In this document: in pieces, positions 1 through 64,000 of the stretch
Numbering within the stretch: the stretch's first letter is position 1
Layout: every line of letters starts with the position of its first letter
NCBI GenBank assembly: GCA_964487115.1
Contig: CAZAPD010000090.1
Coordinates: 7,994 to 71,993, forward strand
Length of the DNA stretch: 64,000 nucleotides
Reading direction: 5' to 3'
DNA from: an uncultured Thermococci archaeon
GTDB taxonomy: Archaea; Methanobacteriota_B; Thermococci; Thermococcales; Thermococcaceae
Position numbers and translations under genes: made by a program
Notes under the pieces: model-generated
What the model saw: the letters and a program-made list of their open reading frames with translations, nothing else
Databases searched by the model: none
What the model was told of the DNA's origin: nothing

Positions 1-1481
1 TCATAGAGCCACACCAAAAGCCGTATGTGAAGCCGATGGTAGAAAACACTTGAAGAATTGTATATGCTTGCATATCTGCTCCAGCTTCCGGTGTCAAAAT
101 AGGGAAGGGCATTTTTAACACTCATTGCGCCATCCCAGAACAGTTTCCATGCAGTCTCCTTCCCACTAACCTCCCAGTAGTAGTAGAGGCCCTGAAGGGC
201 AATTATATGGCCGTTCAAAACGAGCTCTTTCGGATAGTAGTTATACTCAAGATACCATGGACCATATTTCGTTTCAACGACGAAACCATTCTCAGACAAA
301 GGAAGATCAAAGGAATTCAGAAACTCTGTGGCCAACTTCAGATAGCTCTCGTTTCCCGTCAAGTTGTAAGCTTTGGCATAAAGTCCAGCCGCAAGTCCTT
401 GGGCATACCCCGAGACCCATGGAATGCTCGCATTCTGAAACTGAAAGTAGTTCTTGAAGAGGGCATATGTCCTATTGTTATATTCCCCATATTGGATGTA
501 CTTCCTGAGCTCATTGAGAATTTCAAGCATCTCTCTGTAGTCCCCTTTACCGTAGTATATGTGGGCCCAGTGAAGCGCCGCCACAAAATACATGTTGAAT
601 CCCCTTGCCCGATAATAGACAAACGGAAGCTCACTGTGCATCGGACTGTTTTTCACCCTAATAGTACCGTAATAGGGTGAGCTGTTGCCGAAGACCAGTG
701 TGAGATCCTTTCTGCCGGGTTTCTTATATGTGGAATAGTAGAAATTGTTTGCTCTCAGGTTCATCAAAAGGATATTCATTTCCACCTTATTCAGTCTCCT
801 CTCCTTTGCCAGATTGCCAAAGCTTCTGATGGCATAACCTAAATCCCTGTAAATCTGCAGATAGCTGAGATTTCCTGTTTTTTCCCAGAGGCCAAAGTAG
901 TAATCCTTCAGTTCTCTGTTTTTTTTCAGCTCATTGGTTAGTTTTTTGGAGTAGAGCTCTCCAAGTTCGGATGCCTCCTTGATGAGTATCTCCTCATCAC
1001 TCCCAAAGATATCTTCCGGAACCTCTACTCCAACTCTGCCTGATTTCCTTTCATCTATCTTAAGGGTGAATCTACCCGGAACATGAATGGGCTCAAGCAT
1101 GATTACATACCTTCCGGGAGAATGAAGGACATATTCAATCGTGCCGTTGAAGGGAAATTGCAGTTTTTCCCAGTTTTCTGCTCTTCCCTCAAATGAAAGC
1201 TTGACTGTAATTCCCTTTTCAAATTTCGACTGCATATACCCCCCTTTGAGAACAAGGTAAGGCCTCTCAAACTCAGTTATCCCCATGCCCATGAAATCCA
1301 AGTGGAAAGTTGCAATTTCAAAAGCAGCATTTTTCTCCTCGATCATTATATATACCTCAAGATGGCCCATTTTTTTACCCGAAGATGACGATATGGTATT
1401 ATCATTTGATACCTTAGTTATACAACCAGCAGTAAATATAACAATGAGAATTAAAATCACAGCCCCCACTCGCACTTTCAT
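1..1481 (-). CDS. Lipoprotein-like secreted protein with D-glucuronyl C5-epimerase C-terminal-like domain (3' end runs off the window start)
   Basis: Absent from the ORF track because its stop lies outside the window. Manual reverse-complement translation from the ATG at 1481-1479 stays open to position 3. N-terminus is MKVRVGAVILILIVIFTAGC (signal plus lipobox-like Cys). C-terminal motifs WVSGYAQGLAAGLYAKAY, WYLEYNYYPKELVLNGHIIALQGLY, LPYFDTGSWSRY and YHRLHIRLL match my recollection of the GLCE-type C5-epimerase C-terminal domain. Confidence 0.7.
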   Translation of the reverse strand, partial: MKVRVGAVILILIVIFTAGCITKVSNDNTISSSSGKKMGHLEVYIMIEEKNAAFEIATFHLDFMGMGITEFERPYLVLKGGYMQSKFEKGITVKLSFEGRAENWEKLQFPFNGTIEYVLHSPGRYVIMLEPIHVPGRFTLKIDERKSGRVGVEVPEDIFGSDEEILIKEASELGELYSKKLTNELKKNRELKDYYFGLWEKTGNLSYLQIYRDLGYAIRSFGNLAKERRLNKVEMNILLMNLRANNFYYSTYKKPGRKDLTLVFGNSSPYYGTIRVKNSPMHSELPFVYYRARGFNMYFVAALHWAHIYYGKGDYREMLEILNELRKYIQYGEYNNRTYALFKNYFQFQNASIPWVSGYAQGLAAGLYAKAYNLTGNESYLKLATEFLNSFDLPLSENGFVVETKYGPWYLEYNYYPKELVLNGHIIALQGLYYYWEVSGKETAWKLFWDGAMSVKNALPYFDTGSWSRYASIYNSSSVFYHRLHIRLLVWLY

Positions 1482-1524
1482 ACTACTTCCCATAGAAAAA
1501 TAGAGAGAGGGATTATAAGGTTTT

Positions 1525-2939
<1,415 letters not shown>

Positions 2940-3016
2940 TTAAACCTTTTTTAACATTTTTTTGTTCAAGGATAAAACTTATAATCAGGTTTTAGAATCC
3001 TACTACGGGATGGATT

Positions 3017-3910
3017 ATGAAAAGCCCTTGCACATTCTGGTCTGAGGAAATAATGCCTGCCCTTAGAGCGAGGATAGCATATGTCCTGTATTCTTCGGGA
3101 TTCACACAAACTCAAATAGCCGAAATACTGGATATAACCCAAGCAATGGTAAGTAAATATCTCTCAGGGAAATTTAAGAAGCTCGCTCCAAATGTGCAAA
3201 GATTAGTTGACAAGATTGCCGATGAGATAGCGAATCTAATACTATGTGGAGCTGGAAAAGAAGAGTTGATAAAATTTAGTACCCAGAAGTTTATGGAATT
3301 TTTTGAAAATGACGTTGGTTGTAGAGCGTATTTACAATATGCTGGGCTGAAGGACGAGTCTTTCTGCAGAGAGTTATTTAGTATCCCCCCATCCAGAAGC
3401 GGTGTTCTCGAAATGTTAAATCTGGCTGTTGGACAACTCCTCAGCGATAACAAATTCATCGAACTCTTACCCGAGATAAGGAGCAACTTCGTTTATGCCA
3501 TTCCAAATCCAAGAGATTACAGAGATGTTGCAGCAGTTCCCGGAAGGATAACGCTTGTAAAAGGAAAACTTTTTGCTCTACCACCAGAATTCGGTGCCAG
3601 CAAGCATACGGCGGCTATTCTGCTTGAACTATCAAAAATCTTCCCTGAAATAAGGAGCGTTCTAAATATCAAATTCAATGAAAGGATTTCACATGCCATG
3701 AAAAAAGCAGGGTTCAGGGTTACAGAGATAATCGGAGAGGAAAGAGACGAGGAGCAGACAATAAACATGATAGCAGAAAAATTCAGGGGGAAGGAATGGG
3801 ATGCCGTGGTCGACAGAGGAGGATTTGGTATAGAGCCTGTCGTCTATATCTTTGGAAGGAATCCTATGGAAGTTCTTGAAAAGCTTAAAAGGCTGGAGAA
3901 ATTTCTGTAA
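3017..3910 (+). CDS. HTH domain fused to ThiN-type thiamine-phosphate-synthase-like domain (ThiR-like regulator or ThiN enzyme)
   Basis: 297 aa. N-terminal HTH (GFTQTQIAEILDITQAMVSKYLSG). C-terminal ThiN-like motifs VPGRITLV, FGASKHTAAILL and GGFGIEPVVYIFG. Confidence 0.7.
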   Translation: MKSPCTFWSEEIMPALRARIAYVLYSSGFTQTQIAEILDITQAMVSKYLSGKFKKLAPNVQRLVDKIADEIANLILCGAGKEELIKFSTQKFMEFFENDVGCRAYLQYAGLKDESFCRELFSIPPSRSGVLEMLNLAVGQLLSDNKFIELLPEIRSNFVYAIPNPRDYRDVAAVPGRITLVKGKLFALPPEFGASKHTAAILLELSKIFPEIRSVLNIKFNERISHAMKKAGFRVTEIIGEERDEEQTINMIAEKFRGKEWDAVVDRGGFGIEPVVYIFGRNPMEVLEKLKRLEKFL

Positions 3911-3964
3911 GATTTCAATGAAGGTTAAATTTAATAGGCTCAGCTCATACTCTCAGGGGGTGTC

Positions 3965-4381
3965 ATGATGAAAATCGTAAGCAAAGAACTCAGATTTTCA
4001 ACCCGGGGAGAAATTGATTTGGTTGATATAACAGCCGATGTAGAGAGATTTGTCAGGGAAAGTGGGGTTAGAAACGGTCAAGTTCTCGTCTTCGTTCCCG
4101 GAGCGACCGGAGCTGTAGTAACGATAGAACATGAATCAGGTCTGCTTGAGGATTTTAAGAGAGTTTTAAGGCAGCTGGTATCACAGGGAGAGGGTTACCT
4201 TCACGACAGGATTGACAACAATGCACATTCTCACCTGAGGGCGACACTGCTCGGACCAAGCCTTGTTTTGCCGGTTATAGATGGCAAACTCATCAGAGGC
4301 ACATGGCAGCAGATTTTTTTCGTCGAGCTGGACGTGAGGCCGCGACACAGACGGCTCATAGTGCAGGTGGTCGGTGGGTGA
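3965..4381 (+). CDS. YjbQ/UPF0047 family protein (secondary thiamine-phosphate synthase family)
   Basis: 138 aa. Family-typical GATGAVVTIEHESGLLEDF, NAHSHLRATLLGPS and GTWQQIFFVELD. Confidence 0.85.
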   Translation: MMKIVSKELRFSTRGEIDLVDITADVERFVRESGVRNGQVLVFVPGATGAVVTIEHESGLLEDFKRVLRQLVSQGEGYLHDRIDNNAHSHLRATLLGPSLVLPVIDGKLIRGTWQQIFFVELDVRPRHRRLIVQVVGG

Positions 4382-4384
4382 GTT

Positions 4385-4560
4385 CAAGCAGTGCCGCCCT
4401 TTCACCCCAGACTTCCTGCTATCACATCCCCTTGCAGGAGTTCCAGTAAGGTAAATCCCGCCAGCGGGGAGTTACTCCTTTAGAAGAGCTGAAAGGGGGT
4501 AATAACCCGCCCATGTTCATTGACTCCGCCTTCAGCGGTACTCCCCGGGCAGTCTTTAAT
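4385..4560. ncRNA. Candidate structured non-coding RNA (GC-rich island in an AT-rich spacer); identity and strand unknown
   Basis: Hand count gives 97 G+C in 180 nt (54%) for 4381-4560 versus 65 in 180 (36%) for 4561-4740. Complementary arms: GGGGAGT (about 4475) with ACTCCCC (about 4541), GCTGAAAGG with CCTTCAGC, and ACTTCCTGC-N14-GCAGGAGT (about 4411-4441). No ORF longer than about 32 aa. Confidence 0.3.
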
Positions 4561-4725
4561 AGTTTCCAAAGGATATAAAGATTTCCTTGATTCGTCTGCA
4601 CGATTGGAACATTCCAACATTACTTTTTAGTGAAAAACCAAAAACCCTTAACAGAGTTCCATCCCTACACTGGCACCTTCGCCCGTTAAAAGATTCTTAG
4701 TAAAAATCAAACTAAAACCAAAAAC

Positions 4726-4733
4726 TTTTAAAG
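4726..4733 (+). promoter_or_regulatory. TATA box (TTTTAAAG, preceded by an A-rich BRE-like stretch) for tRNA-Ala
   Basis: Centre is about 33 nt upstream of the mature tRNA 5' end. This fits an archaeal TATA at about -26 plus a short leader removed by RNase P. Confidence 0.45.
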
Positions 4734-4761
4734 ACCGGACAGGTCTCATTTAAATAGGCAT

Positions 4762-4839
4762 GGGCCGGTAGCTCAGCCTGGTATGAGCGCCGCCCTCGCA
4801 AGGCGGAGGCCGCGGGTTCAAATCCCGCCCGGTCCACCA
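4762..4839 (+). tRNA. tRNA-Ala (anticodon CGC), CCA encoded
   Basis: Manual cloverleaf: acceptor GGGCCGG/CCGGTCC with the G3:U70 Ala identity pair, D arm GCTC/GAGC, anticodon arm CCGCC-CTCGCAA-GGCGG, T arm GCGGG-TTCAAAT-CCCGC, discriminator A, then CCA. Confidence 0.95.
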
Positions 4840-4889
4840 GCTTCCGGAAAGTCTTTAATCCTTCATGCAGAAACTTTTCTGGTGGTGTT

Positions 4890-5999
4890 ATGTTTGAAAA
4901 AGGTCACATTGATGAGAACTACGTGCGGGTCTCAAGAGATGAGCTCTTCTCTTTCGTCGTGAAAGTTCTCACGAAGCTTGGAGTTCCTGTTAAAGATGCA
5001 GAAATAGTTGCAGACAACCTGATAATGGCAGACCTGAGGGGAATTGAAAGTCACGGCGTTCAGAGGCTTAAGCGTTATGTGGATGGAATCCTCAGCGGCG
5101 GCATAAATCTCAAGCCAGACATTAGAATCGTCAGAGAAGGAGCTTCATATGCCCTGATAGATGGGGATGAAGCTCTTGGACAGGTTGTTGGGTACAAGGC
5201 CATGGACTTGGCAATTAAAAAAGCCAGAGAGAGCGGCATCGGAGTTGTCACAGTAAGAAACAGCAATCACTACGGTATAGCAGGCTACTACGCACTAATG
5301 GCTACCCAAGAAGACATGATAGGAATAAGTATGACGAATTCACGCCCATTAGTTGCTCCAACCGGCGGGATAGAAAGGTTTCTGGGGACGAATCCAATTG
5401 CTTTAGCTGCCCCGACAAAAGATAAACCATTTCTGCTTGATATGGCTACAAGTGTTGTCCCAATCGGGAAGCTTGAGGTTTACCGCAGGAAAGGAGAGCA
5501 CATTCCAGAGGGCTGGGCAATTGATTGCAAAGGTAACATAACAACCAATGTGGAGAAGGTCTTCAACGGAGGAGCTCTTCTCCCCCTCGGAGGCTTTGGA
5601 GAGCTCTTCGGCGGACACAAAGGCTATGGGCTCAGTGTTATGGTCGATATTTTGGCTGGAATCTTGAGCGGTGGAACATGGAGCAGGCATGTCAAAAATA
5701 CAAGCGAAAAGCACAGCGAGGTTGACCACTTCTTCATGGCGATCAACATCGAAGCCTTCCTTCCACTGGAGGAGTTCAAAGAAAAGATGAGCAAGATGAT
5801 TGAAGAACTGAAAACTTCCAAAAAACATCCTGACTTTGAAAAGATATGGATTCACGGAGAAAAGGGTTTTCTAACCACAGAAACTCGCTTAAAAATTGGC
5901 ATCCCAATTTACAGGAAAGTTCTGGATGAACTTAACGGAATTGCAGAAACGGTTGGAGTGCAAAAACTAAAAGTCGGTGACAGAGATGGAAAAGCTTAA
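4890..5999 (+). CDS. Ldh_2 family malate/L-lactate/L-sulfolactate dehydrogenase
   Basis: 369 aa with RGIESHGVQRL, NSNHYGIAGYY and GGHKGYGLS motifs typical of type-2 malate/lactate dehydrogenases. Confidence 0.85.
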   Translation: MFEKGHIDENYVRVSRDELFSFVVKVLTKLGVPVKDAEIVADNLIMADLRGIESHGVQRLKRYVDGILSGGINLKPDIRIVREGASYALIDGDEALGQVVGYKAMDLAIKKARESGIGVVTVRNSNHYGIAGYYALMATQEDMIGISMTNSRPLVAPTGGIERFLGTNPIALAAPTKDKPFLLDMATSVVPIGKLEVYRRKGEHIPEGWAIDCKGNITTNVEKVFNGGALLPLGGFGELFGGHKGYGLSVMVDILAGILSGGTWSRHVKNTSEKHSEVDHFFMAINIEAFLPLEEFKEKMSKMIEELKTSKKHPDFEKIWIHGEKGFLTTETRLKIGIPIYRKVLDELNGIAETVGVQKLKVGDRDGKA

Positions 6000-7293
6000 A
6001 GAAAGGGCTCTATCTTTTCATAGGAACAATTTTCCGGGAAACGGCAAAATTGAGGTAATTCCAAAGGTTTCTCTAAAAACAAGACATGACCTTAGCTTGG
6101 CTTATACTCCGGGAGTTGCAGAGCCATGCAGAGAAATAACCAAAAATCCAGATGCCGTGTATGAATACACGAGCAAAGGTAACCTCGTAGCTGTTGTGAG
6201 TGATGGGAGCAGAATTCTGGGTTTGGGCAACATTGGAGCCTTAGCGGGTTTACCTGTGATGGAAGGGAAAGCCCTGCTTTTCAAGCATTTCGGGGGCGTT
6301 GATGCGTTTCCAATAATGATCAATGAGCAGGAACAGGACAGGTTTGTTGAGATTGTCAAGGCGATAGCACCCACATTTGGAGGTATAAATCTTGAGGACA
6401 TAGCATCACCCAAATGCTTCTACATTCTTGAGAGATTGAGAAAGGAGCTGAACATACCGGTCTTCCATGACGACCAGCAGGGTACAGCAGCTGTTGTCTT
6501 AGCAGGTCTCTTAAACGCTCTCAAGGTCGTTGGCAAAAATTTCAGGGAAATTACAGTCACCATGTTTGGGGCAGGCGCTGCAGGTTTTGCTGTGCTCAGG
6601 ATTCTAACAGAAGCAGGTGTAAAACCTGAAAACGTCAGGATCGTTGAACTTGTCGAGGGTAAGCCAACTGTTTTAACAGATGATATGGATCTGGAGGAAC
6701 TGTTTCCGTACAGGGGCTGGCTTTTAAGCAGAACCAATGCAGAAGGTGTCACAGGGGAGCCTGTAGATGCTGTAAAAGGTGCGGATGTTCTTATATCCTT
6801 CACAAAGCCCGGTCCGGGGGTTATAAAGCCTGAATGGATATCAAAAATGAACGATGATGCCGTAGTCTTTCCGCTGGCAAATCCTGTTCCAGAGATACTC
6901 CCGGATGAGGCCAGAAGAGCCGGAGCCAGAATAGTTGCAACAGGAAGAAGCGACTTTCCAAATCAGGTTAATAATGTCCTTGGATTTCCGGGAATTTTCA
7001 GGGGAGCGTTGGATGTGAGAGCGAGGACCATAACTGATAACATGATAATCGAGGCTGCAAAAGCAATAGCTGATGTTGTCGAGGAGCCCAGCGATGAATA
7101 CATAATACCCTCACCACTTAATCCCGAAGTTCCACCAAAAGTGGCGAGGGCAGTTGCAGAGCAGGCGATGAAAGAGGGCATTGCGAGGAGAAGTGTTAGC
7201 GGAAAATGGGTCGAAGAACATACAAGAAAGCTCAGGGAGTTCTATGAAAATGTCATTGCCCCTGTAAATGAAAGGAGGAGGGATTTCAAGTGA
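5986..7293 (+). CDS. NAD(P)-dependent malic enzyme (short prokaryotic type)
   Basis: ORF track 5977-7293. The ATG at 5986 (MEKLKERAL) is the preferred start. SLAYTPGVAEPC, VVSDGSRILGLGNIG, FHDDQQGTA and GAGAAG motifs. Confidence 0.9.
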   Translation: MEKLKERALSFHRNNFPGNGKIEVIPKVSLKTRHDLSLAYTPGVAEPCREITKNPDAVYEYTSKGNLVAVVSDGSRILGLGNIGALAGLPVMEGKALLFKHFGGVDAFPIMINEQEQDRFVEIVKAIAPTFGGINLEDIASPKCFYILERLRKELNIPVFHDDQQGTAAVVLAGLLNALKVVGKNFREITVTMFGAGAAGFAVLRILTEAGVKPENVRIVELVEGKPTVLTDDMDLEELFPYRGWLLSRTNAEGVTGEPVDAVKGADVLISFTKPGPGVIKPEWISKMNDDAVVFPLANPVPEILPDEARRAGARIVATGRSDFPNQVNNVLGFPGIFRGALDVRARTITDNMIIEAAKAIADVVEEPSDEYIIPSPLNPEVPPKVARAVAEQAMKEGIARRSVSGKWVEEHTRKLREFYENVIAPVNERRRDFK

Positions 7294-8906
7294 AGGTTGT
7301 GGATGCCAAGAGAGCAATCTCCGCAGTTCCAGACGGTGCTACCATAGCCATTTCAGGATTCAACCTGCTGGTTGCTCCCGAGTATCTGCTTATGAAGCTC
7401 TTCGAGCATTACAGGGAAACAGGACATCCGAAGAGGGTTTTTCTTGAGGTAAATCCTATTCCCACTGCCCCAGATAGGGTTCTTGATCGGATAATGGAGG
7501 AGATATATAAAGAAGACGAACAGGAGTTTCTTACAGGCATTCTCGTTACATATCCCGGCTGGTCTCCATATCTCCAGAGGTTGATTCAGGAAAACAGAAT
7601 TGAGGGCTACACATGGTCAATTGGAACAGCCTCGTGGTTTTTCAGGGAAGTTTCAAGAGGCCTACCCGGCGTCATTACAAAGGTGGGTCTCAAAACCTTC
7701 CTCGATCCACGGGAGGATGGTGGTTACCTGAATAACCTCGCCAGAAAAAAGAAGAGATGCAGGATAGAAGTAGTGAAGATACAGGGCGAGGAATATCTCC
7801 TCTATCAGGCTCCAAAACCGAACATTGCTTTTATCAGAGGAACAACGGCAGATGAGATTGGGAACATAACAACCGAGAGAGAGGGAGCATTTACCGAGAT
7901 ACTCAATCTGGCTCAGGCAGCTAAGGCTGAACCGGAGAAGGGTCTCGTAATAGCTCAGGTGGAGAGAATCGCAAGGTATCCCTCTCTGAATCCGCAAGAT
8001 GTTAAAGTTCCCGGTCCGTTAGTGGACTATGTTGTCGTTTCTCCACCAGAATATCACAGACAGAGCGCAAACATATCATACGAACCAACGATTTCAGGGG
8101 AGGTAATTCCACCGATGGATCCCTCATCACTTCCAAGCTCCCCTTTGAATACTCAGAAAGTTATAGCGAGGAGAATCCTGCTCGAAATGATAGAGCTCGT
8201 CAAAAAGCTCAAGAGACCGATCCTCGTAAACCTCGGCATAGGAATACCCGACAAGGTAGCTGGCATAGCAATGGAAGAAGGTGTCTCCGAGTGGGTATTC
8301 ACCACTGTCGAATCTGGGCCTTTCGGCGGTATAGCTCTGGGAGGGCCAGATTTTGGAGCATCAATAGGGCCCTTTGCCATAATATCCCAGCCAGATCAAT
8401 TTGCCAACTATGAAGGTGGGGTTATAGACGCGGCCAGTTTGGGCTTCATGCAGGTTGACGAGAGAGGAAATGTTAACCCCTCGCTCTTACCCGGCAGACT
8501 GCCCGGGCCAGGGGGATTTCCTGTCATCTCATATGGTTCGCCAAGAATGTTCTTTGCCGGCCACTTCACGGCAGGAAAAAAGGAAATCAAGGTGGAAAAC
8601 GGAAGGTTGGAGATAATCAGGGACGGAAGCATCAAAAAGTTCGTCAGGAGAGTGTATAAGGTGGTCTACAATGCTCCCCTTGGTCTTGAAAGAGGTCAGG
8701 AAGTTGCCTACATCACGGAGAGGGCTGTTTTTAGACTTACAGAGAGAGGCCTTGTTCTGGAGGAATATGCTCCGGGGATAGATATCGAGAAAGACATACT
8801 GAAGAAGATGGAATTCAAACCGAAAATAACTCCGGAGTTAAAGGAGATGGATGACAGGCTTTTCAGGTCGGAACCCATGGAGATAAAAGAGGAGCTTCAG
8901 GGGTAG
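7290..8906 (+). CDS. Acyl-CoA:acetate/3-ketoacid CoA-transferase family protein (fused A/B halves)
   Basis: 538 aa. GTG start overlaps the malic enzyme stop (GTGA), with GGAGGAGG 8 nt upstream. AISAVPDGATIAISGF N-terminus and a TVESGPFGG-type glutamate motif. Confidence 0.75.
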   Translation: MKVVDAKRAISAVPDGATIAISGFNLLVAPEYLLMKLFEHYRETGHPKRVFLEVNPIPTAPDRVLDRIMEEIYKEDEQEFLTGILVTYPGWSPYLQRLIQENRIEGYTWSIGTASWFFREVSRGLPGVITKVGLKTFLDPREDGGYLNNLARKKKRCRIEVVKIQGEEYLLYQAPKPNIAFIRGTTADEIGNITTEREGAFTEILNLAQAAKAEPEKGLVIAQVERIARYPSLNPQDVKVPGPLVDYVVVSPPEYHRQSANISYEPTISGEVIPPMDPSSLPSSPLNTQKVIARRILLEMIELVKKLKRPILVNLGIGIPDKVAGIAMEEGVSEWVFTTVESGPFGGIALGGPDFGASIGPFAIISQPDQFANYEGGVIDAASLGFMQVDERGNVNPSLLPGRLPGPGGFPVISYGSPRMFFAGHFTAGKKEIKVENGRLEIIRDGSIKKFVRRVYKVVYNAPLGLERGQEVAYITERAVFRLTERGLVLEEYAPGIDIEKDILKKMEFKPKITPELKEMDDRLFRSEPMEIKEELQG

Positions 8907-9400
8907 ACAGAGTTTCCGTGGGAATCAATTGCAACGAGCAGGGGAAAATCTTTGACCTCAAGCACCCAGATAGCCTCAGGAACTCCAAGATCGAGCCAGA
9001 AAACATCAACCACCCTTTTTATACTTTTAGCGGCTAATGCCCCTGCTCCCCCGGTGAAAGCAAAATACACGGCTCTGCCTTTAAATGGTTCGGCGTCCAT
9101 ACCTCCCTTTCCTATTATGCCTCTAACTCCCATATCCAGAATTCGATTGAGGTAGCGGTTCATTCTCGTGCTCGTGGTTGGTCCGGCAGAAACTACCTCA
9201 TAACCCGCGAAACTTTTCCTGACAATCGGCCCACAGTGGTATATCACTGATCCTTTAAGCTCGATTGGAGCATTCCACTCAATTATCCTCCTGTGGGCCA
9301 TATCTCGTGCGGTATATATAATCCCGGAGAGATAAACTATATCCCCGATCCTGAGCTTTAAGATATCTTCTTGGTTTAGGGGCGTTGTCAGTTTTCTCAT
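8897..9400 (-). CDS. Class I (Fe-S) fumarate hydratase / tartrate dehydratase beta subunit
   Basis: 167 aa. LRIGDIVYLSGIIYTARDMAHRR, IYHCGP and GKGGM motifs of the FumA C-terminal/TtdB family. Converges on the CoA-transferase gene with a 10-nt overlap. Confidence 0.9.
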   Translation of the reverse strand: MRKLTTPLNQEDILKLRIGDIVYLSGIIYTARDMAHRRIIEWNAPIELKGSVIYHCGPIVRKSFAGYEVVSAGPTTSTRMNRYLNRILDMGVRGIIGKGGMDAEPFKGRAVYFAFTGGAGALAAKSIKRVVDVFWLDLGVPEAIWVLEVKDFPLLVAIDSHGNSVYP

Positions 9401-9633
9401 GATATATAAAACACAAAAGTAGGTTTAAAGTGTTTTTGCCCTCATGCTCCACCCGGGTTTGACAATTTCTTTCAAACTCACAACTTAAGTATCAGTATTA
9501 GGCTAATTATCCAATGGGGAGTTCAAATAATACTGCATTCAACTATTAGAGTTGTATACAATTTCGTATAAGCCATGTTAGAAATCAAAACTCAGTTCCT
9601 CCAATCAATTTTAAACCTTGAGGAGGGAGAAAA

Positions 9634-9804
9634 ATGATTTGGGAAGCAGAGCCTGATATTGTGGAGTATATCAATAAAAAAACAGGCATTAATATCGACA
9701 CCATTATTACCATCCTCAATGCAGAGGAAGCTTTTTTCATGATTCAAATTCAGAAAGCCTTGAAGACAAAGAAGAAAAGAGTTAAGGAGGAGTTGGTAAT
9801 ATGA
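9634..9804 (+). CDS. 56-aa hypothetical protein, translationally coupled to the giant ORF
   Basis: Below the ORF-track size cut-off. Sequence is MIWEAEPDIVEYINKKTGINIDTIITILNAEEAFFMIQIQKALKTKKKRVKEELVI. Strong SD GGAGGGAG (9622-9629) lies 4 nt upstream of the ATG. Its TGA (9802-9804) overlaps the ATG (9801-9803) of the giant ORF. Confidence 0.45.
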   Translation: MIWEAEPDIVEYINKKTGINIDTIITILNAEEAFFMIQIQKALKTKKKRVKEELVI

Positions 9805-9875
9805 AAAGAGCAACGACTGCTATGGTGATATTCTTAATACTCTTTTCACTGTTTTCATATCCTCTCCTCGCAGCC
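9801..9875 (+). other. Signal peptide of the giant protein
   Basis: MKRATTAMVIFLILFSLFSYPLLAA: basic n-region, hydrophobic core, A-x-A-like end. Confidence 0.7.
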
Positions 9876-12800
9876 AATATGACTAAAAGTCTCAATTCAA
9901 GCAAAAAGGAAGCCCCGACACTAAGATTAGATGAGGCTAATAATCCAGATGTAGCTGTAACATCGCTTTCATATTCCTATGTAAATGGTAGTCAGATGAT
10001 TGTCTCTGCAAGTGTTGTAAATTACGGAAACACGTCAGAGCCATTTAACACAACGTTTATTGCAATAGAGCCTCAAGAGTTACCTGAACCAAGTGAGGTA
10101 CCGTTTACCTGGATAGATATAAGCCAAATAGTCCAAAATGCCGTTCAGGTTTATAGTGGGGAGTATGTTTCAAACTGGAGTGCTGTACTACATGGGGATG
10201 ATAGTTATTTCATATACAAGCTACCATTTGTTCTCAATTACTTTGGAAGAAAAATAGTAAATATTTCAGTGAGCACAAATGGATATATCGAGCTTTTGGG
10301 CAAATGGGAACAACCAAGGTTCAGATCATCGATAGGTATCTATCCCGATTTAGAAGACTATCACGAAGATGTCATATTGGCGTTGGATGGAGATTTGGAA
10401 ACAGATGACGGCTATCTTGCAGTTGTGGGTTTTGCTGACAAAGTCGTCATAGAGTGGTTTGGTTCAACATTTCAGGATTATAATTCCGCTGATTATCCGA
10501 TAAATGTTCAGGTCATCATCTTCAGGAATGGTACAATTAGATGGAGCTACAAATTCCTTAGGTATTCAAGTGAAGAGTATAACATGTTTGCAGGATATTT
10601 CTCAAAAGTCTCTCTTGAGGATAGGGTAATATCCCAAGGAGAAAGAAAAAGCTTTGAGGTGCAACTTCCAGAGGTTACACCATTGACTATCAAATCCCAG
10701 ACTCCGGGGCTCTTAAATGAAGAGGAGACCACCACTACTATTATGCTTCCAATCAGGGATTTCTATGTGGAAGCTATTGCCGATAATGAAGAAGAGCTTA
10801 ATGATTACTACAGATTCAACAACATTGGAGAATTGTGGATATGGCCTGGCGACTACTGGATAGAGAATGCGACTATCGGAAATCTCACGGTGGGGGAATA
10901 TGTGGAGATTAATTTTACAGTAAAGAGCACATCACACCATCCAGAAACAACAATGATAAAGTTGTTGATGAACAATGAAAGCGTTAGAACTCTTTATGTA
11001 AATAGCTTAGATTTCATAAACGGAACAGCAAGAAAAAGCTTTTCTTGGAGAGTTCAAGGGGGAAAATACAGCCTGATGCTCGAACTTCAAAATCAGGGCG
11101 ATATTAACACAGAGAATAACTTGTTCTTATTAGGAAATTATTCTCTGCCCCAACCTAATTTTAAAGTCTTAAACTATTCAATTTCTATTCCAAACTGCGT
11201 TGGAGATTTAGCGGTTATAACGGCAAACGTGACAAATGATGGAGATGCCAACTGGAGTGATGTTGAAGTTAAATTTGTAGTTGGATACTCAAGTTCAGGG
11301 CAACTACCTATATCCAGAATTTCCTACATATCCCTGCCAGCAGGTGATACTAAGGAGGTATCAGCTTCGTTCTCTTTACAACCGGGTAATATAAGTTGGA
11401 TATACGTCCAAATAGATCCCTACGACAGAGTTATTGAGAGGAATGAAAATGACAACATTCTAAATGAAACATATATGGCAGAAATTTATTATCCAGACTT
11501 TACCGTTGAGTCAATATACACTCCCACAAAACCAAACACCGGAAACAGTTATACTATTAACATTACCATAGACAATCTGGGTCAGTGCTACAATGGAGGT
11601 ATTTATACATACCTCTATGAAAACGGTTCCCGTGTTGGATACAAATATGTTACAGGGATTCTTACCAATCCCAAAAATATTAGTATAGGCTGGACACCGA
11701 GAGAACCGGGTTTAAGGAATTTGACAGTTGTAATTGATCCATATAACTCAATTCCTGAAAAAAACGAAGCAAACAATGCCCTTTCAAAAATGGTATTTGT
11801 TGGAGGCCCAGATTTAATCATAACCAATGTAACCCTGCTCAGCTTTGATGGAATGGCAGGCAGTACAGCCACATTTAACGTTACCATAAAGAACACTGGA
11901 GAAGCCTTTACAGATCCATTCTATGTTGTAGCTAAGAGCTCTCTGGGCTCGGATTATGAATATATAAGAGGTATGAACAAGAATGAGGAGAAATGGATTA
12001 TTCTACAGCCCATTATTAACGGTGGTTCTTACAACCTGACGTTTATAGTAGATTACACGCATAATATTCCAGAGACCTATGAGAGCAATAACATGGCTTT
12101 GTATCCTATAAATGTCCCACGTCCGAATTTTATCATTGAAAGAGTGGAGATTCCTGATAACACTGTTGGAAACGTGCCAATCAACATTACAATCAAAAAC
12201 ATTGGTGCTCCTTATAATGCTACCAGAACTAACGTGATTGTGAAAATACAAGCTTCTGGTTACTCGAGCCTATACTTCGGAGGCATAATTGGGAGCAATG
12301 AAAGTGTCTGGAAAACAGGAGAGGTCGATATCAATCCTCCTGGTGGAACTATCAATGTTACAGTAAATCCATCCAAATTCATAAACGAGACTCACTTCTC
12401 AGACAATTCATATGTCTTGGATCATACAACAGGATACCCGGATTTGACTGTAAAAATCTCCGTTCCAAATGACGTGTCTGCAGGTGAAAGAATTCCAGTA
12501 AATGTAACTGTCAAAAATATCGGAAATGCAACACTAAGAATCTCCAAATATTCCTATTGGTATTATTATCTGCCATTATCGGTGAAGATAGTGTATGAGA
12601 ATGGTGAAACATACACCAGCAGATATGAATTAGCCCCGGCTACATTGGATCCAAATACAAGTATTATGCGCATATCATATTTCACCCTCAATGGCGGTCT
12701 TAACATCCTGAATGCTACTGTTGATGAGAATAATAGGTGGAAAGAATCCAATGAAAGCAATAATTATGCCACAGTTTCATTAAATGTCGCCATGCCAGAT

Positions 12801-15800
12801 TTTGTTGTCTCTAATTATTCTATCCAGGAGAGCCTGCTAAATGGTAGCGCCTATCTCTATAAGACTTATAGTTTGCCAGTTAATGTGACAAATAATGGGG
12901 CAAACTTTAGTTCTTACGTATATGTTCAGCTTTTAGATAACGGTAAATACTCTTCAAGCAGGAGTGTTGGACCGCTGAATCATGGAGAAACAAAAGAAGC
13001 GTTCCTATACTATATCCCTGCTCCCGGCCAGCATCTAATTACGCTCCTCGTAGACCCAGGCAACAACTGGATAGAATCCAACGAAACGAACAACAACAGA
13101 ATTGTAGCGAATTTATCGTTTGGATATCCAGAGTTAGTTCCTCTTGGAGTTACATGGACACCCTATAACTTTACATCCGGAGACAGTGTAACTTTTAAAA
13201 CATATATCAAAAACACCGGGCAAGCGTTCTATAGAAGCTTTTCAGTGCGCTTTGAGGTGTGGAATGAGACTTCAAGACTGACATATGGATATGGCACTCC
13301 TAATCCGTACAGTTGGTACTTCAAGGAAAATGAAACGAAAGAATTTGACTGGAGATGGTATAATGCAAAACCCGGCAATTTAACTCTTAAAATATTCGTG
13401 GATTACTATAATGCTATACCAGAATCGAATGAGAGCAACAACGAATATGAAGCTTATCTTGGGTCAATAGGAACCCCAGATTTTGAATTGAGCAATTTGA
13501 CTGTTGAAAATCTGGAGTATGGCAGGTATGCCAGAATAAATGTTAATCTAAGGAATCTTGGAGAGGCTATCTATAAAAACTTCCCAATAATGTTTAACAT
13601 AAGCAACACCATACGATATGTGTGGATTTATGGCATGAATTCCAATGAATCAAAACTAATAGGCACAAAATGGTATGTTGATAAAGTCGGCAACATTACT
13701 ATTCAAGTAAGAGCTGATCCAAATAACGCCATAATCGAATCTGATGAAGATAACAATGAAGTTTCAGGCAGTTATTATATTGAGGCACCAGATTTGGTCA
13801 TATCCTCCTACAAGTGGATTGAAGATGACCTGAGCAGAGGATATCTGACCTTCAATATTAATGTTACGAATAATGGAGGAAACTGTTACAGAGGATTCTA
13901 CGTTGGAATGTATATCGATGGTGAGCACAAAGCGGATGCATGGATACCCTCACTCATGAAAGGGGAAACCAAAGAAGTTACAGTAAAATGGCACTTTAAT
14001 GTAGGCGGCACTCACAATGTAACTCTAAGAGCGGATACATACGACACCATAGAAGAGAGCGATGAAAATAACAATGAAGTCAATACACAGGTTACAATTG
14101 CGCTCCCTGACCTCACAATTGAGAGCATAAGTCTGCCCGAAAATATGAATGCAAATGCATATTACCCAATTAACATCACGATTAGAAATGATGGGCTTAG
14201 GGATGTTGATGAATACTTTACTGTAGCGGTATTCGATGGGGATAGATTAATAGGAAGCAAAGGGTATAACACACTTAAAGCCGGCCAAAGCACAGCAATA
14301 CAACTTCAGATAAGACCGTATCCCGGAAACAGGACTATCAAAGCTATAGTTGATTATTACAACCACGTCTATGAAGTGAATGAGAGCAATAATGAAGCAG
14401 AGGCAAAAACCTACGTCAGTGCTCCAAATCTCAAAATTTTGTCTGTCTATGTCGGAAATTACACTTTTGCAGGCGATGAGGCAGTATTAACGGCGACCCT
14501 TGAAAACACGGGAGATGCAGAAGCAAAGAACTTCTACATTGGATTTAAGGCTGGGGATGTATATATAGGGGCTGCTCGTGTGGAAAGCTTAGCTCCAAAC
14601 AGCATCAAAAACGTTTCAATAACCTGGAAAATACAGGGGGGAGAGTATCCAATATACGCAATTGCAGACTATGGAAACTATCTGCGTGAATGGAATGAAA
14701 GTGACAACACAGCCAGCACTCCTGTTAAGGTTCCCACTCCAGATTTAACTGTAAGCAATTTAACATGGAGAGGGGAAAAACAGGTAGGGGCATTTATCAA
14801 CTTTTCGGCTGTAATTTCAAACATAGGAAACCCCACGAAGCAAGAATTCTATGTTTCACTGTATGTAGGAAACGAAGCTGTAGACCATGTGAAAGTCAAC
14901 GGACTTGAGGCTGGAGCAAGCATGGAGATAGATTTCCATCCATGGAAGGCAAAATATGGAAACCTAACAGTGGAAGTTAAAGTTGATACTTGGAACTTCG
15001 TTACAGAATCTAATGAGAACAACAATGTGGTTTTAAGCACCATAAACATTAAGGATATCTCAGCTCCTACAATAATGCAGATGTTTCCGGCAAATGGTAG
15101 TATAACGAACAGGAATATAACCGGAGTTTATCTTGTAGATGACGGAGCCGGAGTGGACTACTCTCTGAGCAAAATAGATATTATCAAAAATGGCACTCAA
15201 ATACCTGGGCATAGTGAATTTAGTGGAGGCTGGCTGGTCTTTATACCTGATTCGAAGCTTGGAGATGGTGAATATACAGTAAGAATAAAAGCAGTTGATA
15301 AAGCAGGCAATTCGGCAAACTATACTTACACATACACTCTTGACACAACACCACCAAGAATAAAAATCGAAGGAGTTTCAAATGGAGCAACATATAACTC
15401 CACCATATTCCCCCAAGTAACAGTGATGGACATCCATTTGAAAGAGTATAGCACACTCCTTAATGGGAAACCCTATAACGGTGAGCCTATAAAATTCGAT
15501 GGAAGCTACGTCCTCGAAGTTACCGCCTCTGACGAAGCTGGAAACAGTGCTCATGAAAAGATAACGTTTACCCTCAATGGGATACCTCTACCACCCTCAT
15601 CCCTCACTGTCAAATCTGAAGAAGGCTATGCTATCTTAACATGGAAACCAAGCCCAAGTAAAGATGTTTTGGGGTATTTTGTATATGTTAACGGAGTTAA
15701 GGTAACCCCTGAACCAATAGAAAGGTTAAACTTTACCCTTCCATATCAGGAGGCTGTTTATGAAGTCTCAGCAGTTGATTTTGCAGGACATGAGAGTGAG

Positions 15801-18800
15801 AAGGTACTGGCAGAACCAATAATTGTTTCACTGGTCTCTCCTCAGAATCCCCTACTGGCAGAGAACTATCCCGCAAATCTCACATTCCACCTGAAAAATA
15901 TGAACGGAGCAATAAATGTAAGTGTAGATATACAGCTTATAGACAGCCTTGGAAATGTAATTAAAGATATAGACTATGGTCGTCTCCAATTTGCTCCAAA
16001 TGAGACCAAACAACTTGTCTTAACGTTTATAACCCCTGAGGACCTAAGGGCAGTGCAGGTTATAGTTTCAAACGGTGGTAAAAGCTATACAACATTCCCA
16101 GTAAAGACCTATCGGACATCTCTCCCAAACATAACCATCTCAAGCATACTTTCGAACTTCCCAGAAGTTATACCGGTAAATATAACAAACTTTGGTTCGG
16201 CTGAATTAACCGTCAGCGGTAGTGCTTCACTTGGAAGGATAACAGGTGAAACCAATTACATAAGGCTAAAACCCGGTGAAAATGGGACGTTATATATATA
16301 CCTAACACCCAAGGATATTGGAGAAGAAATACTCACACTCAATCTGACTTACAGAACCTTTGGAGATGCTAAAACATTCAAGATAACAAAAACAATAAAC
16401 GTCACCAGCCCAATTTTGAATCCAATAACCCTAAGTCATGAACAGATTGTCAAAGGCAAAATCGCTACAGTGTTTGCAATATTCAAAAATTTGGGCTCCG
16501 CTCCACTCACAGTAAACAAGGCTATTATCAGATTAGTAGATGGCAACTCGACAATAGTAGAGAAAACAGTGTATAAAACAGCAAGGTTATACAGTGAAGG
16601 TACTATCTCTTTCTACACAACTTTTGTAGTTCCAGCCAATGCTCCAGATTATGCGACATTAGAGGTTACAGTCTATGGTATGGATGGTTACAAATTAAAC
16701 TACTCAAAACGTGAAGAGGTGCAACTCCTTAAGCCTCCTTACAATGCTAACGTCACTATTGGCAAGGAGATTTACAGTCCCGGCGAAACCATACACGTAA
16801 CCGGCTATGCATTTAATGAAAGTGGATTCCTGCCAAATGTAACAGTAAAGCTCAGCTTTGCAAGAGATGATTTTGTCAGAACATTCCTTGTAAAAACGGA
16901 CTCATATGGAAGGTTTACATTTAACTTTACTCCGTATGCAACAGAAGGGGGAACATTTGTTATTAGCGCCACCCATCCAAAAGTTATTTCCCTTGAGCAT
17001 GACGCTCAGTTCAAGGTATTAGGTATCGTTCCATTGGTTAGACATTATACTCTGCAGGTACCAATAAAATTCAGATATAAACTCCAGATTCCACTGAGAA
17101 ACGTAGGTGACGAACCTCTGAATATTACGGTAACTTCAAATTCTTCAATATTCCATGTCGATATTCTTAAAAATATTACACTAATGCCCGGAGAAATAAA
17201 GAGAATCAGCGTCGTTATTTCATCAAATCAATCCAAGAACGAGACATTTAGTTTAACATTCAGAAGCAGGTATAACAATGAAAGTGTTCAGATAAACATC
17301 ATAACACTTCCAGAAAAACCTATCCTAAGAGCTTCACCGAAGGTAATTGATGTAGGAGTAAAGCCCGGAGAAGTCCTCACAAAAAGTGTGGAAGTGGAGA
17401 ATCTTGGATTTGCCCCAGCAGGGAATGTAACGATAATTCTTCCCAATTGGAGCTTTGTCACTCTTGCAAGCAACTTTACAACAATTGAAGCTGGAGAAAA
17501 AGAGGCTTTCACTATCTTTATAGCTCCAACGGAAAATAATACCGGTAAATTCACCGGATATGTGAAACTCTCAGCAAAAGACGCTGAGGTCAAGATACCC
17601 ATCAGAGTCATAGTTACCCCTAACCAGACAGGAAATGTGAGATTTATCTTGGTGGATCCTGAAGGAAACCCAATACCCAACGGTAAAATCACAATATCAA
17701 ACGAATATTATACAGAAACCAAAGTTGCAGATAAAAATGGAACAGTTTTATTCAGCAACGTTCCGGTAGGCCTTTACAAGTACTATGCGTTTGGAGAAGA
17801 AATCGTTCCAAAGGATGGCAATATTATAATAGATGCCGGAATTGAGAAGAATGTAACAGTGATTTTACTTAAATCTCCGTTAAAAGTGGAGTTTGAAGTA
17901 TATCCAGTAACAGTAGATGATGTCTATACCATAGTACATGAGATAGAATATGAGACGTACCTTACGATACCCTACCTCAAAGTTGATTATGGACAGGGAT
18001 ACATAATAGTCAACTCCTCATATCTAAAAGAACATGGTGTGGTAGAATTCAGGGGATACGTTACTATACAAAACACCAACCCCTATCTCTCAGTAGTTAA
18101 CGTAACGTTCAGACCAATAATAGTTGACCACTACACCGAAATAGTCTTTGCAGTGGATAGAATAGATGAGATAAAACCTGGGGAAAATGTAACCGTACCG
18201 TATGTCATAAGGGTGTATCAACACAGATCACCAGATATTGATCCATGTAAGCCTCAGAGGATAGTTATCAGCCTCCCATCATTGGCTTACTGTGAGGATG
18301 GCAAATGGCATGTGCCCCCTGCAGATGAAATTTCCTTTACAATAAAACTCGCATGTGTGGACTGTTTCTGGTCTATAACAGCTGTTATAAAAGATGTTGC
18401 AGTCGCTCTCAGTGGCCCATTAGGAGACGTTATCCAAGGAGGAGTCAAAATTGGGAAAGCAGGAATAATGATAGTGCGCACTTCCAAAGTTGTAGGAGAC
18501 GTTGCGGATAAAATCCTCAACATTCAGGGGCAGATAGATTTCGGAGCAAAGTGTTATGCAGCCGCCACAAGCGGTTGTCAGGAGGATGCAAGTAGCTGTA
18601 TTCAGAAAGTTGTTGATACTATAATCGGATTTATCCCAGTGGTGAATGATATTTGGGGTATCTACAACGATATAAAAGGTGCTATTGAAAACTGTGGAAA
18701 CTGTTTATTCAAAGATAGCTGTGTCAAAAAATGTACTCCAATACAGGTCCCTCCAATAAATTCAATTCCAATATACATTGGAATAAGCGGCGGCGGGGAT

Positions 18801-21800
18801 GTTGGAGGCATTGGCGGAGGAGGCGGAGATGGTATCAGTTATGAAGTCCAAGAATGTGAAAAAACAGAGGGTATAGCTCCAACACCCCAGAGTTCATCCA
18901 CCCGTATCAGTAAAGGAAGTATCCCAGATGTTAATGGAAAGAGCTGTGCATTTTTAAGAAATGTACCCGGAGAAGAGATATTACCAGCACAAACTGTTAA
19001 TCCCAATGAAGATCATAAAAACATGGTCTGCACTCGGATAAAACTTGAAATAAGACAGAGATTGACAATGGAGAGACAGGGTTTCAGAGCAGATTTGAAA
19101 TTCACCAACCTAGCAGGATACACAATAAGAAATCTAACGGTATACATTAAGTTCTTCGACGAAAACGGCACAGTTGCAGATGATAAATTCTTTGTCAGAG
19201 TGCTAACATTAGAGGGAATAAATTCCTTAAATGGTTCGTCTTTAGTTCCCAATGGAACAGGAATAGTCAATTGGCTGATAATACCAAAACCAGGAGCAGC
19301 TGGAGCATTGAGCACGCACTACACAGTCAAAGCATACATATTTGGAAAAGTCGGTAACACCACCTTGGAATACGAGAGCTGGCCTGAAGAGATAACTGTT
19401 GAACCTATGCCTATCCTACAGTTGGATTACATGCTCCCGAGATACGTGTATGGTGACAATCCAAAAACGCCAGAGGTAGAACCCCCAATACCCTTTGTCT
19501 TTGGAGTCAGAGTGAAGAACATAGGATACGGAGATGCCAAAAATCTGAGAATAGAGTCTGCTCAACCAAAGATAATAAGCAGTAACGTCCCAGCATATAT
19601 ATCATTCCGCATAATTGGAACATATATTAACGGAATTAAAGCGGCCAACAGTCTAACAGTTGACTTTGGAGATATACCTGCAGGGGAGAGCGCAACCGCA
19701 GCATGGATAATGACCGCTCAAGTAAGTGGGGAATTCGTGAGCTACAACGCTACATTTATCCATGAGGACCTATTGGGTGGAAACGAAACATCTCTAATAA
19801 GAACCCTAAGAACTCACACCCTATTCAAAGCTTTCAATGACACCATAAGAAATGATGGGATGATGGACTTTTTGGTTGATGATAATAGAGATCTGATTCC
19901 CGAGAGGATAATAGACTCCACTGGAGCAGATTTCGAGGTACTCCATGTAAATGCCACGATGAGAACAGAGTCAGACATGAAGATAATCGTACCAACAGCC
20001 ATATTTATAGACAAATGGACATACATAGGACTCAAATTCAATCCCGGGACTACGTTCAGGATTGTGCGCTCAGATGGCAGTATGCCCGTTTCATACTGGT
20101 ATGATGGTAAAACACTCCATATTTTAGATTATGGGACTCCAGAATTTTACTATATTAAGAGCAATAGAAAACCAGTGGCTCAAGCGACAATAACCTCACC
20201 GACAATTGCCAATAGGAGCGTAACTTTCGACGCTTCCTTAAGTTATGATCCGGATGGAAAAATAACGGATTATGCATGGAAAATAGGTAATCTAACCTTC
20301 CATCGGAAAGTATTGAACTACACCTTCACCAAACCGGGAATTTATAATGTCACACTTACCGTTAGAGATGATGGTGGTCTCTCAGCAACTAAATCCTTTA
20401 TTGTTACAGTTTATCTCGGGCCAAGATTTACTGAGAACTTCAGTGTGTCACCAAAATTGGGAGTTGTACCATTCAACATAACCGCAGTGTTAAATGTAAC
20501 AAATAGTGGGGATGCTGAAGGCATATACTCAGCAGCATTTTCAGTTGATGGAAAGCTCTTAAACATTTCCCAGGTAAGCATACAGCCAGATACAACGTAT
20601 TCCTTCGAATTCCGTGCGAAAATTTCAGAAATCGGTTATCACAATGTGACCATTAATAACTTCACTCAAGTCGTGGAAGCATACAAGAACGTTAGTATAT
20701 CTCAAATTAACAGGCAGAATTATTCAAAATACTTTGGATATTACAATTCGCTTCAATGGGATGAATTTAAGAAAGATTTTGAAAACTGGAGTGCCAACAT
20801 TCTTTCAAATATCACACTGCCTGTGGAGGAATTTGACAGGGTCATCTACATGAAAACAGGAAACTGGAGTATTGCAGAATATATTGAGAATCTTAACAAG
20901 ACTGAAGAGTCAGGATGGATTAAAGCTGTTTATACAAGAAATGTTACTTTAATTGGAATTACCAAGTGGAATTATACAGAGCTCCACCTAACACAAGTTG
21001 CAGAACTCTATGGAAACGCCACACACAAACTTGATGTAACAGCTCCTTCACTAACGGTGAGTCCAAGTAGCGGAATCTATCAATATATCCCAGAATTCAA
21101 TGTCACAGTCTGCGATGAAAGTAATGTCACCGTATGGGGCATTAGTATTACCAAAGGGACAAAAACGGCATTCACTTTGATTTCCATCAACAACACATGT
21201 TCCCTATGGAGAGGAATCTTACCACTGGATATTGCCAATAATACGGTAACAATAATAGCCGAAGACGAATTTGGAAACAGGGCTAATGAGACCCTGTGGA
21301 TATACATTAATCCAACAACACCAATAATCTACATTGAAAGTCCCAAATCCACAGTTTACAACAAAAAAACGCTTTGGTTCAATTATACAGTTATAGATAC
21401 CGATTTAATTGGTGTGAGAGCCTATTTAGATGGAACTCTAACAAGTACCTCAGTCAATGTCTCCAAACAACTAACAATGGACTACGGATACCATAACTTT
21501 ACAGTTACTGCATGGGATGTCTCATATAATGTTAGTAGAACCGTAATCTTCAGGATAAACAAACCCCCTATAGCCAACTTCACATGGACAGCAAACCATC
21601 TGAGGGTTAATTTCACGAGCACAAGTACAGATGAAGACGGCATAATACGTTATCTATGGGATTTCGGTGATGGTTCAAGTTCAAATGAAACAAACCCAAC
21701 CCATGTATATCCAAGGGGCGGCAGGTATAATGTAACACTAACAGTATGGGATGCCTACAGTGCCACTTCCACGATAACCAGAGCTATCCAAGTATTTGCA

Positions 21801-23198
21801 AATGTTAGCGAGAACAAAGAAGAAAAACACTTATTCACAAAATACTTTGGATTTTACAACACATCTTCATGGGAACCATTTAGAGAAGATTTTGGGCAGT
21901 GGAGCAGCGATATACTTAAAAACATGACTATACCAGAAGAGGAGCTCGATAGTATTTACTCCACAATTATTTCAAATTGGAGTCTCACATCCTACAGGGA
22001 AAACCTGATTATAGGAGCTTCTACAGGCTGGATAAACGCTACTTACAGAAGAGAGGTAATCATTAAAGGCTTCAGGGGATATGAAAATATTACACTGTCA
22101 ATAATTCAAACAGTTCATCTGTTCGGCAACGCAACACATGTTCCCGATACAGAGCCTCCCGAGATATCCATAACCTATCCAGAAAATAAGACTTACGACC
22201 ACAATATCACGTTAATTAAAGTTCAGGTCTATGATGTTTCTCCAGTTAAATGGGTCAGAGCGGAGCTGGATGGGAGAATATACCCAATGAATCACGTAAA
22301 TGATTCATGGTTGGCAACCGTTAATATCGGAGATGGAAAACACCTTCTCACAGTGTATGCCTCGGATGTATACGGGAATACTGGATATACCAACATTACA
22401 TTCACAGTCAATACCAGCATCAGAATAGTGGAAAGCAACAATACTACAGTTCAAGTGATTCCCGGTGAAGCTGAGAGTCAAATCCAAATCGGTGGCAGCT
22501 CAGTGACTATTAATATTAGCATTCAAGGTGTTGAATATTCATTTATATTCCATGCCCAGCCCTTGATTACAGTAGATGAGAGGATTAACAGCAAACCATG
22601 GATGATGATTTACAGTAACGCACAAATGGGAGAAACAGAAGAAAAAACTGAGGAGATCACCCAAGGAGGGACGGTTTATAGAGTGAGAAGAATTACAATT
22701 GAACTTCAAGTGGCGGAAGATGGATACGCTGTTTTAGTAGTACCGCTCCATCAGATGAAGCCAACGGAGATTAAGATAGATAAGGATGGCGTCGAGTACA
22801 AATTAACAAGAGAAAAGAGGGAATATGGTTACTTTGGAGTATTTGGGGACTATTTATACATAGTGGTTTTTGATGATCCAGTTATTAAAATAACAATGGA
22901 AGAGATAGACAGAACACGCACAATAGAATTACATAAAAGAATATGGACCAATCTCGGCATCATATGGGAAGCATATTATCTCAGAATGAATGAAAGATTC
23001 AACGAACTGGAAGCCAACATAACAAATATAAGCAGAATCCAGAAAGCTTTGAGCCTCCATAAGAAAGCACAAAGCTACTTTGATAAAGCAAATACCTACG
23101 ATCCAAGGATTAATCCAGCGATGTATGCAATATACATGAGAAAAGCATATATCACAGAAAAAAGGGCCCTGAAGCTACTTATTGAAAATCTCCATTAA
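9801..23198 (+). CDS. Giant secreted multi-domain surface protein (4465 aa): CARDB-like x13, Ig/FN3-like, CarboxypepD_reg-like, Cys-rich module, PKD x2
   Basis: Uninterrupted 13,398-nt ORF. AAGGAGG lies 10 nt upstream of the ATG. N-terminal signal peptide, domain motifs as listed in the sub-features, and very frequent N-x-S/T sequons. T6 terminator-like run just downstream. Confidence 0.9.
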   Translation: MKRATTAMVIFLILFSLFSYPLLAANMTKSLNSSKKEAPTLRLDEANNPDVAVTSLSYSYVNGSQMIVSASVVNYGNTSEPFNTTFIAIEPQELPEPSEVPFTWIDISQIVQNAVQVYSGEYVSNWSAVLHGDDSYFIYKLPFVLNYFGRKIVNISVSTNGYIELLGKWEQPRFRSSIGIYPDLEDYHEDVILALDGDLETDDGYLAVVGFADKVVIEWFGSTFQDYNSADYPINVQVIIFRNGTIRWSYKFLRYSSEEYNMFAGYFSKVSLEDRVISQGERKSFEVQLPEVTPLTIKSQTPGLLNEEETTTTIMLPIRDFYVEAIADNEEELNDYYRFNNIGELWIWPGDYWIENATIGNLTVGEYVEINFTVKSTSHHPETTMIKLLMNNESVRTLYVNSLDFINGTARKSFSWRVQGGKYSLMLELQNQGDINTENNLFLLGNYSLPQPNFKVLNYSISIPNCVGDLAVITANVTNDGDANWSDVEVKFVVGYSSSGQLPISRISYISLPAGDTKEVSASFSLQPGNISWIYVQIDPYDRVIERNENDNILNETYMAEIYYPDFTVESIYTPTKPNTGNSYTINITIDNLGQCYNGGIYTYLYENGSRVGYKYVTGILTNPKNISIGWTPREPGLRNLTVVIDPYNSIPEKNEANNALSKMVFVGGPDLIITNVTLLSFDGMAGSTATFNVTIKNTGEAFTDPFYVVAKSSLGSDYEYIRGMNKNEEKWIILQPIINGGSYNLTFIVDYTHNIPETYESNNMALYPINVPRPNFIIERVEIPDNTVGNVPINITIKNIGAPYNATRTNVIVKIQASGYSSLYFGGIIGSNESVWKTGEVDINPPGGTINVTVNPSKFINETHFSDNSYVLDHTTGYPDLTVKISVPNDVSAGERIPVNVTVKNIGNATLRISKYSYWYYYLPLSVKIVYENGETYTSRYELAPATLDPNTSIMRISYFTLNGGLNILNATVDENNRWKESNESNNYATVSLNVAMPDFVVSNYSIQESLLNGSAYLYKTYSLPVNVTNNGANFSSYVYVQLLDNGKYSSSRSVGPLNHGETKEAFLYYIPAPGQHLITLLVDPGNNWIESNETNNNRIVANLSFGYPELVPLGVTWTPYNFTSGDSVTFKTYIKNTGQAFYRSFSVRFEVWNETSRLTYGYGTPNPYSWYFKENETKEFDWRWYNAKPGNLTLKIFVDYYNAIPESNESNNEYEAYLGSIGTPDFELSNLTVENLEYGRYARINVNLRNLGEAIYKNFPIMFNISNTIRYVWIYGMNSNESKLIGTKWYVDKVGNITIQVRADPNNAIIESDEDNNEVSGSYYIEAPDLVISSYKWIEDDLSRGYLTFNINVTNNGGNCYRGFYVGMYIDGEHKADAWIPSLMKGETKEVTVKWHFNVGGTHNVTLRADTYDTIEESDENNNEVNTQVTIALPDLTIESISLPENMNANAYYPINITIRNDGLRDVDEYFTVAVFDGDRLIGSKGYNTLKAGQSTAIQLQIRPYPGNRTIKAIVDYYNHVYEVNESNNEAEAKTYVSAPNLKILSVYVGNYTFAGDEAVLTATLENTGDAEAKNFYIGFKAGDVYIGAARVESLAPNSIKNVSITWKIQGGEYPIYAIADYGNYLREWNESDNTASTPVKVPTPDLTVSNLTWRGEKQVGAFINFSAVISNIGNPTKQEFYVSLYVGNEAVDHVKVNGLEAGASMEIDFHPWKAKYGNLTVEVKVDTWNFVTESNENNNVVLSTINIKDISAPTIMQMFPANGSITNRNITGVYLVDDGAGVDYSLSKIDIIKNGTQIPGHSEFSGGWLVFIPDSKLGDGEYTVRIKAVDKAGNSANYTYTYTLDTTPPRIKIEGVSNGATYNSTIFPQVTVMDIHLKEYSTLLNGKPYNGEPIKFDGSYVLEVTASDEAGNSAHEKITFTLNGIPLPPSSLTVKSEEGYAILTWKPSPSKDVLGYFVYVNGVKVTPEPIERLNFTLPYQEAVYEVSAVDFAGHESEKVLAEPIIVSLVSPQNPLLAENYPANLTFHLKNMNGAINVSVDIQLIDSLGNVIKDIDYGRLQFAPNETKQLVLTFITPEDLRAVQVIVSNGGKSYTTFPVKTYRTSLPNITISSILSNFPEVIPVNITNFGSAELTVSGSASLGRITGETNYIRLKPGENGTLYIYLTPKDIGEEILTLNLTYRTFGDAKTFKITKTINVTSPILNPITLSHEQIVKGKIATVFAIFKNLGSAPLTVNKAIIRLVDGNSTIVEKTVYKTARLYSEGTISFYTTFVVPANAPDYATLEVTVYGMDGYKLNYSKREEVQLLKPPYNANVTIGKEIYSPGETIHVTGYAFNESGFLPNVTVKLSFARDDFVRTFLVKTDSYGRFTFNFTPYATEGGTFVISATHPKVISLEHDAQFKVLGIVPLVRHYTLQVPIKFRYKLQIPLRNVGDEPLNITVTSNSSIFHVDILKNITLMPGEIKRISVVISSNQSKNETFSLTFRSRYNNESVQINIITLPEKPILRASPKVIDVGVKPGEVLTKSVEVENLGFAPAGNVTIILPNWSFVTLASNFTTIEAGEKEAFTIFIAPTENNTGKFTGYVKLSAKDAEVKIPIRVIVTPNQTGNVRFILVDPEGNPIPNGKITISNEYYTETKVADKNGTVLFSNVPVGLYKYYAFGEEIVPKDGNIIIDAGIEKNVTVILLKSPLKVEFEVYPVTVDDVYTIVHEIEYETYLTIPYLKVDYGQGYIIVNSSYLKEHGVVEFRGYVTIQNTNPYLSVVNVTFRPIIVDHYTEIVFAVDRIDEIKPGENVTVPYVIRVYQHRSPDIDPCKPQRIVISLPSLAYCEDGKWHVPPADEISFTIKLACVDCFWSITAVIKDVAVALSGPLGDVIQGGVKIGKAGIMIVRTSKVVGDVADKILNIQGQIDFGAKCYAAATSGCQEDASSCIQKVVDTIIGFIPVVNDIWGIYNDIKGAIENCGNCLFKDSCVKKCTPIQVPPINSIPIYIGISGGGDVGGIGGGGGDGISYEVQECEKTEGIAPTPQSSSTRISKGSIPDVNGKSCAFLRNVPGEEILPAQTVNPNEDHKNMVCTRIKLEIRQRLTMERQGFRADLKFTNLAGYTIRNLTVYIKFFDENGTVADDKFFVRVLTLEGINSLNGSSLVPNGTGIVNWLIIPKPGAAGALSTHYTVKAYIFGKVGNTTLEYESWPEEITVEPMPILQLDYMLPRYVYGDNPKTPEVEPPIPFVFGVRVKNIGYGDAKNLRIESAQPKIISSNVPAYISFRIIGTYINGIKAANSLTVDFGDIPAGESATAAWIMTAQVSGEFVSYNATFIHEDLLGGNETSLIRTLRTHTLFKAFNDTIRNDGMMDFLVDDNRDLIPERIIDSTGADFEVLHVNATMRTESDMKIIVPTAIFIDKWTYIGLKFNPGTTFRIVRSDGSMPVSYWYDGKTLHILDYGTPEFYYIKSNRKPVAQATITSPTIANRSVTFDASLSYDPDGKITDYAWKIGNLTFHRKVLNYTFTKPGIYNVTLTVRDDGGLSATKSFIVTVYLGPRFTENFSVSPKLGVVPFNITAVLNVTNSGDAEGIYSAAFSVDGKLLNISQVSIQPDTTYSFEFRAKISEIGYHNVTINNFTQVVEAYKNVSISQINRQNYSKYFGYYNSLQWDEFKKDFENWSANILSNITLPVEEFDRVIYMKTGNWSIAEYIENLNKTEESGWIKAVYTRNVTLIGITKWNYTELHLTQVAELYGNATHKLDVTAPSLTVSPSSGIYQYIPEFNVTVCDESNVTVWGISITKGTKTAFTLISINNTCSLWRGILPLDIANNTVTIIAEDEFGNRANETLWIYINPTTPIIYIESPKSTVYNKKTLWFNYTVIDTDLIGVRAYLDGTLTSTSVNVSKQLTMDYGYHNFTVTAWDVSYNVSRTVIFRINKPPIANFTWTANHLRVNFTSTSTDEDGIIRYLWDFGDGSSSNETNPTHVYPRGGRYNVTLTVWDAYSATSTITRAIQVFANVSENKEEKHLFTKYFGFYNTSSWEPFREDFGQWSSDILKNMTIPEEELDSIYSTIISNWSLTSYRENLIIGASTGWINATYRREVIIKGFRGYENITLSIIQTVHLFGNATHVPDTEPPEISITYPENKTYDHNITLIKVQVYDVSPVKWVRAELDGRIYPMNHVNDSWLATVNIGDGKHLLTVYASDVYGNTGYTNITFTVNTSIRIVESNNTTVQVIPGEAESQIQIGGSSVTINISIQGVEYSFIFHAQPLITVDERINSKPWMMIYSNAQMGETEEKTEEITQGGTVYRVRRITIELQVAEDGYAVLVVPLHQMKPTEIKIDKDGVEYKLTREKREYGYFGVFGDYLYIVVFDDPVIKITMEEIDRTRTIELHKRIWTNLGIIWEAYYLRMNERFNELEANITNISRIQKALSLHKKAQSYFDKANTYDPRINPAMYAIYMRKAYITEKRALKLLIENLH
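10848..15056 (+). repeat. Array of 13 tandem, diverged CARDB-like domain units (period about 312-357 nt)
   Basis: Each unit opens with P[DN][FL]xhxxh (PDFTVESIY, PDLIITNVT, PDLTVKISV...). Each contains N.G (NDGDA, NTGEA, NIGNA...) and ends in an acidic/Asn cap. The caps are NTENN (about 11110), ERNENDN (11447), EKNEANN (11770), TYESNN (12082), ETHFSDNS (12395), ESNESNN (12752), ESNETNN (13082), ESNESNN (13433), ESDEDNN (13746), ESDENNN (14063), VNESNN (14382), WNESDN (14700) and ESNENNN (15015). Confidence 0.8.
15057..15830 (+). other. Ig-like domains followed by an FN3-like domain
   Basis: DISAPTI...YTVRIKAVDKAGNS...DTTPPRIKIEGV...LEVTASDEAGNS, then PPSSLTVKSEEGYAILTWKPSPSKDVLGYFVYVNG (FN3-like). 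Confidence 0.5.
17631..17872 (+). other. Carboxypeptidase-regulatory-like (CarboxypepD_reg) beta-sandwich domain
   Basis: GNVRFILVDPEGNPIPNGKITISNEYYTETKVADKNGTVLFSNVPVGLYKYYAF. Confidence 0.6.
18240..19030 (+). other. Cys-rich module with embedded Gly-rich linker (18784-18840)
   Basis: 14 Cys within about 265 aa (CKPQ, AYCED, ACVDC, AKCY, SGCQ, SSCI, ENCGNC, DSCVKKC, QECE, KSCA, VCTR) in a protein otherwise almost Cys-free. Includes GISGGGDVGGIGGGGGDGIS. Confidence 0.7.
20170..20415 (+). other. PKD domain 1
   Basis: VTFDASLSYDPDGKITDYAWKIGN...YNVTLTVRDDGGLSAT. Confidence 0.8.
21558..21797 (+). other. PKD domain 2
   Basis: VNFTSTSTDEDGIIRYLWDFGDGSSSNETNPTHVYPRGGRYNVTLTVWDAYSAT. Confidence 0.85.
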
Positions 23199-23206
23199 CT
23201 TTTAAA

Positions 23207-23212
23207 TTTTTT
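23207..23212 (+). terminator. Oligo-T (T6) archaeal-type terminator candidate after the giant ORF
   Basis: TTTAAATTTTTTAC lies 9 nt after the stop codon. Confidence 0.4.
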
Positions 23213-23310
23213 ACAGATTTTAATTTATGTTATGTTGCATCCTATCCTCCATGATTTCTGCACCATCATATCTTGGGATGTTCTAAATTCGCTAAATATA
23301 ATACGATGGA

Positions 23311-23324
23311 TATAAAAATATAAA
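23311..23324 (+). promoter_or_regulatory. TATA-box candidate for the STAND gene pair
   Basis: TATAAAAATATAAA lies 28-41 nt upstream of the preferred ATG at 23352, with an AGAGGG SD in between. Confidence 0.35.
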
Positions 23325-23351
23325 GTGCATAATTACATAGAGGGTTCATGT

Positions 23352-25613
23352 ATGAGTATGAAAGCCTCATTATTAATGAGATCATTATCCAACGAAACTA
23401 ATCTGCATATACTCTCCATACTTAAATCCGGCGCGTTTAATCCCAGAGAACTTGCCCGCATTCTGCAAAAAGATGAAACGGATATTTCAAGAAGACTAAG
23501 ACTGCTGGAAAAGGCAGGATTAGTGAAAGGTCAGTGGATGCGAATAGGAAAAAAGAATGTAAAAGTGTATTCGCTGAAGGTAGATGAAGTCAAAATAAGC
23601 TTCAAGCCAACAGAAGTGATAATAAGAACGACTACAAATGAAAACTACCAGATACCTATATTTGACAGGAAAGTTCCTGAGGTTAATATGTTCTTTGGAC
23701 GGCAAGCTGAAATAGAAAAAATAACATCAACTCCAGCTCGTGTCATACTCATCTATGGAATAGCAGGTATTGGAAAGACAACTCTAATAGCAAAAATATT
23801 CAATAATGCTTTTTGGTACCAGATAAATGAGCTCGATAGCTTTGACTATATCATATGGCAGTTTGGTTTATACCTCAACACCCTCGGATATTCTCTACTC
23901 CTTGATTATCTACGCAGCGGAGGGAAAAATGAGAGGGATATATTCGAACTCATACTCGATGGAATGGAAACAACGGGAGCTCAGGTAGTTATTGATGATG
24001 CCCATAAATGCTCTGACGATAAGATAATACAGCTCTTTACGTATCTGACACCAAGGCTTCAAAAAGCAAAGCTTGTAATAATATCAAGGGAAAGGATAAA
24101 TTTAGGTTTGAAAAATGTGATGTATTTACATCTCAAAGGTTTAAGTGCAGAGGATGCCTATCAGCTTTTGATATCCAAAGGAGCAAGAATAGAACCGGAA
24201 AAATTTGCAGAGATCTACCACATAAGTTATGGACACCCTCTAATATTGCTCCTATTTGCTGAAACATATCCTGATGAAGAGGTCAAGATGCACAACTTCC
24301 TTGATTTCTTGTTTACTGAAATCTACCAAAAGCTGAAAGAGGATGAAAAGTTAATGATTCAAATACTCTCTCTTTTTGATGAACCTTTAGAATACGAGGA
24401 GATAAGGGCCTTATATCAAAAAAAGAATGTTTTTACAGTTCTATACTCCCTTACAAACAAGGGAATAGTGGAAAAAAGGGGAGAGGCTTATGCGCTCCAT
24501 GATCTACTGAGAGGACTTGCAAAAGAACTTACAGACATCGATGAGCGAGAATACTACTTAAAATACATTAATCATCTGCTGACAAAGAAAACAGCCAAAG
24601 CTTTTATGAAAGCTCTCCAGTATGCCGTCAAACTTGGGGACGAGGAGAAGATTAGGGAACTAATCGAAATCAGGCTAAGAAGATTCAAACGGATAATTCA
24701 AGATTTTCCAGATTCGTATATGCGAATTTTAATTCAAATCAAGGATAATCCTTATGCCAAAGAGGAGCTCGGTAATATATACTTCCAGAAAGGTCTATTC
24801 AATAAAGCCCTTACTCTCTGGCTTGAAATTAAGGACAAAGTCGAAGGTATTCACAAAGGCGATGTTCTAAGCTCTTTGGTTGATATATACATAGAATTAA
24901 ACGAATTTGAAAAAGCTGAGGAATATCTCAGGGAACTGGAAAAACTTTTAGCCAAAACGCCAGATTTAAAAATTCAACTTTGGTATTATATCCAACTTAC
25001 AAAATTTGAATATTACAAAAATAACCATGAAAATGCTCTCAAAAGCGCATTTAAAGAGCTTGAAATAGTAAGGAAAATGAGCCCATATCCAGAGCTTGAA
25101 AGTCTCGTATTACTTCACATCGGGGATATATATACAGGCATGGAAAAGGTTAAAGATGGAATCAAATATTACATCCAATCCCTCAAACTGGCTAAGGCAT
25201 ATAATCTGGCATTCTTAGAGCATGTCTCATATATGGAGCTAACAAAAGCATATTTCATCCTTAAAGATTATAGAAGAGCTATAGAATATGGAACAAAAGC
25301 AGTTCAATACTTCATCAGGGTCAGAAACTATCGTAGGGCTATCGACGCATTGGCATATAGATGCCTCTCATACGCTGGATTACTAAAGCTCAAAGAAGCC
25401 GAAAAGGATGCCGAAGAAATGATAAAGATAGCCCAAACAACAAACTATCCATTAGCATGGGCAGGATACATATTCTTAGGAGTAATTAAAGAGTTAAGGG
25501 GAGAGAATGGGCAGGAATATTTCAAACTGGGTGAAGAGAGACTGAAAGAATATCCTTGGTTGTATGAGTCAGTTATGGAAGAGGTTAACAGGGTGGAATT
25601 AAAGGAGGAGTAG
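23352..25613 (+). CDS. Winged-HTH + STAND (NB-ARC/archaeal-ATPase-like) P-loop NTPase + TPR-repeat protein, paralog 1
   Basis: ORF track 23325-25613. The ATG at 23352 is preferred because it gives the same 13-aa lead before NETNL as paralog 2. ArsR-like wHTH (NLHILSILKSGAFNPRELARILQKDETDISRRLRLLEKAGLV). FFGRQAEIEKI then Walker A GIAGIGKTT. Walker B VVIDDAH. NB-ARC-type GxP motif YGHPLILLL. C-terminal about 300 aa are TPR-like helical repeats. Confidence 0.8.
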   Translation: MSMKASLLMRSLSNETNLHILSILKSGAFNPRELARILQKDETDISRRLRLLEKAGLVKGQWMRIGKKNVKVYSLKVDEVKISFKPTEVIIRTTTNENYQIPIFDRKVPEVNMFFGRQAEIEKITSTPARVILIYGIAGIGKTTLIAKIFNNAFWYQINELDSFDYIIWQFGLYLNTLGYSLLLDYLRSGGKNERDIFELILDGMETTGAQVVIDDAHKCSDDKIIQLFTYLTPRLQKAKLVIISRERINLGLKNVMYLHLKGLSAEDAYQLLISKGARIEPEKFAEIYHISYGHPLILLLFAETYPDEEVKMHNFLDFLFTEIYQKLKEDEKLMIQILSLFDEPLEYEEIRALYQKKNVFTVLYSLTNKGIVEKRGEAYALHDLLRGLAKELTDIDEREYYLKYINHLLTKKTAKAFMKALQYAVKLGDEEKIRELIEIRLRRFKRIIQDFPDSYMRILIQIKDNPYAKEELGNIYFQKGLFNKALTLWLEIKDKVEGIHKGDVLSSLVDIYIELNEFEKAEEYLRELEKLLAKTPDLKIQLWYYIQLTKFEYYKNNHENALKSAFKELEIVRKMSPYPELESLVLLHIGDIYTGMEKVKDGIKYYIQSLKLAKAYNLAFLEHVSYMELTKAYFILKDYRRAIEYGTKAVQYFIRVRNYRRAIDALAYRCLSYAGLLKLKEAEKDAEEMIKIAQTTNYPLAWAGYIFLGVIKELRGENGQEYFKLGEERLKEYPWLYESVMEEVNRVELKEE

Positions 25614-27904
25614 TGGTGACGCAGGACATTTCATTTTTAAGGAGCATTCTCAATGAGACTAATCTTCAGATACTAACCCTTCTGAGAACCACCTCTCTTA
25701 ACACAAGAGAAATAGCACGACTTCTCCAGAAGGATGAAACTTATATCTCAAGATGCTTAAGGACACTTGAAAGGCTTGGGATTGTCGAAGGCGAATGGAT
25801 GCGAGTTAGAGGAAAAAATGTGAGGATATATTCTTTAAAACTTGAAGAACTCAAAATAAGCTTTGGTTTGGAGGGTTTAAAAGTTATTATCGGAAAGAGA
25901 CACCTACAATACTCCCCTCCCCTCTTCTCGAACAGAGCTCCAGAGGTCAAAGTTTTTGTTGGACGGAAAAAAGAACTGGAATTCCTATCCAGCAGTTATC
26001 CCGTGGTTATTGTATATGGGATGGCGGGTATTGGCAAATCCACATTAGTTGCCAAGGCATATAGAGATGCATTTTGGTATCGAATAAATGGAGATGAGAG
26101 CATTGAATATGTAATCTGGCAGTTGGCTCTATATCTAAACCTCCTTGGATATTCTGATGTTATCGAATATCTCAGAGGGGGTGGGAAGGAATTAGCTGTT
26201 ATAAAGGAGCTAACCGCAGAAGGTATCAACAGAACGAAAGGTATTATAGTTTTTGATGACCTTCATAGATGTGATGATGAGGATATCATGTCATTCATAA
26301 GATTTTTAGCCTCAAATATTGAAAATGGAAAATTAATCCTTATCTCACGAGAAAAACCTCAGATAGGATACAACGAAAAGATGCTGGTAATACATCTAAA
26401 GGGATTAGAGAGTAGAGATGCCTATGAACTTTTGAAACTCAAACTGCCAAATCTCACACTTGATGAATTCACGAAAATTTATCATGCCACTTTCGGCCAC
26501 CCTCTGGCACTTTTGTTGGCATCAGAAATGCCCGATTTTCACGGAGGGAACTTTTTTGAATATCTCTTTAGAGAGGTTTATGAAACACTAAAAGAAGATG
26601 AGAAATTAATGCTACAGATACTTTCTCTCTTTGATGAACCTGTTGAATATGAAATCTTAAAAAAACTCTCTGGTCATAATACGTTTTTGACCCTTTACTC
26701 TCTTCTGAATAAAGGACTTGTTGAAAGAGTGGGAGATAGTTATCATGTCCATGACCTCCTTAGAGCCCTCCTCAATGAGGTAAGAGACATCGAAGAAAAA
26801 AAGTATTATAGCAAATATATCTCGTATCTGCTCAAAAAGAACAACGCCAAAGATTTTCTAACGGCATTTAAATATGCAATACGCCTTGAAGATGAGGAAC
26901 TTATTAAGAAGTTAACTGAGGTGAGAATCCGGGAATATTGGAGGATTGCCCTCGATTTTCCCACCGCATATTTAAAGCTTCTCGATAGAATCAAACATAT
27001 TCCTTATGCCAAAAAAGAAATCGCAAGGATATACTTTAACAAAGGATTCTTTGAAAAAGCCCTACAGCTGTGGCTTGAAGCCAGTGATAAGGTTGAAGAG
27101 GATTTTCATAAATTTGATGTTATTATGATGCTTATAGATGTCTTCTGTGAGCTTGGTAAAATTGACGAGGCTGAGAAATATATGACAGAGCTTGAGGAAA
27201 TATACTTAAGAAATGCAGAAGACCCCTATATCAGATTGGGCTATTATATTGAGCTAACAAAAATAGCCACATTTAAAAGAGAACGCGAGAGAGCCTTGGA
27301 AAACGCATTTAAAGAGCTTGAGGCAGTTCGAAATTACCCAAAGGTGTATCCTGAGCTGGAGGCACTTGTACTTTATCACATTGGATATCTCTATGTTGAA
27401 CTCGGTGAATTAGAAAAAGCTTCAAAATATTACGGGGAGGGTTTAAAGGTTTCTAAGGCATATTCCCTGCCTTTTATGGAAAATCTTGGATACATCCAGC
27501 TCGGAATAATTAACTACACACTGGGAGATTACGAAACCGCAGTCTTCCATTCAGAAAAAGCTGCAAAATACTTTTTACATACTAAGAACTACAGGCGAGC
27601 AATCGATGCACTTTTTAGAATAACACTTTCGCTTATGGGTTTAAAACAGTTTAAAGAAGCTGAAGAGAAGGCAAAGGAAATTTTGGAGCTTGCTCAAACA
27701 ACTAATTATCCCCTCGGATGGTGCGCTTATGTGCTTTTGGGCATTGCAAAGGAACTGCAGGGAAAAGAGGGAAAAACAGAGATAGAACAGGGATTAGAAA
27801 AAATTAAAGACAACACGTATCTGCATAAGGGGCTCTTTGAAGAGCTTTCTTTAGTTCTTGATGAAAACAGCCTTAAGAGATTGTTCTCTACTGCCAGATT
27901 CTGA
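25613..27904 (+). CDS. Winged-HTH + STAND P-loop NTPase + TPR-repeat protein, paralog 2
   Basis: 763 aa, collinear with paralog 1; roughly half the residues are identical by eye over the N-terminal 300 aa. Walker A GMAGIGKST, Walker B IIVFDDLH, FGHPLALLL. GTG start overlaps the TAG of paralog 1 by 1 nt. The 3' end overlaps the convergent fumarase alpha gene by 17 nt. Confidence 0.8.
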   Translation: MVTQDISFLRSILNETNLQILTLLRTTSLNTREIARLLQKDETYISRCLRTLERLGIVEGEWMRVRGKNVRIYSLKLEELKISFGLEGLKVIIGKRHLQYSPPLFSNRAPEVKVFVGRKKELEFLSSSYPVVIVYGMAGIGKSTLVAKAYRDAFWYRINGDESIEYVIWQLALYLNLLGYSDVIEYLRGGGKELAVIKELTAEGINRTKGIIVFDDLHRCDDEDIMSFIRFLASNIENGKLILISREKPQIGYNEKMLVIHLKGLESRDAYELLKLKLPNLTLDEFTKIYHATFGHPLALLLASEMPDFHGGNFFEYLFREVYETLKEDEKLMLQILSLFDEPVEYEILKKLSGHNTFLTLYSLLNKGLVERVGDSYHVHDLLRALLNEVRDIEEKKYYSKYISYLLKKNNAKDFLTAFKYAIRLEDEELIKKLTEVRIREYWRIALDFPTAYLKLLDRIKHIPYAKKEIARIYFNKGFFEKALQLWLEASDKVEEDFHKFDVIMMLIDVFCELGKIDEAEKYMTELEEIYLRNAEDPYIRLGYYIELTKIATFKRERERALENAFKELEAVRNYPKVYPELEALVLYHIGYLYVELGELEKASKYYGEGLKVSKAYSLPFMENLGYIQLGIINYTLGDYETAVFHSEKAAKYFLHTKNYRRAIDALFRITLSLMGLKQFKEAEEKAKEILELAQTTNYPLGWCAYVLLGIAKELQGKEGKTEIEQGLEKIKDNTYLHKGLFEELSLVLDENSLKRLFSTARF

Positions 27905-28751
27905 TCTTTCCATCCGCCCTTACCTCCAGAAAAGCCCTCCTGTGAGCCCAGCATTGAACAACCAGCCCAGCTGGGAACGATGCCGGATGTCTGTGGGCGT
28001 ATTCGATCTTAACATCAAGTGCAGTTGTCACCCCACCCATTCCCATTGCACCAATTCCGAGGGAGTTGACCTCCTCAAGGAGTTCCTCCTCAAACCGAGC
28101 AATTTTTCTGTTTTCATGTCTAATCCCAAGAGGCCTTAAAAGAGCCTTTTTGGCGAGAATTAAAGCTATATCCGCACCACCACCAATGCCAATGCCGAGA
28201 ATTACCGGCGGACAGGGTTTCCCACCACATTCCCTAACCTTCTCCACGACAAATTTCCTAATACCCATAAGGCCATCTGAAGGACTGAGCATTGCCATAG
28301 CCGAACAGTTTTCACTCCCACCACCTTTAGGTAGGACTGCAATTCTGAGTGTATCATCATCAACAAGCTCCCAGTGGATTACTGGAACAAAACGACCTGT
28401 ATTATCACCTGAATTTTTATTTGAGAGCAAATCAACTGCATTTGGTCTTAGGGGAACTTCTTCCGTTGCCCTCCTTGTGGCTTCAATCAGGGCTTTTTTC
28501 AGAGATCCAATGTAGGGATTTTTTATTCCTGCCTCGACAAAGAACGTTATCGTCCCGGTGTCCTGACAGATCGGGATTCCCTCTTCCCTCCCTATTTCAA
28601 TGGTTTTCAGGATATTGTAGAGATTAAAACGAGCTATTGGATTTTTCTCCTCAGAATATGCTCTCCGAATCGCTCCTACAACATCCTCCGGTAGCTTTGT
28701 GACTGCTAAGCGGATGGCATTGATTATCGATTCTGTGATTTCTTCAGACAA
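27888..28751 (-). CDS. Class I (Fe-S) fumarate hydratase / tartrate dehydratase alpha subunit
   Basis: 287 aa. PICQDTGTITFFVEAG, VLPKGGGSEN and GIGIGG motifs of the FumA N-terminal/TtdA family. Apparent TTG start. Confidence 0.9.
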   Translation of the reverse strand: MSEEITESIINAIRLAVTKLPEDVVGAIRRAYSEEKNPIARFNLYNILKTIEIGREEGIPICQDTGTITFFVEAGIKNPYIGSLKKALIEATRRATEEVPLRPNAVDLLSNKNSGDNTGRFVPVIHWELVDDDTLRIAVLPKGGGSENCSAMAMLSPSDGLMGIRKFVVEKVRECGGKPCPPVILGIGIGGGADIALILAKKALLRPLGIRHENRKIARFEEELLEEVNSLGIGAMGMGGVTTALDVKIEYAHRHPASFPAGLVVQCWAHRRAFLEVRADGKIRIWQ

Positions 28752-28909
28752 TTAACATTCACCAGTTTAAAATGGGATAGGAAGCTTAAAAAGTTAATAT
28801 CACAACCCAAAAGCTATCGAACCACTCTTTTATTGGGTTTCTTAAATCCCAACCTGCTACAAACTTCCGAACAATACAGAGTAAATAGTAAATAGCAAAA
28901 AGAAAAACA

Positions 28910-29824
28910 TCACCCCTTCAAAATCTCGACTATCTGTTCTGCCACCTGAACTCCAGCGCGCATCTGTGCTTCAACCGTTGATGCCCCTATATGTGGTGTT
29001 AAAACAACGTTGTCAAGCTCTGTCAGGGGATGGCCTTTAGGCAGGGGCTCCTCCTCATAAACATCAAGTCCAGCTCCAGCAATCCATCCTTCTTTCAGGG
29101 CCTTAACGAGAGCGTTAGTATCTACAATAGCCCCTCTGGCTGCATTGATAAGTATGGCGTTCTTCTTCATGAGCTTTAGCCTTTCTTCATTGATGAGGTG
29201 ATACGTCGAATCGAGCAGAGGGACATGTAATGTAACGACGTCGCTTTCTTTCAGAAGTTCCTCAAGCTCAACGAATTTTCCTCCAACCTCTTTGGCCCTC
29301 TCAAAGTTAGGATATGGGTCATAGAGGAGGAGATTCATCCCGATGGCTTTTGCAATTTTAGCTATCTGGTAACCTATCCTTCCAAAGCCAATTATTCCGA
29401 GGGTCTTACCCTCAAGCTCAATGCCCATACACTGCTTTTTCGCCCACAGCCCTTCCCGCATCTTTCTGTCAGCAAAGGCTATCTTCCTCGCCACGTTAAA
29501 CATCATAGCAACCGCAAGTTCCGCAACACTCCGACTTGAAGCGGCAGGACTATTGACGACCTTTATCCCACGCTCTTTGGCAGCTTCAAGATCTATGTTG
29601 TCCAGCCCAACGCCGGCTCTTCCGATGACCCTGAGCTTCAGGGCGGCCTCGATGACCCTCCTCGTAACCTTTGGCTTGCTCCTTACTATTATGGCCTCAA
29701 CATCCTCCACAAGCTCAAGGAGCCTTTCCTCATCCGGATATTCCTCATACAAAATCTCAAACCCCGCATTTCTCAAAACCTCAAAAGCCTTCTCATGCAA
29801 AGGTGCCGCAACCAAAATCTTCAT
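28910..29824 (-). CDS. D-isomer-specific 2-hydroxyacid dehydrogenase (short D-3-phosphoglycerate dehydrogenase-like)
   Basis: 304 aa. GIIGFGRIGYQIA Rossmann motif, INAARG, LTPHIGAST. Confidence 0.85.
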   Translation of the reverse strand: MKILVAAPLHEKAFEVLRNAGFEILYEEYPDEERLLELVEDVEAIIVRSKPKVTRRVIEAALKLRVIGRAGVGLDNIDLEAAKERGIKVVNSPAASSRSVAELAVAMMFNVARKIAFADRKMREGLWAKKQCMGIELEGKTLGIIGFGRIGYQIAKIAKAIGMNLLLYDPYPNFERAKEVGGKFVELEELLKESDVVTLHVPLLDSTYHLINEERLKLMKKNAILINAARGAIVDTNALVKALKEGWIAGAGLDVYEEEPLPKGHPLTELDNVVLTPHIGASTVEAQMRAGVQVAEQIVEILKG

Positions 29825-29825
29825 A

Positions 29826-30473
29826 TCAACCCCTCCTTTTTATTGCCATGAGCATGACCTGATCGGAAGCATCTTCAGCCCTATCAGCTATATCTCCAAT
29901 TTTGGTTAGAATCTGATTCCATATGAGCTTTGCATACGTGCTTATCGTTTCACTTTCAAATGCCTTCCTCTTTGCATCATATTCCAGCTCATCCGCCTTT
30001 TCCTCGGCATCCTCTGTCTTTTTAGCATATTCCAGAGCTTTATTCACATCGACGTTTAGATTCTTTACCCCCATCATGAGGGTCTCGTAGGTTTTAAGTG
30101 CCGCATCTACAAGAGCTATGATCTCATCCTTTATTTCAAGGGGCACCTTCGGTCTGGCAAGAATTAACGTGTGGGCCGCACTTTCAGCGGCATCCGCAAC
30201 CTGATCAATCTCCTCAGATAGCCTGACATAATCTCCCCTGCTCGCAGGTAGAAAAGCTCCCTCATAGAGCATAGTCTCTATTTCCCTCCTCAGTGTGTCT
30301 GCCTCGCTCTCAAGCTTGCCCACCTGAATTTCCAGCTCCCGAGCCTTTTCCAAGTCTTCATCAAGATAAGCCACCATCATATCTCTGAATTTTTCCAAAG
30401 TGACCTTCACAACATTCATATGTCTGTCAATGGCACCGAAGACACTGTTTTCCTTTCCGCCAAATATTGGCAT
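29826..30473 (-). CDS. DUF47 / PhoU-like (TIGR00153-type) protein
   Basis: 215 aa, all-helical. ESEADTLRREI and RGDYVRLSEEIDQVAD motifs typical of the DUF47 partners of Pit transporters. Confidence 0.7.
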   Translation of the reverse strand: MPIFGGKENSVFGAIDRHMNVVKVTLEKFRDMMVAYLDEDLEKARELEIQVGKLESEADTLRREIETMLYEGAFLPASRGDYVRLSEEIDQVADAAESAAHTLILARPKVPLEIKDEIIALVDAALKTYETLMMGVKNLNVDVNKALEYAKKTEDAEEKADELEYDAKRKAFESETISTYAKLIWNQILTKIGDIADRAEDASDQVMLMAIKRRG

Positions 30474-30498
30474 TTTAATCCCCCCGAGTAGATAATAA

Positions 30499-31416
30499 TC
30501 AATCTGCCTTATTTATCTTCCGCTCCTTCGCCTTCACGAGGCTCCAGAGAAGAGCATTCATCGGGGCTTTCAATCCTATCCCCTCGGCATATTCAACAAT
30601 TTTACCGTTGATGTAGTCTATTTCGGTTTTTTTGCCCCTCCTAATATCCTGAAGCATAGAATTATAGTTATCCCGCGTTTTTTCAAGGGTGTTCCAGAGG
30701 AGCTCCAGAGGATGAACCTCAAATTCTATTCCATACTGTTGGGCTGTTATACACCCTTCTCTCGCTATTTCCACAGCAATTCCCTGAAGATAGTCATTCT
30801 CAAGAATAAAACCGTTTTTAACCTCCAGCAGAGTCCCTATGGGATTTATGACAGAGTTGACGATGACCTTGGCCCACTTCCAGCCTATGATGTTGTCGGT
30901 AACATATGTCTCGATACCAGCCTCATTGAAAATCTCTGCAACCTTCTCAACGAAACTATTTATACCCCGAGGATAGAGGCCGATGGTGGTTATACCCTTT
31001 CCTGTCCATCTTACGAGACCCCATTCACTCAGCATCGCACCATTTGTTGTGATTCCTCCAAGAACCTTTTTTGTATGTTTTAAAGCCATATCTTCATTTC
31101 CAAGGCCATTCTGGATGCTTAAAATCCATGTTTTCCTCCCGATGCACCCCGAGGCACACCTCAGGGCATATGCAGTTGAGTAGGATTTCGTTGCGATGAT
31201 CATTAAATCAGGCTCCTCTTCAGGAGCATAGGTTAGAGCCTCGGGATAAACCGTGAAGTTCTCAACCCCAAAAATTCTGAGGCCCTGTTCATTTATTGCT
31301 CTGACATGTTCCTCGCGTCCTATGAGGATTACATCATTCCCTGCCCTTGCCAGCAGAGCCCCAAAAAGGGAGCCTATCGATCCAGCTCCAAGCACACAGA
31401 TTTTCACCATTATCAC
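30499..31416 (-). CDS. 2-dehydropantoate 2-reductase (ketopantoate reductase)
   Basis: 305 aa. [20 protein letters not shown]-terminal Rossmann motif, ApbA/PanE-type C-terminal domain. Alternative start at 31410 ([10 protein letters not shown]). Confidence 0.85.
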
Positions 31417-32102
31417 CTCAGAAGCTTCTTCAGCGGAATTAAAGAGTATGCCAGCAGGACTACAGAAACCGCCCAGAAATACTGCCAGAACACCAGATTC
31501 AGAGCATAGAATGCGTATGCCGCTGAACAGTAGAAAAACACCAAAAAGGGTATGCCTCCGCTTGATATCACTCTGTTTTTGGAGAACAGGAGCAAAATTC
31601 CCACTGCTCCTATCAGAAACACAAGTAGCTTTAGTCCCTCAGGCCATGCAGACCATGTAAAGTTCCACACCTCCAGCATAACAGTGGCTGTGGCAATGCT
31701 TAGAATGATATTTGTAGCTCTTTCCTTCCGGCTCACCTGCTGATTCTCTCCCGGAAATCCTACTATAAGCGCAAGGATGGAAAACCCAAGTCCTCCAAGA
31801 AACAGCAGAGATGCTCTGATATCCATCCTTTGGAAGAGCGTCAGAGAGAATGCTGAGAACAGCGAAGCAGAACAGAAAAATCCCGCCTTCCGCTTGAAAA
31901 ATACTGTCGAGAGAAGAATCAGGATCAGAACAGGTGCTTCCAGCATCATCAGAGTATGGCCACCTACATTTCTGCCCAGGATAATCGCCTTACCTACTAT
32001 GAGCACCATAACAAGTCCAATTACCATGTAAATTGAGATTACAAAAGCGGAAAAGCAAAGAAGTAACATGAGATTCTCCTTTTTTGATCTTTCCTTTTTC
32101 AT
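31413..32102 (-). CDS. Integral membrane protein, unknown function
   Basis: 229 aa with about 7 hydrophobic segments. Abuts or overlaps the downstream reductase gene. Confidence 0.6.
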
Positions 32103-32154
32103 TCTCCCACCGCAAGCATTTTAATCCCCCACCTTAAATCTTTTTCCGATAAAG

Positions 32155-32871
32155 ATGAAGCTCGCAGTAATTCTTGTGGAGCCCGAATATCAAATGAACA
32201 TCGGATTCGTGGCAAGAGTTATGAAAAACTTTGGCGTAAGGGATCTGATACTCGTCAATCCTCCAGAAATCAAAGGCGAGGCCTACAAGTTCGCAATGCA
32301 TGCCCGAGATGTCCTTGAGAATGCAAAAATTATGGAGAGCCTTAATGATGCTCTGGCTGTGGTCGACTTGGCTGTCGGCACCACCTCTATCGTCGGAAAA
32401 AAGTACATTCCAGAGAGAGCTCCCCTTAAGCCCCGTGACCTCAAAGAAAAACTTAGGGAATATCCTGGAAGAGTAGGATTGTTCTTTGGAAGGGAAAGCA
32501 GAGGATTGGATAACAGGGAGCTTGAGCTTATGGATCTGACTGTCACAATTCCAACCAGTGGAGCATATCCCACGATGAATTTAAGCCATGCAGTTGCGGT
32601 GATACTCTATGAGCTCTACGATGAAAGTCCCTGTGAGGTTAAGCGTTCTTTAGAACCGGCGACATGGCAGGAAAAGGAAGTTCTTGTCAGAATATGGGGA
32701 GAGCTCCTCGAAGTTCTCGATTATCCTAAAGACCCTGTACGGAAGGAATATTTCAAAATAATATTCAGGCGCTTCCTTGGAAGGGCTTTCCTCTACGGTA
32801 GAGAGGCTCATTCCATTGCAGGACCATTAAGAAAAGCAGTTGAGGAACTTAAGAGGTGCAGAAAATGCTGA
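32155..32871 (+). CDS. SpoU/TrmH-family RNA 2'-O-methyltransferase (TrmJ-like)
   Basis: 238 aa. LVEPEYQMNIGFVARVMKNFG, FGRESRGL and MNLSHAVAVILYE SPOUT motifs. Confidence 0.8.
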   Translation: MKLAVILVEPEYQMNIGFVARVMKNFGVRDLILVNPPEIKGEAYKFAMHARDVLENAKIMESLNDALAVVDLAVGTTSIVGKKYIPERAPLKPRDLKEKLREYPGRVGLFFGRESRGLDNRELELMDLTVTIPTSGAYPTMNLSHAVAVILYELYDESPCEVKRSLEPATWQEKEVLVRIWGELLEVLDYPKDPVRKEYFKIIFRRFLGRAFLYGREAHSIAGPLRKAVEELKRCRKC

Positions 32872-33392
32872 ACGTGCAGAAATTTCGGATTTCAGGTCGG
32901 GATTTCTGGATTGCCCTCATTTTTGATGAAAGAATTGAGGGCCTGACCTTTTCTCTGGATGATAGAGACTATCTAATGGAGAGGATAGACTCCCTTGTAG
33001 AGTTTCTGGTCAAACGGAATGTTCATGTGAATTTGGAGGAGAAAAAATCTCCGTTTACAGAACTCGTATATGAGGTTGCGGTTGGGAAACTTGACAATGA
33101 GGAGGCTATAAAATACCTCAGCTTCAGAGGAGTGACGTCTTTTGAGCGGAAAGTTTATGAAATACTCACAAAAAATGTTAAAAGAGGAAATGTGATAACT
33201 TACGGTGAATTGGCTGAGCTTGCCGGGACTTCACCAAGAGCTGTTGGCGGAGCCATGAAGCGGAATCCATACCCTATAATTGTTCCATGTCACAGAGTGA
33301 TATCATCCAAGGGGATAGGATTTTACACGCCAAATATAGAGTACAAGAAGTTCCTGCTAAGTTTGGAGGGGGTGAAAGAATGGACAGAATAA
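32865..33392 (+). CDS. ogt: Methylated-DNA-protein-cysteine methyltransferase (MGMT)
   Basis: ORF track 32856-33392. The MLNVQKF start is preferred by analogy to Thermococcus MGMT. Active-site PCHRV and GGAMKRNPYPIIVPCHRVI. Confidence 0.9.
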   Translation: MLNVQKFRISGRDFWIALIFDERIEGLTFSLDDRDYLMERIDSLVEFLVKRNVHVNLEEKKSPFTELVYEVAVGKLDNEEAIKYLSFRGVTSFERKVYEILTKNVKRGNVITYGELAELAGTSPRAVGGAMKRNPYPIIVPCHRVISSKGIGFYTPNIEYKKFLLSLEGVKEWTE

Positions 33393-34399
33393 AGGCATAC
33401 TTGATAGGTTTTCTAATAGCGGTCATCGCCATAGCCGCTGGCGTAGTCTGGTATGGAGGATGGAAATTATTGCTTCAAGTAATATTAACGCTTGGTTTTC
33501 TTGGTGTCACATTAATGTTGCTCTTCTTCACGGGACTCACGCTCTATGCAGAGAGCTGGAAGTACGGGATAATACTGGCAATATTTACAGTGATAAGCGG
33601 CTACGGTCTCTACTTGAGCATAAAATGGCGGAATCTTTACCATATCCTTGCAATAATAATCTTCTTCGTGGCTGTCTTAGCTTTTGGCATCTGGTACATA
33701 AGCGAGCCTGATCTTAGCATCTCTGATCGCTTTAGAAGTGCAGGAAGCCTTGAAAGTGCAGGTAAATATAAAGCCGCTGCCAGAAAATATGAAAAAGCCG
33801 GCAACTACCTGAAAGCGGCTGAAATGTACGAGAAGCTTGGCTGGATGGAAAGCGCGGCATGGGCATATGAAAAAGCGAAGAAATATGAGAAAGCTGCCGA
33901 AATCTATGAACAACTTTATGAGAAAGAGAACGACACATATTATCTGAAGGAGGCCCACGAGTACTGGAAGAAAGCAGGAAACATGGACAGGGCTGCCAAA
34001 GCCCTTGAGCGCTATGCAGAGGAAGAACCATGGTTCTGGGAAGATGTTGCTAAGCTATATGAAGAGCTCAGAAATGAAGAGAAGACCAAAGAGGCGTGGG
34101 AAAAGGCCTTGGAATACTATCAGAGGGAAGCCGAGGAAGAGGGAGTTTTCTGGGAAGACGTTGGAAACATAGCAAGGAAACTCGGGAGGGAGGAGCTGGC
34201 GAGGGAAGCCTACAAGAAGTTCCTTGAATATTGCCTGAAGGAAGCCGAGGAAGATCCAATGTGGTGGAAGCATGTTGCAGAGGCATATGAGTACCTTGGT
34301 GAAAAGGAGAAGGCTGAGGAAGCCAAAAAGAAGTACGAGGAATACAGGCAGAAAATCATGAAAACGAATTCCAAGTCTCCAGAGGATAAAACGGATTAG
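33380..34399 (+). CDS. Membrane-anchored protein with a cytoplasmic acidic/aromatic helical-repeat (TPR-like) domain
   Basis: The ORF-track start at 33287 lies inside ogt; the ATG at 33380 (MDRIKAYLIG) is preferred. About 4 N-terminal TM segments. Then YEKA-type repeats and three units carrying EEEPWFWEDVAKLYEEL / EEEGVFWEDVGNIARKL / EEDPMWWKHVAEAYEYL. Confidence 0.6.
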   Translation: MDRIKAYLIGFLIAVIAIAAGVVWYGGWKLLLQVILTLGFLGVTLMLLFFTGLTLYAESWKYGIILAIFTVISGYGLYLSIKWRNLYHILAIIIFFVAVLAFGIWYISEPDLSISDRFRSAGSLESAGKYKAAARKYEKAGNYLKAAEMYEKLGWMESAAWAYEKAKKYEKAAEIYEQLYEKENDTYYLKEAHEYWKKAGNMDRAAKALERYAEEEPWFWEDVAKLYEELRNEEKTKEAWEKALEYYQREAEEEGVFWEDVGNIARKLGREELAREAYKKFLEYCLKEAEEDPMWWKHVAEAYEYLGEKEKAEEAKKKYEEYRQKIMKTNSKSPEDKTD

Positions 34400-34404
34400 C
34401 GGAG

Positions 34405-34587
34405 TTAATAAAGCCCCCCTTCCTCTTCAGATTCTTTGAGTTCCCTTTCCTTCTTTCGAATATATGCATCCATGAGCGTAGTATAAATATGCATAACGAC
34501 ATAGAAAACAACTATAACCAAAATAATCGCAAGCACGCTTTTATCGCTTACATTCCCATATGGAATGAACGGCATCTTACCTCCCAA
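34405..34587 (-). CDS. Small single-pass membrane protein (60 aa)
   Basis: One hydrophobic segment (VLAIILVIVVFYVVMHIY) followed by a charged tail. Weak support beyond ORF length. Confidence 0.35.
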   Translation of the reverse strand: MGGKMPFIPYGNVSDKSVLAIILVIVVFYVVMHIYTTLMDAYIRKKERELKESEEEGGLY

Positions 34588-34670
34588 TTAAACTCTAAGC
34601 ACCTCAACTATTTAAGCTCTTGCCCAACATTTTTAAAATCCTGCTCAGAACTTTTCTGTGGTGGTAAAGA

Positions 34671-35003
34671 ATGATGGGAATGAATCCAAGGCAGATGAAG
34701 AAGCTCATGCGTCAAATGGGAATCAGGATGGAGGAACTTGATGGTGTCAGAGAAGTTGTAATCAAGCTGGAGAATAAGGAAATAATTATCAGGGAACCTG
34801 TTGTTACTGTTATAACTGCCCATGGAGAAAGAAGCTATCAGGTGGTTGGAGAAGAAGAGGTCAGAGAAATCCTGAGCATTCCAGAGGAGGATATAAAACT
34901 CGTTATGGAACAGACAGGCGTTGATTATGAAACTGCTAAAAAAGTATTGGAAGAAACAAAAGGAGATTTAGCAGAGGCCATTATTAAACTTGGAGGAGCC
35001 TAA
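34671..35003 (+). CDS. nac: Nascent polypeptide-associated complex protein (archaeal NAC)
   Basis: 110 aa. [14 protein letters not shown]-terminus, NAC beta-barrel segment, C-terminal UBA-like [20 protein letters not shown]. Confidence 0.9.
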
Positions 35004-35371
35004 CTTTCTCCATGCTCTTTTTCAAAGGCCTCTATTGCTTTCATAAGTGGAATTAGATGCATCAGAGCCGGTCCACCCGCCATAAGTACTGCAACTAACC
35101 CAGCTTCAATTAATTCCTCCTTTGTTGCACCTGCTTCGAGGGCTTTTTGGGTGTGAAGATAAATGCACCATTCACAGCCAGCAGAGATTCCCAAAGCTAA
35201 AGCTATAAGCTCCTTCTCCCTTGTGGTAAGAGCTTTGGTTTCGGCGACCTCTCTAAGAAATCTTGAGAATGCCGAAATTTCCTTTGGATGTTTCTTTCCC
35301 AAGGTATTTAAAAGCTCTTCAATTTCGGAAAGTTTAACCTTAACATCGTCATACTCCATACTTACCACCAA
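35000..35371 (-). CDS. Carboxymuconolactone decarboxylase / AhpD-like family protein
   Basis: 123 aa with the CEWCIYLH CxxC motif and [12 protein letters not shown]. Confidence 0.8.
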
Positions 35372-35429
35372 TACAACCTTGTTTTATGGATTTAAAGCTC
35401 TATCTCTAACATTTGGTTGTTAACCAACA

Positions 35430-36779
35430 ATGAATCATAGTACAGTCACCATAAGAGTATTAAAGGCAAGTAATAATGCCCTCATGATGAAAGCAATAGG
35501 AATAATAAGACATCCCCCTAAGAAAAAGGTCAGCAAGGAGGAATTTGAGGAATTACTGGAGGGCGCAGGATACAAAGTTCTTGCACTGTTTGAACAGGTC
35601 AGAGAGGAGCATCCAAAGTTCAATATCGGTCCTGGAAAGCTCAAAGAAATAAAGGAGCTAATAGAAGAGCTTCAACCAGACAAGGTAATCTTCGCAAATA
35701 AGCTCACGCCATCTCAAGCATACAACCTGACAAAGGAACTGGGGGTTGAGGTGATTGACAAATGGCAGCTTGTTCTTGAGATTTTTGAGCAGAGGGCTCA
35801 TTCAAAAGAGGCAAAGCTTCAGGTAGAGCTTGCAAACCTCCAGTATCAGCTTCCCCATGTTAAAGAGGCAATCAGAAGGATAAAGATGGGAGATAGGGCA
35901 GGCTTTAAGGGTATGGGTGAATACCAGACCCAGCAGTATCTCAAACATATCAGATATAGAATGGGTAGGATAAGAAAAGAGCTGGAGAAGGTCAGGGAGG
36001 ACAGGGAAGTCAAGAGAAAAAGGAGAGAAGAAGTCGGATTCATCCTCATTGCTCTGGCCGGATATACAAATGCAGGAAAATCTACGCTTCTGAATGTTCT
36101 TGCAGGAGAGGAGATAGAGGTCAGAAACCAGATGTTCACAACGCTGGCCACGACAACGAGAAGGTTTAAACTCGGTGGAAAGAAGGTTCTTCTAACAGAT
36201 ACTGTAGGCTTTATAGACAACCTGCCACCGTTTATAGTCGAAGCCTTTCATTCAACACTTGAGGAAATAGCAAAGGCGGATGTAATTCTCTTAGTTCTGG
36301 ATGCCAGTGAGCCGTGGGGAGAGGTGAGGAGAAAGTTTCTGGCATCCCTTAGGATCCTGAGAGAGTTAAAAACTCTCGATAAACCTCTGATAGCAGTTTT
36401 GAATAAGATGGATCTCACAGAGAGGGATGATATCGAGGACAAAAAGAGGAGAATAAAAGCTATCGCAGAGGAGAGGGGGATTTATCTTTTTGATGTGGTT
36501 TCAATATCCGCAAAGCTCCCCCGACTCGATGAGCTCTACTCTGCCCTTGAGAGAGTAATTTTGACCCTCCCAAAATACAAGCTTTTTGAAATAGTAATTT
36601 CCGAAAAAGAGAAAGTTCCTCAAATAATGGCATTGCTAAACTCCATTGGTGAAATTCTGGAAGTTGAATATGGCGAGAAGACCCGGATAGAAGCCTTTGT
36701 GCAGACAGGAATGATAAGGGAGCTAACAAAGCTTGGGGTTGAGATAAAAAGGCTTTCAGCTGATGGGGAATGCACCTAA
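35430..36779 (+). CDS. hflX: GTPase HflX
   Basis: 449 aa. HflX N-terminal domain (GPGKLKEIKELI), G1 GYTNAGKST, G3 DTVGF, G4 NKMD. Alternative start at 35484 (MMKAIGII). Confidence 0.9.
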   Translation: MNHSTVTIRVLKASNNALMMKAIGIIRHPPKKKVSKEEFEELLEGAGYKVLALFEQVREEHPKFNIGPGKLKEIKELIEELQPDKVIFANKLTPSQAYNLTKELGVEVIDKWQLVLEIFEQRAHSKEAKLQVELANLQYQLPHVKEAIRRIKMGDRAGFKGMGEYQTQQYLKHIRYRMGRIRKELEKVREDREVKRKRREEVGFILIALAGYTNAGKSTLLNVLAGEEIEVRNQMFTTLATTTRRFKLGGKKVLLTDTVGFIDNLPPFIVEAFHSTLEEIAKADVILLVLDASEPWGEVRRKFLASLRILRELKTLDKPLIAVLNKMDLTERDDIEDKKRRIKAIAEERGIYLFDVVSISAKLPRLDELYSALERVILTLPKYKLFEIVISEKEKVPQIMALLNSIGEILEVEYGEKTRIEAFVQTGMIRELTKLGVEIKRLSADGECT

Positions 36780-37738
36780 ACAAGCCCTACAGCGGAGAAT
36801 AGATTAAATATCACGAGGGCTATAATTATAGCCGTCGTCGGCGTTGCAACCCAGCCGAAGATCACGTCTTTGATAACGGATTTATTTACGCGCTCTCCTG
36901 CGGCTATGCCAACCCCTATGACTCCCCCAACAATAGCCTGACTTGAGCTAACTGGCAGACCAAAAACATTTGCCAAGCTAACAGCCATCGCAGAGCCGAA
37001 CTGAGCGGCAAAAGCCGATGTTGGGCCGAGAGCAGTTATTTTCTTTCCTACAGTGTGCATCACTGCATAGCTGAAAGTTAAGGCTCCTGTTGAGAGTGCC
37101 AATGCCCCAAATATTCCCGCTATTTTTGGTTCCACAAAACCAGCTCCAACCAGAGGGCCTGAGGCATTGGCCACCTCATTAGTCCCAAAGTTAAATGCCA
37201 TATACACGCCTCCCAGAACCGCCAGCCATTTATATAAAAGCTCAATCATGCTTATACTCTTCATTCTCCCAATTATATAGCCATAGAATCTGTAGAGAAT
37301 CATGGCCAGAAGACCTGCGATTATTGGTGATAGAACCCATGCCCCTGCAATTTTCTCCAGAGTTCTCCAGTTAACGGGAGCATGGATTGCAAGACCGACC
37401 CCTACGACTCCTCCTATAATCGCCTGTGTCGTCGAAACGGGTAACCCCTTTATCGTCGCTATTGTAACCCAGACTCCAGCAGCTAAGAGAGCTATTATTG
37501 CCACTTCAATTGTTAGATATCCCTCTGGGACTATTCCCCGTCCTACCGTCTTCATGACCTTGTAACCCCGAAGATATGCCCCCATAAGAACGAATATCGC
37601 TATTGTTAGGGTTGCCTGACGGAAGCTCAGCACGCCAGCACCGACGGCTGTCCCCATAGCGTTTGCAGAATCATTAGAGCCTATGTTCCACGCGATGTAG
37701 AATGCTATTGCAATCGCTGTTATTGCAAGAACCTCCAT
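36776..37738 (-). CDS. Inorganic phosphate transporter, PiT (PHO4) family
   Basis: 320 aa, polytopic. WNIGSNDSANAMGTAVG and the repeated GTNEVANASGPLVG signature. Confidence 0.9.
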   Translation of the reverse strand: MEVLAITAIAIAFYIAWNIGSNDSANAMGTAVGAGVLSFRQATLTIAIFVLMGAYLRGYKVMKTVGRGIVPEGYLTIEVAIIALLAAGVWVTIATIKGLPVSTTQAIIGGVVGVGLAIHAPVNWRTLEKIAGAWVLSPIIAGLLAMILYRFYGYIIGRMKSISMIELLYKWLAVLGGVYMAFNFGTNEVANASGPLVGAGFVEPKIAGIFGALALSTGALTFSYAVMHTVGKKITALGPTSAFAAQFGSAMAVSLANVFGLPVSSSQAIVGGVIGVGIAAGERVNKSVIKDVIFGWVATPTTAIIIALVIFNLFSAVGLV

Positions 37739-37762
37739 GCTACCACCTCTATAGATTATATA

Positions 37763-37776
37763 GACCTATATAGGTC
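37763..37776. promoter_or_regulatory. Perfect 14-bp palindrome GACCTATATAGGTC in the PiT promoter region
   Basis: Lies 25-38 nt upstream of the PiT ATG (minus strand). It is downstream of a TTTAAAT TATA candidate and upstream of the GAGGTGG SD. Confidence 0.3.
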
Positions 37777-37959
37777 AAAATCCATTTAAAAATTTTCTGG
37801 GAAAAATTTTCGAGAAACAATGTCCGGGTTTAAACATTAAAAACTAATTGGGTTCATTCCTACCCAAAGACAGTTGCCGAGACTTCCTTCTCCTTATACC
37901 GAAAGGCAAATAAATGCATTTAGGGAATAATAACTGAAAAAAGTTTAGGAGGCAGGAAG

Positions 37960-38517
37960 ATGATAGAGATTCGTTTTCATGGTAGAGGTGGACAAGGCGC
38001 AGTTACCGCCGCAAACATATTAGCTTCAGCAGCATTCCTTGAAGGAAAATATGTTCAGGCATTTCCGTTTTTCGGAGTCGAGAGAAGAGGTGCTCCAGTT
38101 ACGGCATTTACAAGAATAGACGAAAAACCGATAAGAATTAAGACTCAGATTTATGAACCGGATGTTGTCGTTGTCCTCGATCCCTCATTGTTAGATACCG
38201 TCGATGTCACTGCAGGTCTGAAAGACGGCGGAACTGTCATCATCAACACAGAAAAAAGCAAGGAGGAAGTTCTTGAGAAGCTCAAGAAGAAACCAGCTAA
38301 GCTTGCACTTGTCGATGCCACAACAATAGCCCTCGAAGTTCTTGGATTACCAATTACAAACACGGCAATCCTTGGGGCAGTGGCAAAGGCTACAGGCGTT
38401 GTAACCCTTGAACATGTCCAAAAGGCCATTCAAGAAGTTTTCTCTGGAGCTCTTGGTGAGAAGAACGCCAAAGCAGCGGCAGAGGCTTTTGAAAAGACAG
38501 AAACTTACGAGCTTTGA
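37960..38517 (+). CDS. porG: 2-oxoacid:ferredoxin oxidoreductase gamma subunit (shared POR/VOR gamma)
   Basis: 185 aa starting [22 protein letters not shown]. First gene of a gamma-deltaAB-deltaAB arrangement, as described for Pyrococcus furiosus (from memory). Confidence 0.9.
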
Positions 38518-38562
38518 TTCTCTTTCCTTTAACATTACTTAAAAACCATTGAGGTGAGAAGC

Positions 38563-38880
38563 TTGAATACTCTATTTGGAGAAAGGAAAAGCAATGCCAA
38601 AAGGATAGTCTTTAAGTCTGTGGATGAGTATCCAGAAGCCCCTATAAGTCTTGGAACTACTCTCATAAACTTCACAGGAGACTGGAGGACATTCATACCT
38701 GTTGTGAATGACGAGAAGTGCGTTAAATGCTACATCTGCTGGAAATTCTGCCCCGAACCGGCGATATTCATCAGAGAAGATGGTTATGTTAGCATAGACT
38801 ACGACTACTGCAAAGGGTGTGGAATCTGTGCAAACGAATGTCCAACAAGGGCAATAACCATGGTAAAAGAAGAGAAGTGA
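38563..38880 (+). CDS. vorD: 2-ketoisovalerate:ferredoxin oxidoreductase delta subunit (2x[4Fe-4S] ferredoxin-like)
   Basis: ORF track 38554-38880. A TTG at 38563 (MNTLFGE) after the GAGGTGAG SD is preferred. CVKCYICWKFCP and CKGCGICANECP cluster motifs. The VOR versus POR assignment rests on gene order only. Confidence 0.8.
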   Translation: MNTLFGERKSNAKRIVFKSVDEYPEAPISLGTTLINFTGDWRTFIPVVNDEKCVKCYICWKFCPEPAIFIREDGYVSIDYDYCKGCGICANECPTRAITMVKEEK

Positions 38881-38881
38881 G

Positions 38882-40078
38882 GTGGTAGCTGTGGAGTATA
38901 AACCGATTAAAAAGGTCATAAGCGGTAACTATGCTGCTGCATATGCTGCAAAAGATGCTCGCGTTGAAGTTGTTGCCGCTTACCCGATCACGCCGCAGAC
39001 GAGTATCATTGAAAAGATATCCGAATTTCTTGCCAATGGAGAGGTTGAGAACCTCCAGTATGTACCAGTCGAAAGCGAGCATTCAGCCATGGCGGCATGT
39101 ATAGGCGCTTCAGCAGCAGGTGCGAGAACATTCACAGCAACCTCAGCTCAGGGCCTTGCCTTGATGCATGAAATGCTTCACTGGGCGAGCGGTGCCAGAT
39201 TACCCGTGGTTATGGTCGATGTGAACCGTGCCATGGCTCCCCCATGGAGCGTCTGGGATGACCAGACGGATAGCTTAGCCCAAAGAGATACTGGCTGGAT
39301 GCAGTTCTATGCGGAAAACAATCAGGAAGTCTACGATGGTGTGCTCATGGCATTTAAGGTAGCTGAAACAGTTAACCTCCCTGCAATGATAATTGAGAGT
39401 GCTTTCATCCTCAGCCACACCTACGATGTCGTTGAGATGGTTCCACAGGAGCTCGTCGATGAGTTCCTCCCGCCAAGAAAGCCGCTTTACACATTGACGG
39501 ACTTTGACAACCCAATAGCTGTTGGTGCCCTCGGAACACCAGCTGACTACTATGAGTTCAGATACAAAATCGAAAAAGCTATGGCGGAAGCCAGAAAAGT
39601 CATCAAAAATGTCGGAAAAGAATTTGGTGAGAGATTTGGAAGGGATTACAGCCAGATGATTGAGCTCTATCGCACAGAGGACGCCGATTTTGTATTCATG
39701 GGGCTTGGTTCATTAATGGGAACAGTCAAGCAGGCTGTGGATGTCCTCAGAAGCGAAGGTTATAAGGTTGGAGCAGCTAAGGTTAGATGGTTCAGACCAT
39801 TTCCAAAGGAGGAGCTTTATGAATTAGCAAGACACGTAGAGGGCATAGCTGTTCTCGACAGGAACTTCTCATTCGGTCAGGAGGGAATACTCTTCAACGA
39901 AGCCAAGGGAGTTCTCTACAACACAGATGCCCATCCAGCCATGAAGAACTATATAGTGGGGTTAGGAGGAAGAGACTTCACAGTGGACGACGTTAGGAAG
40001 ATTGCAGAGGATATGAAGACAATCATAGAGTGCAAAAAGATTGACAAAGAAGTTGAGTGGTACCATTTGAAGAGGTGA
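38882..40078 (+). CDS. vorA: 2-ketoisovalerate:ferredoxin oxidoreductase alpha subunit
   Basis: 398 aa with YPITPQTSIIE and ESEHSAMAACIGASAAGARTFTATSAQGL. Alternative GTG start at 38891. Confidence 0.85.
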   Translation: MVAVEYKPIKKVISGNYAAAYAAKDARVEVVAAYPITPQTSIIEKISEFLANGEVENLQYVPVESEHSAMAACIGASAAGARTFTATSAQGLALMHEMLHWASGARLPVVMVDVNRAMAPPWSVWDDQTDSLAQRDTGWMQFYAENNQEVYDGVLMAFKVAETVNLPAMIIESAFILSHTYDVVEMVPQELVDEFLPPRKPLYTLTDFDNPIAVGALGTPADYYEFRYKIEKAMAEARKVIKNVGKEFGERFGRDYSQMIELYRTEDADFVFMGLGSLMGTVKQAVDVLRSEGYKVGAAKVRWFRPFPKEELYELARHVEGIAVLDRNFSFGQEGILFNEAKGVLYNTDAHPAMKNYIVGLGGRDFTVDDVRKIAEDMKTIIECKKIDKEVEWYHLKR

Positions 40079-40083
40079 GAGAG

Positions 40084-41019
40084 ATGGAAATTCCTGAGAA
40101 CGTTAAGAGAAGATTATCCCTGCCCTTTGAAGAGAACTTTTATGCTGGTCACACTGCCTGTCAGGGATGTGCTGCTGCGCTCGGACTGAGATATGTCCTC
40201 AAGGCATATGGCAAAAAAGCCATCTTCGCAATTCCCGCATGCTGTTCCACAATTATAGCCGGGCCATGGCCCTATTCAGCTTTCAACGCTCCCCTATTCC
40301 ACACAGCCTTCGAGACAACAGGTGCTGTCATAAGTGGAATTGAAGCTGCACTCAAAGCCAAAGGCTATAAGGTTAAGGGTGAGGAAGGCATAATGGTCGT
40401 TGGCTGGGCAGGAGACGGGGGCACTGCGGATATAGGTCTTCAGGCCCTCTCAGGATTCCTTGAGAGAGGACATGATGGGCTCTACATAATGTATGATAAC
40501 GAGGCATATATGAACACTGGTATCCAGAGGTCGAGCTCAACCCCCTACGGAGCATGGACAACCAACACCCCCGGAGGAAAGAAGCACTTTCTTGAGAGGA
40601 GACACAAGAAGAAGGTCATAGACATAGTCATCGCCCATAAAATACCTTATGCTGCTACAGCAAGCGTAGCTTTCCCGGAAGATTTAATGAGAAAGCTGAA
40701 AAAGGCCCAGAGGATACCCGGACCGAGCTTCATACAGCTCTTCGCACCATGTCCAACAGGCTGGAGGAGCCCAACGGATAAGAGCATTGAACTCGCAAGA
40801 CTTGCTGTTCAGACAGCATACTTCCCGCTCTTTGAATACGAAAACGGTAAATACAAGATAAACATGCCGTCAACTAAGAAGGAGCCGAAACCACTTGAGG
40901 AGTTCCTCAAGCTCCAAGGAAGATTTAAGTACATGTCCAAGGAAGACATTGAAGTACTCCAAAAATGGGTGCTAATGGAGTGGGAAGAGCTTAAAAAGAA
41001 AGCTGAAGTCTTTGGTTGA
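40084..41019 (+). CDS. vorB: 2-ketoisovalerate:ferredoxin oxidoreductase beta subunit (TPP-binding)
   Basis: The ORF-track start at 40057 overlaps vorA; the ATG at 40084 after GAGGTGAG is preferred. GDGGTADIG and [24 protein letters not shown] motifs. Confidence 0.85.
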   Translation: MEIPENVKRRLSLPFEENFYAGHTACQGCAAALGLRYVLKAYGKKAIFAIPACCSTIIAGPWPYSAFNAPLFHTAFETTGAVISGIEAALKAKGYKVKGEEGIMVVGWAGDGGTADIGLQALSGFLERGHDGLYIMYDNEAYMNTGIQRSSSTPYGAWTTNTPGGKKHFLERRHKKKVIDIVIAHKIPYAATASVAFPEDLMRKLKKAQRIPGPSFIQLFAPCPTGWRSPTDKSIELARLAVQTAYFPLFEYENGKYKINMPSTKKEPKPLEEFLKLQGRFKYMSKEDIEVLQKWVLMEWEELKKKAEVFG

Positions 41020-41067
41020 TTGGTCTTTATTTATTTTGTTGTTAAATCCCGTAAAGAGGTGGTAGAA

Positions 41068-41385
41068 ATGGCTGAAAGCCCCTTTAAGGCGGATATTGAG
41101 AGAGTTGAAAAGGAGTATAGTGAAAAAATGACTCCCGGAGCAATAGTCTACCTCCCCGGAAGCAGCGTTGTGAACAAGACCGGTTCATGGAGAGTCTTTA
41201 TGCCTGAGTTCCACAAGGATAAGTGCGTTAGATGCTATCTCTGCTATATTTACTGCCCAGAGCCAGCTATATACTTAGATGAAGAGAACTATCCAATCTT
41301 TGATTATGACTACTGTAAGGGTTGCGGAGTTTGTGCAAACGAATGCCCAACAAAAGCAATAGTTATGGTTAGGGAGAAGAAGTGA
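41068..41385 (+). CDS. porD: Pyruvate:ferredoxin oxidoreductase delta subunit
   Basis: ORF-track start is 41020; the ATG at 41068 (MAESPFK) after GAGGTGG is preferred. Two CxxCxxCxxxCP motifs. Confidence 0.85.
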   Translation: MAESPFKADIERVEKEYSEKMTPGAIVYLPGSSVVNKTGSWRVFMPEFHKDKCVRCYLCYIYCPEPAIYLDEENYPIFDYDYCKGCGVCANECPTKAIVMVREKK

Positions 41386-41395
41386 GGTGGTGAAG

Positions 41396-42580
41396 ATGCC
41401 GATAAAAAAGGTTATGAAAGCTAACGAAGCCGCTGCTTGGGCTGCCAAGCTTGCGAAGCCAAAAGTCATAGCTGCCTTCCCAATTACACCCTCAACACTC
41501 GTTCCTGAGAAAATTAGTGAGTTCGTTGCAGATGGAGAACTGGATGCTGAGTTCATCAAAGTTGAAAGCGAACACTCAGCTATCTCAGCCTGTGTTGGTG
41601 CCTCAGCTGCTGGTGTTAGAGTCTTTACAGCGACAGCTTCACAGGGTTTGGCTTTGATGCACGAGATACTCTTCATAGCTGCTGGCATGAGACTTCCAAT
41701 TGTCATAGCAATTGGCAACAGATCCCTGAGTGCTCCAATTAACATCTGGAATGACTGGCAGGACAGCATAAGCGAGCGCGACACCGGCTGGATACAGTTC
41801 TATGCCGAGAACAACCAAGAAGCTTTAGATCTCATCATAGCCGCATATAAAGTAGCCGAAGACGAGAGAGTTCTGCTCCCAGCAATGGTTGGATTTGATG
41901 CCTTTATCCTGACACACACTGTCGAGCCGGTGGAAATACCCGACCAAGAAGTCGTTGATAGATTCCTTGGCGAATATGTTCCGAAGCATGCATATCTTGA
42001 TCCAAAGAGACCGGTTACACAGGGTGCCCTTGGATTCCCTGCACACTACATGGAAACCAGATACAAAGTCTGGGAAGCAATGGAAAATGCCAGAGAAGTC
42101 ATAAAAGAAGTTTTTGATGAGTTTGAAAAGACCTTTGGAAGAAGGTACCACATAATTGAAGAGTACAAAACAGATGATGCTGAGATAGTCCTTGTGACCA
42201 TGGGATCCCTCGCTGGAACAGTTAAGGAGTTCGTCGACAAGAAGAGAGCAGAGGGAGTTAAGATTGGTGCCGCCAAGATAACAGTCTACAGACCGTTCCC
42301 GATTGAAGAGATAAGGGCTTTAGCCAAGAAGACAAAAGTTTTAGCCCTTCTTGAGAAGGATATCAGCTTCAGTGTTGGCGGAGCAGTATTTGCCGACACC
42401 AGCAGAGCACTCATCAACGAGAAAGAGAAGCCAATAATTCTGGACTTCATACTCGGCCTTGGTGGCAGGGATGTTACATTCGAGAACTTGGAGGAAGTCG
42501 TTGACATAGCAAAGAAGGCTCTTGAAGAGGGAGTAGAAGAAGAGGTCTACTGGATTGGCTTGAGAAAGGAGATTTTGTGA
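41396..42580 (+). CDS. porA: Pyruvate:ferredoxin oxidoreductase alpha subunit
   Basis: ORF-track start is 41387; the ATG at 41396 ([18 protein letters not shown]) is preferred. [11 protein letters not shown] and [29 protein letters not shown]. Confidence 0.9.
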
Positions 42581-42590
42581 GGTGAGAAAG

Positions 42591-43574
42591 ATGGCTGTAA
42601 GAAAACCTCCTATCACAACTCGCGAGTATTGGGCACCCGGTCATGCTGCATGTGCCGGATGTGGATGTGCTACCGCTTTAAGGCTCGCTACTAAGGCCTT
42701 CAGCGAAGCCATGGAAGAGAAATATGGAGATCCAAACGCCTTTGCCATCGCTCAGGCAACTGGATGTATGGAAGTCGTGAGTGCAGTCTTCCCATACACA
42801 GCCTGGAAAGCCCCATGGATCCACGTTGCTTTTGAAAATGCAGCTGCAGCTGCCAGTGGTGTTGAGGCAGCATGGAAGAAGCTCGGATACAAAGGTAAAA
42901 TCCTTGCCATAGGCGGTGATGGTGGTACAGCCGATATAGGTATCCAAGCGCTGAGTGGTATGCTTGAGAGGTGGCACAACGTCGTTTACCTGATGTACGA
43001 CAACGAGGCATACATGAACACCGGAATCCAGAGGTCGTCATCAACACCATACGGAGCATGGACAACCACTTCACCTCCAGGAAAGTACTCAATCGGTGAA
43101 GACAAACCCAAGAAGTGGGTGGCTTTAATAGCCGCCGCTCATATAGTTCCGTATGTTGCCACAGCCAGCATTGGGAATCCATTTGACTTCGTTAAGAAGA
43201 TGAAGAAGGCTGCGAAAGTAGATGGCCCAGCATTCGTTCAGGTTCAGTGTACCTGCCCGACAGGATGGAAGAGCCCGCTTGAAAAGGGTGTCGAAATAGC
43301 TCGTCTCGCCATTGAGACAGGTGTCTGGCCGCTCTTTGAGATAGAAAATGGTGACTTCCACAACATCAAGATTCAGAGTCCGGGAGGAGGAGCAAAGGTC
43401 AAGAGGGAAGGAGGCAGAGTGGTTGCCATCGAGTTCAAAAAGCCAGTTGAGGAATACCTCAAGCTCCAGGGAAGATTTAAACACCTCTTCAAGCAACCCG
43501 AAGCCATACAGGTCATGAAAGAGCAGATTAAGGCCATGTGGAAGGTTCTCGGCGTCGATGTTACACTTCCGTGA
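42591..43574 (+). CDS. porB: Pyruvate:ferredoxin oxidoreductase beta subunit (TPP-binding)
   Basis: ORF-track start is 42582; the ATG at 42591 (MAVRKPP) after GAGGTGAG is preferred. [18 protein letters not shown] and [24 protein letters not shown]. Confidence 0.9.
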
Positions 43575-43587
43575 ACTCTTTACCTTC

Positions 43588-43604
43588 CTCTTTTTAATTT
43601 TAAT
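43588..43604 (+). terminator. T-rich terminator candidate after porB
   Basis: CTCTTTTTAATTTTAATTT begins 14 nt after the porB stop. Confidence 0.4.
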
Positions 43605-43711
43605 TTGCAAATGATTGCACATTTCTGTCCTATATTGTCATATTTCGGGACAAAGCTTATAAGCCAGCTCCTGTACTCTGAATTAGAATTGCCTAAAAAG
43701 AGGTGATATGC

Positions 43712-44590
43712 ATGACAATTAAAACTCCTCCAACCCTTAACATATCCGGTCTCGGCGCTGATCCCCTAACCCAGAGGATAAATGAAAAACAGCAGAAATG
43801 GAAGTACAAAATAGCAGTCTTAAGCGGTAAAGGAGGCGTGGGTAAATCAACAGTTGCTGTCAACTTAGTAGCGGCTCTTGCTAAGAAGGGCTACTTTGTG
43901 GGAATACTCGATGCTGATGTTCACGGCCCCAATATCGCCAAGATGCTTGGGGTTGAAAAAGCCGAAGTTTTGGCAGAAAAGCTTGAAGATGGTCGTTTTG
44001 AAATGATCCCCCCAGTAAACGACTTTATGGGACAGACAACACCTATAAAAATCATGAGCATGGGTTTTCTCGTGAAAGAGGACCAGCCTATAATCTGGCG
44101 TGGAGCCCTTGTGACAAAAGCCATCAAACAGCTTCTCGGTGATGTTAAATGGGGCAACTTAGATTTCATGATTGTAGATTTCCCACCGGGAACCGGTGAT
44201 GAGATTTTGACTGTTGTGCAGAGCTTGAAGCTCGATGCAGCTATAATAGTAACGACTCCTCAGGAAGTTGCTCTCCTTGATACAGGAAAAGCAGTGAACA
44301 TGATGAAACAAATGGAAATCCCATATATTGCCGTTATTGAGAATATGAGCTACCTCATATGTCCACACTGCGGCAAGAAGATAGATCTCTTCGGAGAAGG
44401 TGGTGGCGAGAAATTAGCCAAGAAAGAAGGCGTTGAATTCTTGGGAAAAATACCTATAGATCTAAAAGCAAGAGAAGCCAGCGACTTCGGGATACCAATA
44501 GTCCTCTATGAAAACACACCCGCAGCAAAAGCCTTCATGGAGATAGCTGACAAACTTACTGCAAAGCTTGAAAAAGCCAATGGAGAATAA
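43712..44590 (+). CDS. Mrp/NBP35/ApbC-family Fe-S cluster carrier ATPase
   Basis: ORF-track start is 43703; the ATG at 43712 is preferred. Deviant Walker A SGKGGVGKST, DFPPGTGD, and the CPHCGKKIDLFG CxxC motif. Confidence 0.9.
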   Translation: MTIKTPPTLNISGLGADPLTQRINEKQQKWKYKIAVLSGKGGVGKSTVAVNLVAALAKKGYFVGILDADVHGPNIAKMLGVEKAEVLAEKLEDGRFEMIPPVNDFMGQTTPIKIMSMGFLVKEDQPIIWRGALVTKAIKQLLGDVKWGNLDFMIVDFPPGTGDEILTVVQSLKLDAAIIVTTPQEVALLDTGKAVNMMKQMEIPYIAVIENMSYLICPHCGKKIDLFGEGGGEKLAKKEGVEFLGKIPIDLKAREASDFGIPIVLYENTPAAKAFMEIADKLTAKLEKANGE

Positions 44591-44670
44591 AAGGCTCTTC
44601 TTTTCCATCCTCCAATTTCAACCGTTGCATTAAATTTTTAACTTTCTTTAACAATTCTGTAGGGAGGGAG

Positions 44671-46041
44671 ATGATGAAAAAACTGTTGATTTTCATAATA
44701 CTGCTAACGTTCCTTATTCCCCTTGTATCTGCCCAAGATATGAGTTATTACCCCAGCAAGGTAGCTTTTAATAAATTTATCAACTCCACATCCTCCTACA
44801 CAGTCATCCCCGGAAATTCAGAGTGGTCGATTAGCTGGGCGCACTACATAGACAGCAAACTATCCCGGTTCAAACCAAGAGGACATGATGTCATTGTCTT
44901 GGTGGGTAATGTTTATGATAATCCCAAGATGAAAAAATTCTGGAGCATGACCAATCTCTCTCCTGAAAAATCTTTAGATCCAATGATTATTACAACCGGG
45001 AAGTATGTCTTTATAACAGGAAGCAAAGAAAATATATATTTAACTGAAAAGGCTTTTTCTGCTTTTTATCGTTTTACCCCAAGAGAAAAATGGGCTGCAA
45101 TTCTTATCTTTATGTTAATTGTGCTCCTCTTTTCATATGCACTGAAGAAAAGCGGCTATTCAAGTATCTTCTATTTAATTCTGGCGTTTCTCTTTGCGAT
45201 GTGGATGGTTAATTCGAAGCCATTTCCTCTCAGCAGTAGCATGTTGTCTCTTTTTGAGAAAAGTATTGAATTTGCATATTTCGGAAGAGTCTCTTCGCCT
45301 CTTTCAGTGATCATTGGTTCATGGTTCAAACTGCTTTCTCCAACAGAGGAGGCTTTCTCCATTCTCCAAGCTGCATGCGTTCTCCTGATAATTTCTTTCC
45401 TTTATTATCTTGCTCCAAAACGTCATCGTGAATATGGATTCATAATCTCCGCCCTTGTACTCTCATCTCCAACCTTTAGATCATATCTAACCACGATCAG
45501 CACGTACCCTATATCAATCCTTATTTTTACTCTAACCCTTGCAGTTGCTCTCAACTTTACATTTAATCCTCAGAAAGTCACGGCAGTCTGTGAAACGCTG
45601 CTATTTGCGCTGCTAACTATAGCTTTAGTGTATTTTATACCATGGTTCCTTTTTCTTCCTTTGATTTTTGTGATAGCATTTCCAAAAAGACATGTGAGGA
45701 ATTATATGTATCTACTCCTATCAGCCATTGGCATTTCAATCATATACATACAATCGCCATTTTCATTAGCACTACCCGAACATTTACCTCATAATAGCAT
45801 CACGGTTATATCCAGATTCCTCGAAGAAAGTCTGATTCAGTTACTTCTGATTTTATATCTGTCCAAAATCTTCATAAAACAAGGGATAAGAAAAACGAAG
45901 GGACAGATTCCATTTCTGATGATGTTGCTCGTTATATATACTTACATCACCCTGTGGAATTCTTCACTTCTACCTTTCGATTACATATTGATCTCAGCAC
46001 TTTCGATTAGAATGCTTTCCCAGTTTATTCCTCAAACTTAA
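44671..46041 (+). CDS. Polytopic membrane protein with an N-terminal signal peptide and extracytoplasmic domain, unknown function
   Basis: 456 aa. GGAGGGAG SD. MMKKLLIFIILLTFLIPLVSA signal, about 130-aa soluble segment, then about 9 hydrophobic segments. Confidence 0.6.
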   Translation: MMKKLLIFIILLTFLIPLVSAQDMSYYPSKVAFNKFINSTSSYTVIPGNSEWSISWAHYIDSKLSRFKPRGHDVIVLVGNVYDNPKMKKFWSMTNLSPEKSLDPMIITTGKYVFITGSKENIYLTEKAFSAFYRFTPREKWAAILIFMLIVLLFSYALKKSGYSSIFYLILAFLFAMWMVNSKPFPLSSSMLSLFEKSIEFAYFGRVSSPLSVIIGSWFKLLSPTEEAFSILQAACVLLIISFLYYLAPKRHREYGFIISALVLSSPTFRSYLTTISTYPISILIFTLTLAVALNFTFNPQKVTAVCETLLFALLTIALVYFIPWFLFLPLIFVIAFPKRHVRNYMYLLLSAIGISIIYIQSPFSLALPEHLPHNSITVISRFLEESLIQLLLILYLSKIFIKQGIRKTKGQIPFLMMLLVIYTYITLWNSSLLPFDYILISALSIRMLSQFIPQT

Positions 46042-46771
46042 TAGCACCTATAACAGCTGGCTTTATCAAGGGGCCTATTTCCTTAATTATGCCGGGAGCT
46101 TGAGTTCCCTTTTTAAGAACCAGAAGTGTTTCCATCAGACCAAGCTCTTCCAATCTCTTAACATCCCTTCCATGTCCCGTTTGTATAAGGGCCTGTTCAA
46201 TTCTCTCGCTAACAGTCCCAACGATGAACAGCTTATCATGGCTATCGCCCAGCCATTTTCTAATAGTTCTGAGCTGTTTCTCCGAGAATTCAACCTCAAC
46301 ACTTCTCGTTCCAAATTCAACCTCTTTAATCCTGACTTCCACTGGAAGATAGTCTACCCATCCAAACTTCCTTATCATCTTCCTGACCGGCATTTCACCA
46401 AAGGTTCTTTTCAAGTAGTAAAGGGGCAGAAGTGCATCCTTGGGCGAGGGAGAGAAAATTCCTATATCGACATATACACCATATCCAACCTTCCCAAGAT
46501 CTATAAAACGTCCTTTGTAAGTCTCTCCATTTTTTATACGGCTTAACTTGTAAGGAACTTCCCCAAATTCCTTTCTCAAAAGATTTGCAGATATCTCCTC
46601 GTCCTCACCTTTAAGGCTCACCTTGACCCATTGTTTCTGTGTAATTGAGAGCTTCCATTTAACCTCAAGTTCCCCAATTAGGGACTTGAGCTTTCTGTTT
46701 AGCTTTTCAAAGCCGCTTCGGTCTCCATAAACCTTTTCCAAAATAACAATGTCAGTATCAATATCAGCCAT
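46025..46771 (-). CDS. Conserved archaeal hypothetical protein (DUF2110-like by recollection)
   Basis: 248-aa ORF just downstream of tfe on the same strand. The family name is a recollection, not verified. Confidence 0.5.
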   Translation of the reverse strand: MADIDTDIVILEKVYGDRSGFEKLNRKLKSLIGELEVKWKLSITQKQWVKVSLKGEDEEISANLLRKEFGEVPYKLSRIKNGETYKGRFIDLGKVGYGVYVDIGIFSPSPKDALLPLYYLKRTFGEMPVRKMIRKFGWVDYLPVEVRIKEVEFGTRSVEVEFSEKQLRTIRKWLGDSHDKLFIVGTVSERIEQALIQTGHGRDVKRLEELGLMETLLVLKKGTQAPGIIKEIGPLIKPAVIGAIKFEE

Positions 46772-46795
46772 AAAATACCATCCCCGAAGTTCATA

Positions 46796-47350
46796 TCATT
46801 TCTTTTCCTTCTTTTTTGTTCTCTTTTTTTTCGGCTTTTTTCTGAGTCCCAATTCTATTTCAAGCTCTTCTATGCGTTTTTTTAACTCAGCGACAATCTC
46901 GGTGTTATCGTACTGCATGAGCATCTGCCCACATATAGGACACTGAAACTCATATTCCATTGCCTCGTCAAATGTTAGCTTCGGATGTCCGGAGGTCCCA
47001 CAGTGGTAGTATATCTCACTCGTCTCTTCTTCAAGCATTTTTTTAAGCTTGTTAAGCTCTGCCATCTTTTTTGCTCTCAATATCTCAGGCAACCTCCTGG
47101 TCTCAAGATGCCAGTAATAGTAATACCACCCTGTCTCCTTATCTCTCGTTCTCCTGAACTCGGCAAGTTGATTGTCATAGAAGATATATAGAATTTTTCT
47201 CACAGTATTGACTCTGATGCCAGTTATTTCAGCCAGTTCTTCATCAGTTGCTTCGCCTTTTTTTTCTAAAGCCTTGATTACCTCAACAGCTTCTTCGCCT
47301 GCAATGTCCATTGCGAGCTCAAGGAGTTCTTTGTTTTTCTTTCTGGCCAT
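46796..47350 (-). CDS. tfe: Transcription factor E (TFIIE-alpha homolog)
   Basis: 184 aa. Winged-helix N-terminus ([20 protein letters not shown]), GWYYYYW, zinc-ribbon-like YYHC...CPICG, Lys-rich tail. Confidence 0.9.
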
Positions 47351-47484
47351 AATAACAAACCTCCAGAACCATTTCAGCGGAATAATTTGAGATTCCTGAA
47401 GTACTCAATAATAACCTATATCTTTAAGGCTATATATAGGTTTTTGTCAAAATAGGGGGGATGATGAACAGAAAAGACCATTGG

Positions 47485-47781
47485 CTAATCAGTAAAGTAC
47501 TCCTCTAACAACTCTTTTGCAGAAGGTTTGTAAAGCTCAACCACCTGAATATCCTCAATGACATTGCCTTCCCTGAGTTTAAGTTTTACTTTGCCCCCAT
47601 AAACTTGGAGATCCAACAAACCATAGATAGCATCCTCAGCCTCCAAGGGGCTCTTGAATTTCATTATGTACTCCCCACTTTCATCAATGAGCTTGACCCA
47701 GTACTCATTTTTTCTTTTGAAGGGTCGAGTAATTTTGGGTTTGAACTTGTCAAGAGTTATTTCCAAGGAAGCCACCTCCAC
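47485..47781 (-). CDS. Hypothetical protein (98 aa)
   Basis: ORF only; no family recognised. Confidence 0.4.
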   Translation of the reverse strand: MEVASLEITLDKFKPKITRPFKRKNEYWVKLIDESGEYIMKFKSPLEAEDAIYGLLDLQVYGGKVKLKLREGNVIEDIQVVELYKPSAKELLEEYFTD

Positions 47782-47920
47782 TGATGACTAAAAGTTTTCA
47801 ATCGTTCTAAATTTTTTAGATTACATCTTTTAAGGATTTCTGAGGTGTTATAGTTTAAGAACTTAACGATGTAAATAAAAGTTTATATGATATTCATTCA
47901 AGCAGAAGATGGTGGCGTGA

Positions 47921-48895
47921 GTGCATGCCATTGAAGTAACAGAATTAAAAAAGAGATATCCCCAGAAGATACCCATGCCATTAAGGAAGATTAAATGGAT
48001 TGAAGCAGTTAAGGGAATTAGCTTCAATGTGAAGAGAGGAGAGCTCTTTGGCCTCCTTGGACCAAACGGTGCCGGGAAGACCACTACAATAAAAATGCTC
48101 ACAACACTCCTTGAGCCAAGTGGAGGAACAGCAGAGATTCTCGGATATGACATTCGCAGAGATGCAAGAGAAATCAGAAAAAGGATAAATCTCGTCGCTG
48201 AAGGGGAAAGAACCCTTTACTGGCGCCTATCAGCATATGAGAATCTGAAGTATTTTGCGAGAATCTATTATGTTCCCAAAAGTAAAGAAAAGAAGCGGAT
48301 TGAAAGGCTTTTAAAACTGGTTGGGCTCTGGGAAAGGAGGAATGACCTTGTCATGAACTATTCGCGGGGTATGAAGCAGAGATTGGCTATAGCAAAGGCT
48401 TTAATAAACGATCCAGAGGTTCTCTTTCTTGATGAGCCTACTTTGGGTCTTGATGTCCAGAGCGCTCTATTTGTGAGAGAGTTCATAAGGAAACTCGTTG
48501 ATAAGCAGAAAAAGACAGTTCTTCTAACAACACACTACATGGCCGAGGCTGAGGAACTCTGCGACAGAATTGCCATAATCGACCACGGCAAAATAATTGC
48601 CCTCGATACTCCAGAGGGTCTGAAAAAGTTCGTAAGGGATGAAACTGCCGTTGAGATAAAGGTAAGAGATTTCTCCGCTCAAAAGGTGGAAAAATCCCCA
48701 TGGAAACTCGTGGTAGTAAGGGAAGACACCGAGCGAAGCATAACAACCCTCAGAGGACATATTGATGAGGAAGAGTTGCCGAAGGTTGTTGAACTTTTAG
48801 TAAAGAGCGGTGCGAGAATTCTGAGTGTTGAGCAGAAGGAACCAACGCTTGAAGATGTGTTTATTAAGCTAACAGGTAGAGCCTTGAGGGATTGA
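47921..48895 (+). CDS. ABC transporter ATP-binding protein (ABC-2/DrrA-like)
   Basis: 324 aa. Walker A GPNGAGKTT, signature-like YSRGMKQR, Walker B LFLDEPTLGLD. Confidence 0.9.
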   Translation: MHAIEVTELKKRYPQKIPMPLRKIKWIEAVKGISFNVKRGELFGLLGPNGAGKTTTIKMLTTLLEPSGGTAEILGYDIRRDAREIRKRINLVAEGERTLYWRLSAYENLKYFARIYYVPKSKEKKRIERLLKLVGLWERRNDLVMNYSRGMKQRLAIAKALINDPEVLFLDEPTLGLDVQSALFVREFIRKLVDKQKKTVLLTTHYMAEAEELCDRIAIIDHGKIIALDTPEGLKKFVRDETAVEIKVRDFSAQKVEKSPWKLVVVREDTERSITTLRGHIDEEELPKVVELLVKSGARILSVEQKEPTLEDVFIKLTGRALRD

Positions 48896-49701
48896 AGATG
48901 CCTGTTATCGCAGTAATTGAAAAGGAATTCAGAATGTTCTTCCGCTATCCCCTCAGGGTTTTCAGCTCAATCTTAGTCGGTATCGTTTTCCTTCTCCAGT
49001 TTGTTTTCTTTGGACAGGCAGTGCTCGGAGGAAGATATTCTCAGCTCCTCGCATCTTCAACAGGAATAGGAGATTATCCCACGTACGCGCTGGTAGGTTA
49101 CGTCCTCTGGTGGCTGTCAGTTTCCCCTATGGAAGCATATGTCTGGGGGATCCGACGGGAGCTTCAGAGAGGCACATTTGAGACAAACATAGCAGCCCCG
49201 GTAAGAATCACCGAACTTCTTCTTGGTCTTGCTCTGAGCTGGCTACTCATGGATTCCATCCTGATGGCAGTGGTTTTTGCATTAGGTGCTATAATTTTCC
49301 ACATTTCCGTGACATTATCCATTCTGCTGAAGTCTCTGCCAGTTCTGCTGTTATCATTCTTGGCTTTTCTCGGTTTTGGTTTCATCTTCGCAGGCTTGGT
49401 AATGATAATGAAGAATATAGGACCCTTTGCTCAGATTTTTGAGTTTTCAATGCTCTTCTTTTCAGGTGTTTTCTTCCCACTCAATGTGATGCCAAGAGCC
49501 GTGGTTGAGTTCTCCAAGCTCCTCCCCCTCACACATTCAGTAGACGCTGTCAGAGGAATATTCACAGGAAAGAGTTATCCAGCAATTCTTCCATCAGTAA
49601 GCTGGCTCATCCTCTTGGTTATTCTCTACTGGTTGATCGGCTATGCCATCTTCAAATGGGCTGATGGGGTAACACGGGTGATGGGCTATGGGGGTTACTG
49701 A
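48892..49701 (+). CDS. ABC-2 type transporter permease
   Basis: 269 aa with about 6 TM segments; 4-nt overlap with the ATPase gene. Confidence 0.8.
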   Translation: MKMPVIAVIEKEFRMFFRYPLRVFSSILVGIVFLLQFVFFGQAVLGGRYSQLLASSTGIGDYPTYALVGYVLWWLSVSPMEAYVWGIRRELQRGTFETNIAAPVRITELLLGLALSWLLMDSILMAVVFALGAIIFHISVTLSILLKSLPVLLLSFLAFLGFGFIFAGLVMIMKNIGPFAQIFEFSMLFFSGVFFPLNVMPRAVVEFSKLLPLTHSVDAVRGIFTGKSYPAILPSVSWLILLVILYWLIGYAIFKWADGVTRVMGYGGY

Positions 49702-50509
49702 AGAGCTGAGAGCATTATACGGTGTTGCTGTTAAAAGCTGGCGAATCTTCTTGAGCTACAGAATGTGGATGGTGAGCGATATAATGCTCGGCTTCTTCTT
49801 TGTTGGACAGGCTTTACTCATAGGAATCGGCCTGACAGGAGGGAGAAATTCCCCCGCTCTGCAGAGGATAACGGGTTATTCTGACTACTTGACGTTTGCT
49901 GTCTTAGGCTTCATGGTTCTTGCATTTGGTCTAACATTCCTGAGTGGCTTTGTATGGAGCGTCGTCGATGAACTTTACGCAGGAACCCTCGAATACTCCT
50001 TTGCTTCACCAATGAGAAGAATAACGTTCTTTCTTGGCAATGTTCTGGTTAGGATATTCCTATCTTTTCTTTATATGGCGGTGTATATCCCTCTCTTCAT
50101 CCTCATTTTTGACGTGCATATAAATCCGGTGGGTTTTCTCAGAAGCATGCCTGTACTCCTCATCGGAACAGTAGGAATGATCGGACTTGGGATGAGTGCC
50201 GCTGGGCTTGTACTTTACCTGAGAGATCCCGGGCCATTTATAAACATCTTAGAAATGCTCGTTTTTGCCCTAAGTGGGGCAATGTATCCTGTAACAATCC
50301 TGCCAGAGCCGCTCCAGCTTCTGGCAAGAGCGATGCCCTACGCCCCAACGAGTGAGGCTGTGAGAAAGGTTGTAGCTTTTGGATATTCAAATGCAGGGAG
50401 AGAGCTGAGTTATCTCATATTTATCTCCATGCTCTATGCGATACTCGGATATTTGACATACAGATGGAGCGAAAAACAGGCAAGGGTTGTTGGGCTGAAA
50501 AACTATTGA
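49688..50509 (+). CDS. ABC-2 type transporter permease (second paralog)
   Basis: 273 aa with about 6 TM segments; overlaps the preceding permease gene by 14 nt. Confidence 0.8.
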
Positions 50510-51393
50510 AAAGGTAAGCCAAGACTTAACTCTCCAGATTTCCTCTTTATTTCTTCGAGAGGAATTATCGCGCTTCTTGCACCGATTTTCTGAACAGTTA
50601 AATATGCAAGGAACATCCCCAACTTTACAGCATCTCTGAGATTCCAGCCCTTTATAATACCATATATTAGGCCAGCATCAAAGGCATCTCCTGCTCCGGT
50701 GGAATCCACAACCTCAGCACTCAACCCCCTGATCTCATATAACTCCATGTTGCTATCCCTCACGAGAGCTCCCCCTCCATTCAGAGTTACAATAAGGTTC
50801 CTTGCATTTACAGCATTCAGATTAAGGCTTCCAAATTTTCTTCTGTATTCATCTTCATTCATTAGGAGATAGTCAATTTTATCTATTATCCCTTCAGGCA
50901 GCTTTGCCTCTCCTATATCCAGAGAGACCGTTATGCCATGTTCATGAGCGAAATCTATTGTCATCTTCAATATCTCAGGAGGATTTGATGATAGATGGAT
51001 GTGCCTCGTCCTTTTTAGGTACTCGAAGTCCAGTTCTTTCAGTGCATTTGCTCCAGAAAACTTCACTATTCTCTTGTCATCCCCTTTTACCATCACCAAG
51101 GCCATTCCAGAATGTGTGCTCACAATTTTTATGCCGTTTGTATCAACACCAATTTTTTTGAAGTAGGATATATGGGCCTCGCCTATCTCATCCTCACCAA
51201 CAGCTCCAAGAAATCCTGTCTTCAACCCCATATTAGCCAGCCATGAAATTGTGTTTGCAGCAGCACCACCCAATCCAAAGAAAGCATCTTTTGCTTGTAT
51301 TTTCTCATGAAATTCCGGAAATCTCTCCACAAGCATGATAATATCATAATTCAGGTTTCCAATTCCAATCACGTCAAATCTATCCATTCCCAT
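50503..51393 (-). CDS. PfkB-family carbohydrate/nucleoside kinase
   Basis: The ORF track extends to 51507. The ATG at 51393 ([17 protein letters not shown]) is preferred and leaves room for the divergent promoter. GGAAANT and DSTGAGDAF motifs. Confidence 0.85.
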
Positions 51394-51509
51394 CACCCTC
51401 TTAGAATTCAGGTATATCCTGCATAACTTTAAATTTTTCTCTACAAGTTGACTAAGGGAAAAGCTTAAATATCCATTTCTACCCAGTTCTGTATAAGAGG
51501 TGATCAAAA

Positions 51510-52103
51510 ATGATGCTTATACTGGAGGCATACTTCAAGAATTATCCTGCCAGAAGAAAGGTCGCAGAGTTCCTATTTGAAAATGGGCTGAGTGTTAAAA
51601 AAGGTAAGATATATCTCAGAAATGTTGAACTACCCATCAGCGAGCTTTCAAGGATCATTGGAGTTAATAGGAAGATAATTTACCATACGATTGATTACAT
51701 AGAAAAGACCTATCCATTAAAGCTCATATTTGAGAAGCTCAATCCTCTGCCGAGTCTGATAGATGTTGCCCCGATAATGGGGTGGGAGGTTTTAGAGCTC
51801 GAACTGGAGAAAGAATACTATATCCAAGCCCTTTCAGAGGTGTTAAAGCTATTAAGTAAAAACGGAGTTCCAGTTATGGAGTTCTTTAGCAGGAATCTCA
51901 GACAGGAGGAAAGCAAAGCATACATAGTCATAGATGGAACTCTTCCAGTGGATGTGTTTGTCAAAATAAAGGATTTACCAGGTTTTAAAAAGCTGATTCT
52001 GCACACACCGGAAAAAGACAAGGAAAAATATGTGTGTAAATATTGCGAAGTTAAATACTGTCCCAAAAGGGTTCTTGTGGAGAAAATGGAGGCACAGGCA
52101 TAA
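51510..52103 (+). CDS. Predicted regulator with an ACT-like domain (COG2150-like by recollection)
   Basis: 197 aa. N-terminal [22 protein letters not shown] with HTH-like [20 protein letters not shown]-terminal [10 protein letters not shown]. Confidence 0.55.
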
Positions 52104-52106
52104 AAC

Positions 52107-52382
52107 TCAGCCAACAACTCTAAATCCCCTTTCCCCTTTTGGCTCTTCCCACTTCACATCAACCCTGGTAACCCGGGCTAAGAGCGGCCCCTGATATGCC
52201 CAACCTATTAAAGCTTCCACTCTTTCTCTTTCTCCTTCAACAACAGCTTCAACTTTTCCATTCGGCAAATTTCTAACCCAGCCATTTACACCGAGCTTTC
52301 TGGCTTCACGCTGCATACTCCATCTGAAGCCCACCCCTTGAACCCTTCCATGAATCAGGAGATGTGCCCTAACGATCCCCAT
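52107..52382 (-). CDS. acyP: Acylphosphatase
   Basis: The ORF track extends to 52394; the MGIVRAHL start is preferred. [10 protein letters not shown] and GWVRN signatures. Confidence 0.9.
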
Positions 52383-52462
52383 ATCCCTCCCCATTTATTC
52401 TTTCAACATAAGGGATTTAAGCTTATCCTTGAAAGACTTTATCGGTGGACAGGATGGGGGAG

Positions 52463-52768
52463 ATGATAATGGTATATACAACATTTCCTGACTGGGAAAG
52501 TGCTGAAAAAACTGCAAAAAAGCTCCTTGAGGAAAAACTAATTGCTTGCGCCAATCTTAGAGAGCATAAGGCTTTTTACTGGTGGGAAGGCAGTGTGGAG
52601 GAGAGCAATGAAGTCGGAGCCATTCTAAAGACCAAGGTTGAGCTCTGGAAATCATTGAAAGAGAGACTCAAAGAGCTCCATCCATATACAGTACCAGCGA
52701 TCATCAGGGTTGATGTTGATAATGTAAATGCCGAATATCTCAACTGGCTCTTAGAGGTTCTCAAATGA
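52463..52768 (+). CDS. cutA: Divalent-cation tolerance protein CutA
   Basis: ORF-track start is 52445; the MIMVYTTFP start is preferred. LIACANL, YWWEG and HPYTVPAII motifs. Confidence 0.9.
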
Positions 52769-53343
52769 TAAGGAAAGTGAAAAATCAGATCAGGGTCATC
52801 GGCTTTGATGACGGCACCTTCAGATTCAAAGGAAGAGGGAAAACCATCCTTATAGGGGTTATTATGAAAGGATCACAGGAAGTCGTTGGTGTTCTCTCAA
52901 GGTGGATTACAGTTGATGGCATGGATGCAACAGAGAATATGATAGATTCAATAATTGCATCCAGATTTGAAGACTTGAGGGTTATAATGCTGAAGGGTAT
53001 AACATATGCAGGCTTCAACATAGTCGACGTGCAACGACTCAGCGAAAAAACAGGTTTGCCTGTTGTAGTTGTCATTCGAAAAAAGCCCGACCTGAATGCA
53101 ATGAAAGAAGCCCTGAAGAAACACTTTCAAGACTGGAATGAGAGGATTGAACTGCTGAATAAAGCCGGTGAGGTATTTGAGCTGATTCCCGGAAAGCTTT
53201 ACTACCAGCCCATCAACATCTCCCCAAAACAAGCAGCTGAAATCATAAAAATCACTCAGAAGGCCTCTTTGATTCCCGAACCTCTCAGGCTGGCACATAT
53301 GATAGCATCGGCGGTTATGACTGGAGAAAGCAAGAGGGAGTGA
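52765..53343 (+). CDS. UPF0215/DUF99 family protein
   Basis: 192 aa. [11 protein letters not shown] and [10 protein letters not shown] family-typical segments. 4-nt overlap with cutA. Confidence 0.75.
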
Positions 53344-53378
53344 GGAATCTTTTTAAGGTCAAGATTGAAGATAGAAAC

Positions 53379-53441
53379 AACCGATGATGGCAACAGGGTA
53401 GCTACCGAATCTTGATGTGGAAGCCGTTCCAGTCTGAGGTT
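53379..53441 (+). ncRNA. Possible C/D-box sRNA (low confidence)
   Basis: Layout: AACC-ATGATGG(C)-14 nt-CCGA(D')-AAT-TTGATGT(C')-15 nt-CTGA(D)-GGTT. Terminal AACC/GGTT stem, followed by CTTTT. It exactly fills the gap between the convergent DUF99 and USP genes. Caveat: the spacers are 14-15 nt, not the usual 12. Confidence 0.3.
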
Positions 53442-53446
53442 GCTTT

Positions 53447-54301
53447 TCAGGATTCGCATGGCACCAGAAGCACGGAAAGCCTCGAATCTCTGATCACTCT
53501 CTCTGCTGTGCTCCCAAGCAGGAGGTCAGCTAAAACATTTCGGCCCTTCTTCCCCATCACGATCAAGGTTGCGTTCTTGGTTAAGGAAAGTCCAAGAATC
53601 GCCTTGGATGCTGATCCAGTCATGATCTCCATCTCCACCTCAAAAGACAGCATTTTAGAGTATTTCTCAAGCGTATCATTCGCCTTTTTTATGTTCTTTT
53701 CAAGTTCATCAGCACTGCCATAATCTATAGAGTGCACCAAAATGCCAGAGAGAGGTAGTTCTTCAAATTTTTTAACCGTTTTTATGATGTTATCCGAGCA
53801 TTTTGAGAAATCAAGAGCTATGAGGGGTTTTTCAAACAATCTCTCAGGAGGTACTGAAAATCTTATCTCCCTCTTTCCATCTTCCTGCAAAATCTCACAC
53901 TTCACAAGCAGAACGGGTTTTTTTGTTGTTCTCGCAAGATTTGAAGCTGTACTCCCCAGAAACATCTGCCTCCATATGTTCTCCCCCTTGGATGGAATGA
54001 CCGTAAGGTCAATATCCTTTTCCGCAGCAAGCTCTTCAATCTCCATGGAGGGGATGCCAAGCTTGACAATAGGCTCAACGTCTATTCCTCTCGCCCTTAA
54101 CTCTTCAGCAAGTTTCTTAACCTCCTCCTCATCTATCTCAGCCAGCTCAATGGCCTGAATATCCGTGGCTGTGATATCGACCACATGAAGTAAGTACAGT
54201 TTTTTAGCTCCCATCTCAAAGAGCTTTGGGATGCACTCCCTGAGAGCATAGAGAGATACTTCAGAAAAATCCGTCGGGAATAAAATTTTTTCGAACATCA
54301 A
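53447..54301 (-). CDS. Tandem-domain universal stress protein (UspA family)
   Basis: 284 aa starting MMFEKILFPTDFSE. Two USP halves, each ending in a G-x2-G-x9-GS-type motif (LGSTAS..., LGSTAERV). Confidence 0.85.
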   Translation of the reverse strand: MMFEKILFPTDFSEVSLYALRECIPKLFEMGAKKLYLLHVVDITATDIQAIELAEIDEEEVKKLAEELRARGIDVEPIVKLGIPSMEIEELAAEKDIDLTVIPSKGENIWRQMFLGSTASNLARTTKKPVLLVKCEILQEDGKREIRFSVPPERLFEKPLIALDFSKCSDNIIKTVKKFEELPLSGILVHSIDYGSADELEKNIKKANDTLEKYSKMLSFEVEMEIMTGSASKAILGLSLTKNATLIVMGKKGRNVLADLLLGSTAERVIRDSRLSVLLVPCES

Positions 54302-54390
54302 GCTTCACCATTAATATATACGGCACTGAGGTATTTAGACCTTGCTTTATTTATACCCACATTTCATTGTACTTTGTGAAGCTTTGTCTT

Positions 54391-54930
54391 TCAGACATGC
54401 TTGTATTTCATGCGCTTTGTGAAGAGCTTCGGGCTTGAAACTGCCGGCAGTATCAGCTTCTTCTGAATTATAGTTCTGCCCTCAAGGAAATTGTCAATAG
54501 TCTTCTTAAGGTCTTTGAAGTCCTTATCGAAGAACTTCAGAACTATGTCATATTCACCAATATATTCATCAATCTCAAATATTTTCTTATTGCTTATGGC
54601 TTCTTTTATGAACTCCTCTATCTCCTCCTTTGAAGCATCTTCTTTAAACTTTAAGATGACATCTGCAGATGCTAATCCAAACTCCTCGAATATGAAAAGT
54701 GCCATGATCTGCACATACCCTCTTTCCTGGAGGCTCATCCTGTGCCTCCTCGCGGTAGGAACAGAAACTCCTGTTATCCGGGCAAGTTCGGTGTCAGGAA
54801 GTCTACCGTTTTCTCTAAGTGCAAGGAAAATTTTGACGTCCAAATCGCTCAATTCCCCCTTGCTCATCTCCTTCCAGAATGCAATATCCTCTTTGCTCCA
54901 CTTCCATGTATTTTCTTTTTTGTTCACCAA
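54391..54930 (-). CDS. Lrp/AsnC-family transcriptional regulator with an N-terminal extension
   Basis: 179 aa. HTH LDVKIFLALRENGRLPDTELARITGVSVPTARRHRMSLQERGYV followed by a RAM-like domain. Confidence 0.75.
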   Translation of the reverse strand: MVNKKENTWKWSKEDIAFWKEMSKGELSDLDVKIFLALRENGRLPDTELARITGVSVPTARRHRMSLQERGYVQIMALFIFEEFGLASADVILKFKEDASKEEIEEFIKEAISNKKIFEIDEYIGEYDIVLKFFDKDFKDLKKTIDNFLEGRTIIQKKLILPAVSSPKLFTKRMKYKHV

Positions 54931-54968
54931 TGCATACCACCTTAATAAAAGATGAGAGAAAAGTTGCC

Positions 54969-55271
54969 TTAAGTTTTTTGATTTTTGATAATTTTTGCCA
55001 GTTGTCTTGTGAGATTATCCAATAGTCTGATGAATTCCTCCTCATCATACATAAGAATATCGATGTTTTCCTCTATCAACTCTTTGAGTTTCGAAATCTC
55101 ATCGGTGCTCTTCCCTTCCTCTTCCATGATCTCGATTAACCGTGAAGCAGCATCAAGCAATCTCAACGGCCCATATAGCTTTGGCTCATCAACACAACCT
55201 CTGGCACTGGTTATCAAAAATGACAGAAGCTGAAAATGTTTATCCCTCAAAATGCTTTCCGTACTCTTCAA
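54969..55271 (-). CDS. Small helical hypothetical protein (100 aa)
   Basis: ORF only. Overlaps the 3' end of the nitroreductase gene by 32 nt on the same strand. Confidence 0.45.
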   Translation of the reverse strand: MKSTESILRDKHFQLLSFLITSARGCVDEPKLYGPLRLLDAASRLIEIMEEEGKSTDEISKLKELIEENIDILMYDEEEFIRLLDNLTRQLAKIIKNQKT

Positions 55272-55776
55272 CGTGAACCACCTCCCTCAGGGGTCTCCTC
55301 CTCGGCGGTTTAGGCCAGAACTTTGGATAACCAAAACTTAAGATCAAAACTGGTTCAACAAAATCAGGAATATTCAAAAGCTCTCTGAGAGCTGTTTTGC
55401 TGAAGGACACTACTGGACATGAGCCAATACCAAGGGAATAGGCCATCAACATCATGTTCTGAGCCGCCATTGAAATGTCCATCAAAGCAGTGGTCTGTCC
55501 CAGCTCACCTCCTTTCTCAGCTCTTTTCCTATTGATACAGAGCACTACCAAAGTCTGGGGATTACCAAAAAGCCCCGGGGAGATTAGCTTAATCCTCTCA
55601 ATGTTCTCCTTTTCTGTGACTAAGATGAATTCCCACGGCTGAACGTTGCTTCCACTCGGTGCCCAGACTCCAGCTTCCAGAATTTTTTTCAAATGCTCCA
55701 CGGGGATAGGTTCCTCTCGAAACCTCCTGACAGCCCTACGACCTTTAATCAGCTCAATTAATTCCAAAAATACCAC
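55240..55776 (-). CDS. Nitroreductase family protein
   Basis: 178 aa. RRAVRRFREEPIP and APSGSNVQPWEFILV motifs. Confidence 0.85.
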   Translation of the reverse strand: MVFLELIELIKGRRAVRRFREEPIPVEHLKKILEAGVWAPSGSNVQPWEFILVTEKENIERIKLISPGLFGNPQTLVVLCINRKRAEKGGELGQTTALMDISMAAQNMMLMAYSLGIGSCPVVSFSKTALRELLNIPDFVEPVLILSFGYPKFWPKPPRRRPLREVVHVEEYGKHFEG

Positions 55777-55809
55777 CTCCGCTTTTGATGGGAATATCTG
55801 AATGCCAGC

Positions 55810-56810
55810 TTACTGGGAGATTACTCCTAACTCCACAAGGAGTTCCACAACTTTAAAAGCTACAGGTCCCGGTTCAAGTACAGGGACTCCCGGTTTCTCC
55901 TGTAATTCTTTTCCAATACTAATAAGGTTTCCGCAGCTTAAAATTATAACCTCAACATCATCTTCTCCCGTTGCCTTCTTTGATTCTTCCAAAAGCTCTT
56001 TCCCCATTTTCTTGATATCCATTGTAATCTTCAACACCAGAAATTTAGTCCCCCTTATTGAGGCGAGCTTAACATCGTATGTTTCTCCCTCCAGATTTTT
56101 GTCTCCGACGTCAACTATCGGGAATTTTCTCTCCAACGTTGATGCTACATGAATGCTGGATTCCCTCAAGCCAACGACAGGAATCTTGGGCTTCTCCCTT
56201 GCCGCAAATAATCCCAGATCACTGAAGCAATAGGTTATAACAGCATCATAACCCTTTTTCTCTGCTTTTTCTGCTTCTCTTAACGTTTCAAGTTCTGCCC
56301 AAACAAATTTTATATCAGTTCCTGCGGGAGTTGCAGCTCCAATATGATCCCCTTTTTGTGTTATTTCAGCTATTTTCCCAGGAAATTCAGCGCGTTTCTT
56401 TATTTCCACTTTTCCTATTGTTCTGACCATCGTGTCTGGATTCATGCCTACAAGACATATGTATCCAATATCCCTGTTCTCTTTCATCACCATATCAAAA
56501 ACTGTTAAGTAAAGTATCCACTGATAGTTGAATTCAATCCACACATGCATATTGTTTAATGCTCCACTCAAGGCGTTTTGTGGCAACATTGGATCAGCTA
56601 TCTTCCCAACCCCCCAAGAGTTGCCATCCACATCACTAAAGGTTTTGTTCTAATCCCGAAAACTGCTCTTGCTGTGGCATTCACAGCATCTTCATGAGAT
56701 AAGGTATCAGCAGTAATTCCTACAATCTCTCCCGGCTGGACATCCAAAATATCTCTAACCAACTTTTTGGCAGCCAACTTCAAATTCATAATAACCCCAT
56801 CCCTGTGCAC
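55810..56810 (-). pseudogene. Frameshifted chimeric gene: M29/NicX-like N-terminal half joined to an Asp/Glu/hydantoin-racemase-like C-terminal part
   Basis: ORFs 56598-56810 and 55810-56631 overlap in different frames at a C6 run (56610-56615; G6 on the coding strand). One extra G would fuse them: ...VMWMATLGG/VGKIADPML.... The N part aligns with the N-half of the 58459-59430 protein (ITADT..., ATPAGTDIKF versus TTELGTNLSF). From about 56290 downward the sequence is racemase-like (GYDAVITYCFSDLGLFAAREKPKIPVVGL, ILSCGNL). Confidence 0.55.
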
Positions 56811-56864
56811 TTCTTGTTAGCTCTGGAAAAGGGTTTAGGTAAAAGAAAAAGAATAAGACTGGTG

Positions 56865-58454
56865 TCACTTCTTTCCAAGTTTCAGCGTCGAGGTGAAGAA
56901 GCTAACCAAGGTTGCTCCTGCTATCAATCCTGCACCCAGTATATACAGAACCCTCTTTCCTTCTTCTTTATATACATGCTCTATTATTGCTCTAATGGCA
57001 ATTGCTACTAATACTGTGACTCCTGCGATTGGATATTTTATGAGTAAACCTGTTGCAAACAAGATTCCGATTTGTCTATCAGGCCCACCTATCCACTGAA
57101 CAATAGCCCCGGGTATTGCCCATATGAGTAGATATTTTGCTATCTCTGGTGTGGCTCCAGCTTGTATAGTTGTCACATAGACCCTATCCACCGGTGGAAC
57201 AAGATTCTGAACGAGATAGGTCTTGGCAAAGACAGCCACCATAACAGCAGCAACTATGAGACCAGTAAGTTCAGCAAAGTACTGCTGTTTTCTTCCCTCA
57301 AACTCGAATTTCTTGTCCTTTCCTTCTCCCCTGATAATCCATCCTGTTTTTAGATCATATCCCATATCCGCAAATGCTGGTCCTGTAGCTGCAGTGAATC
57401 CTACCAGCAATCCCAGAGCAGGAGCAGGGAACTTCATCAGCACCCCGAGAATTAGGAAGATCAGTGCTGTTGCAAATGCTGGGAACCATCCGGCATGCAT
57501 TGCCGAGAGACCTACAATCAGTTCCGAAACAATTGCTGCTATTGCCGCAAATATAAACCACCATACGAACATTCCCGCTGACATCCCTGTATATAAGCCT
57601 CCCATAAGAGCTAACAGTAGAGCTATTGCTAAATAAATTGCAAATCCTCTTGTTAATGCAAATTTTATATGTTCCTCACTCCTTGTGAATTCGTACCCCT
57701 CTTCTCCTGACTCTTTCATGGCCTTTGTTTTCTTTGAAATTATGCCAATTATCTGGATTAATGCAACAAGCCCTGCACCTATCATTACTCCATGGGGAAC
57801 ATAGTACTTGTTTATATCTACTCCAAATAGCTTAACAGAATACCCTCTGACTATCAGACCAATCCCAAACATTGTTAATGCCCAGATGTTTCCAATCCAA
57901 GCAACACCGGCAATATCCGCTGGGATTGCAAAGAAATACTTGGCTATTGCACCACCAACAATTCCATATAAAAGATAAAGTGCTCTTTTCCCCTTGCTGG
58001 CAGCAGCGATCAACGTCTCTGCAGTGGCGATTCCCGGAGGCCATGGATTTTTAGCAGGGAAAACTCTCGTATCAAATAACCAGTATATCATAGTCATGTC
58101 TACAAAGGCTGCTGCTGTTGCTCCAATGAACATTGGCCAGAATAAGTCTGGTCTCTTGAGTAACCATGTAACACCAAGAGGTAAGAATATTGCATTGGCA
58201 GCACCAAATGTAGCTCCTGAAATTGCAGTCTGGACAAGATTCTGTCTGTTTAAGTCCAGGAATTCTTTCAGTACATGGTAAGGTATTCTGGCTACAAGAA
58301 TTGCTATCAGAGCGCCAATTATTGATGTGTTTGTAGATATACCCAAGCGCGTGATAAGCTCCAATCCAATAATAGCACCCCACGCAGCTAAGATCAAGTT
58401 TAATATTAAGATTTTCAACTCAAACGCCGAGGGGTGTTTTTTAACTTGCTCCAT
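56865..58454 (-). CDS. OPT-family oligopeptide transporter
   Basis: The ORF track extends to 58502, into the upstream gene. The ATG at 58454 (MEQVKKHP) is preferred. About 16 TM segments; OPT-like N-terminus LNLILAAWGAIIGLELITRLGISTNTSIIGAL. Confidence 0.75.
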   Translation of the reverse strand: MEQVKKHPSAFELKILILNLILAAWGAIIGLELITRLGISTNTSIIGALIAILVARIPYHVLKEFLDLNRQNLVQTAISGATFGAANAIFLPLGVTWLLKRPDLFWPMFIGATAAAFVDMTMIYWLFDTRVFPAKNPWPPGIATAETLIAAASKGKRALYLLYGIVGGAIAKYFFAIPADIAGVAWIGNIWALTMFGIGLIVRGYSVKLFGVDINKYYVPHGVMIGAGLVALIQIIGIISKKTKAMKESGEEGYEFTRSEEHIKFALTRGFAIYLAIALLLALMGGLYTGMSAGMFVWWFIFAAIAAIVSELIVGLSAMHAGWFPAFATALIFLILGVLMKFPAPALGLLVGFTAATGPAFADMGYDLKTGWIIRGEGKDKKFEFEGRKQQYFAELTGLIVAAVMVAVFAKTYLVQNLVPPVDRVYVTTIQAGATPEIAKYLLIWAIPGAIVQWIGGPDRQIGILFATGLLIKYPIAGVTVLVAIAIRAIIEHVYKEEGKRVLYILGAGLIAGATLVSFFTSTLKLGKK

Positions 58455-58458
58455 TATC

Positions 58459-59430
58459 CTACACCACCAGTTTTCCGTCTTTAAATAAATACTTTTCATC
58501 AATCAAAACAGTTGGTTTCTCAACTATCCCATCCAGATGTATCGGTGCTTTTACCCTCCCACCAAAGTCATAATTGCTCCCTAAAGCTATGTGAATAGTT
58601 CCAAAGACTTTTTCATCTTCTAAAATATTCCCGCTTACTCTCGCTTTTGGATTGGTTCCCACCCCAAACTCTGCTATATTTCTTGCTTCCATTCCGTATT
58701 TTGACAATATTCTCTCCAATTTTCTTGCCTCATCACCTCCTTCAATTTTTTCAACAAACCCTTCCTTAATATTGAGCTTAATAGGCTCCCCCAGTACTCC
58801 AATTCCAGCCATAGAACCATCTACAACGACCACACCATTTGCAGTCCCTTCAACAGGAGCAATATAAGCCTCAGCCCCCGGTAAGTTCCCACATTCTCCG
58901 GGATTTTTATACACCCCAGTACTTCTCCTGGCCAACCTGCCTTCTATTGAAAAACTCAAATTCGTGCCGAGTTCTGTTGTTATGTGAACCTCTCTTCCCT
59001 GATCGAGAATATCAGCAATCTTGTGTGTCAAAGCAAGTATTTCATTATAATCAACGCTCATGGTTCGTATGAACATCTCCTCTGTAATGCCGGGGAGCGT
59101 TGCAATTCTCGTTCCTCCCTCACATGCCTCTTTCTTCGCCATTGTATGGGTTATTGATTTCGATGTAGGAGCAACTACAACATCCGCACTTTTCATAGCC
59201 TCGGCAACAGGTTTTGGTGGCTCTTCTCCATGCATTTCTCTTGGAATTATTTCCATGTATACTGCATCTGTTCCGAGCTCCTTCGCTTTGAGCCATAGAT
59301 GATATCCAATATTCCTCTCTGGCTCATCCGCAATTACCACAACGTTTTCTCCTTCTTTAACACCCATACACTGTTTTAAAGCAATTTCACAGGCTTTATA
59401 GAGATCCTCTCTAAAAGTGATGTTCATCAT
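58459..59430 (-). CDS. M29-family aminopeptidase-like protein (AmpS/aminopeptidase T, COG2309-like)
   Basis: 323 aa. GENVVVIADEP, NLPGAEAYIAPVEG, AEFGVGTNP and HIALG motifs. Confidence 0.75.
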   Translation of the reverse strand: MMNITFREDLYKACEIALKQCMGVKEGENVVVIADEPERNIGYHLWLKAKELGTDAVYMEIIPREMHGEEPPKPVAEAMKSADVVVAPTSKSITHTMAKKEACEGGTRIATLPGITEEMFIRTMSVDYNEILALTHKIADILDQGREVHITTELGTNLSFSIEGRLARRSTGVYKNPGECGNLPGAEAYIAPVEGTANGVVVVDGSMAGIGVLGEPIKLNIKEGFVEKIEGGDEARKLERILSKYGMEARNIAEFGVGTNPKARVSGNILEDEKVFGTIHIALGSNYDFGGRVKAPIHLDGIVEKPTVLIDEKYLFKDGKLVV

Positions 59431-60092
59431 AATTCCAACACCTCCACAAGCTCTCCAATGACCCTACCCATCAAAGTTCTCGGAAGTAAAACAGGCTTTT
59501 CTGTGACAGCCCTTACAATAGCCTTCGCTCTCATAGAATAACCTATGCAGTCAAGCACTATTAGATCACAATCTTTTATGCTCTCTGCGGCTCTTCTTAG
59601 GTTTTCTTCATTACCGACGTATGGAGAAACTGCCTCAACTCTGATTTCTTCAATGATACTGCCCCATTTTCTTTTTGTGATCTCTATCTGTTTCTTGTCT
59701 GGGATGATTACACCAAGTTTCCTTACAGGAATAGCCTCCACGGTTTTTAAAAGGAGCAAAGATGGCTCAATCAATAACTTACTCGATTTCAGTTCCGGAA
59801 ATTCTCCAGTGCACAGAACTCCAATGACGTCAACCTCCTTTTCAAGCTTATCAATACATCCTTGAAGCCTTTTCACAATTTTATTTCTGCTGAGTTTCAC
59901 TTGGGTACCATCCCTAAGTCTCGTGACAAGGAGATAGTCCTCCTCCAAAGGAGCCAACTCCTGAATTTCTTTCATGGTAAGACCATCCAAAGCTCCACAT
60001 TCCAGTATCTCCAGATTTCCAAGAAGGGGCTTTATTTCAGGGACAACATCTACCCTTGGAGATTGACCGATAGTCACAAAGCCCACTTTCAT
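59427..60092 (-). CDS. AroM-family protein (Asp/Glu racemase-like fold)
   Basis: 221 aa. MKVGFVTIGQSPRVDV and VLCTGEF motifs. ATGA overlaps on both sides. Confidence 0.7.
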   Translation of the reverse strand: MKVGFVTIGQSPRVDVVPEIKPLLGNLEILECGALDGLTMKEIQELAPLEEDYLLVTRLRDGTQVKLSRNKIVKRLQGCIDKLEKEVDVIGVLCTGEFPELKSSKLLIEPSLLLLKTVEAIPVRKLGVIIPDKKQIEITKRKWGSIIEEIRVEAVSPYVGNEENLRRAAESIKDCDLIVLDCIGYSMRAKAIVRAVTEKPVLLPRTLMGRVIGELVEVLEL

Positions 60093-61027
60093 CTCTTCTG
60101 CCTCCCCAATGTTTGGAGGTGATTCATAGAACCATAGAGCTCTATTAAATGATTAAACTCTTCTTCGTCGTAGAACTTCACTTTACCCGTACCAAATCCC
60201 TTAGCTACTTCAATACAGAATCTTGAGGCCTGCTCAATGTCGATTACATTACTGGCTCCTGTTGCACATCCCGGAACAGGGATTTCTGCTGTTATTGCTA
60301 CTCCCACTACAGGAGCACTTGTTGCAGTCGCAGGTTGAAGAATGCTGTTAATGTGGTAAACCCCATTTCCATAAGGAGTTATGTCCTGCATGGTTATAGG
60401 GAGAACTGCGGGCAGTTTTCCGGTTACATTCTGCATGATATCAAGCAAATCATCGCTGACCTTCAATATCCACCCTTCTTTTACCGTTGGAGTTATTGCA
60501 AACCCCCTGACATTTATTACTCTGTTGCCCTTCGTGGTATCTATTGAAAGGATAGCATCCATTCCCGGATCTACTTCATATTTATTCATGGTAGTCATGT
60601 CAACAGGGGACCCCATGAAGGGAACAGGGTCATGAGGTATGGTTGGGGCATTGGGGCATATGTGTGTTGCTATTATCACATCACCCTCCAGAATATCTCC
60701 AGTTCCCTGCATATCTGCGAGCTTCAGAGCAGCTGCTATCGCTGTTACAGCACCATCCCCATCGGAGACTAATCCAACCATTTCCGGTCTTGCTCCAATC
60801 CCCCCAAGTCTGCCGATTATGCCTAATGTAGGGGCGTTACCCCCACTTAGCTTTCCATTCTTCCCGGGCACTACAATCTTTATGAAATCTGTTGAACCCT
60901 TTTCTCCCTTTATTGTCGTAACCTCTACATGTTCTAATCCACGCTCTTTCAGCACTTCAGCCACTCTAAGGCCATCCACATATGCACTGTCCAAAAGTTC
61001 ATATGCTTCAATAACCTGCTTCATCAT
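60089..61027 (-). CDS. DUF1177-like protein (by recollection)
   Basis: ORF track extends to 61051; the MMKQVIEAYELL start is preferred. The family name is recalled from bacterial OPT/AroM/DUF917 clusters and is not verified. Confidence 0.5.
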   Translation of the reverse strand: MMKQVIEAYELLDSAYVDGLRVAEVLKERGLEHVEVTTIKGEKGSTDFIKIVVPGKNGKLSGGNAPTLGIIGRLGGIGARPEMVGLVSDGDGAVTAIAAALKLADMQGTGDILEGDVIIATHICPNAPTIPHDPVPFMGSPVDMTTMNKYEVDPGMDAILSIDTTKGNRVINVRGFAITPTVKEGWILKVSDDLLDIMQNVTGKLPAVLPITMQDITPYGNGVYHINSILQPATATSAPVVGVAITAEIPVPGCATGASNVIDIEQASRFCIEVAKGFGTGKVKFYDEEEFNHLIELYGSMNHLQTLGRQKR

Positions 61028-62105
61028 TTTGACCACCCACAACCTGCTCAACTGTTTTTAAAACATCGGGATCTTTAACTCCCGCACCAAGAATGAGTTT
61101 TTTCTTAGGAATAACGACCAAAGCTACCTTATTCCCCCTTCTGATCTCGGCAGAAGTCAAAGGAAGCGAATTATCAATGTCTATAGCAACGATTAAATCT
61201 GGAAAAGTGCCATATCTATTTCCGTCTGAATCTTCAAGGCTCATAAATTCATTCCAGAAAATTAGTTCATATCTGGTATCTCTACTTTTTACAATAACCT
61301 TTCCTATATCAAAGCCACCTCTCGTTTCCAGCAGAACCTTCTCCACCTCACCTCTGTCAATTAATTCTCCTCCTCCAAGATGCTCTATAATTTTTTTAAT
61401 CATCTGCTCTGGGTCATTTTTGTGTGCTCGAATTATCCTTCCAACTTCAATAGCCTGAGTAATTCCCCCAACCGCAGCATTTTTCTTAAGATACTCTGGT
61501 GTTACTGGATTTCTTGTAACTGCCACCAACCCTCCTGCTTGAACTGCAGCCTCTCTAATAATTTTGGCTGTCTTCTCCAGAGAACCCTTTGCTATTACCT
61601 CCACATATCTCCCAAGTTCTTTACTTCCTCCTACTGCAGTCTGAATTGAGATATAGTCCGGGATCTTATGCAGGCCAATGGCCCCCATTACACCGGTTGG
61701 GTGAGCCCTTCCATCTGCAGGTGCATCGACAATAGGAATCCCTAAAAGGGCCGATTGTATCCATCCATTTATTGTGGAGTATCCCCCATTCTCTGAGGAT
61801 ATTATCCCACCAAGGGGTAATTGTCCTACATCAATAAAAAGTTCTGTAGAGCGCAGAGCATGGGCAGGTACGAGATATTTTTCTTTTGCGGCTGGAGCCC
61901 CTACCATTGAGGCCGTAACAACAAACTTGTCCTCTGGAATACTACCCACATCTACTATGAGCACCTCTCCAAGCTGAACTGCAAGTTTCGCATGTCTCAA
62001 ACCCAATCTTAAATCGCCACCACCACCCCCACCAAAGAAAGCACCTCCAAGAACTGCAGCCTCAGCAACCTCTTCATCCACCTTAATCACACTCTTAGCC
62101 TTCAT
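61008..62105 (-). CDS. DUF917-family protein (hydantoinase-like / S-Me-THD-like fold)
   Basis: ORF track extends to 62144; the ATG at 62105 (MKAKSVIK), 6 nt after GGAGGG, is preferred. GGAFFGGGGGG glycine loop and SMVGAPA motif. Confidence 0.6.
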   Translation of the reverse strand: MKAKSVIKVDEEVAEAAVLGGAFFGGGGGGDLRLGLRHAKLAVQLGEVLIVDVGSIPEDKFVVTASMVGAPAAKEKYLVPAHALRSTELFIDVGQLPLGGIISSENGGYSTINGWIQSALLGIPIVDAPADGRAHPTGVMGAIGLHKIPDYISIQTAVGGSKELGRYVEVIAKGSLEKTAKIIREAAVQAGGLVAVTRNPVTPEYLKKNAAVGGITQAIEVGRIIRAHKNDPEQMIKKIIEHLGGGELIDRGEVEKVLLETRGGFDIGKVIVKSRDTRYELIFWNEFMSLEDSDGNRYGTFPDLIVAIDIDNSLPLTSAEIRRGNKVALVVIPKKKLILGAGVKDPDVLKTVEQVVGGQNDEAGY

Positions 62106-62754
62106 CCAGAACCCTCCGTCTAAGCGCATATAATGTAACAGCACCAGAGGCTATAACAGGATCCAACACTGGGATTCCAACAGCTTCCTCCAAAACAGGA
62201 GCTATCCTTATTGTTGAGAGCCCAGTACATCCCAAAACGATGACTTCAGCACCCCTTCTCTTTAGTCTTTTTGCAGCTTTTATGACCTCTCTCTTACCCC
62301 ATTCAGTCATTAAATCCAATGTATTCCTGACACCTTCCGGATGATCCTCGGCAATTAAATTCTTTCCAAGAATCCGTTTGATGACCTTTGGGGTTTCTTC
62401 AGTTAAGTTCAAGACACCGATTCCAGTTCCATATGCTAAGGCCAAGGCAGAAACTGCAGACCCAGCACCGATAACTGGGACAGAAACTACCTCCCTGGCT
62501 TCTTCCACGGCAGGATCAGCCGCACAGCTTATTATGATGGCGTTGACACCTTCTTTTTCAAACTCCTTTACTAACTTCAAGATTTTTGGTTTGGCAATTT
62601 CCTCTGTTTTATCATCATATATGCCCTTTGGTTGATCTTCGATGCATCTGGTGACAACCTTTAATTCAGGGAAAGCCCTTTCAATAAGCCTTCCATGCAG
62701 ATTAAGGAGCTTTTCATCCTCCAACGTCAAAACCCTAATCAATCCTATCTTCAT
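62095..62754 (-). CDS. Asp/Glu/hydantoin racemase-family protein
   Basis: 219 aa. GVNAIIISCAADPAVEEAREVVSVPVIGAG and VIVLGCTGLS, the two catalytic-Cys motifs. Confidence 0.75.
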   Translation of the reverse strand: MKIGLIRVLTLEDEKLLNLHGRLIERAFPELKVVTRCIEDQPKGIYDDKTEEIAKPKILKLVKEFEKEGVNAIIISCAADPAVEEAREVVSVPVIGAGSAVSALALAYGTGIGVLNLTEETPKVIKRILGKNLIAEDHPEGVRNTLDLMTEWGKREVIKAAKRLKRRGAEVIVLGCTGLSTIRIAPVLEEAVGIPVLDPVIASGAVTLYALRRRVLDEG

Positions 62755-62918
62755 AATATTGCCTCCAAAGGGTTTTCGATGTATAGTATTTATCCATTAT
62801 TAGACCAAAGTGATCTTTGTAGAATTCCTCTGTTGGACTAATTTTTATTTGAATAATAACCTTTTAGACGAAATTTTTATTAAGTTACAACAACATTGAA
62901 GTTATTAGTGGTGGAGAT

Positions 62919-63398
62919 ATGAGAAAAAGATTATCAAAAAGAGATTGGCAAATTATAAGATTACTTAAAGAAAATGCAAGGATAAGCGATGCGGAAATTG
63001 GAAGACGTATAGGGCTTTCAAAATCTGCTGTGAGATGGAGACGGATAAACCTGCAGAGGAAAGGATATCTCTTTATCTCAGCGTATTTGAGGTTTGATAA
63101 ACTTGGATACAGCTATGCATTTGCTTTAATTAAACTAAAACCAAGTGCCAACAGAACCCAAATTCTCTCATTTAAAAGAAAACTCATGGAGAACAATTAC
63201 ACATTTGAAGTATATGAGATTTGGGGAGATTATGATCTCTTAGTCGGATTCTTTGGAGAGGATCTCTCAAGCCTGAGGAAAGCCATCTCAGAAACCCTGC
63301 AGGAAGAGAGATGCATACACACTTACAAAATAATATTCGGGGTCAAAACTTTAAAGGGGCTTGAAATTCCATTTCATGACATACTCCCAGAGCTCTGA
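62919..63398 (+). CDS. Lrp/AsnC-family transcriptional regulator
   Basis: 159 aa. HTH DWQIIRLLKENARISDAEIGRRIGLSKSAVRWRRINLQRKGY plus a RAM domain. Divergent from the racemase operon. Confidence 0.85.
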   Translation: MRKRLSKRDWQIIRLLKENARISDAEIGRRIGLSKSAVRWRRINLQRKGYLFISAYLRFDKLGYSYAFALIKLKPSANRTQILSFKRKLMENNYTFEVYEIWGDYDLLVGFFGEDLSSLRKAISETLQEERCIHTYKIIFGVKTLKGLEIPFHDILPEL

Positions 63399-63425
63399 TA
63401 GAAAGGAAAAACAAAGAATCCCAGC

Positions 63426-64000
63426 CTATACCATTAAATCCTCAACCAAGCTCTTCAGTTTAGGATGCACATACTCCCCATCCTTTATGATGTATTCTCC
63501 ATCCCCCTTAACTGTAGGGGCAAGACATATACCATCCGTGTGACTCTTTGCAGGGCCGAATTTCCCTTTAAAACTCTCCGCCTGATTGCCTAAACCCCAT
63601 TCGACAGCGCCCCACACCCGTTCGTCCTCAAGTATGTTGCCTGTGAGTTTTGCTCCCGGATTGCAGCCATAGGAGAGATGAGCTATGTTAAACATGTTTG
63701 GATCATTGAAACTTTTCAGCCATCTTTCGAATACCCTCGCTTCCCATCCTCCTTCGATATTAACCACCTTTCCCGCCTCAACTTCAAGAAAAATAGGCTC
63801 TTTAAGTACCCCCAGCTCTTGGGGCGGCCATACAGAACCGTCAAAAACTATAGTCCCGTTGATGCTTTCCTCTATCGGTGCCCAGTCAACCTGACCGAAG
63901 AGCATATAATCTCCGGGTCCATTCACATCCCCTTCGGCAAAGATAGGTCTCTCAGGATCGTTTTCAAACTCAACTTTCATCCCAGCCGGACTTGTAATCT
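63426..64000 (-). CDS. M29/NicX-like protein (5' part beyond the window end)
   Basis: The frame stays open upstream of the listed Met (..ITSPAG-MKVEFEN) to the window edge. C-terminal half motifs NIAHLSYGCNPGA, GNILEDERVWGAVEWGLG and HTDGI. Paralogous to 58459-59430. Confidence 0.7.
   Translation of the reverse strand, partial: ITSPAGMKVEFENDPERPIFAEGDVNGPGDYMLFGQVDWAPIEESINGTIVFDGSVWPPQELGVLKEPIFLEVEAGKVVNIEGGWEARVFERWLKSFNDPNMFNIAHLSYGCNPGAKLTGNILEDERVWGAVEWGLGNQAESFKGKFGPAKSHTDGICLAPTVKGDGEYIIKDGEYVHPKLKSLVEDLMV

Follow-up and report, generated by a model that had tools for sequence, protein, structure and literature searches.

A probably old, modular surface-protein island between the fumarate hydratase genes fumA and fumB of an uncultured Thermococci archaeon

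Locus and gene content

Here, we describe a locus in an uncultured Thermococci archaeon (GenBank assembly GCA_964487115.1, contig CAZAPD010000090.1) at which the alpha (fumA) and beta (fumB) subunit genes of a fumarate hydratase are separated by 18,487 nt. The window, meaning the whole stretch of DNA analyzed, is 64,000 nucleotides long (contig positions 7,994 to 71,993). Genuine open reading frames (ORFs) inside the gap are all on the plus strand, and minus-strand ORFs of at least 100 aa occur there solely within the giant ORF. From the fumB side, the cargo runs 56-aa ORF, 4465-aa giant, STAND1, and STAND2. An initial annotation, made from the sequence alone, had reported two minus-strand subunit genes 18.5 kb apart, an all-plus interior, and an abrupt right edge; its coordinates and gene identities proved correct, and the edge is as described (STAND2 stop at 27904, fumA end at 27888). 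The features are as follows.

8897..9400, minus strand: fumB, beta subunit of a two-subunit class I fumarate hydratase; intact, 167 aa; Fumerase_C
9423..9436, minus strand: candidate archaeal BRE/TATA for fumB, AAAAACA CTTTAAAC, at −36 to −23 from the ATG, read from the sequence
9455..9479, no strand: conserved palindrome GGGTTTGA-N9-TCAAACTC in the divergent fumB/cargo intergenic region
9634..9804, plus strand: small conserved ORF, 56 aa, with a Shine-Dalgarno sequence and a 4-nt overlap with the giant start; a gene call in public assemblies
9801..23198, plus strand: predicted giant secreted surface protein, 4465 aa; uninterrupted 13.4-kb ORF
23199..23324, plus strand: giant-STAND1 intergenic region, with T-runs after the giant stop and the A/T-rich, TATA-like GATATAAAAATATAAAG before STAND1
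23325..25613, plus strand: STAND1, 762 aa, PH0952 family; ArsR-type wHTH, NB-ARC-type ATPase core (NOD), and TPR sensor
25613..27904, plus strand: STAND2, 763 aa, paralogue of STAND1 (~47% identity), sharing its architecture; 1-nt overlap between its start and the STAND1 stop
27888..27904, no strand: right junction of the island, a 17-nt antisense overlap of the STAND2 and fumA 3′ ends
27888..28751, minus strand: fumA, alpha subunit of a two-subunit class I fumarate hydratase; intact, 287 aa; Fumerase

The beta subunit matched Pfam Fumerase_C (PF05683; E = 4e-41) and passed the NCBIfam fumarate hydratase equivalog NF006253 (278.5 bits; cut-off, 244), and the alpha subunit matched Fumerase (PF05681; E = 4e-97) and passed NF004885 (359.7 bits; cut-off, 276). 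Tartrate dehydratase was rejected for both genes, the alpha equivalog failing on fumA (234.6 bits; cut-off, 365) and the TtdB equivalog on fumB (168 bits; cut-off, 264). Cys-containing motifs in fumA are ICQDTG, PCPP, and QCWAHR, and the family models of both subunits predict a two-subunit class I (Fe-S) fumarate hydratase. Adjacency and co-transcription of alpha and beta genes, which are typical of such enzymes and not strictly defining, are lost here to the 18,487 nt and the opposite-strand genes between them.

The ancestral junction, TGG CAG TGA / ATG GCA GTG A, is a 10-nt overlap. fumB aligns over its full length with split and unsplit orthologues, and its sole change is at the N-terminus, which reads MRKL instead of the ancestral MAVKL (residues AV missing, ATG new). 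fumA ends in IWQ before its stop codon, as in unsplit genomes; split alleles retain the final WQ, and the MAR1 gene ends in VRV, not VWQ. The 17-nt overlap with STAND2 recurs in Thermococcus paralvinellae and L007 and measures 11 nt in MAR1.

Promoter-like elements had been placed within 40 nt of the fumB ATG, and both are there: CTTTAAAC at −30 to −23 and TTTTATATA at −11 to −3. The former aligns with a conserved TTAAAC/GCTTTAAGG (TTAAAC/TTTAAG) box that precedes fumB in five further split genomes, and its position plausibly suits a near-leaderless fumB transcript; the latter is too near the ATG to serve the present start codon. It is thus plausible that fumB is transcribed from its own promoter. 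The palindrome core GTTTGA-N9-TCAAAC occurs once in the window (0.07 expected by chance) and once each, at the same site upstream of fumB, in L007, L071, L077, and L079; MAR1 carries a degenerate form upstream of fumB (GGTTTG-N12-CAAACC). No second exact copy was found in the window, and none in the T. gammatolerans and Pyrococcus ST04 loci examined, and for this reason a link to the STANDs stays conjecture. The palindrome is a candidate operator in a speculative sense.

Homologues of the small ORF (42 to 57% identity) were found in every split locus for which the region was available. Three of four members weakly resemble the N-terminal helices of HU (Bac_DNA_binding; best E = 0.005), and a search of the small ORF against the PDB gave no match worth using.

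In the giant protein, Pfam found CARDB in 11 stretches (E = 2e-154), PKD in 2, and Big_13, with weak matches to MG2 and CarboxypepD_reg. Its sole strongly hydrophobic segment is N-terminal and signal-like (residues 4 to 28); N-x-S/T sequons number 156, and aa 2816 to 3077 hold 13 of the 19 Cys residues. No anchor was recognizable as a C-terminal TM segment or sorting signal. The Cys-rich segment and a domain of ~300 aa had no Pfam match, and nothing reached the Pfam cut-off on six unassigned pieces. A search with aa 2690 to 3460 returned one 1148-aa protein (P0168), 38% identical in the ~300-aa domain, and, as it missed the known 4490-aa orthologues, was uninformative; an AF2 model of that domain was discarded (pLDDT of 42, from a two-sequence alignment). 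Orthologues of the giant (4490 and 4497 aa; 46 to 47% identity) occur in T. gammatolerans and Pyrococcus ST04. The giant would be a secreted, heavily N-glycosylated adhesin or envelope protein. Beyond its stop codon, the T-runs and the TATA-like element in the intergenic region may act as terminator and promoter, respectively.

Both STANDs have HTH_5 (23.9 and 27.3 bits; cut-off, 22) and NB-ARC (27.4 bits in STAND1 and 28.8 bits in STAND2; cut-off, 23.5), with TPR_12 in STAND1 and TPR_MalT in STAND2. The Walker A and B motifs are GIAGIGKT and VVIDD in STAND1 and GMAGIGKS and IVFDD in STAND2. Public gene calls put the STAND1 start at ATG 23352, giving 753 aa (P0001), and the GTG start of STAND2 is preceded by GGAGGAG at 3 to 9 nt. 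STAND1 matched PDB 6MFV (PH0952) by phmmer (E = 8.7e-202), and Foldseek aligned its AF2 model (pLDDT, 87) to the same structure with a target-normalized TM-score of 0.93 and 48% identity over ~645 residues. The features of the PH0952 clade are present: the NOD with Walker A and B, a C-terminal TPR sensor, the fold, and the N-terminal ArsR-type wHTH. PH0952 has been predicted to act as a transcription factor, its effector domain resembling ArsR and its sensor consisting of TPRs (Lisa et al. 2019, PMC6468293). The inducer and target genes of PH0952 are not given in that paper as searched, and therefore no function was transferred to STAND1 or STAND2. By analogy, both may be MalT-like, ligand- and ATP-dependent transcription factors. 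At least a dozen loci in Thermococcales consistently link PH0952-type STANDs to a small ORF and to genes for giant surface proteins, and this conserved linkage suggests that the STAND wHTH could control the neighboring small-ORF/giant operon. Literature searches on Thermococcus giant, CARDB, or STAND loci and on PH0950 to PH0954 found nothing relevant, and a linkage of CARDB-type giants to PH0952-type STANDs was not found in the literature searched.

Composition of the block

The block has a G+C content of 38.7%, versus 44.0% in the remainder of the window (left flank, 45.4%; right flank, 43.6%). The initial estimate of about 39% inside therefore stands; that of about 50% in the flanks was too high, since they lie at 44 to 45% (an overall contrast of 5 to 6 points), and 46 to 49% is reached by the immediately adjoining genes only. 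In 1-kb bins, mean G+C is 0.389 inside the block versus 0.439 outside (Mann-Whitney p = 1.2e-7), and no 18.5-kb stretch of the window is lower in G+C than the insert. Third-position G+C (GC3) is 0.36 versus ~0.44 elsewhere in the window. Tetranucleotide usage is deviant in the giant gene (r = 0.62 to 0.72 versus 0.87 to 0.96 elsewhere) and near normal in the STAND genes (r = 0.82 to 0.88), and the odd amino-acid composition of the giant protein may account for part of this deviation. Composition over the full window thus deviates in G+C, GC3, and (in the giant gene) tetranucleotides. The compositional signal is moderate, and several relatives have an island no richer in A+T than its flanks. 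The same arrangement recurs in two independent assemblies (ENA ERZ27262694 and Logan SRR8542060) and is therefore no assembly artifact.

Unsplit and split loci

The T. kodakarensis locus consists of six consecutive genes (ApbA, PhoU_div, 2-Hacid_dh, fumA, fumB, and malic enzyme), matching the compact TK1963 to TK1968 locus of the initial annotation. Its fumA and fumB overlap by 10 nt, and overlaps of 4 to 10 nt are found across T. kodakarensis, T. gammatolerans, Pyrococcus ST04, and Palaeococcus pacificus. The two genes are also adjacent in L008 and L009, and fumB directly follows fumA in 49 of 61 non-Thermococcales loci, archaeal and bacterial; adjacency was seen in Palaeococcus, Pyrococcus, Thermoplasmata, Asgard, Bathyarchaeia, and bacteria. 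Synteny thus supports an ancestral state in which fumA and fumB formed a compact, co-transcribed pair, later interrupted by an inserted block.

In L003, the nearest relative, gene content and order match those seen here, at 80 to 83% identity (fumA, 81%), and at least 10 other Thermococcus genomes have a homologous island with the same junctions and different cargo. Split loci compared were L003 to L007, T. paralvinellae, T. barophilus CH5, SY098, MAR1, and metagenome contig L081. Sharing of the block by related genomes, named at the outset as a result that would speak against an insertion, is thus seen in close relatives and not in deeper ones. From the initial annotation, the inserted block is retained; the block is neither recent nor private, however, and is a nested mosaic rather than one unit.

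All split loci, MAR1 among them, have a homologous left junction (the region upstream of fumB and the palindrome); the small ORF is in every split locus compared, and the fumB-upstream palindrome is in most. Between the junctions lies a CARDB giant, a NosD/beta-helix giant, or no giant, and a leftover 203-aa ORF in L007 matches an Ig domain near the C-terminus of the giant (aa 4116 to 4203). The fullest island comprises, from fumB, a 540-aa transglutaminase-like secreted protein, a 209-aa membrane protein, an ORF of ~50 aa, a giant, one or two PH0952-type STANDs, and fumA; the window's version is without the 540-aa and 209-aa protein genes. STAND2 and the STANDs nearest fumA in L003, L005, and MAR1 together make up a deep-branching clade of their own.

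Neighbor-joining trees of the flank, fumA, and fumB (no support values) do not recover the split genomes as monophyletic, and they place MAR1 beside T. kodakarensis and T. gammatolerans, which are unsplit. One insertion followed by vertical descent alone is therefore insufficient, and lateral spread or repeated loss is needed. T. gammatolerans and Pyrococcus ST04 also carry the giant-plus-STAND pair, at loci unrelated to this one, as copies 64 to 69% identical across genera; the ST04 copy has 48 to 50% G+C, whereas the fumarase locus of that genome has 40% and the sequence beside the copy 44%. At these other loci the pair mismatches its host in the direction opposite to that in the window, from which we conclude that it moves laterally. 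The right-flank genes of the window are 81 to 93% identical to L005 and 54 to 82% to L006, L007, and T. paralvinellae, and STAND1 reverses this pattern (59% to L005 versus 63 to 64% to the other three). Patchy distribution, atypical composition, and gene-tree incongruence were all found, as predicted for a horizontally exchanged genomic island, which is how we class the block from its sequence.

No integrase, recombinase, or transposase lies in or beside the island, and a search for direct and inverted repeats at the insert edges found no terminal or att-like repeats. A tRNA scan and Rfam gave nothing at the edges, the only tRNA (4762 to 4839) being 4.6 kb off; an integrase-borne integrative element, with its integrase, att repeats, and tRNA target all missing, was rejected. 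A search for plasmid or virus carriage of the STANDs returned distant cyanobacterial NACHT matches on plasmids only and no viral contigs.

Origin of the block

The block is probably this genome's version of an old, modular, laterally exchanged surface island that was ancestrally inserted at the fumA/fumB junction. Insertion of the island, exactly where the two genes overlapped, would have taken place in an ancestral Thermococcus, with remodeling and exchange among lineages afterwards. The giant-plus-STAND1 unit probably entered a simpler cassette that already carried STAND2 beside fumA, and its lower G+C suggests a lower-GC Thermococcales donor. fumB would now be read from its own BRE/TATA as a nearly leaderless mRNA, while fumA would stay with its upstream genes and the heteromeric fumarase would still assemble.

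A recent, single-step horizontal insertion private to this genome would account for the lower G+C and GC3 of the insert and for its abrupt, 17-nt right edge, but it is highly improbable, as the L003 island has diverged just as much as L003 fumA and homologous junctions in at least 10 genomes already contradict it. Still harder to credit is a split state that is ancestral, with adjacency derived, or an assembly chimera. The bare fact of separation is all that speaks for either; overlapping adjacency from Palaeococcus and Pyrococcus to Asgard and bacteria argues against the former, and the latter is already contradicted by the recurrence of the arrangement in two assemblies of the organism and in complete genomes. 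Repeated site-specific insertion, by a mobile cassette independently targeting the junction in different lineages, would explain why split genomes are non-monophyletic in all three trees (MAR1 with T. kodakarensis and T. gammatolerans), why MAR1 differs in its fumA end and overlap length, and why the fumA-proximal position is held by two different STAND lineages. We nevertheless consider it unlikely: the island and its surroundings are devoid of integrases, transposases, and att-like repeats, T. gammatolerans and ST04 carry this cassette elsewhere in the genome, at unrelated positions, and the homologous left junction in all split loci, MAR1 included, fits a single origin followed by spread through homologous recombination.

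An antiviral defense island, with the STANDs as Avs/NLR-like sensors and the giant as decoy or barrier, would share with known defense islands a variable, laterally exchanged locus, and the NOD and TPR architecture is common to Avs proteins (Foldseek to Avs3, 8DGC, E = 6e-9). The TM-score to Avs3 is only 0.19, however, against 0.93 (target-normalized) to PH0952; the N-terminal domain is a DNA-binding wHTH and not a nuclease or protease effector; PADLOC gave no Avs match, only the wHTH of Csa3/CasR-type regulators; and apart from the distant cyanobacterial plasmid NACHT matches, STAND relatives were not found on viral or plasmid records. This function is very unlikely.

An extension of the ancestral-island reading is itself rather unlikely: that the giant, under the control of a PH0952-type STAND, forms with it a self-contained module, which homologous or site-directed recombination at the fumA/fumB junction spreads through the Thermococcales, and that the palindrome is an operator by which the STAND wHTH controls the surface operon and fumB together. 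If true, it would couple C4-dicarboxylate metabolism to envelope remodeling and provide a first regulon for the PH0952 family, which is structurally characterized and functionally orphan.

Comparison with known systems

The locus shows, in a natural setting, both halves of a translationally coupled operon for a two-subunit enzyme surviving a cut at their 10-nt overlap, and the junction would be a recombination hot spot for Thermococcus surface-protein diversity. PH0952 is a structural model for STAND autoinhibition, and PMC6468293, as searched, gives no biological target for it. The STAND/small-ORF/giant linkage is a testable candidate regulon, and genetically tractable relatives exist.

The window STANDs share with Pyrococcus horikoshii PH0952 (6MFV) the N-terminal ArsR-like wHTH, the NOD (NBD-HD-WHD), the arm, and the TPR sensor, and differ in being two tandem paralogues. 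In Escherichia coli, the transcription activator MalT, a STAND whose sensor is built of helical repeats, oligomerizes on inducer and ATP and activates nearby operons, and it serves as a working model for the window STANDs. Foldseek supports the likeness (8BOB; E = 4e-10; target-normalized TM-score, 0.74), but identity is only ~16%, the NCBIfam MalT equivalog scored 24 bits against a cut-off of 537, and the DNA-binding domain of MalT is C-terminal and of LuxR type, whereas that of the window STANDs is N-terminal and of ArsR type.

With fumA-fumB operons such as that of T. kodakarensis, the locus shares the fumA-side neighbors 2-Hacid_dh, PhoU_div, and ApbA; unlike them, it has its two genes 18.5 kb apart, without translational coupling, and a fumB whose start codon has been rebuilt and which has an upstream region to itself. 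Integrated elements of Thermococcales (TKV- and pTN3-type) are multi-kb, atypical in composition, and patchy among close relatives, and so is the block, which differs in lacking an integrase, a tRNA target, direct repeats, and replication or virion genes. Giant repeat-rich adhesins of bacteria and archaea likewise have a signal peptide and long arrays of Ig-like CARDB, PKD, and Big domains, and vary between genomes at one locus, as here between CARDB and beta-helix types; the window giant differs in having no recognizable anchor. The island is a known kind of system, not a new kind, and does not overturn current understanding.

The 18.5-kb plus-strand block between fumB and fumA, the beta and alpha subunit genes of a two-subunit class I fumarate hydratase, is an old island of surface-protein and STAND genes, modular in make-up, shared among relatives and exchanged laterally; its components come from known families. 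Pfam and NCBIfam equivalog matches bear out the fumarase gene positions of the initial annotation, which had placed everything between the two genes on the plus strand (four plus-strand genes were found) and noted an abrupt right edge, where the overlap of the last island gene with fumA was confirmed.

Genes of the window locus
8897-9400, minus strand: fumB (Pfam Fumerase_C, E 4e-41)
9634-9804, plus strand: small ORF, 56 aa, with GGAGGAGGGAG just upstream
9801-23198, plus strand: giant CARDB/PKD protein, probably secreted, 4465 aa
23325-25613, plus strand: STAND1, about 760 aa, wHTH-STAND-TPR paralogue of STAND2
25613-27904, plus strand: STAND2, about 760 aa, paralogue of STAND1, with GGAGGAG before its start
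27888-28751, minus strand: fumA (Pfam Fumerase, E 4e-97)

STAND2 starts 1 nt within the STAND1 stop codon and its 3' end reaches 17 nt into the 3' end of fumA; the same gene order is seen in two independent public assemblies of the same organism. Both fumarase genes score above the curated NCBIfam fumarate hydratase equivalog cut-offs, and L-tartrate dehydratase was rejected, both genes falling below its cut-offs. The left flank (4890-9400) is a C4-acid metabolic cluster with an Ldh_2-family dehydrogenase (best match L-sulfolactate/malate dehydrogenase, under cut-off), malic enzyme and a FadX-like CoA-transferase, which is convergent with fumB (10-nt overlap); by lineage, the left neighbor of fumB is CoA-transferase, malic enzyme or Usp. 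A tRNA-Ala(CGC) (4762-4839) and a C/D-box sRNA (53380-53439; Rfam sR22, 74 bits) are both consistent with a Thermococcales origin.

Gene order in relatives indicates that the ancestral locus was compact. Thermococcus kodakarensis carries ApbA, PhoU_div, 2-Hacid_dh, fumA, fumB and malic enzyme consecutively, with a 10-nt fumA/fumB overlap, and the proximity of TK1963 to TK1968 given in the initial annotation fits these six genes. The window likewise has ApbA, PhoU_div and 2-Hacid_dh beside fumA, and its malic enzyme gene lies two genes past fumB. In T. gammatolerans the right side is the same and, again as in the window, a CoA-transferase gene converges on fumB. Overlapping fumA-fumB pairs are also present in Pyrococcus sp. 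ST04 and Palaeococcus pacificus, the genes are adjacent in two Thermococci MAGs (L008 and L009), and fumB is directly downstream on the same strand in 49 of 61 non-Thermococcales loci recovered with fumA. Synteny thus supports the earlier reading of the split as an insertion into a compact locus.

The ancestral junction, ...TGG CAG TGA, has the fumB start (ATG/TTG GCA GTG A...) embedded in it. Because split alleles retain fumA ending in ...WQ* and have a fumB with a new ATG and without the ancestral residues AV, the break falls at most a few nucleotides from the fumA stop codon, without truncation of either protein. That a coupled two-subunit operon was cut so precisely is a useful but modest finding.

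A recent insert private to this organism is ruled out, since the island and its junctions are common to many relatives. The closest, L003 (fumA 81% identical), keeps the window's order of STAND2, STAND1 and giant, with 80-83% identity for these genes, and homologous fumA-fumB islands were found in comparison loci L004-L007, T. paralvinellae, T. barophilus CH5, Thermococcus sp. SY098, Thermococcus sp. MAR1 and a metagenome contig (L081). The adjacent STAND overlaps the 3' end of fumA by 17 nt in T. paralvinellae and L007, as in the window, and by 11 nt in MAR1, and the junctions are homologous across the split genomes.

Cargo of the island
Window and L003: two STANDs, without the 540-aa and 209-aa genes
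L081: 540-aa gene, 209-aa gene, small ORF, CARDB giant
SY098 and T. barophilus: 533-aa gene, 208-aa gene, small ORF, NosD/beta-helix protein of 1741-1901 aa
T. paralvinellae, MAR1 and L007: no giant

In relatives, the product of the 540-aa gene weakly matches a transglutaminase core. The small ORF (roughly 50 aa; consensus ...VEYIsrsTGidkdTv.evLrAEEAFFMmQIkKAL) is present whatever the cargo, in every split locus covering that region, and has a weak likeness to the N-terminal helices of HU (E 0.005).

Positions in comparison loci of the small ORF, a palindrome upstream of fumB and the C-terminal Ig domain of the giants
L007: palindrome 16434-16454; Ig domain 13603-13875
L071: palindrome 7273-7293; small ORF 9581-9739
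L077: palindrome 9991-10011; small ORF 7555-7704; Ig domain 2610-2879
L079: palindrome 9934-9954; small ORF 7512-7664; Ig domain 2119-2385
L080 (MAR1): small ORF 7509-7652
L081: small ORF 10001-10141

Apart from one hydrophobic, signal-like segment at its N terminus, the giant has no strongly hydrophobic (TM-like) segment. It carries 156 sequons for N-glycosylation, at least eleven CARDB repeats, two PKD domains and several Ig domains of the Big type. A Cys-rich segment at aa 2816-3077 (window 18246-19031; 13/19 Cys, plus a Gly run) is followed by a domain of roughly 300 aa (aa 3076-3374; window 19026-19922), which is 38% identical to the N terminus of P0168, a 1148-aa metagenomic protein and the sole other protein found to share it. 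This domain had no match in a local Pfam library, and its AF2 model was unusable (pLDDT 42). The C-terminal segment opens with an Ig domain (aa 4116-4203; window 22146-22409) that is matched at about 39% identity near the C termini of the SY098 and T. barophilus NosD/beta-helix giants and by a stand-alone 203-aa ORF in L007, which suggests that CARDB and otherwise unrelated NosD/beta-helix giants have one C-terminal module in common and that their N-terminal bodies were exchanged.

The initial annotation put G+C at about 39% inside the insert, which is right (38.7%), and at about 50% in the flanks, which is too high (left, 45.4%; right, 43.6%; whole remainder of the window, 44.0%). The contrast itself is real: G+C averages 0.389 in 1-kb bins inside versus 0.439 outside (Mann-Whitney p = 1.2e-7), no 18.5-kb block in the window has a lower value, and GC3 is 0.36 in all three large insert genes versus roughly 0.44 elsewhere, about five further window genes having GC3 as low. 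Tetranucleotide usage correlates with the rest of the window at r 0.62-0.72 for the giant gene, against 0.87-0.96 elsewhere, and is near normal for the STAND genes (r 0.82-0.88); the N/T/S/I/Y-rich composition of the giant may account for part of this deviation. Among the islands compared, only those of the window and L003 are clearly AT-rich; that of T. barophilus is GC-richer than its flank (48% versus 41%), and in T. paralvinellae, SY098, L006 and L007 the island is no richer in AT than the flanks. A second AT-rich patch in the window (45-48 kb) holds a 456-aa ORF (44671-46041; G+C, 37.4%; GC1, 0.38) without a Pfam match, adjoining DUF2110 and TFIIE-alpha genes.

The island shows none of the features that define mobile elements or defense systems. 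Its ORFs include no integrase or transposase, no flanking direct or inverted repeats were found, the sole tRNA in a tRNA scan was 4.6 kb away, and an Rfam search of the insert gave no matches. PADLOC matched no Avs model to the STANDs, its sole matches being to the wHTH of Csa3/CasR-type regulators, and STAND relatives were absent from viral contigs and represented on plasmids only by distant cyanobacterial NACHT matches. The most economical mechanism of spread in these naturally recombining archaea would be homologous recombination, with the conserved fumA and fumB on either side as the shared sequence.

Lateral movement is indicated beyond the fumarase locus. T. gammatolerans and ST04 carry CARDB giants (4490 and 4497 aa, respectively), each followed directly by a STAND, more than 0.5 Mb from their own intact fumAB. 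Between these genera the giants are 64% and the STANDs 69% identical, which exceeds most within-Thermococcus STAND comparisons, and the ST04 cassette (L073 1-12280) has 48-50% G+C versus 40% at its fumarase locus and 44% in adjoining sequence. The identity between the two cassettes suggests transfer between genera. In ST04, a serine-recombinase/TnpB (IS607-like) pair is located downstream of the cassette at a distance of 3.6 kb. T. gammatolerans has a second giant gene (L072 12599-22334; 4610 aa, beta-helix/Big domains) directly downstream of its STAND, which is thus sandwiched between two giant surface-protein genes.

The right-flank genes of the window are 81-93% identical to those of L005 versus 54-82% to those of L006, L007 and T. 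paralvinellae; for STAND1 the order is reversed (59% versus 63-64%). A neighbor-joining tree places STAND1 among single-copy fum-locus STANDs, and STAND2 apart from them in a deep clade that also holds the fumA-proximal copies of L003 and L005. In neighbor-joining trees of flank, fumA and fumB, which are single-gene or three-gene, without support values and indicative only, MAR1 clusters with T. kodakarensis and T. gammatolerans, both of them unsplit. From this last grouping, the split allele either spread laterally or was lost repeatedly. The fum-locus STAND of MAR1 (L080 5117-7417) is closest to STAND2 (58-60% identity); an apparent second STAND, of STAND1 type (P0014), is on a different, 1.39-Mb contig. 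A MAR1-like cassette with STAND2 beside fumA may have come first, with later gain of a giant-plus-STAND1 unit of the T. gammatolerans/ST04 kind from a lower-GC donor.

The two intact fumarase subunit genes are now separate transcription units, and the divergent intergenic region holds conserved elements. In Thermococcales promoters the TATA box lies about 26 nt ahead of the transcription start site. Transcription of fumB would start from a BRE/TATA-like AAAAACA-CTTTAAAC at -36 to -23, which aligns with a conserved TTAAAC/GCTTTAAGG in relatives, and would give a nearly leaderless mRNA; TTTTATATA, at -11 to -3, is probably too close to serve the fumB ATG. The conserved block upstream of fumB in split loci carries the palindrome GGGTTTGA-N9-TCAAACCC (8-bp arms), which occurs once in the window (9455-9479; 0.07 expected by chance), at the corresponding place in four further genomes and in degenerate form in MAR1. 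The palindrome may serve the divergent promoters of fumB and the cargo as an operator. The small ORF and giant probably form one operon, given their 4-nt overlap and Shine-Dalgarno sequences, and STAND1 and STAND2 another, behind T-runs and an A/T-rich box.

Each STAND combines an ArsR-type wHTH, an NB-ARC-type ATPase core (NOD) whose Walker A and B motifs are intact, and a sensor made of TPRs. Modeled with AlphaFold (41 sequences; pLDDT 87), STAND1 had as its best structural match the Pyrococcus horikoshii STAND protein PH0952 (PDB 6MFV; E 3e-44; target-normalized TM-score, 0.93; 48% identity), also matched by sequence at E 8.7e-202. That the link between PH0952-type STANDs and genes for giant surface proteins is conserved is likewise a useful but modest finding. 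The text searched of PMC6468293 gives no inducer or target for PH0952. By analogy with MalT and PH0952, from which this regulatory model is drawn, the TPR sensor would bind a ligand, ADP would be exchanged for ATP, and the ATP-bound STANDs would oligomerize, their wHTH then controlling the neighboring surface operon.

Follow-up and report, generated by a model that had tools for sequence, protein, structure and literature searches.

A conserved Thermococcales gene module predicted to place surface-protein cassettes under PH0952-type STAND switches

The block of genes between positions 9634 and 27904 of the window (the whole 64-kb stretch of DNA that was analysed) is probably, judging from sequence comparison, a conserved archaeal module in which a MalT/AfsR-like STAND switch drives swappable surface-protein cassettes through an operator. 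The proposed module has four elements, which include one or two PH0952-type STAND proteins with their own strong promoter, each combining an ArsR-like wHTH, a NOD ATPase, an arm and a TPR sensor; an operator of the general form GGGTTTGA-N9-TCAAACC(C), abutting the BRE position of a weak TATA-like box; a cargo operon read from the operator promoter and encoding interchangeable secreted or anchored surface proteins, here a CARDB/PKD protein of 4465 aa (the giant); and a predicted cytoplasmic two-helix micro-protein of ~50 aa, whose gene always belongs to the cargo operon and in many cases runs into the start of the large gene. The features in and around the block are as follows.

8897..9400, minus strand: fumarate hydratase beta subunit gene (fumB), left border of the module (Pfam Fumerase_C, E = 4e-41)
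9455..9479, no strand: palindromic operator GGGTTTGAcaatttcttTCAAACtC (8-N9-8), predicted binding site of the STAND wHTH (conservation across loci)
9485..9491, plus strand: weak TATA-like box lying 5 nt downstream of the operator, TTAAGTA here and GTAAGTA in most loci
9634..9804, plus strand: micro-protein gene, 56 aa, conserved partner of the STAND genes (clusters, ribosome-binding site, overlap, structure model)
9801..23198, plus strand: giant secreted cargo protein, 4465 aa, with signal peptide, CARDB array, Ig-like/PKD domains and a C-terminal Ig-like domain plus helical tail (Pfam)
18246..19031, plus strand: Cys-rich segment of the giant (aa 2816-3077), holding 16 of its 19 Cys; the flanks are conserved and the Gly-rich/hydrophobic middle varies
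23207-23212, plus strand: T6 run that closely follows the stop codon of the giant and may plausibly act as an oligo-T terminator
23300..23335, plus strand: the STAND genes' own promoter, a strong TATA ATATAAAAA at 23310-23318, then ...GTGCATAATTA (conserved block)
23352..25613, plus strand: STAND1, with ArsR-type wHTH, NOD (NBD-HD-WHD), arm and 6-TPR sensor; PH0952 ortholog group (PDB 6MFV match, Pfam, motifs)
25616..27904 (GTG start 25613 or 25616), plus strand: STAND2, second subtype of the STAND1 family (Pfam, motifs)
27888..28751, minus strand: fumarate hydratase alpha subunit gene (fumA), right border (Pfam Fumerase, E = 4e-97)

The four co-directional plus-strand genes described in the sequence-only reading were recovered among the ORF calls (9634-9804, 56 aa; 9801-23198, 4465 aa; 23325 or 23352 to 25613; 25613 or 25616 to 27904), as were the overlap of the micro-ORF stop with the giant's start (ATGA; window 9798-9806 = AATATGAAA) and the T6 run and TATA-like element ahead of the STAND genes. 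Mobility genes are absent from the block, as had been stated, and the search for att-like direct repeats at its borders found none; a recent site-specific insertion is therefore not supported. The description of the block as compositionally distinct stands in part. Its GC is 0.36-0.42 against 0.43-0.49 in the flanks, and the giant and the two STAND genes have a GC3 of ~0.36, compared with 0.46 for the micro-ORF and 0.42-0.51 for the flanks. However, the window stretch at 45-48 kb, which carries TFE-alpha and other housekeeping genes, is as GC-poor as the block, and hence low GC alone is no proof of foreign origin and the equation of 'distinct' with 'foreign' is weakened. The same gene arrangement is found on an independent 77.6-kb ENA metagenome contig. 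In the window the 3' end of fumA is convergent with STAND2 and overlaps it by 17 nt. The placement between fumB and fumA, with a convergent STAND/fumA overlap of 11-17 nt, is common to T. paralvinellae, T. barophilus, T. camini, T. indicus and several MAGs, which rules out a recent island. Likewise, the fumB border recurs in loci L008, L039, L043, L044, L049 and L052, and the STAND/fumA junction in L002, L003, L005, L006, L008, L039, L043, L049 and L052.

Giant homologs, wHTH-STAND-TPR genes and the micro-ORF occur together across Thermococcales, as a check of their co-occurrence established. A secreted-cargo gene adjoins the STAND gene in 21 of 22 Thermococcales STAND loci, although these loci are phylogenetically related and do not amount to 21 independent events. 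The cargo is the giant CARDB protein in 10 of the 21, a 540-aa plus a 205-aa anchored protein in another 10 (sometimes with a 1727-aa beta-helix protein too), and a beta-helix protein on a cut contig in the remaining one. STAND and cargo genes are co-directional or divergent and lie at several chromosomal sites, a spread that, together with the four kinds of cargo, speaks against simple synteny. At least four interchangeable types of cargo exist, the giant among them. The proposed four-gene module thus holds as a conserved Thermococcales module, with the amendment that its conserved core is the STAND, the micro-protein and the operator. The distant locus L053 (STAND ~40% identical, 59% GC) keeps the recognition helix and the operator core GGTTTGA-N9-TCAAACC, and its micro-ORF overlaps by 8 nt the gene of an anchored protein of 1620 aa in which no similarity to the giant was detected. 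The 540-aa cargo is possibly transglutaminase-like; its match to Transglut_core2 (E = 0.0027, 17.6 bits) lies below the cut-off of 23.5, and the pattern SGTC...PGHAFP was seen by eye. One secretome study of T. barophilus, with locus tags unmapped to the cargo locus, lists no mass near those of its 539-aa and 1727-aa cargo proteins.

Wherever the fetched sequence takes in the start of a cargo operon, one operator copy stands ahead of it. With at most one mismatch, 10 sites occur in 436 kb against 0.005 expected, and the copy at 9455..9479 is the sole match within the 64-kb window at up to three mismatches; no second operator for STAND2 was found in the window at that tolerance. In the reverse test, each of the five exact metagenome matches to the palindrome followed by N5 and GTAAGTA had a cargo gene directly downstream. 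When the promoters are aligned, the order palindrome, 5 nt, (G/T/A)TAAGTA, ~30 nt and ATG is fixed, which sets the operator just ahead of BRE/TATA, the position that known archaeal activators occupy. The palindrome is 42-45 nt from the called start codon in 11 of 16 compared cargo promoters, and 154 nt from it in the window. The half-site centres are 17 bp apart, a spacing that is unusual for a simple wHTH dimer and would need a particular oligomer geometry. With a conserved palindrome beside a weak TATA-like box and ahead of the cargo operon, control by the adjacent wHTH is the most economical reading. The cargo promoter of L010 and L013 has a strong TATA box, TTATATAAAA, and so repression fits as well as activation. 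T. camini and T. indicus, which carry the STAND2 subtype only, have the variant half-site GGGTTTGG; the recognition helix of T. camini, the sole one read among STAND2-only genomes, is DETQISRGL. In T. zilligii the micro-ORF is decayed, the adjacent cargo is lost and there is no operator.

STAND1 and STAND2 are, on sequence evidence, PH0952-clade STAND NTPases. Residues 102-748 of STAND1 match residues 3-646 of the PDB 6MFV chain from NBD through TPR (E = 8.3e-202). The wHTH-STAND-TPR architecture attributed to both paralogs was borne out by Pfam, with HTH_5 (ArsR-type wHTH) at 23.9 and 27.3 bits (cut-off 22), NB-ARC at 27.4 and 28.8 bits (cut-off 23.5) and TPR in both; NCBIfam HTH_metalloreg matches to the wHTH are below cut-off. 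The switch motifs are intact in STAND1 (GIAGIGKT as Walker A, VVIDD as Walker B, GHPL, LHD) and in STAND2 (GMAGIGKS, IIVFDD, GHPL, VHD). The two are 47-48% identical to each other; STAND1 shares 61-64% identity with the lone STAND of L005-L008 and L039, and STAND2 58-59% with that of T. camini and T. indicus. Two paralogs are indeed present in the window, but the 'dedicated pair' is lineage-specific, being limited to the window and its three closest loci, and most genomes carry one STAND of either subtype. The wHTH is the most conserved domain, and the STAND1-type recognition helix DETD[IV]SRRL is near-invariant across loci, as is the half-site. Conservation of the TPR sensor is close to that of the NOD, and many of its aromatic and charged residues are invariant, a pattern that suggests a single, conserved ligand. 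The recognition helix reads DETYISRCL in STAND2 against DETDISRRL in the STAND1 type, yet the window holds a single operator, an observation that sits uneasily with the STAND-operator reading.

The STAND genes appear to be transcribed separately from the giant, given their own conserved strong-TATA promoter and the T6 run after the giant. Oligo-T runs terminate transcription in archaea, and the T6 run is plausible as such a terminator. The promoter block GCGATGRATATAAAAAYAT...ATGCATAATTA is kept 5' of the STAND genes in L002, L004, L005, L006, L008, L039 and L043. Its position favours ATG 23352 over GTG 23325 as the STAND1 start, and gene callers likewise picked the 753-aa product. STAND2, whose ribosome-binding site AGGAGGAG falls inside the 3' end of STAND1, is probably co-transcribed with it.

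The micro-ORF is present in all 13 STAND loci whose fetched sequence covers its expected position. It is preceded by a GGAGG ribosome-binding site, and its ATGA overlap with the giant is also kept in L010 and L013. It comes last in the 540/205-aa cassette and first ahead of large proteins. Hence the claimed coupling to the giant is upheld as regards the overlap, but the micro-ORF is not a giant-specific leader since it occurs with both cargo types. The micro-protein forms 23 clusters at 90% identity, each one with a source name being from Thermococcus, and the exhaustive search gave 66 representatives at E<=1e-3; by these relatives it belongs to a wider family of small helical proteins. An AlphaFold2 model (pLDDT 88.8) has a helix at 7-17, a turn and a helix at 21-54, and there is no hydrophobic N-terminus or signal peptide; a folded cytoplasmic two-helix protein is predicted. 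Pfam, PHROGs, PDB sequences and Foldseek gave no significant match (nor did Pfam and PHROGs for its relatives). The best structural likenesses in the PDB profile search and Foldseek are weak (E>0.1), to the IHF/HU N-terminus and an ESCRT-III wH-like fold, and an HU-like N-terminus is unsupported as homology. The micro-protein tracks the operator as strictly as the STAND does, which also bears against the STAND-operator reading.

For the favoured module we infer that the wHTH binds the operator, that activation is the effect, that a signal gates it, that the micro-protein takes part, and that the cargo serves adhesion or matrix functions. The resting, ADP-bound STAND would be monomeric and autoinhibited, as in the PH0952 crystal structure. 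Binding of a ligand by the conserved TPR sensor would open the NOD, and ATP-dependent oligomerisation may then bring wHTH domains together on the two operator half-sites, where they would recruit TBP/TFB to the weak promoter. The costly surface protein would be made only on signal, and the micro-protein, produced alongside the cargo, would probably act back on the STAND, whether as anti-activator or as co-ligand.

A tentative and rather unlikely variant is an NLR-like circuit with transcriptional output, in which the TPR sensor would watch the micro-protein or a foreign protein and then switch on extracellular 'effector' cassettes; the micro-protein would report cargo translation or export, being released or consumed as the giant is made. 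If true, it would make the micro-protein a new class of STAND ligand or anti-activator and give a prokaryotic precedent for an APAF1/NLR-related switch over cell-surface architecture. Unlikely, too, is an NLR-like surveillance or conflict system, whose TPR sensor would detect a viral or competitor protein and whose output would be transcription of surface-remodelling or antagonistic cargo; all that sets it apart from the favoured module is the type of signal and the purpose. Avs proteins likewise detect foreign proteins, but here the output would be transcription rather than a nuclease; the effector is a DNA-binding domain, not an enzymatic or membrane domain, and the module showed no gene resembling a toxin, nuclease or immunity factor. 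As in conflict systems, the cargo varies and can be swapped, and the module diverges faster than its flanks (in L003 the giant is 43% and STAND1 59% identical, against 74% for fumA and 90% for the 2-hydroxyacid dehydrogenase). However, giant homologs are collinear without C-terminal recombination, and the conservation of the TPR sensor speaks for one ligand. PADLOC gives no Avs or other STAND defence match, only a resemblance of the wHTH to that of Csa3/CasR plus generic TPR, and a scan of viral contigs with the STAND profile found P-loop-level matches only and no relatives. In favour of the conflict reading, such roles have been proposed for VARTIG, another variable Ig-protein module of Thermococcales (PMC8416519).

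The palindrome could instead be bound by the micro-protein as a small dimer, with the STAND acting on the micro-protein (e.g. by sequestering it) or elsewhere, which we hold to be distinctly improbable. The micro-protein and the operator co-occur in every locus where the fetched sequence covers both positions, and there are sub-significant likenesses to HU/IHF N-terminal helices and HTH motifs (Foldseek E>5) and, among relatives, to Pfam TrmB/HTH_7/Bac_DNA_binding (E 0.005-0.2). Neither structure nor sequence matches reach significance, though; the model has two helices only, without a complete HTH, the most conserved motif is acidic (A-E-E) and the basic tail is not conserved. Moreover, the STAND itself provides a genuine ArsR-type wHTH, strongly conserved and with a recognition helix that follows the operator. 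Least likely of all is a mere conserved neighbourhood, in which the STAND targets lie elsewhere (e.g. fumarate/malate metabolism) and the palindrome serves another factor. The module does lie between the fumarate hydratase subunit genes and beside a malic enzyme gene in 11 loci, and in the window the operator is at most ~55 nt from the divergent fumB start. Yet the STAND is away from fum in AM4, T. litoralis, T. profundus, Pyrococcus sp. ST04, L007, L010-L013 and L053, with cargo, micro-ORF and operator still adjacent, and the operator geometry is fixed to the cargo promoter, not to fumB.

PH0952 of Pyrococcus horikoshii, from the same archaeal order, is of the same family as the window STANDs and collinear with them from NBD to TPR cap; the window differs by having two STAND subtypes in tandem. 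It is, to our knowledge, the only TPR-sensor STAND with a full NOD-arm-sensor structure, and the template for MalT. PH0952 (PDB 6MFV) has been studied only as a structural model of MalT autoinhibition (Lisa et al., 2019, PMC6468293), and neither that paper nor the other searched literature naming PH0952 reports a target gene, an operator, an inducer or a partner for it. The suggestion of an undescribed system thus fails for the regulator family, which is known (PH0952 clade, 6MFV), and survives for its biological context, undescribed in the literature searched. The PH0952 family would gain a putative operator, a conserved partner in the micro-protein and, as its first predicted targets, a putative local regulon of genes for large surface proteins. 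If true, the module would supply a first detailed archaeal example of a STAND-type transcription factor, would explain how hyperthermophiles might gate synthesis from 13-kb surface-protein genes, and would add an instance in which the gene of a functional micro-protein runs into the start of a giant gene. Swappable cargo on a fixed regulator-plus-operator chassis would also bear on surface diversity in vent archaea.

Other regulators resemble the window STANDs in part. MalT of E. coli, a ligand-gated, oligomerising transcription activator, and the large ATP-binding LuxR-type regulators likewise combine a STAND NOD with an arm and a TPR-type sensor. MalT is controlled by the small/inhibitory proteins MalK, MalY and Aes, a possible analogy for the micro-protein. 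However, the MalT DNA-binding domain is a C-terminal LuxR-type HTH and that of the window STANDs an N-terminal ArsR-type wHTH; MalT serves a sugar regulon, whereas the module would work through the archaeal transcription machinery on predicted surface-protein targets. Assignment to MalT/LAL was rejected, with no LuxR/GerE match and 24-29 bits for the NCBIfam MalT equivalog NF003420 (cut-off 537). AfsR and large SARP proteins of Streptomyces have the same order of N-terminal winged helix, NB-ARC and TPR, but AfsR binds direct repeats and the window operator is an inverted repeat; here neither Trans_reg_C (OmpR-type wHTH) nor BTAD was matched and the AfsR model scored 16 bits (cut-off 1430), against such an assignment. 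Similarly, the RNPP pairs (PlcR-PapR, NprR-NprX, Rap-Phr) set a TPR-sensor regulator beside a small ORF, a possible ligand. RNPP regulators lack an NTPase and their peptides are exported and processed, in contrast to the NOD ATPase of the window STANDs and a micro-protein that has no signal peptide or hydrophobic N-terminus and whose predicted fold is a helical hairpin, so that an RNPP pair was discarded.

The giant, the cargo in the window, has the makings of a CARDB/PKD multi-domain archaeal surface protein, as had been claimed, with a signal peptide, tandem domains and dense sequons. Pfam finds CARDB in 11 matched stretches (E = 1.7e-154), two PKD domains (PKD_4 E = 4e-30), and Big_13 and other Ig-like domains, and there are 156 N-glycosylation sequons. 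The N-terminus has a signal-like hydrophobic segment, strongly hydrophobic 19-aa windows starting only at residues 4-9, and no other TM-like segment was found in the protein. VARTIG is likewise a Thermococcales-specific variable locus on a large secreted Ig/CARDB-domain protein heading an operon (PMC8416519). The VARTIG protein (arCOG07710) is mostly >500 aa, with a representative of ~950 residues, and ends in D[ND]NxxxG[GD] ahead of small TM proteins (Makarova et al., 2021, PMC8416519); the main text of that paper names no STAND or TPR gene. The giant is not VARTIG: the motif occurs nowhere in its 4465 aa, its C-terminus is ...KLLIENLH, and it has a micro-ORF ahead and a T-run and STAND genes after it, instead of heading an operon with small TM genes. 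Unlike the variable VARTIG, the giant is collinear with its homologs, at 37-80% identity, in L002-L006, L010, L011, L013, L040, L051 and L046-48. The whole giant against PDB sequences gave PKD/CARDB domain-level matches only, and its Cys-rich segment had no family or structure match. Used as a homolog query, aa 2741-3420 gave at least three matches, and the C-terminal Ig-like domain and tail are common to the 1727-aa beta-helix cargo of T. barophilus.

From its sequence, the four-gene block appears to be a predicted STAND transcription factor (wHTH, NOD NTPase and TPR switch protein) with its local regulon. The interpretation given by the sequence-only reading, that a dedicated STAND pair controls an expensive surface structure, is partly supported and substantially sharpened. 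The system as a whole had been thought undescribed, which does not hold for the regulator, a member of the known structural family of PH0952; three of its parts do appear undescribed in the literature searched, namely the conserved operator, the partner micro-protein and the swappable surface cargo, and they give PH0952 a testable biology. The four plus-strand genes, together with the T6 run and the TATA-like element claimed ahead of the STAND pair, were all recovered and lie as follows.

Features of the block and its borders (window positions)
8897-9400, minus strand: fumarate hydratase class I beta subunit gene (fumB), left border
9455-9479: predicted operator, 1 mismatch; no other site in the 64-kb window matches with <=3 mismatches
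9634-9804, plus strand: micro-ORF, 56 aa (ORF call)
9801-23198, plus strand: giant, 4465 aa (ORF call)
23207-23212: T6 run after the stop codon of the giant
23310-23318: strong TATA-like element ATATAAAAA upstream of STAND1
23352-25613, plus strand: STAND1, ~755 aa (ORF call)
25616-27904, plus strand: STAND2, ~755 aa (ORF call)
27888-28751, minus strand: fumarate hydratase class I alpha subunit gene (fumA), right border

The claimed overlap of micro-ORF stop and giant start is an ATGA, in which the giant ATG shares bases with the micro-ORF TGA. The description of the giant as a secreted CARDB/PKD protein is borne out by a signal-like N-terminal segment, which is its only strongly hydrophobic stretch, and by 11 matched CARDB stretches (E = 1.7e-154) and two PKD domains in Pfam; several other Ig-like domains and 156 N-glycosylation sequons are also present. 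Its amino acids 2816-3077 (window 18246-19031) gather 16 of its 19 cysteines around a hydrophobic helical stretch and a Gly-rich stretch (GGGDVGGIGGGGGDG); homologs keep the flanks of this segment with a variable middle, and no match to a family or structure was found for it. The N-terminal domain that follows the first CARDB-like unit, at amino acids ~100-290 (window 10100-10670), has a motif, PFVLNYFGRKIVNISVSTNGYIELLG, that recalls NIDO-like domains; Pfam reports nothing there. The paralogy of the STAND pair is likewise confirmed. In each of them an ArsR-type wHTH is joined to an NB-ARC/NACHT P-loop module and to TPR repeats, with HTH_5 and NB-ARC exceeding the Pfam cut-offs and with intact motifs (Walker A and B, GHPL, HD); their mutual identity is 47-48%. 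The supposed compositional distinctness stands in part: GC and GC3 of the giant and both STAND genes lie below the flanks, but GC3 of the micro-ORF (0.46) does not, and a housekeeping stretch at 45-48 kb of the window (TFE-alpha, DUF2110) is as GC-poor as the block, so that composition is weak evidence for foreign origin. A 456-aa ORF without a Pfam match (44671-46041) adjoins the DUF2110 and TFE-alpha genes in that GC-poor stretch. The identical arrangement of the block recurs on a separate 77.6-kb metagenome contig.

STAND1 matches PH0952 of Pyrococcus horikoshii (PDB 6MFV) from the NBD through the TPR cap (E = 8.3e-202). The study of that structure (PMC6468293) describes PH0952 as a predicted transcription factor whose N-terminal effector domain is ArsR-like and DNA-binding, and places its clade between APAF1 and MalT; there the protein serves solely as a model of MalT autoinhibition, and no target, operator or inducer is reported. 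The titles and abstracts of the other papers found to mention PH0952 hold nothing on its biology. The family comprises ~40 clusters at 90% identity, and all source-named ones are from Thermococcus or Pyrococcus. More distant relatives (~25% identity) come from Thermoplasmatota and Heimdallarchaeia, where they lie beside genes for PKD, cadherin-like, Ig-like or P-domain proteins, three of which start with signal-like N-termini (a handful of loci, without statistics). Three large unannotated ORFs adjoin one Heimdallarchaeal relative (L023:1854-6194), and are possibly CRISPR type III-like, by position only. The STAND proteins score far under the cut-offs of the MalT and AfsR equivalog models, and the viral contigs scanned held no STAND relatives.

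The expected co-occurrence of giant, STAND and micro-ORF genes was compared over 22 loci of Thermococcales, each having a PH0952-type gene (the window, L002-L013, L039-L043 and L049-L052). It is found for secreted cargo, which adjoins STAND in 21/22 loci, with both orientations and several chromosomal sites represented (the loci being related, not independent), and for the micro-ORF, present in 13/13 STAND loci whose fetched sequence covers its expected position. Homologs of the giant, collinear and 37-80% identical, lie beside STAND in 10 of the 22. These are co-directional with STAND in eight (the window, L002-L006, L011 and Pyrococcus sp. ST04) and divergent in two (L010 and L013). Another ten loci carry a different cassette, namely a ~540-aa secreted protein with transglutaminase-core matches below threshold, a ~205-aa protein that has a signal peptide and is anchored by a C-terminal TM segment, and the micro-ORF. 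The 540/205-aa cassette of T. barophilus is followed by a 1727-aa NosD/beta-helix protein, which has in common with the giant a C-terminal Ig-like domain and helical tail. The slot between micro-ORF and STAND gene is subject to turnover: in L008 (9142-9997) it is occupied by the truncated C-terminal remnant of a beta-helix protein, in L009 (1-552) by the C-terminal end of one at a contig cut, and in T. indicus (L052:8600-9910) by an IS605-family TnpB gene. In T. zilligii only a decayed micro-ORF remnant lies beside STAND, and a true homolog of the giant, a >4000-aa Ig-like protein of 47% identity, is found ~6 kb off (L051:18540-22271). T. profundus also has a >4000-aa Ig-like-domain protein ~6 kb from its STAND gene (L041:1-3697), the visible part of which gave no match. 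In both species the large protein is encoded in a syntenic block with DUF3216, TatD, rubrerythrin, MJ1316 and metallo-beta-lactamase genes.

The micro-ORF is judged to be a genuine gene because it forms 23 clusters (all source-named ones from Thermococcus) with conserved residues (consensus MIREIKxELVEYIxRxTGIDRxTVVxVLRAEEAFF), is preceded by good ribosome-binding sites and keeps the ATGA overlap with the giant in L010 and L013. It is the last gene in the 540/205-aa cassette and the first ahead of large proteins. Its product, modeled by AlphaFold2 from the family alignment, is confidently predicted as a helix, a turn and a long helix (pLDDT 88.8), and PDB sequence profiles, Foldseek, Pfam and PHROGs returned no significant match. 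An exhaustive HMMER search yielded 66 representatives (E<=1e-3), which include stand-alone proteins of 42-65 aa, ~100-aa tandem duplicates and copies within larger proteins. The unit L-x-x-Y-I-x-x-x-T-G-I-D-x-E-T-V-x-x-V-L-x-A-E marks a wider uncurated family (P0084-P0134), in which fusions with SWIM/DUF4116 or zinc-ribbon domains were seen.

One copy of a predicted palindromic operator, GGGTTTGA-N9-TCAAACCC (also written GGGTTTGA-N9-TCAAACC(C)), precedes every cargo operon whose start falls in the fetched sequence. Sites with <=1 mismatch number 10 in 436 kb of Thermococcales loci, complete carrier genomes (CP006965, CP002372, CP006670, CP014862, CP002952, LR881183 and CP040846) being represented by ~20-kb excerpts, against 0.005 expected, and all are at cargo promoters. 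In the reverse test, an exact metagenome search with the palindrome, N5 and GTAAGTA recovered five loci, 5/5 directly upstream of cargo (three with the micro-ORF then the giant, two with the 540-aa gene). The promoter geometry is fixed as the palindrome, 5 nt and (G/T/A)TAAGTA, with the called ATG 42-45 nt past the palindrome in 11 of the 16 promoters compared. A weak promoter thus has the operator right before its BRE/TATA, at the position that known archaeal activators occupy. The STAND genes, by contrast, are served by a conserved promoter of their own whose TATA is strong.

Conservation among the STAND domains is highest in the wHTH, whose recognition helix DETD[IV]SRRL is almost invariant, and so is the half-site. 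The first half-site of T. camini (helix DETQISRGL) and of T. indicus, the two genomes in which STAND2 is the sole subtype, is GGGTTTGG; this hints at a co-variation of helix and half-site that a single evolutionary event may explain. T. zilligii has lost both the adjacent cargo and the operator. The strongest evidence linking the wHTH to the operator comes from a distant locus (L053) on a 59%-GC contig, found only via a distant micro-like protein (profile E = 9e-8). It encodes a divergent wHTH-STAND protein (39-43% identical, helix DETDVSRRL) and has the operator core GGTTTGA-N9-TCAAACC, then AATAAAT; its 65-aa micro-like ORF overlaps by 8 nt the gene for a 1620-aa protein. Besides DUF7619 and a Thr-rich linker, this protein has a signal peptide and is anchored by a C-terminal TM segment; no similarity of it to the giant was detectable. 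Thus, the four elements (regulator, operator, micro-protein, large surface protein) stay together even where the cargo is no longer homologous.

A mechanism may be modeled after MalT and the resting-state structure of PH0952, in which STAND would be expressed from its own promoter and rest as an ADP-bound monomer. From the ligand step onward we infer that a ligand bound by the conserved TPR surface would open the NOD, that ATP-driven oligomerisation would seat the wHTH domains on the two half-sites, and that TBP/TFB would then be recruited to the weak cargo promoter. The micro-protein would be made together with the cargo, its ORF often overlapping the start of the large gene, and is a candidate feedback element, either an anti-activator, as MalY, MalK and Aes are for MalT, or a co-ligand; the conserved NYRRA and TNYPLxWAGY motifs of the STAND arm and TPR domains mark a candidate surface for such contact. 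A role as a DNA-binding factor is disfavored for it, since the modeled core is two-helix and acidic. Against the simple model of activation stand the half-site centers 17 bp apart, the strong TATA box in L010 and L013, and the failure to find a distinct operator for STAND2.

An NLR-like conflict sensor with transcriptional output is a possible alternative, which differs from ligand-gated activation mainly in the kind of signal; PADLOC gave the STAND proteins neither an Avs nor another defence assignment. The fum borders could suggest that STAND regulates fumarate metabolism, and this is disfavored as the composition of the module stays the same at loci distant from the fum genes. Different features define VARTIG, the other Thermococcales module with a variable Ig protein.

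STAND2 and fumA overlap convergently by 17 nt, and no att-like repeats were found at the block flanks. The fum borders and the convergent STAND/fumA overlap (11-17 nt) are common to T. paralvinellae, T. barophilus, T. camini, T. indicus and several MAGs, and therefore the block is taken to occupy an old, shared position rather than to be a recent island. The long leader of the window (9480-9633) aligns at its start with the promoter of the 540/205-aa cassette and, at the 3' side, with the final codons of the 205-aa gene; these short alignments weakly suggest that a deletion of the 540/205-aa genes produced the giant-only form found here. In module-free Thermococcales, fumA and fumB are presumably neighbors. 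The module puts 18.5 kb between them, so that fumB would need its own promoter within 9401-9454, beside the operator.

Follow-up and report, generated by a model that had tools for sequence, protein, structure and literature searches.

Salmonella SiiE and Pseudomonas LapA are giant non-fimbrial adhesins of tandem Ig-like domains, and halomucin is a giant secreted glycoprotein of archaea. In Thermococcales, Makarova et al. described in 2021 the VARTIG group (arCOG07710), in which a 'large' Ig-domain protein with a hypervariable C-terminal Ig domain is followed by variable downstream genes; the example cited there was mapped to at least residue 824 (PMC8416519). PH0952 of Pyrococcus horikoshii is a STAND ATPase with a TPR sensor and was presented as a MalT-like putative transcription regulator; the available parts of that report treat the mechanism of autoinhibition and give no DNA site, target, or inducer (PMC6468293). 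In T. gammatolerans, tg1749 (ACS34251.1) encodes a protein of 4481 aa and 495,920 Da, for which PH0954 was the only homolog listed when five other Thermococcales genomes were compared. In the proteome of this organism grown on rich medium, tg1749, tg1748, and tg1747 were all recorded as 'MS-Proof: no'. No functional mention of PH0954, tg1749, or Py04_0995 was found in the literature; the CARDB protein described for the T. barophilus secretome is a different one, of 76 kDa.

The window, that is, the whole 64-kb stretch of DNA from an uncultured Thermococci archaeon analyzed in this study, contains on the plus strand (9801..23198) an open reading frame (ORF) of 13.4 kb, which encodes 4465 aa in a single ATG-initiated frame without an internal stop codon. 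No other start codon lies between the upstream in-frame stop and this ATG, which is preceded by AAGGAGGAG and shares bases with the stop codon of a 56-aa upstream ORF (ATGA). The exact protein was present on three assembled contigs and in the NCBI, JGI, Logan, and ENA sources, and a search of the gene at the DNA level revealed no tandem or long repeats able to cause mis-joins. In an alignment, 15 relatives were colinear with the giant protein from end to end, with few gaps and 21–68% identity per 100-aa bin; the lengths of the colinear relatives spanned 4124–4646 aa. Eighteen relatives scored 1942–8370 bits; 17 of them were 4121–4646 aa in length, and P0017 was 2921 aa. Full-length colinear orthologs were also found in isolate genomes, namely those of T. 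gammatolerans (tg1749), T. atlanticus, T. barossii, and Pyrococcus sp. ST04, and key Cys residues and motifs were invariant in the relatives. These results confirmed that the giant ORF is real and uninterrupted, as it had been read in the first-pass annotation, which was made from the sequence letters. The source DNA is a metagenome contig, and two relatives (P0008 and P0014) have aberrant C-termini; against the identical protein on three contigs and the intact orthologs of isolates, however, an assembly artefact is unlikely, and we give almost no credence to the ORF being such an artefact or a decaying pseudogene. The gene had also been called exceptionally large. Its size stood, being conserved at about 4100–4650 aa, but the gene is less singular than was implied because size-conserved orthologs exist in sequenced isolates. 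Such orthologs have already been deposited publicly under the name 'hypothetical protein', so that the gene is not one of a kind.

The first 28 residues (9801..9884, plus strand, as are all features described below unless stated otherwise) form a predicted Sec-type signal peptide, and a Kyte-Doolittle scan with a 19-residue window placed the sole hydrophobic segment of the protein at aa 4–28. The orthologs all start with Sec-type signal peptides; a class III (pilin-type) signal peptide was considered and rejected, since the orthologs carry ordinary Sec signal peptides and do not share the 'KRA' context. The protein has 156 N-x-S/T sequons, five of which are within the first 100 aa, versus 53.7 ± 6.5 in shuffled sequences and 57 for the reversed motif. 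The orthologs have 111–163 sequons, and the cytoplasmic neighbours of the giant gene have 0–4 each. Because the Sec signal peptides are conserved and the approximately threefold excess of sequons is kept in the orthologs, the giant protein is probably secreted and heavily N-glycosylated. The Kyte-Doolittle scan gave no hydrophobic C-terminal segment, and a regex search for LPxTG, PGF (PGF-CTERM/archaeosortase), and lipobox motifs gave none in the giant protein. A covalently or lipid-anchored surface protein was rejected on account of the missing sorting motif and the single, N-terminal hydrophobic segment, and an S-layer protein was rejected likewise, no S-layer family being among the Pfam and NCBIfam matches at E ≤ 0.01 and no C-terminal membrane anchor being present. 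The signal peptide, the five early sequons, their high density, and the lack of a hydrophobic C-terminal anchor had all been read correctly in the first-pass annotation. The giant protein may simply be released from the cell.

The mature protein begins with an N-terminal head (9885..10844, aa 29–348), which is kept among the orthologs with a mean column identity of 59% (alignment A6) and the motifs LPFxLNFFGR, STNGYIELL, EWFGST, and NGTIRWSY; it belongs to no known family, with no Pfam match at E ≤ 1 and no PDB sequence match. The head is followed by CARDB units (10845..15032, aa 349–1744). Pfam CARDB (PF07705) matched in 11 stretches with 503.7 bits (cutoff, 22.7), and a profile built from the giant protein itself resolved exactly 13 tandem units. 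The idea that the first CARDB unit is split by the head was rejected for its weak support (E 0.018 and 0.074). The next region (15033..18245, aa 1745–2815) is a mixture of Ig-like beta-sandwiches, with Big_13 (aa 1792–1849), weak fn3, MG2-like, HYDIN-type Ig, and CarboxypepD_reg-like matches, several of which are below the Pfam cutoffs; CarboxypepD_reg at aa 2617–2688, for example, scored 27 bits under a cutoff of 32.3 (E 5.6e-6). A Cys-framed variable region (18246..19031, aa 2816–3077) then contains two CxxC motifs, a Ser/Thr-rich linker, and 14 of the 19 Cys of the protein beside a GGGGGD run, with no sequon in its 262 aa. C2816, C2831, C2852, C2855, C2965, C2968, C2974, C3019, and C3077 are invariant in the 15 relatives and C3049 is nearly so, and the sequence between these framework Cys is poorly conserved; the protein of the window is approximately 100 aa shorter than its relatives here. 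Further downstream, two PKD domains were found at 20163..20411 (aa 3455–3537) and 21558..21815 (aa 3920–4005; Pfam match, 3934–3994), with 104.1 bits for PKD_4 (PF18911; cutoff, 27) and 75.5 bits for PKD (PF00801; cutoff, 23.5). A unit of no known family is duplicated at 20664..21278 (aa 3622–3826) and 21777..22379 (aa 3993–4193); the copies are 31% identical (E 1.5e-33), and the first of them had no Pfam match. Taken together, the parts proposed earlier, that is, 13 CARDB-like units, Ig-like domains, a CarboxypepD_reg-like domain, a Cys/Gly-rich core, and two PKD domains, were all recovered, with CARDB and PKD above and CarboxypepD_reg below the Pfam cutoffs. The two segments left unrecognized at about 19.0–20.1 and 22.4–23.2 kb indeed matched no Pfam, NCBIfam, or PDB sequence, and AF2 modelling predicted confident folds for both (pLDDT 91 and 90).

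The former segment (19020..20165, aa approximately 3074–3455) is a predicted tri-beta-sandwich module whose AF2 model is all-beta (pLDDT 91.4, pTM 0.86). Foldseek against the PDB gave generic tandem-Ig matches only, with a TM of about 0.2, and a PDB profile search with the module gave nothing significant. Word-indexed protein searches yielded five matches with the module alone and 31 with a 31-sequence module alignment, with no informative names, whereas the size of the family came out in the exhaustive search, in which the module was found in 1558 cluster representatives at E ≤ 1e-30 (clusters at 50% identity). A scan of genome contigs with the module gave only one partial Thermococcaceae MAG contig. 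The module represents a large unannotated domain family of more than 1500 clusters; most members are bacterial secreted proteins that carry it at the mature N-terminus. Hypothetical proteins of Pseudomonadales, Paludibacteraceae, Dolichospermum, and Isosphaerales carry copies with approximately 40% identity to that of the giant protein over roughly 310–380 aa, and near their start the bacterial and Thermococcales modules have in common one Cys that is almost invariant as well as invariant Gln, Phe, and Asn. In the bacterial proteins the module usually comes right after the signal peptide and precedes Big_9, He_PIG, cadherin, or TSP3 repeats, whereas in the Thermococcales giants it is internal, approximately 3070 aa from the N-terminus and behind the Cys-framed region. 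The bacterial gene contexts were heterogeneous, with no common partner.

The latter segment (22419..23195, aa approximately 4207–4465; pLDDT 90.2) forms the C-terminal domain, which is, according to the AF2 model, a new beta domain joined to a basic three-helix bundle. Beta structure with a long hairpin precedes helices at aa 4371–4404, 4410–4430, and 4439–4464, the last two of which are basic, in agreement with the helical tail described in the first reading. The domain is sequon-poor, the giant-protein C-terminus is colinear and conserved among the relatives, and the terminal motif YAIYMRKAYLLEK is conserved. Foldseek with the model gave no match at E < 0.001 in the PDB or the BFVD (viral) library.

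The structural interpretation in the first-pass annotation is thus supported, whereas it missed the mobile cassette in which the gene lies, the PH0952-type regulators, an operator-like palindrome, and the size-conserved orthologs of isolates. The cassette has the order palindrome, TATA-like TAAGTAT, conserved ORF of approximately 50 aa, giant gene, and two wHTH-STAND-TPR regulators. A T-rich tract read directly after the stop codon of the giant gene (23200..23216) is a probable transcript end. Regulator 1 (23325..25613; an alternative gene call starts at 23352 and gives 753 aa) has a wHTH(ArsR)-NB-ARC/STAND-TPR architecture, and regulator 2 (25613..27904) is a paralog with 48% identity. Pfam matches to HTH_5, HTH_20, NB-ARC, and TPR were obtained for the pair, and both matched PH0952 (PDB 6MFV) over approximately 650 residues, with E-values of 8.7e-202 and 6.6e-161, respectively; by these matches the regulators are close homologs of PH0952. 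The same proximity is seen elsewhere: tg1748 adjoins tg1749, and the locus tags PH0952 and PH0954 are close together.

The small ORF (9634..9804, 56 aa) lacks a signal peptide. Its orthologs, 48–71 aa in length, lie directly upstream of every giant ortholog examined and share V10, I13, T17, G18, L28, A30, E31, E32, and L43 (alignment A4), and no Pfam, NCBIfam, PADLOC, or PDB match was found. Upstream of it, a perfect palindrome, GTTTGA-N9-TCAAAC (9457..9477; core GGGTTTGA...TCAAAC), is the only exact match to this pattern in the window, where 0.07 would be expected. A global alignment of the upstream regions showed little, and the palindrome emerged on inspection and pattern search. A single copy was located at the corresponding position in L002, L004, L006, L008, and L012–L017, and L007 has a copy with one mismatch. 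All 12 of the 12 loci that include upstream DNA have the palindrome. Whichever gene neighbours the cassette, the palindrome is just upstream of a conserved TAAGTA and the first cassette gene. The TATA-like TAAGTAT (9487..9493) is 8–9 nt downstream of the palindrome, and T-A-x-G-T-A was invariant in all 11 loci compared, five of them aligned as A8; we infer that it acts as a TATA box. The distance from TAAGTAT to the start of the first cassette gene is approximately 30 nt in most loci. In the window and L004, approximately 140 nt with a decayed short ORF lies between TAAGTAT and the small ORF, and the promoter geometry is therefore less clean than in the other loci.

The palindrome may serve the cassette as an operator or upstream activating site, and it could be bound by the small-ORF product or an unlinked factor. 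We regard it as rather doubtful, though by no means negligible, that the palindrome is not an operator of the STAND proteins at all; in that case, it would be recognized by a host factor or by the protein that the small ORF encodes, or it would mark a border of the mobile cassette formed by recombination or insertion. Such a reading would fit its position at the extreme left end of the cassette, 42–57 nt from the start codon of the divergent neighbour in the four loci measured, the constant presence of the small ORF, whose sequence read by eye is helical with an HTH-like pattern, and the finding of no second copy near the regulator genes. On the other hand, the small ORF had no significant match to any DNA-binding family, and no integrase, flanking direct repeats, or matching right-end repeat was found. 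Moreover, the spacing to the TATA-like box is fixed, as that of an operator would be, and T. atlanticus and L012 keep the palindrome at the start of the operon despite two extra genes before the small ORF.

In the window, L002, and L004, the small ORF, giant gene, and STAND genes are located between fumarase genes, splitting the alpha and beta genes. The beta (C-terminal) subunit gene flanks the cassette of the window on the left (8897..9400, minus strand; Fumerase_C, E 4.3e-41) and the alpha (N-terminal) subunit gene on the right (27888..28751, minus strand; Fumerase, E 4.1e-97). The cassette adjoins an M20 peptidase gene in L006, L008, and L013, and it is rearranged in L007. GC3 was 0.36–0.37 in the cassette versus 0.42–0.51 in the flanking genes, and the giant proteins of Pyrococcus sp. 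ST04 and T. barossii were 91% identical over 4489 aa. The orthologs and the linkage of the cassette genes are thus found at different chromosomal sites, and a small upstream ORF, a PH0952-type regulator, and the upstream palindrome recur across the orthogroup. The best explanation is that the cassette is an accessory, Thermococcales-specific element (tg1749 / PH0954 / Py04_0995 orthogroup) that moves horizontally.

We consider it probable, on balance, that the locus encodes a giant glycoprotein, inducible and acquired by horizontal transfer, that serves as an adhesin or in a matrix and is regulated by the linked STAND proteins; the adhesin or matrix part of this proposal is deduced from the architecture. 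The cassette would consist of the palindrome with a weak TATA-like box, the small ORF, the giant gene, and one or two PH0952-type regulators. On sensing a ligand via the TPR sensor, the STAND proteins would multimerise and bind GTTTGA-N9-TCAAAC just upstream of the weak promoter, thereby switching on, rather than repressing, the operon of the small ORF and giant gene. The product, approximately 0.5 MDa as judged from the 496-kDa ortholog tg1749, would be secreted and, after removal of the Sec signal peptide, form an extended, heavily N-glycosylated string with dozens of beta-sandwiches in the order head, 13 CARDB units, mixed Ig-like domains, Cys-framed region, tri-beta-sandwich module, duplicated PKD-containing block, and C-terminal domain. 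Once exported, it would serve as a long fibre for adhesion or matrix building. We conjecture that the unglycosylated C-terminal domain, and not a lipid or transmembrane anchor, ties this fibre to the envelope or to itself. Conditional expression of the cassette is suggested because tg1749, tg1748, and tg1747 were undetected in the rich-medium proteome mentioned above, and for tg1749 this negative result could also arise because a secreted, glycosylated protein of such size is poorly recovered. Little is understood about how hyperthermophiles attach to the surfaces of chimneys and to one another, and a 0.5-MDa glycoprotein that is mobile and conditionally expressed could plausibly contribute. 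A more far-reaching version is possible, but we would not expect it to hold in full: a self-contained mobile system in which a PH0952-type STAND protein binds the palindrome and switches on a half-megadalton glycoprotein fibre, in which the module and the C-terminal domain are two previously undescribed domain families, and in which the module serves thousands of secreted proteins of bacteria as their functional head, possibly containing a reactive centre or an intramolecular cross-link.

Other roles for the giant protein were weighed against that of an adhesin. MalT-type STAND regulators classically control carbohydrate regulons, according to the PH0952 report (PMC6468293), PKD, CARDB, and CarboxypepD_reg-type domains are common accessories of secreted hydrolases, and the PDB domains matching the PKD domains of the giant protein (E down to 7.9e-17) include those of a collagenase and an endoglucanase, so that a nutritional scaffold capturing polysaccharide, sulfur, or chimney mineral could be envisaged instead of a cell-cell or biofilm adhesin. 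We consider this unlikely; Pfam identified no catalytic, ligand-binding, or recognized carbohydrate-binding domain, and no transporter or hydrolase genes were linked to the cassette in any locus examined. A trap for proteases or a complement-like opsonin related to alpha-2-macroglobulin or TEP proteins is barely credible. Archaeal homologs exist (PMC8416519) and a weak MG2 match was seen at aa 2319–2405, but its score (26.4–31.9 bits) is under the cutoff of 32.8 and no bait-region-like architecture was found; because the thioester domain and the CxEQ motif are absent, this reading is essentially refuted.

A function as a weapon or sensor in immunity or in conflict between microbes, either polymorphic-toxin-like or as a STAND-guarded effector, would agree with the accessory and horizontally mobile nature of the cassette, with the frequent role of STAND NTPases as immune sensors, and with the presence in Thermococcales of another conflict-like module with an Ig protein, VARTIG (PMC8416519). 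In addition, the tri-beta-sandwich module is also found inside giant bacterial proteins with RHS / YD-shell Pfam families (P0035 and P0051), and one short module protein adjoins RHS genes. However, the giant protein matched no toxin, nuclease, protease, or pore-forming family in Pfam or NCBIfam, and its C-terminus, for which no PDB or viral fold was retrieved, is colinear and conserved instead of polymorphic. The genes that come next are the regulators, with no small immunity-like gene downstream, and a polymorphic toxin system was rejected on these grounds. The effector part of the STAND proteins is a DNA-binding wHTH, and PADLOC reported only HTH and TPR pieces in them and no Avs-type system. 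A role in conflict therefore appears improbable, and a regulated adhesin or matrix glycoprotein is the reading that we retain.

Compared with VARTIG, the giant protein is likewise Thermococcales-specific, accessory, secreted, rich in Ig and CARDB domains, and located in variable islands (PMC8416519). It differs in its length of approximately 4500 aa and its conserved, colinear C-terminus, and in all loci the downstream genes are STAND regulators instead of variable small genes; membership of VARTIG was rejected for these reasons. The closest counterparts are tg1749, PH0954, Py04_0995, A3L01_05375 of T. barossii, and a 4522-aa protein of T. atlanticus, annotated as conserved hypothetical or CARDB domain-containing. 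They share the full-length colinear domain order, the invariant Cys framework, the signal peptide, the sequon excess, the upstream small ORF, and an adjacent PH0952-type regulator, whereas the identity to the named species is only 38–45% (the nearest relative, at 80%, is on another metagenome contig), and the copy in the window lacks approximately 100 aa of the Cys-framed region and has two regulator paralogs. The likeness of these two regulators to PH0952 extends across the NOD, arm, and TPR sensor, with an N-terminal ArsR-type wHTH in both, and the link to the giant gene and the palindrome is a proposal made here from the genomic arrangement. PH0952 thereby gains a candidate operator, conserved in the 12 loci, and a candidate target operon, which are testable in tractable Thermococcales. 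SiiE, LapA, and halomucin resemble the giant protein in their very large size, their extracellular location, their repetitive strings of beta-sandwiches, and their lack of catalytic domains, and also in being accessory, island-borne, and tightly regulated. In contrast to them, the giant protein would use Sec and not type I secretion, builds its stalk from CARDB and PKD units with no RTX or Ca-tandemer repeats above threshold and no Lap-type retention module, and combines N-glycosylation sequons and an archaeal host with another class of regulator.

The giant open reading frame (ORF) at 9801-23198 on the plus strand is initiated by ATG, encodes 4465 aa, and contains no internal stop codon. A strong Shine-Dalgarno-like sequence (AAGGAGGAG) lies 5' of this ATG, which overlaps the stop codon of a 56-aa upstream ORF as ATGA. 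The window lies on a 77.6-kb metagenome contig (ENA ERZ27262694), and an identical giant protein was found on three contigs, with records in NCBI, JGI, Logan, and ENA. Judged by synteny and similarity, the host belongs to the Thermococcaceae. Neither tandem repeats nor long direct repeats were detected at the DNA level in the gene; hence, the array of CARDB units is an unlikely spot for mis-assembly. Furthermore, the protein was aligned colinearly from end to end with fifteen relatives. An artefact or a pseudogene was excluded by the identical copies on three contigs, the repeat-free DNA, and the full-length colinear relatives, and the uninterrupted ORF described in the first-pass annotation is real.

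The search for Thermococcales orthologs and size conservation proposed there returned full-length relatives of 4100-4650 aa from T. atlanticus (45% identity), T. gammatolerans EJ3, T. sp. ES12, T. waiotapuensis, and several Thermococcus MAGs, the nearest one (80%) being from another metagenome. The T. gammatolerans ortholog, tg1749 (4481 aa; 495,920 Da), was recorded as a 'conserved hypothetical protein'. In a comparison with five other Thermococcales genomes, PH0954 was the only homolog listed for it; T. kodakarensis, T. onnurineus, P. abyssi, and P. furiosus lack one (PMC2718504 Table S1). The family is therefore accessory. In addition, Py04_0995 of Pyrococcus sp. ST04 and the T. barossii protein shared 91% identity over 4489 aa. 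Given the divergence of Pyrococcus and Thermococcus, this value is far above that expected for vertical descent, which indicates, as judged from the protein comparison, recent horizontal transfer between the two lineages.

The sole hydrophobic segment of the giant protein was located at aa 4-28, where a signal peptide had been noticed. Since all ortholog N-termini showed M-[KR][KR], a hydrophobic run of approximately 12-15 residues, and a small-residue cleavage context, the N-terminus is predicted to be an ordinary Sec signal peptide. The CARDB Pfam score was 503.7 bits, and a profile iterated on the protein itself located exactly 13 units in tandem at aa 349-1744, the number counted previously. 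The preceding head (9885-10844, aa 29-348) may be a fourteenth CARDB unit interrupted by the insertion of a ~190-aa domain; its two ends matched the self-built profile weakly (E 0.018 and 0.074). In the middle region (aa 1745-2815), Big_13 was above the threshold, and fn3, MG2, and HYDIN-type Ig matches were sub-threshold. The expected CarboxypepD_reg-like domain was recovered as a match, but its score of 27 bits was below the cutoff of 32.3. Both PKD domains were solid by profile matches and were part of an internal duplication, in which aa 3455-3546 resembled aa 3920-4005 and aa 3622-3826 shared 31% identity with aa 3993-4193 (E 1.5e-33).

As for the Cys-rich core, 14 of the 19 Cys residues fell within aa 2816-3077. 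Across 15 relatives, nine Cys in this region were invariant, with two CxxC pairs included, and C3049 was nearly invariant as well. Nowhere in the protein was conservation lower than in the stretches between these framework residues (21-33% identity). About 100 aa between the invariant Cys (18246-19031, aa 2816-3077) are missing in the window copy and its 80% relative and are present in all other orthologs. The same two copies have five extra Cys: C2918, C2926, C2933, and C2978 in this region and C1362 in the CARDB array.

The giant protein contained 156 N-x-S/T sequons vs 53.7±6.5 in shuffles; the reversed motif occurred 57 times, cytoplasmic neighbours had 0-4 sequons, and the orthologs retained 111-163. 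No sequon was found in the 262-aa Cys-framed region and only two in the last 95 aa. The conserved Sec signal peptides and the sequon excess make secretion and heavy N-glycosylation, as claimed initially, well supported as a prediction.

Subsequently, the two segments that had matched nothing recognisable (19.0-20.1 kb and 22.4-23.2 kb) were analysed. An exhaustive HMMER search with the former, referred to here as the module, gave 4155 cluster representatives at E<=1e-3, of which 1558 reached E<=1e-30, with an identity of approximately 42% across roughly 310 aa. The module is usually located at residues ~25-350, directly behind a signal peptide, in proteins of 400-2500 aa, and the parts C-terminal to it in 35 such proteins were Big_9, He_PIG, cadherin-like, TSP3, fn3, and PKD repeats. 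Examples of named module proteins were 'hypothetical proteins' of Pseudomonadales, Paludibacteraceae, Dolichospermum, and Isosphaerales; the module itself was covered by no Pfam family, in the 35 proteins as well, and by no NCBIfam model. In its first strands, one Cys was nearly invariant, and Gln, Phe, and Asn residues were invariant. An AlphaFold2 model from a 36-sequence alignment was all-beta (pLDDT 91.4, pTM 0.86) and consistent with three beta-sandwich domains. Foldseek against PDB returned only generic tandem-Ig proteins (for example, pilins and integrins) with a TM of about 0.2, and a profile search against PDB gave zero matches.

The C-terminal segment of ~260 aa was predicted to fold into a beta part containing a long hairpin and, after it, a three-helix bundle (pLDDT 90.2). 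The last two helices were basic (K+R 10, D+E 3), the terminal motif YAIYMRKAYLLEK was conserved, and no PDB or viral structure was matched at E<0.001. Both segments are thus without a described family, as first reported, and according to the confident models they are real folded domains. The C-terminal sequence was aberrant or truncated in the related proteins P0008 and P0014 (T. waiotapuensis), where the others keep the bundle. T. waiotapuensis is also the locus with a rearranged cassette, and decay in some lineages may have occurred.

The giant gene was found in a linked unit consisting of a small ORF, the giant gene, and regulator(s), located at different chromosomal sites. In the window, the small ORF, the giant gene, and two regulator genes occupy ~18.5 kb between the fumarase beta (8897-9400) and alpha (27888-28751) genes, both on the minus strand, and GC3 was 0.36-0.37 in the three large cassette genes vs 0.42-0.51 in the flanking genes. 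The cassette lies between the fumarase genes also in T. atlanticus (L002) and on the 80%-related contig (L004), between the genes for an M20 peptidase and a metallo-beta-lactamase-fold protein in T. sp. ES12 (L006) and L008, and next to the same M20 peptidase gene in L013. In T. waiotapuensis (L007), it is rearranged, and the regulator is inverted and some 5 kb distant; in T. gammatolerans, tg1749 adjoins the regulator gene tg1748. The small ORF was conserved (48-71 aa) and gave no family or structure match.

Several features around the cassette were also observed. The split genes encode the subunits of a class I fumarate hydratase, and the beta gene must now use its own promoter in 9401-9456, beside the palindrome described below. 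A tRNA-Ala (CGC) gene (4762-4839) lies upstream of an Ldh_2/malic enzyme/CoA-transferase block; given its distance of about 4.6 kb to the edge of the cassette, it is not an obvious integration target. Small UPF0175, DUF3368, and two unknown genes lie between YjbQ and Ldh_2 in L004 (4256-5655) and are missing there in the window and T. atlanticus, and this is therefore another small variable spot. A second stretch of low GC (~0.39 over 44-48 kb) contains a 456-aa ORF (44671-46041) for which Pfam gave no match at E<=1e-5 and which is located among otherwise ordinary housekeeping genes (2-oxoacid:ferredoxin oxidoreductase subunits, ParA/NUBPL-type ATPase, DUF2110, and TFE alpha). Second, unrelated giants were seen in T. 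sp. ES12 about 6 kb downstream of the cassette (L006 29233-33497; >4058 aa with Big_7, Big_13, and Beta_helix domains) and in T. gammatolerans, where tg1747 (4610 aa, 'orphan') adjoins tg1748.

A perfect palindrome, GTTTGA-CAATTTCTT-TCAAAC, was located at 9457-9477, 5' of the small ORF. GTTTGA-N7-11-TCAAAC had one exact match in the 64-kb window vs 0.07 expected, and a single copy of the palindrome was present at the corresponding position in each of T. atlanticus, L004, T. sp. ES12, and L008. Six more metagenome loci, retrieved through the head domain, also carried it. With the T. waiotapuensis copy, which has one mismatch, it was present in every locus including upstream DNA (11 exact and 1 near-exact). 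In the four loci measured, 42-57 nt separated it from the start codon of whichever gene was the divergent neighbour. A conserved TAAGTA(T/G/C) box followed after 8-9 nt; about 30 nt further on, most loci had a ribosome-binding site of the GGTG type and the first gene of the cassette. Since two extra genes separate the palindrome from the small ORF in T. atlanticus and L012, the palindrome marks the operon start and not the giant gene itself. In an activator-dependent archaeal promoter, a palindrome is expected just 5' of a weak TATA-like box, and the present arrangement would fit such a promoter with the palindrome as a candidate operator.

The extra genes (L002 7643-9214 and 9220-9852; L012 7505-9130 and 9127-9756; also L018) belong to the operon of the T. 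atlanticus lineage and are missing from the window. One encodes a secreted protein of 523-541 aa in which a transglutaminase-like Cys-His core was weakly recognised, through sub-threshold matches to three related Pfam families (E 0.005-0.15). The product of the other (~210 aa) has a signal peptide as well as a transmembrane segment at its C-terminus and might serve as a membrane anchor or partner. The TAAGTAT box and the small ORF are about 140 nt apart in the window and L004, and a decayed 11-codon ORF lies in this interval. In the window this ORF (MGSSNNTAFNY and stop, 9520-9555) lies about 43 nt past the palindrome, the position at which the small ORF starts in other loci, and looks like a decayed original start that left the ~140-nt leader.

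The two regulators 3' of the giant gene (762/763 aa, 48% identical) consist of ArsR-type wHTH, NB-ARC/STAND, and TPR domains, and no other protein of the cassette is recognisable as DNA-binding. Both matched the crystal structure of P. horikoshii PH0952 (6MFV) over about 650 residues (E 8.7e-202 and 6.6e-161), and PADLOC gave only wHTH and TPR matches and no Avs-type system. PH0952 has been described as a putative MalT-like STAND transcription regulator, and the available text of that report gives neither an inducer nor a target (PMC6468293). The adjacent regulators would probably switch on the giant-gene operon upon some signal. In the T. gammatolerans proteome, tg1749, tg1748, and tg1747 were all undetected (PMC2718504), a weak negative for a huge glycoprotein that is consistent with silence of the operon under standard culture.

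These features fit a very long fibre of beta-sandwich domains, predicted to be secreted and N-glycosylated, of the type of giant adhesins or matrix proteins. No hydrophobic C-terminal segment was detected, as noted at first, nor any lipobox, PGF, or LPxTG motif. Because of this, and because both the Cys-framed region and the C-terminal domain are sequon-poor, it is reasonable to conjecture that the protein is retained via the basic C-terminal bundle through protein-protein or electrostatic contact; it might equally be released into the medium. A conflict or toxin system, suggested by the occurrence of the module alongside RHS in some bacterial proteins, ranks lower than the fibre, since the protein carries neither a toxin domain nor a polymorphic tip and no immunity gene was found. 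An alpha-2-macroglobulin-like trap is likewise less favoured in view of the lack of a thioester domain and a CxEQ motif, as are a VARTIG, whose organisation differs from that of the cassette, and an S-layer protein, since no S-layer family was matched.

Taken together, the new elements are the cassette structure and its mobility, a candidate operator and target operon for PH0952-type regulators, and two undescribed domain families, one of which is very widespread in bacteria. The giant protein itself is a member of an existing, unstudied orthogroup, already present in public genomes as hypothetical proteins, and is of a broad known kind, the giant Ig-repeat surface proteins.
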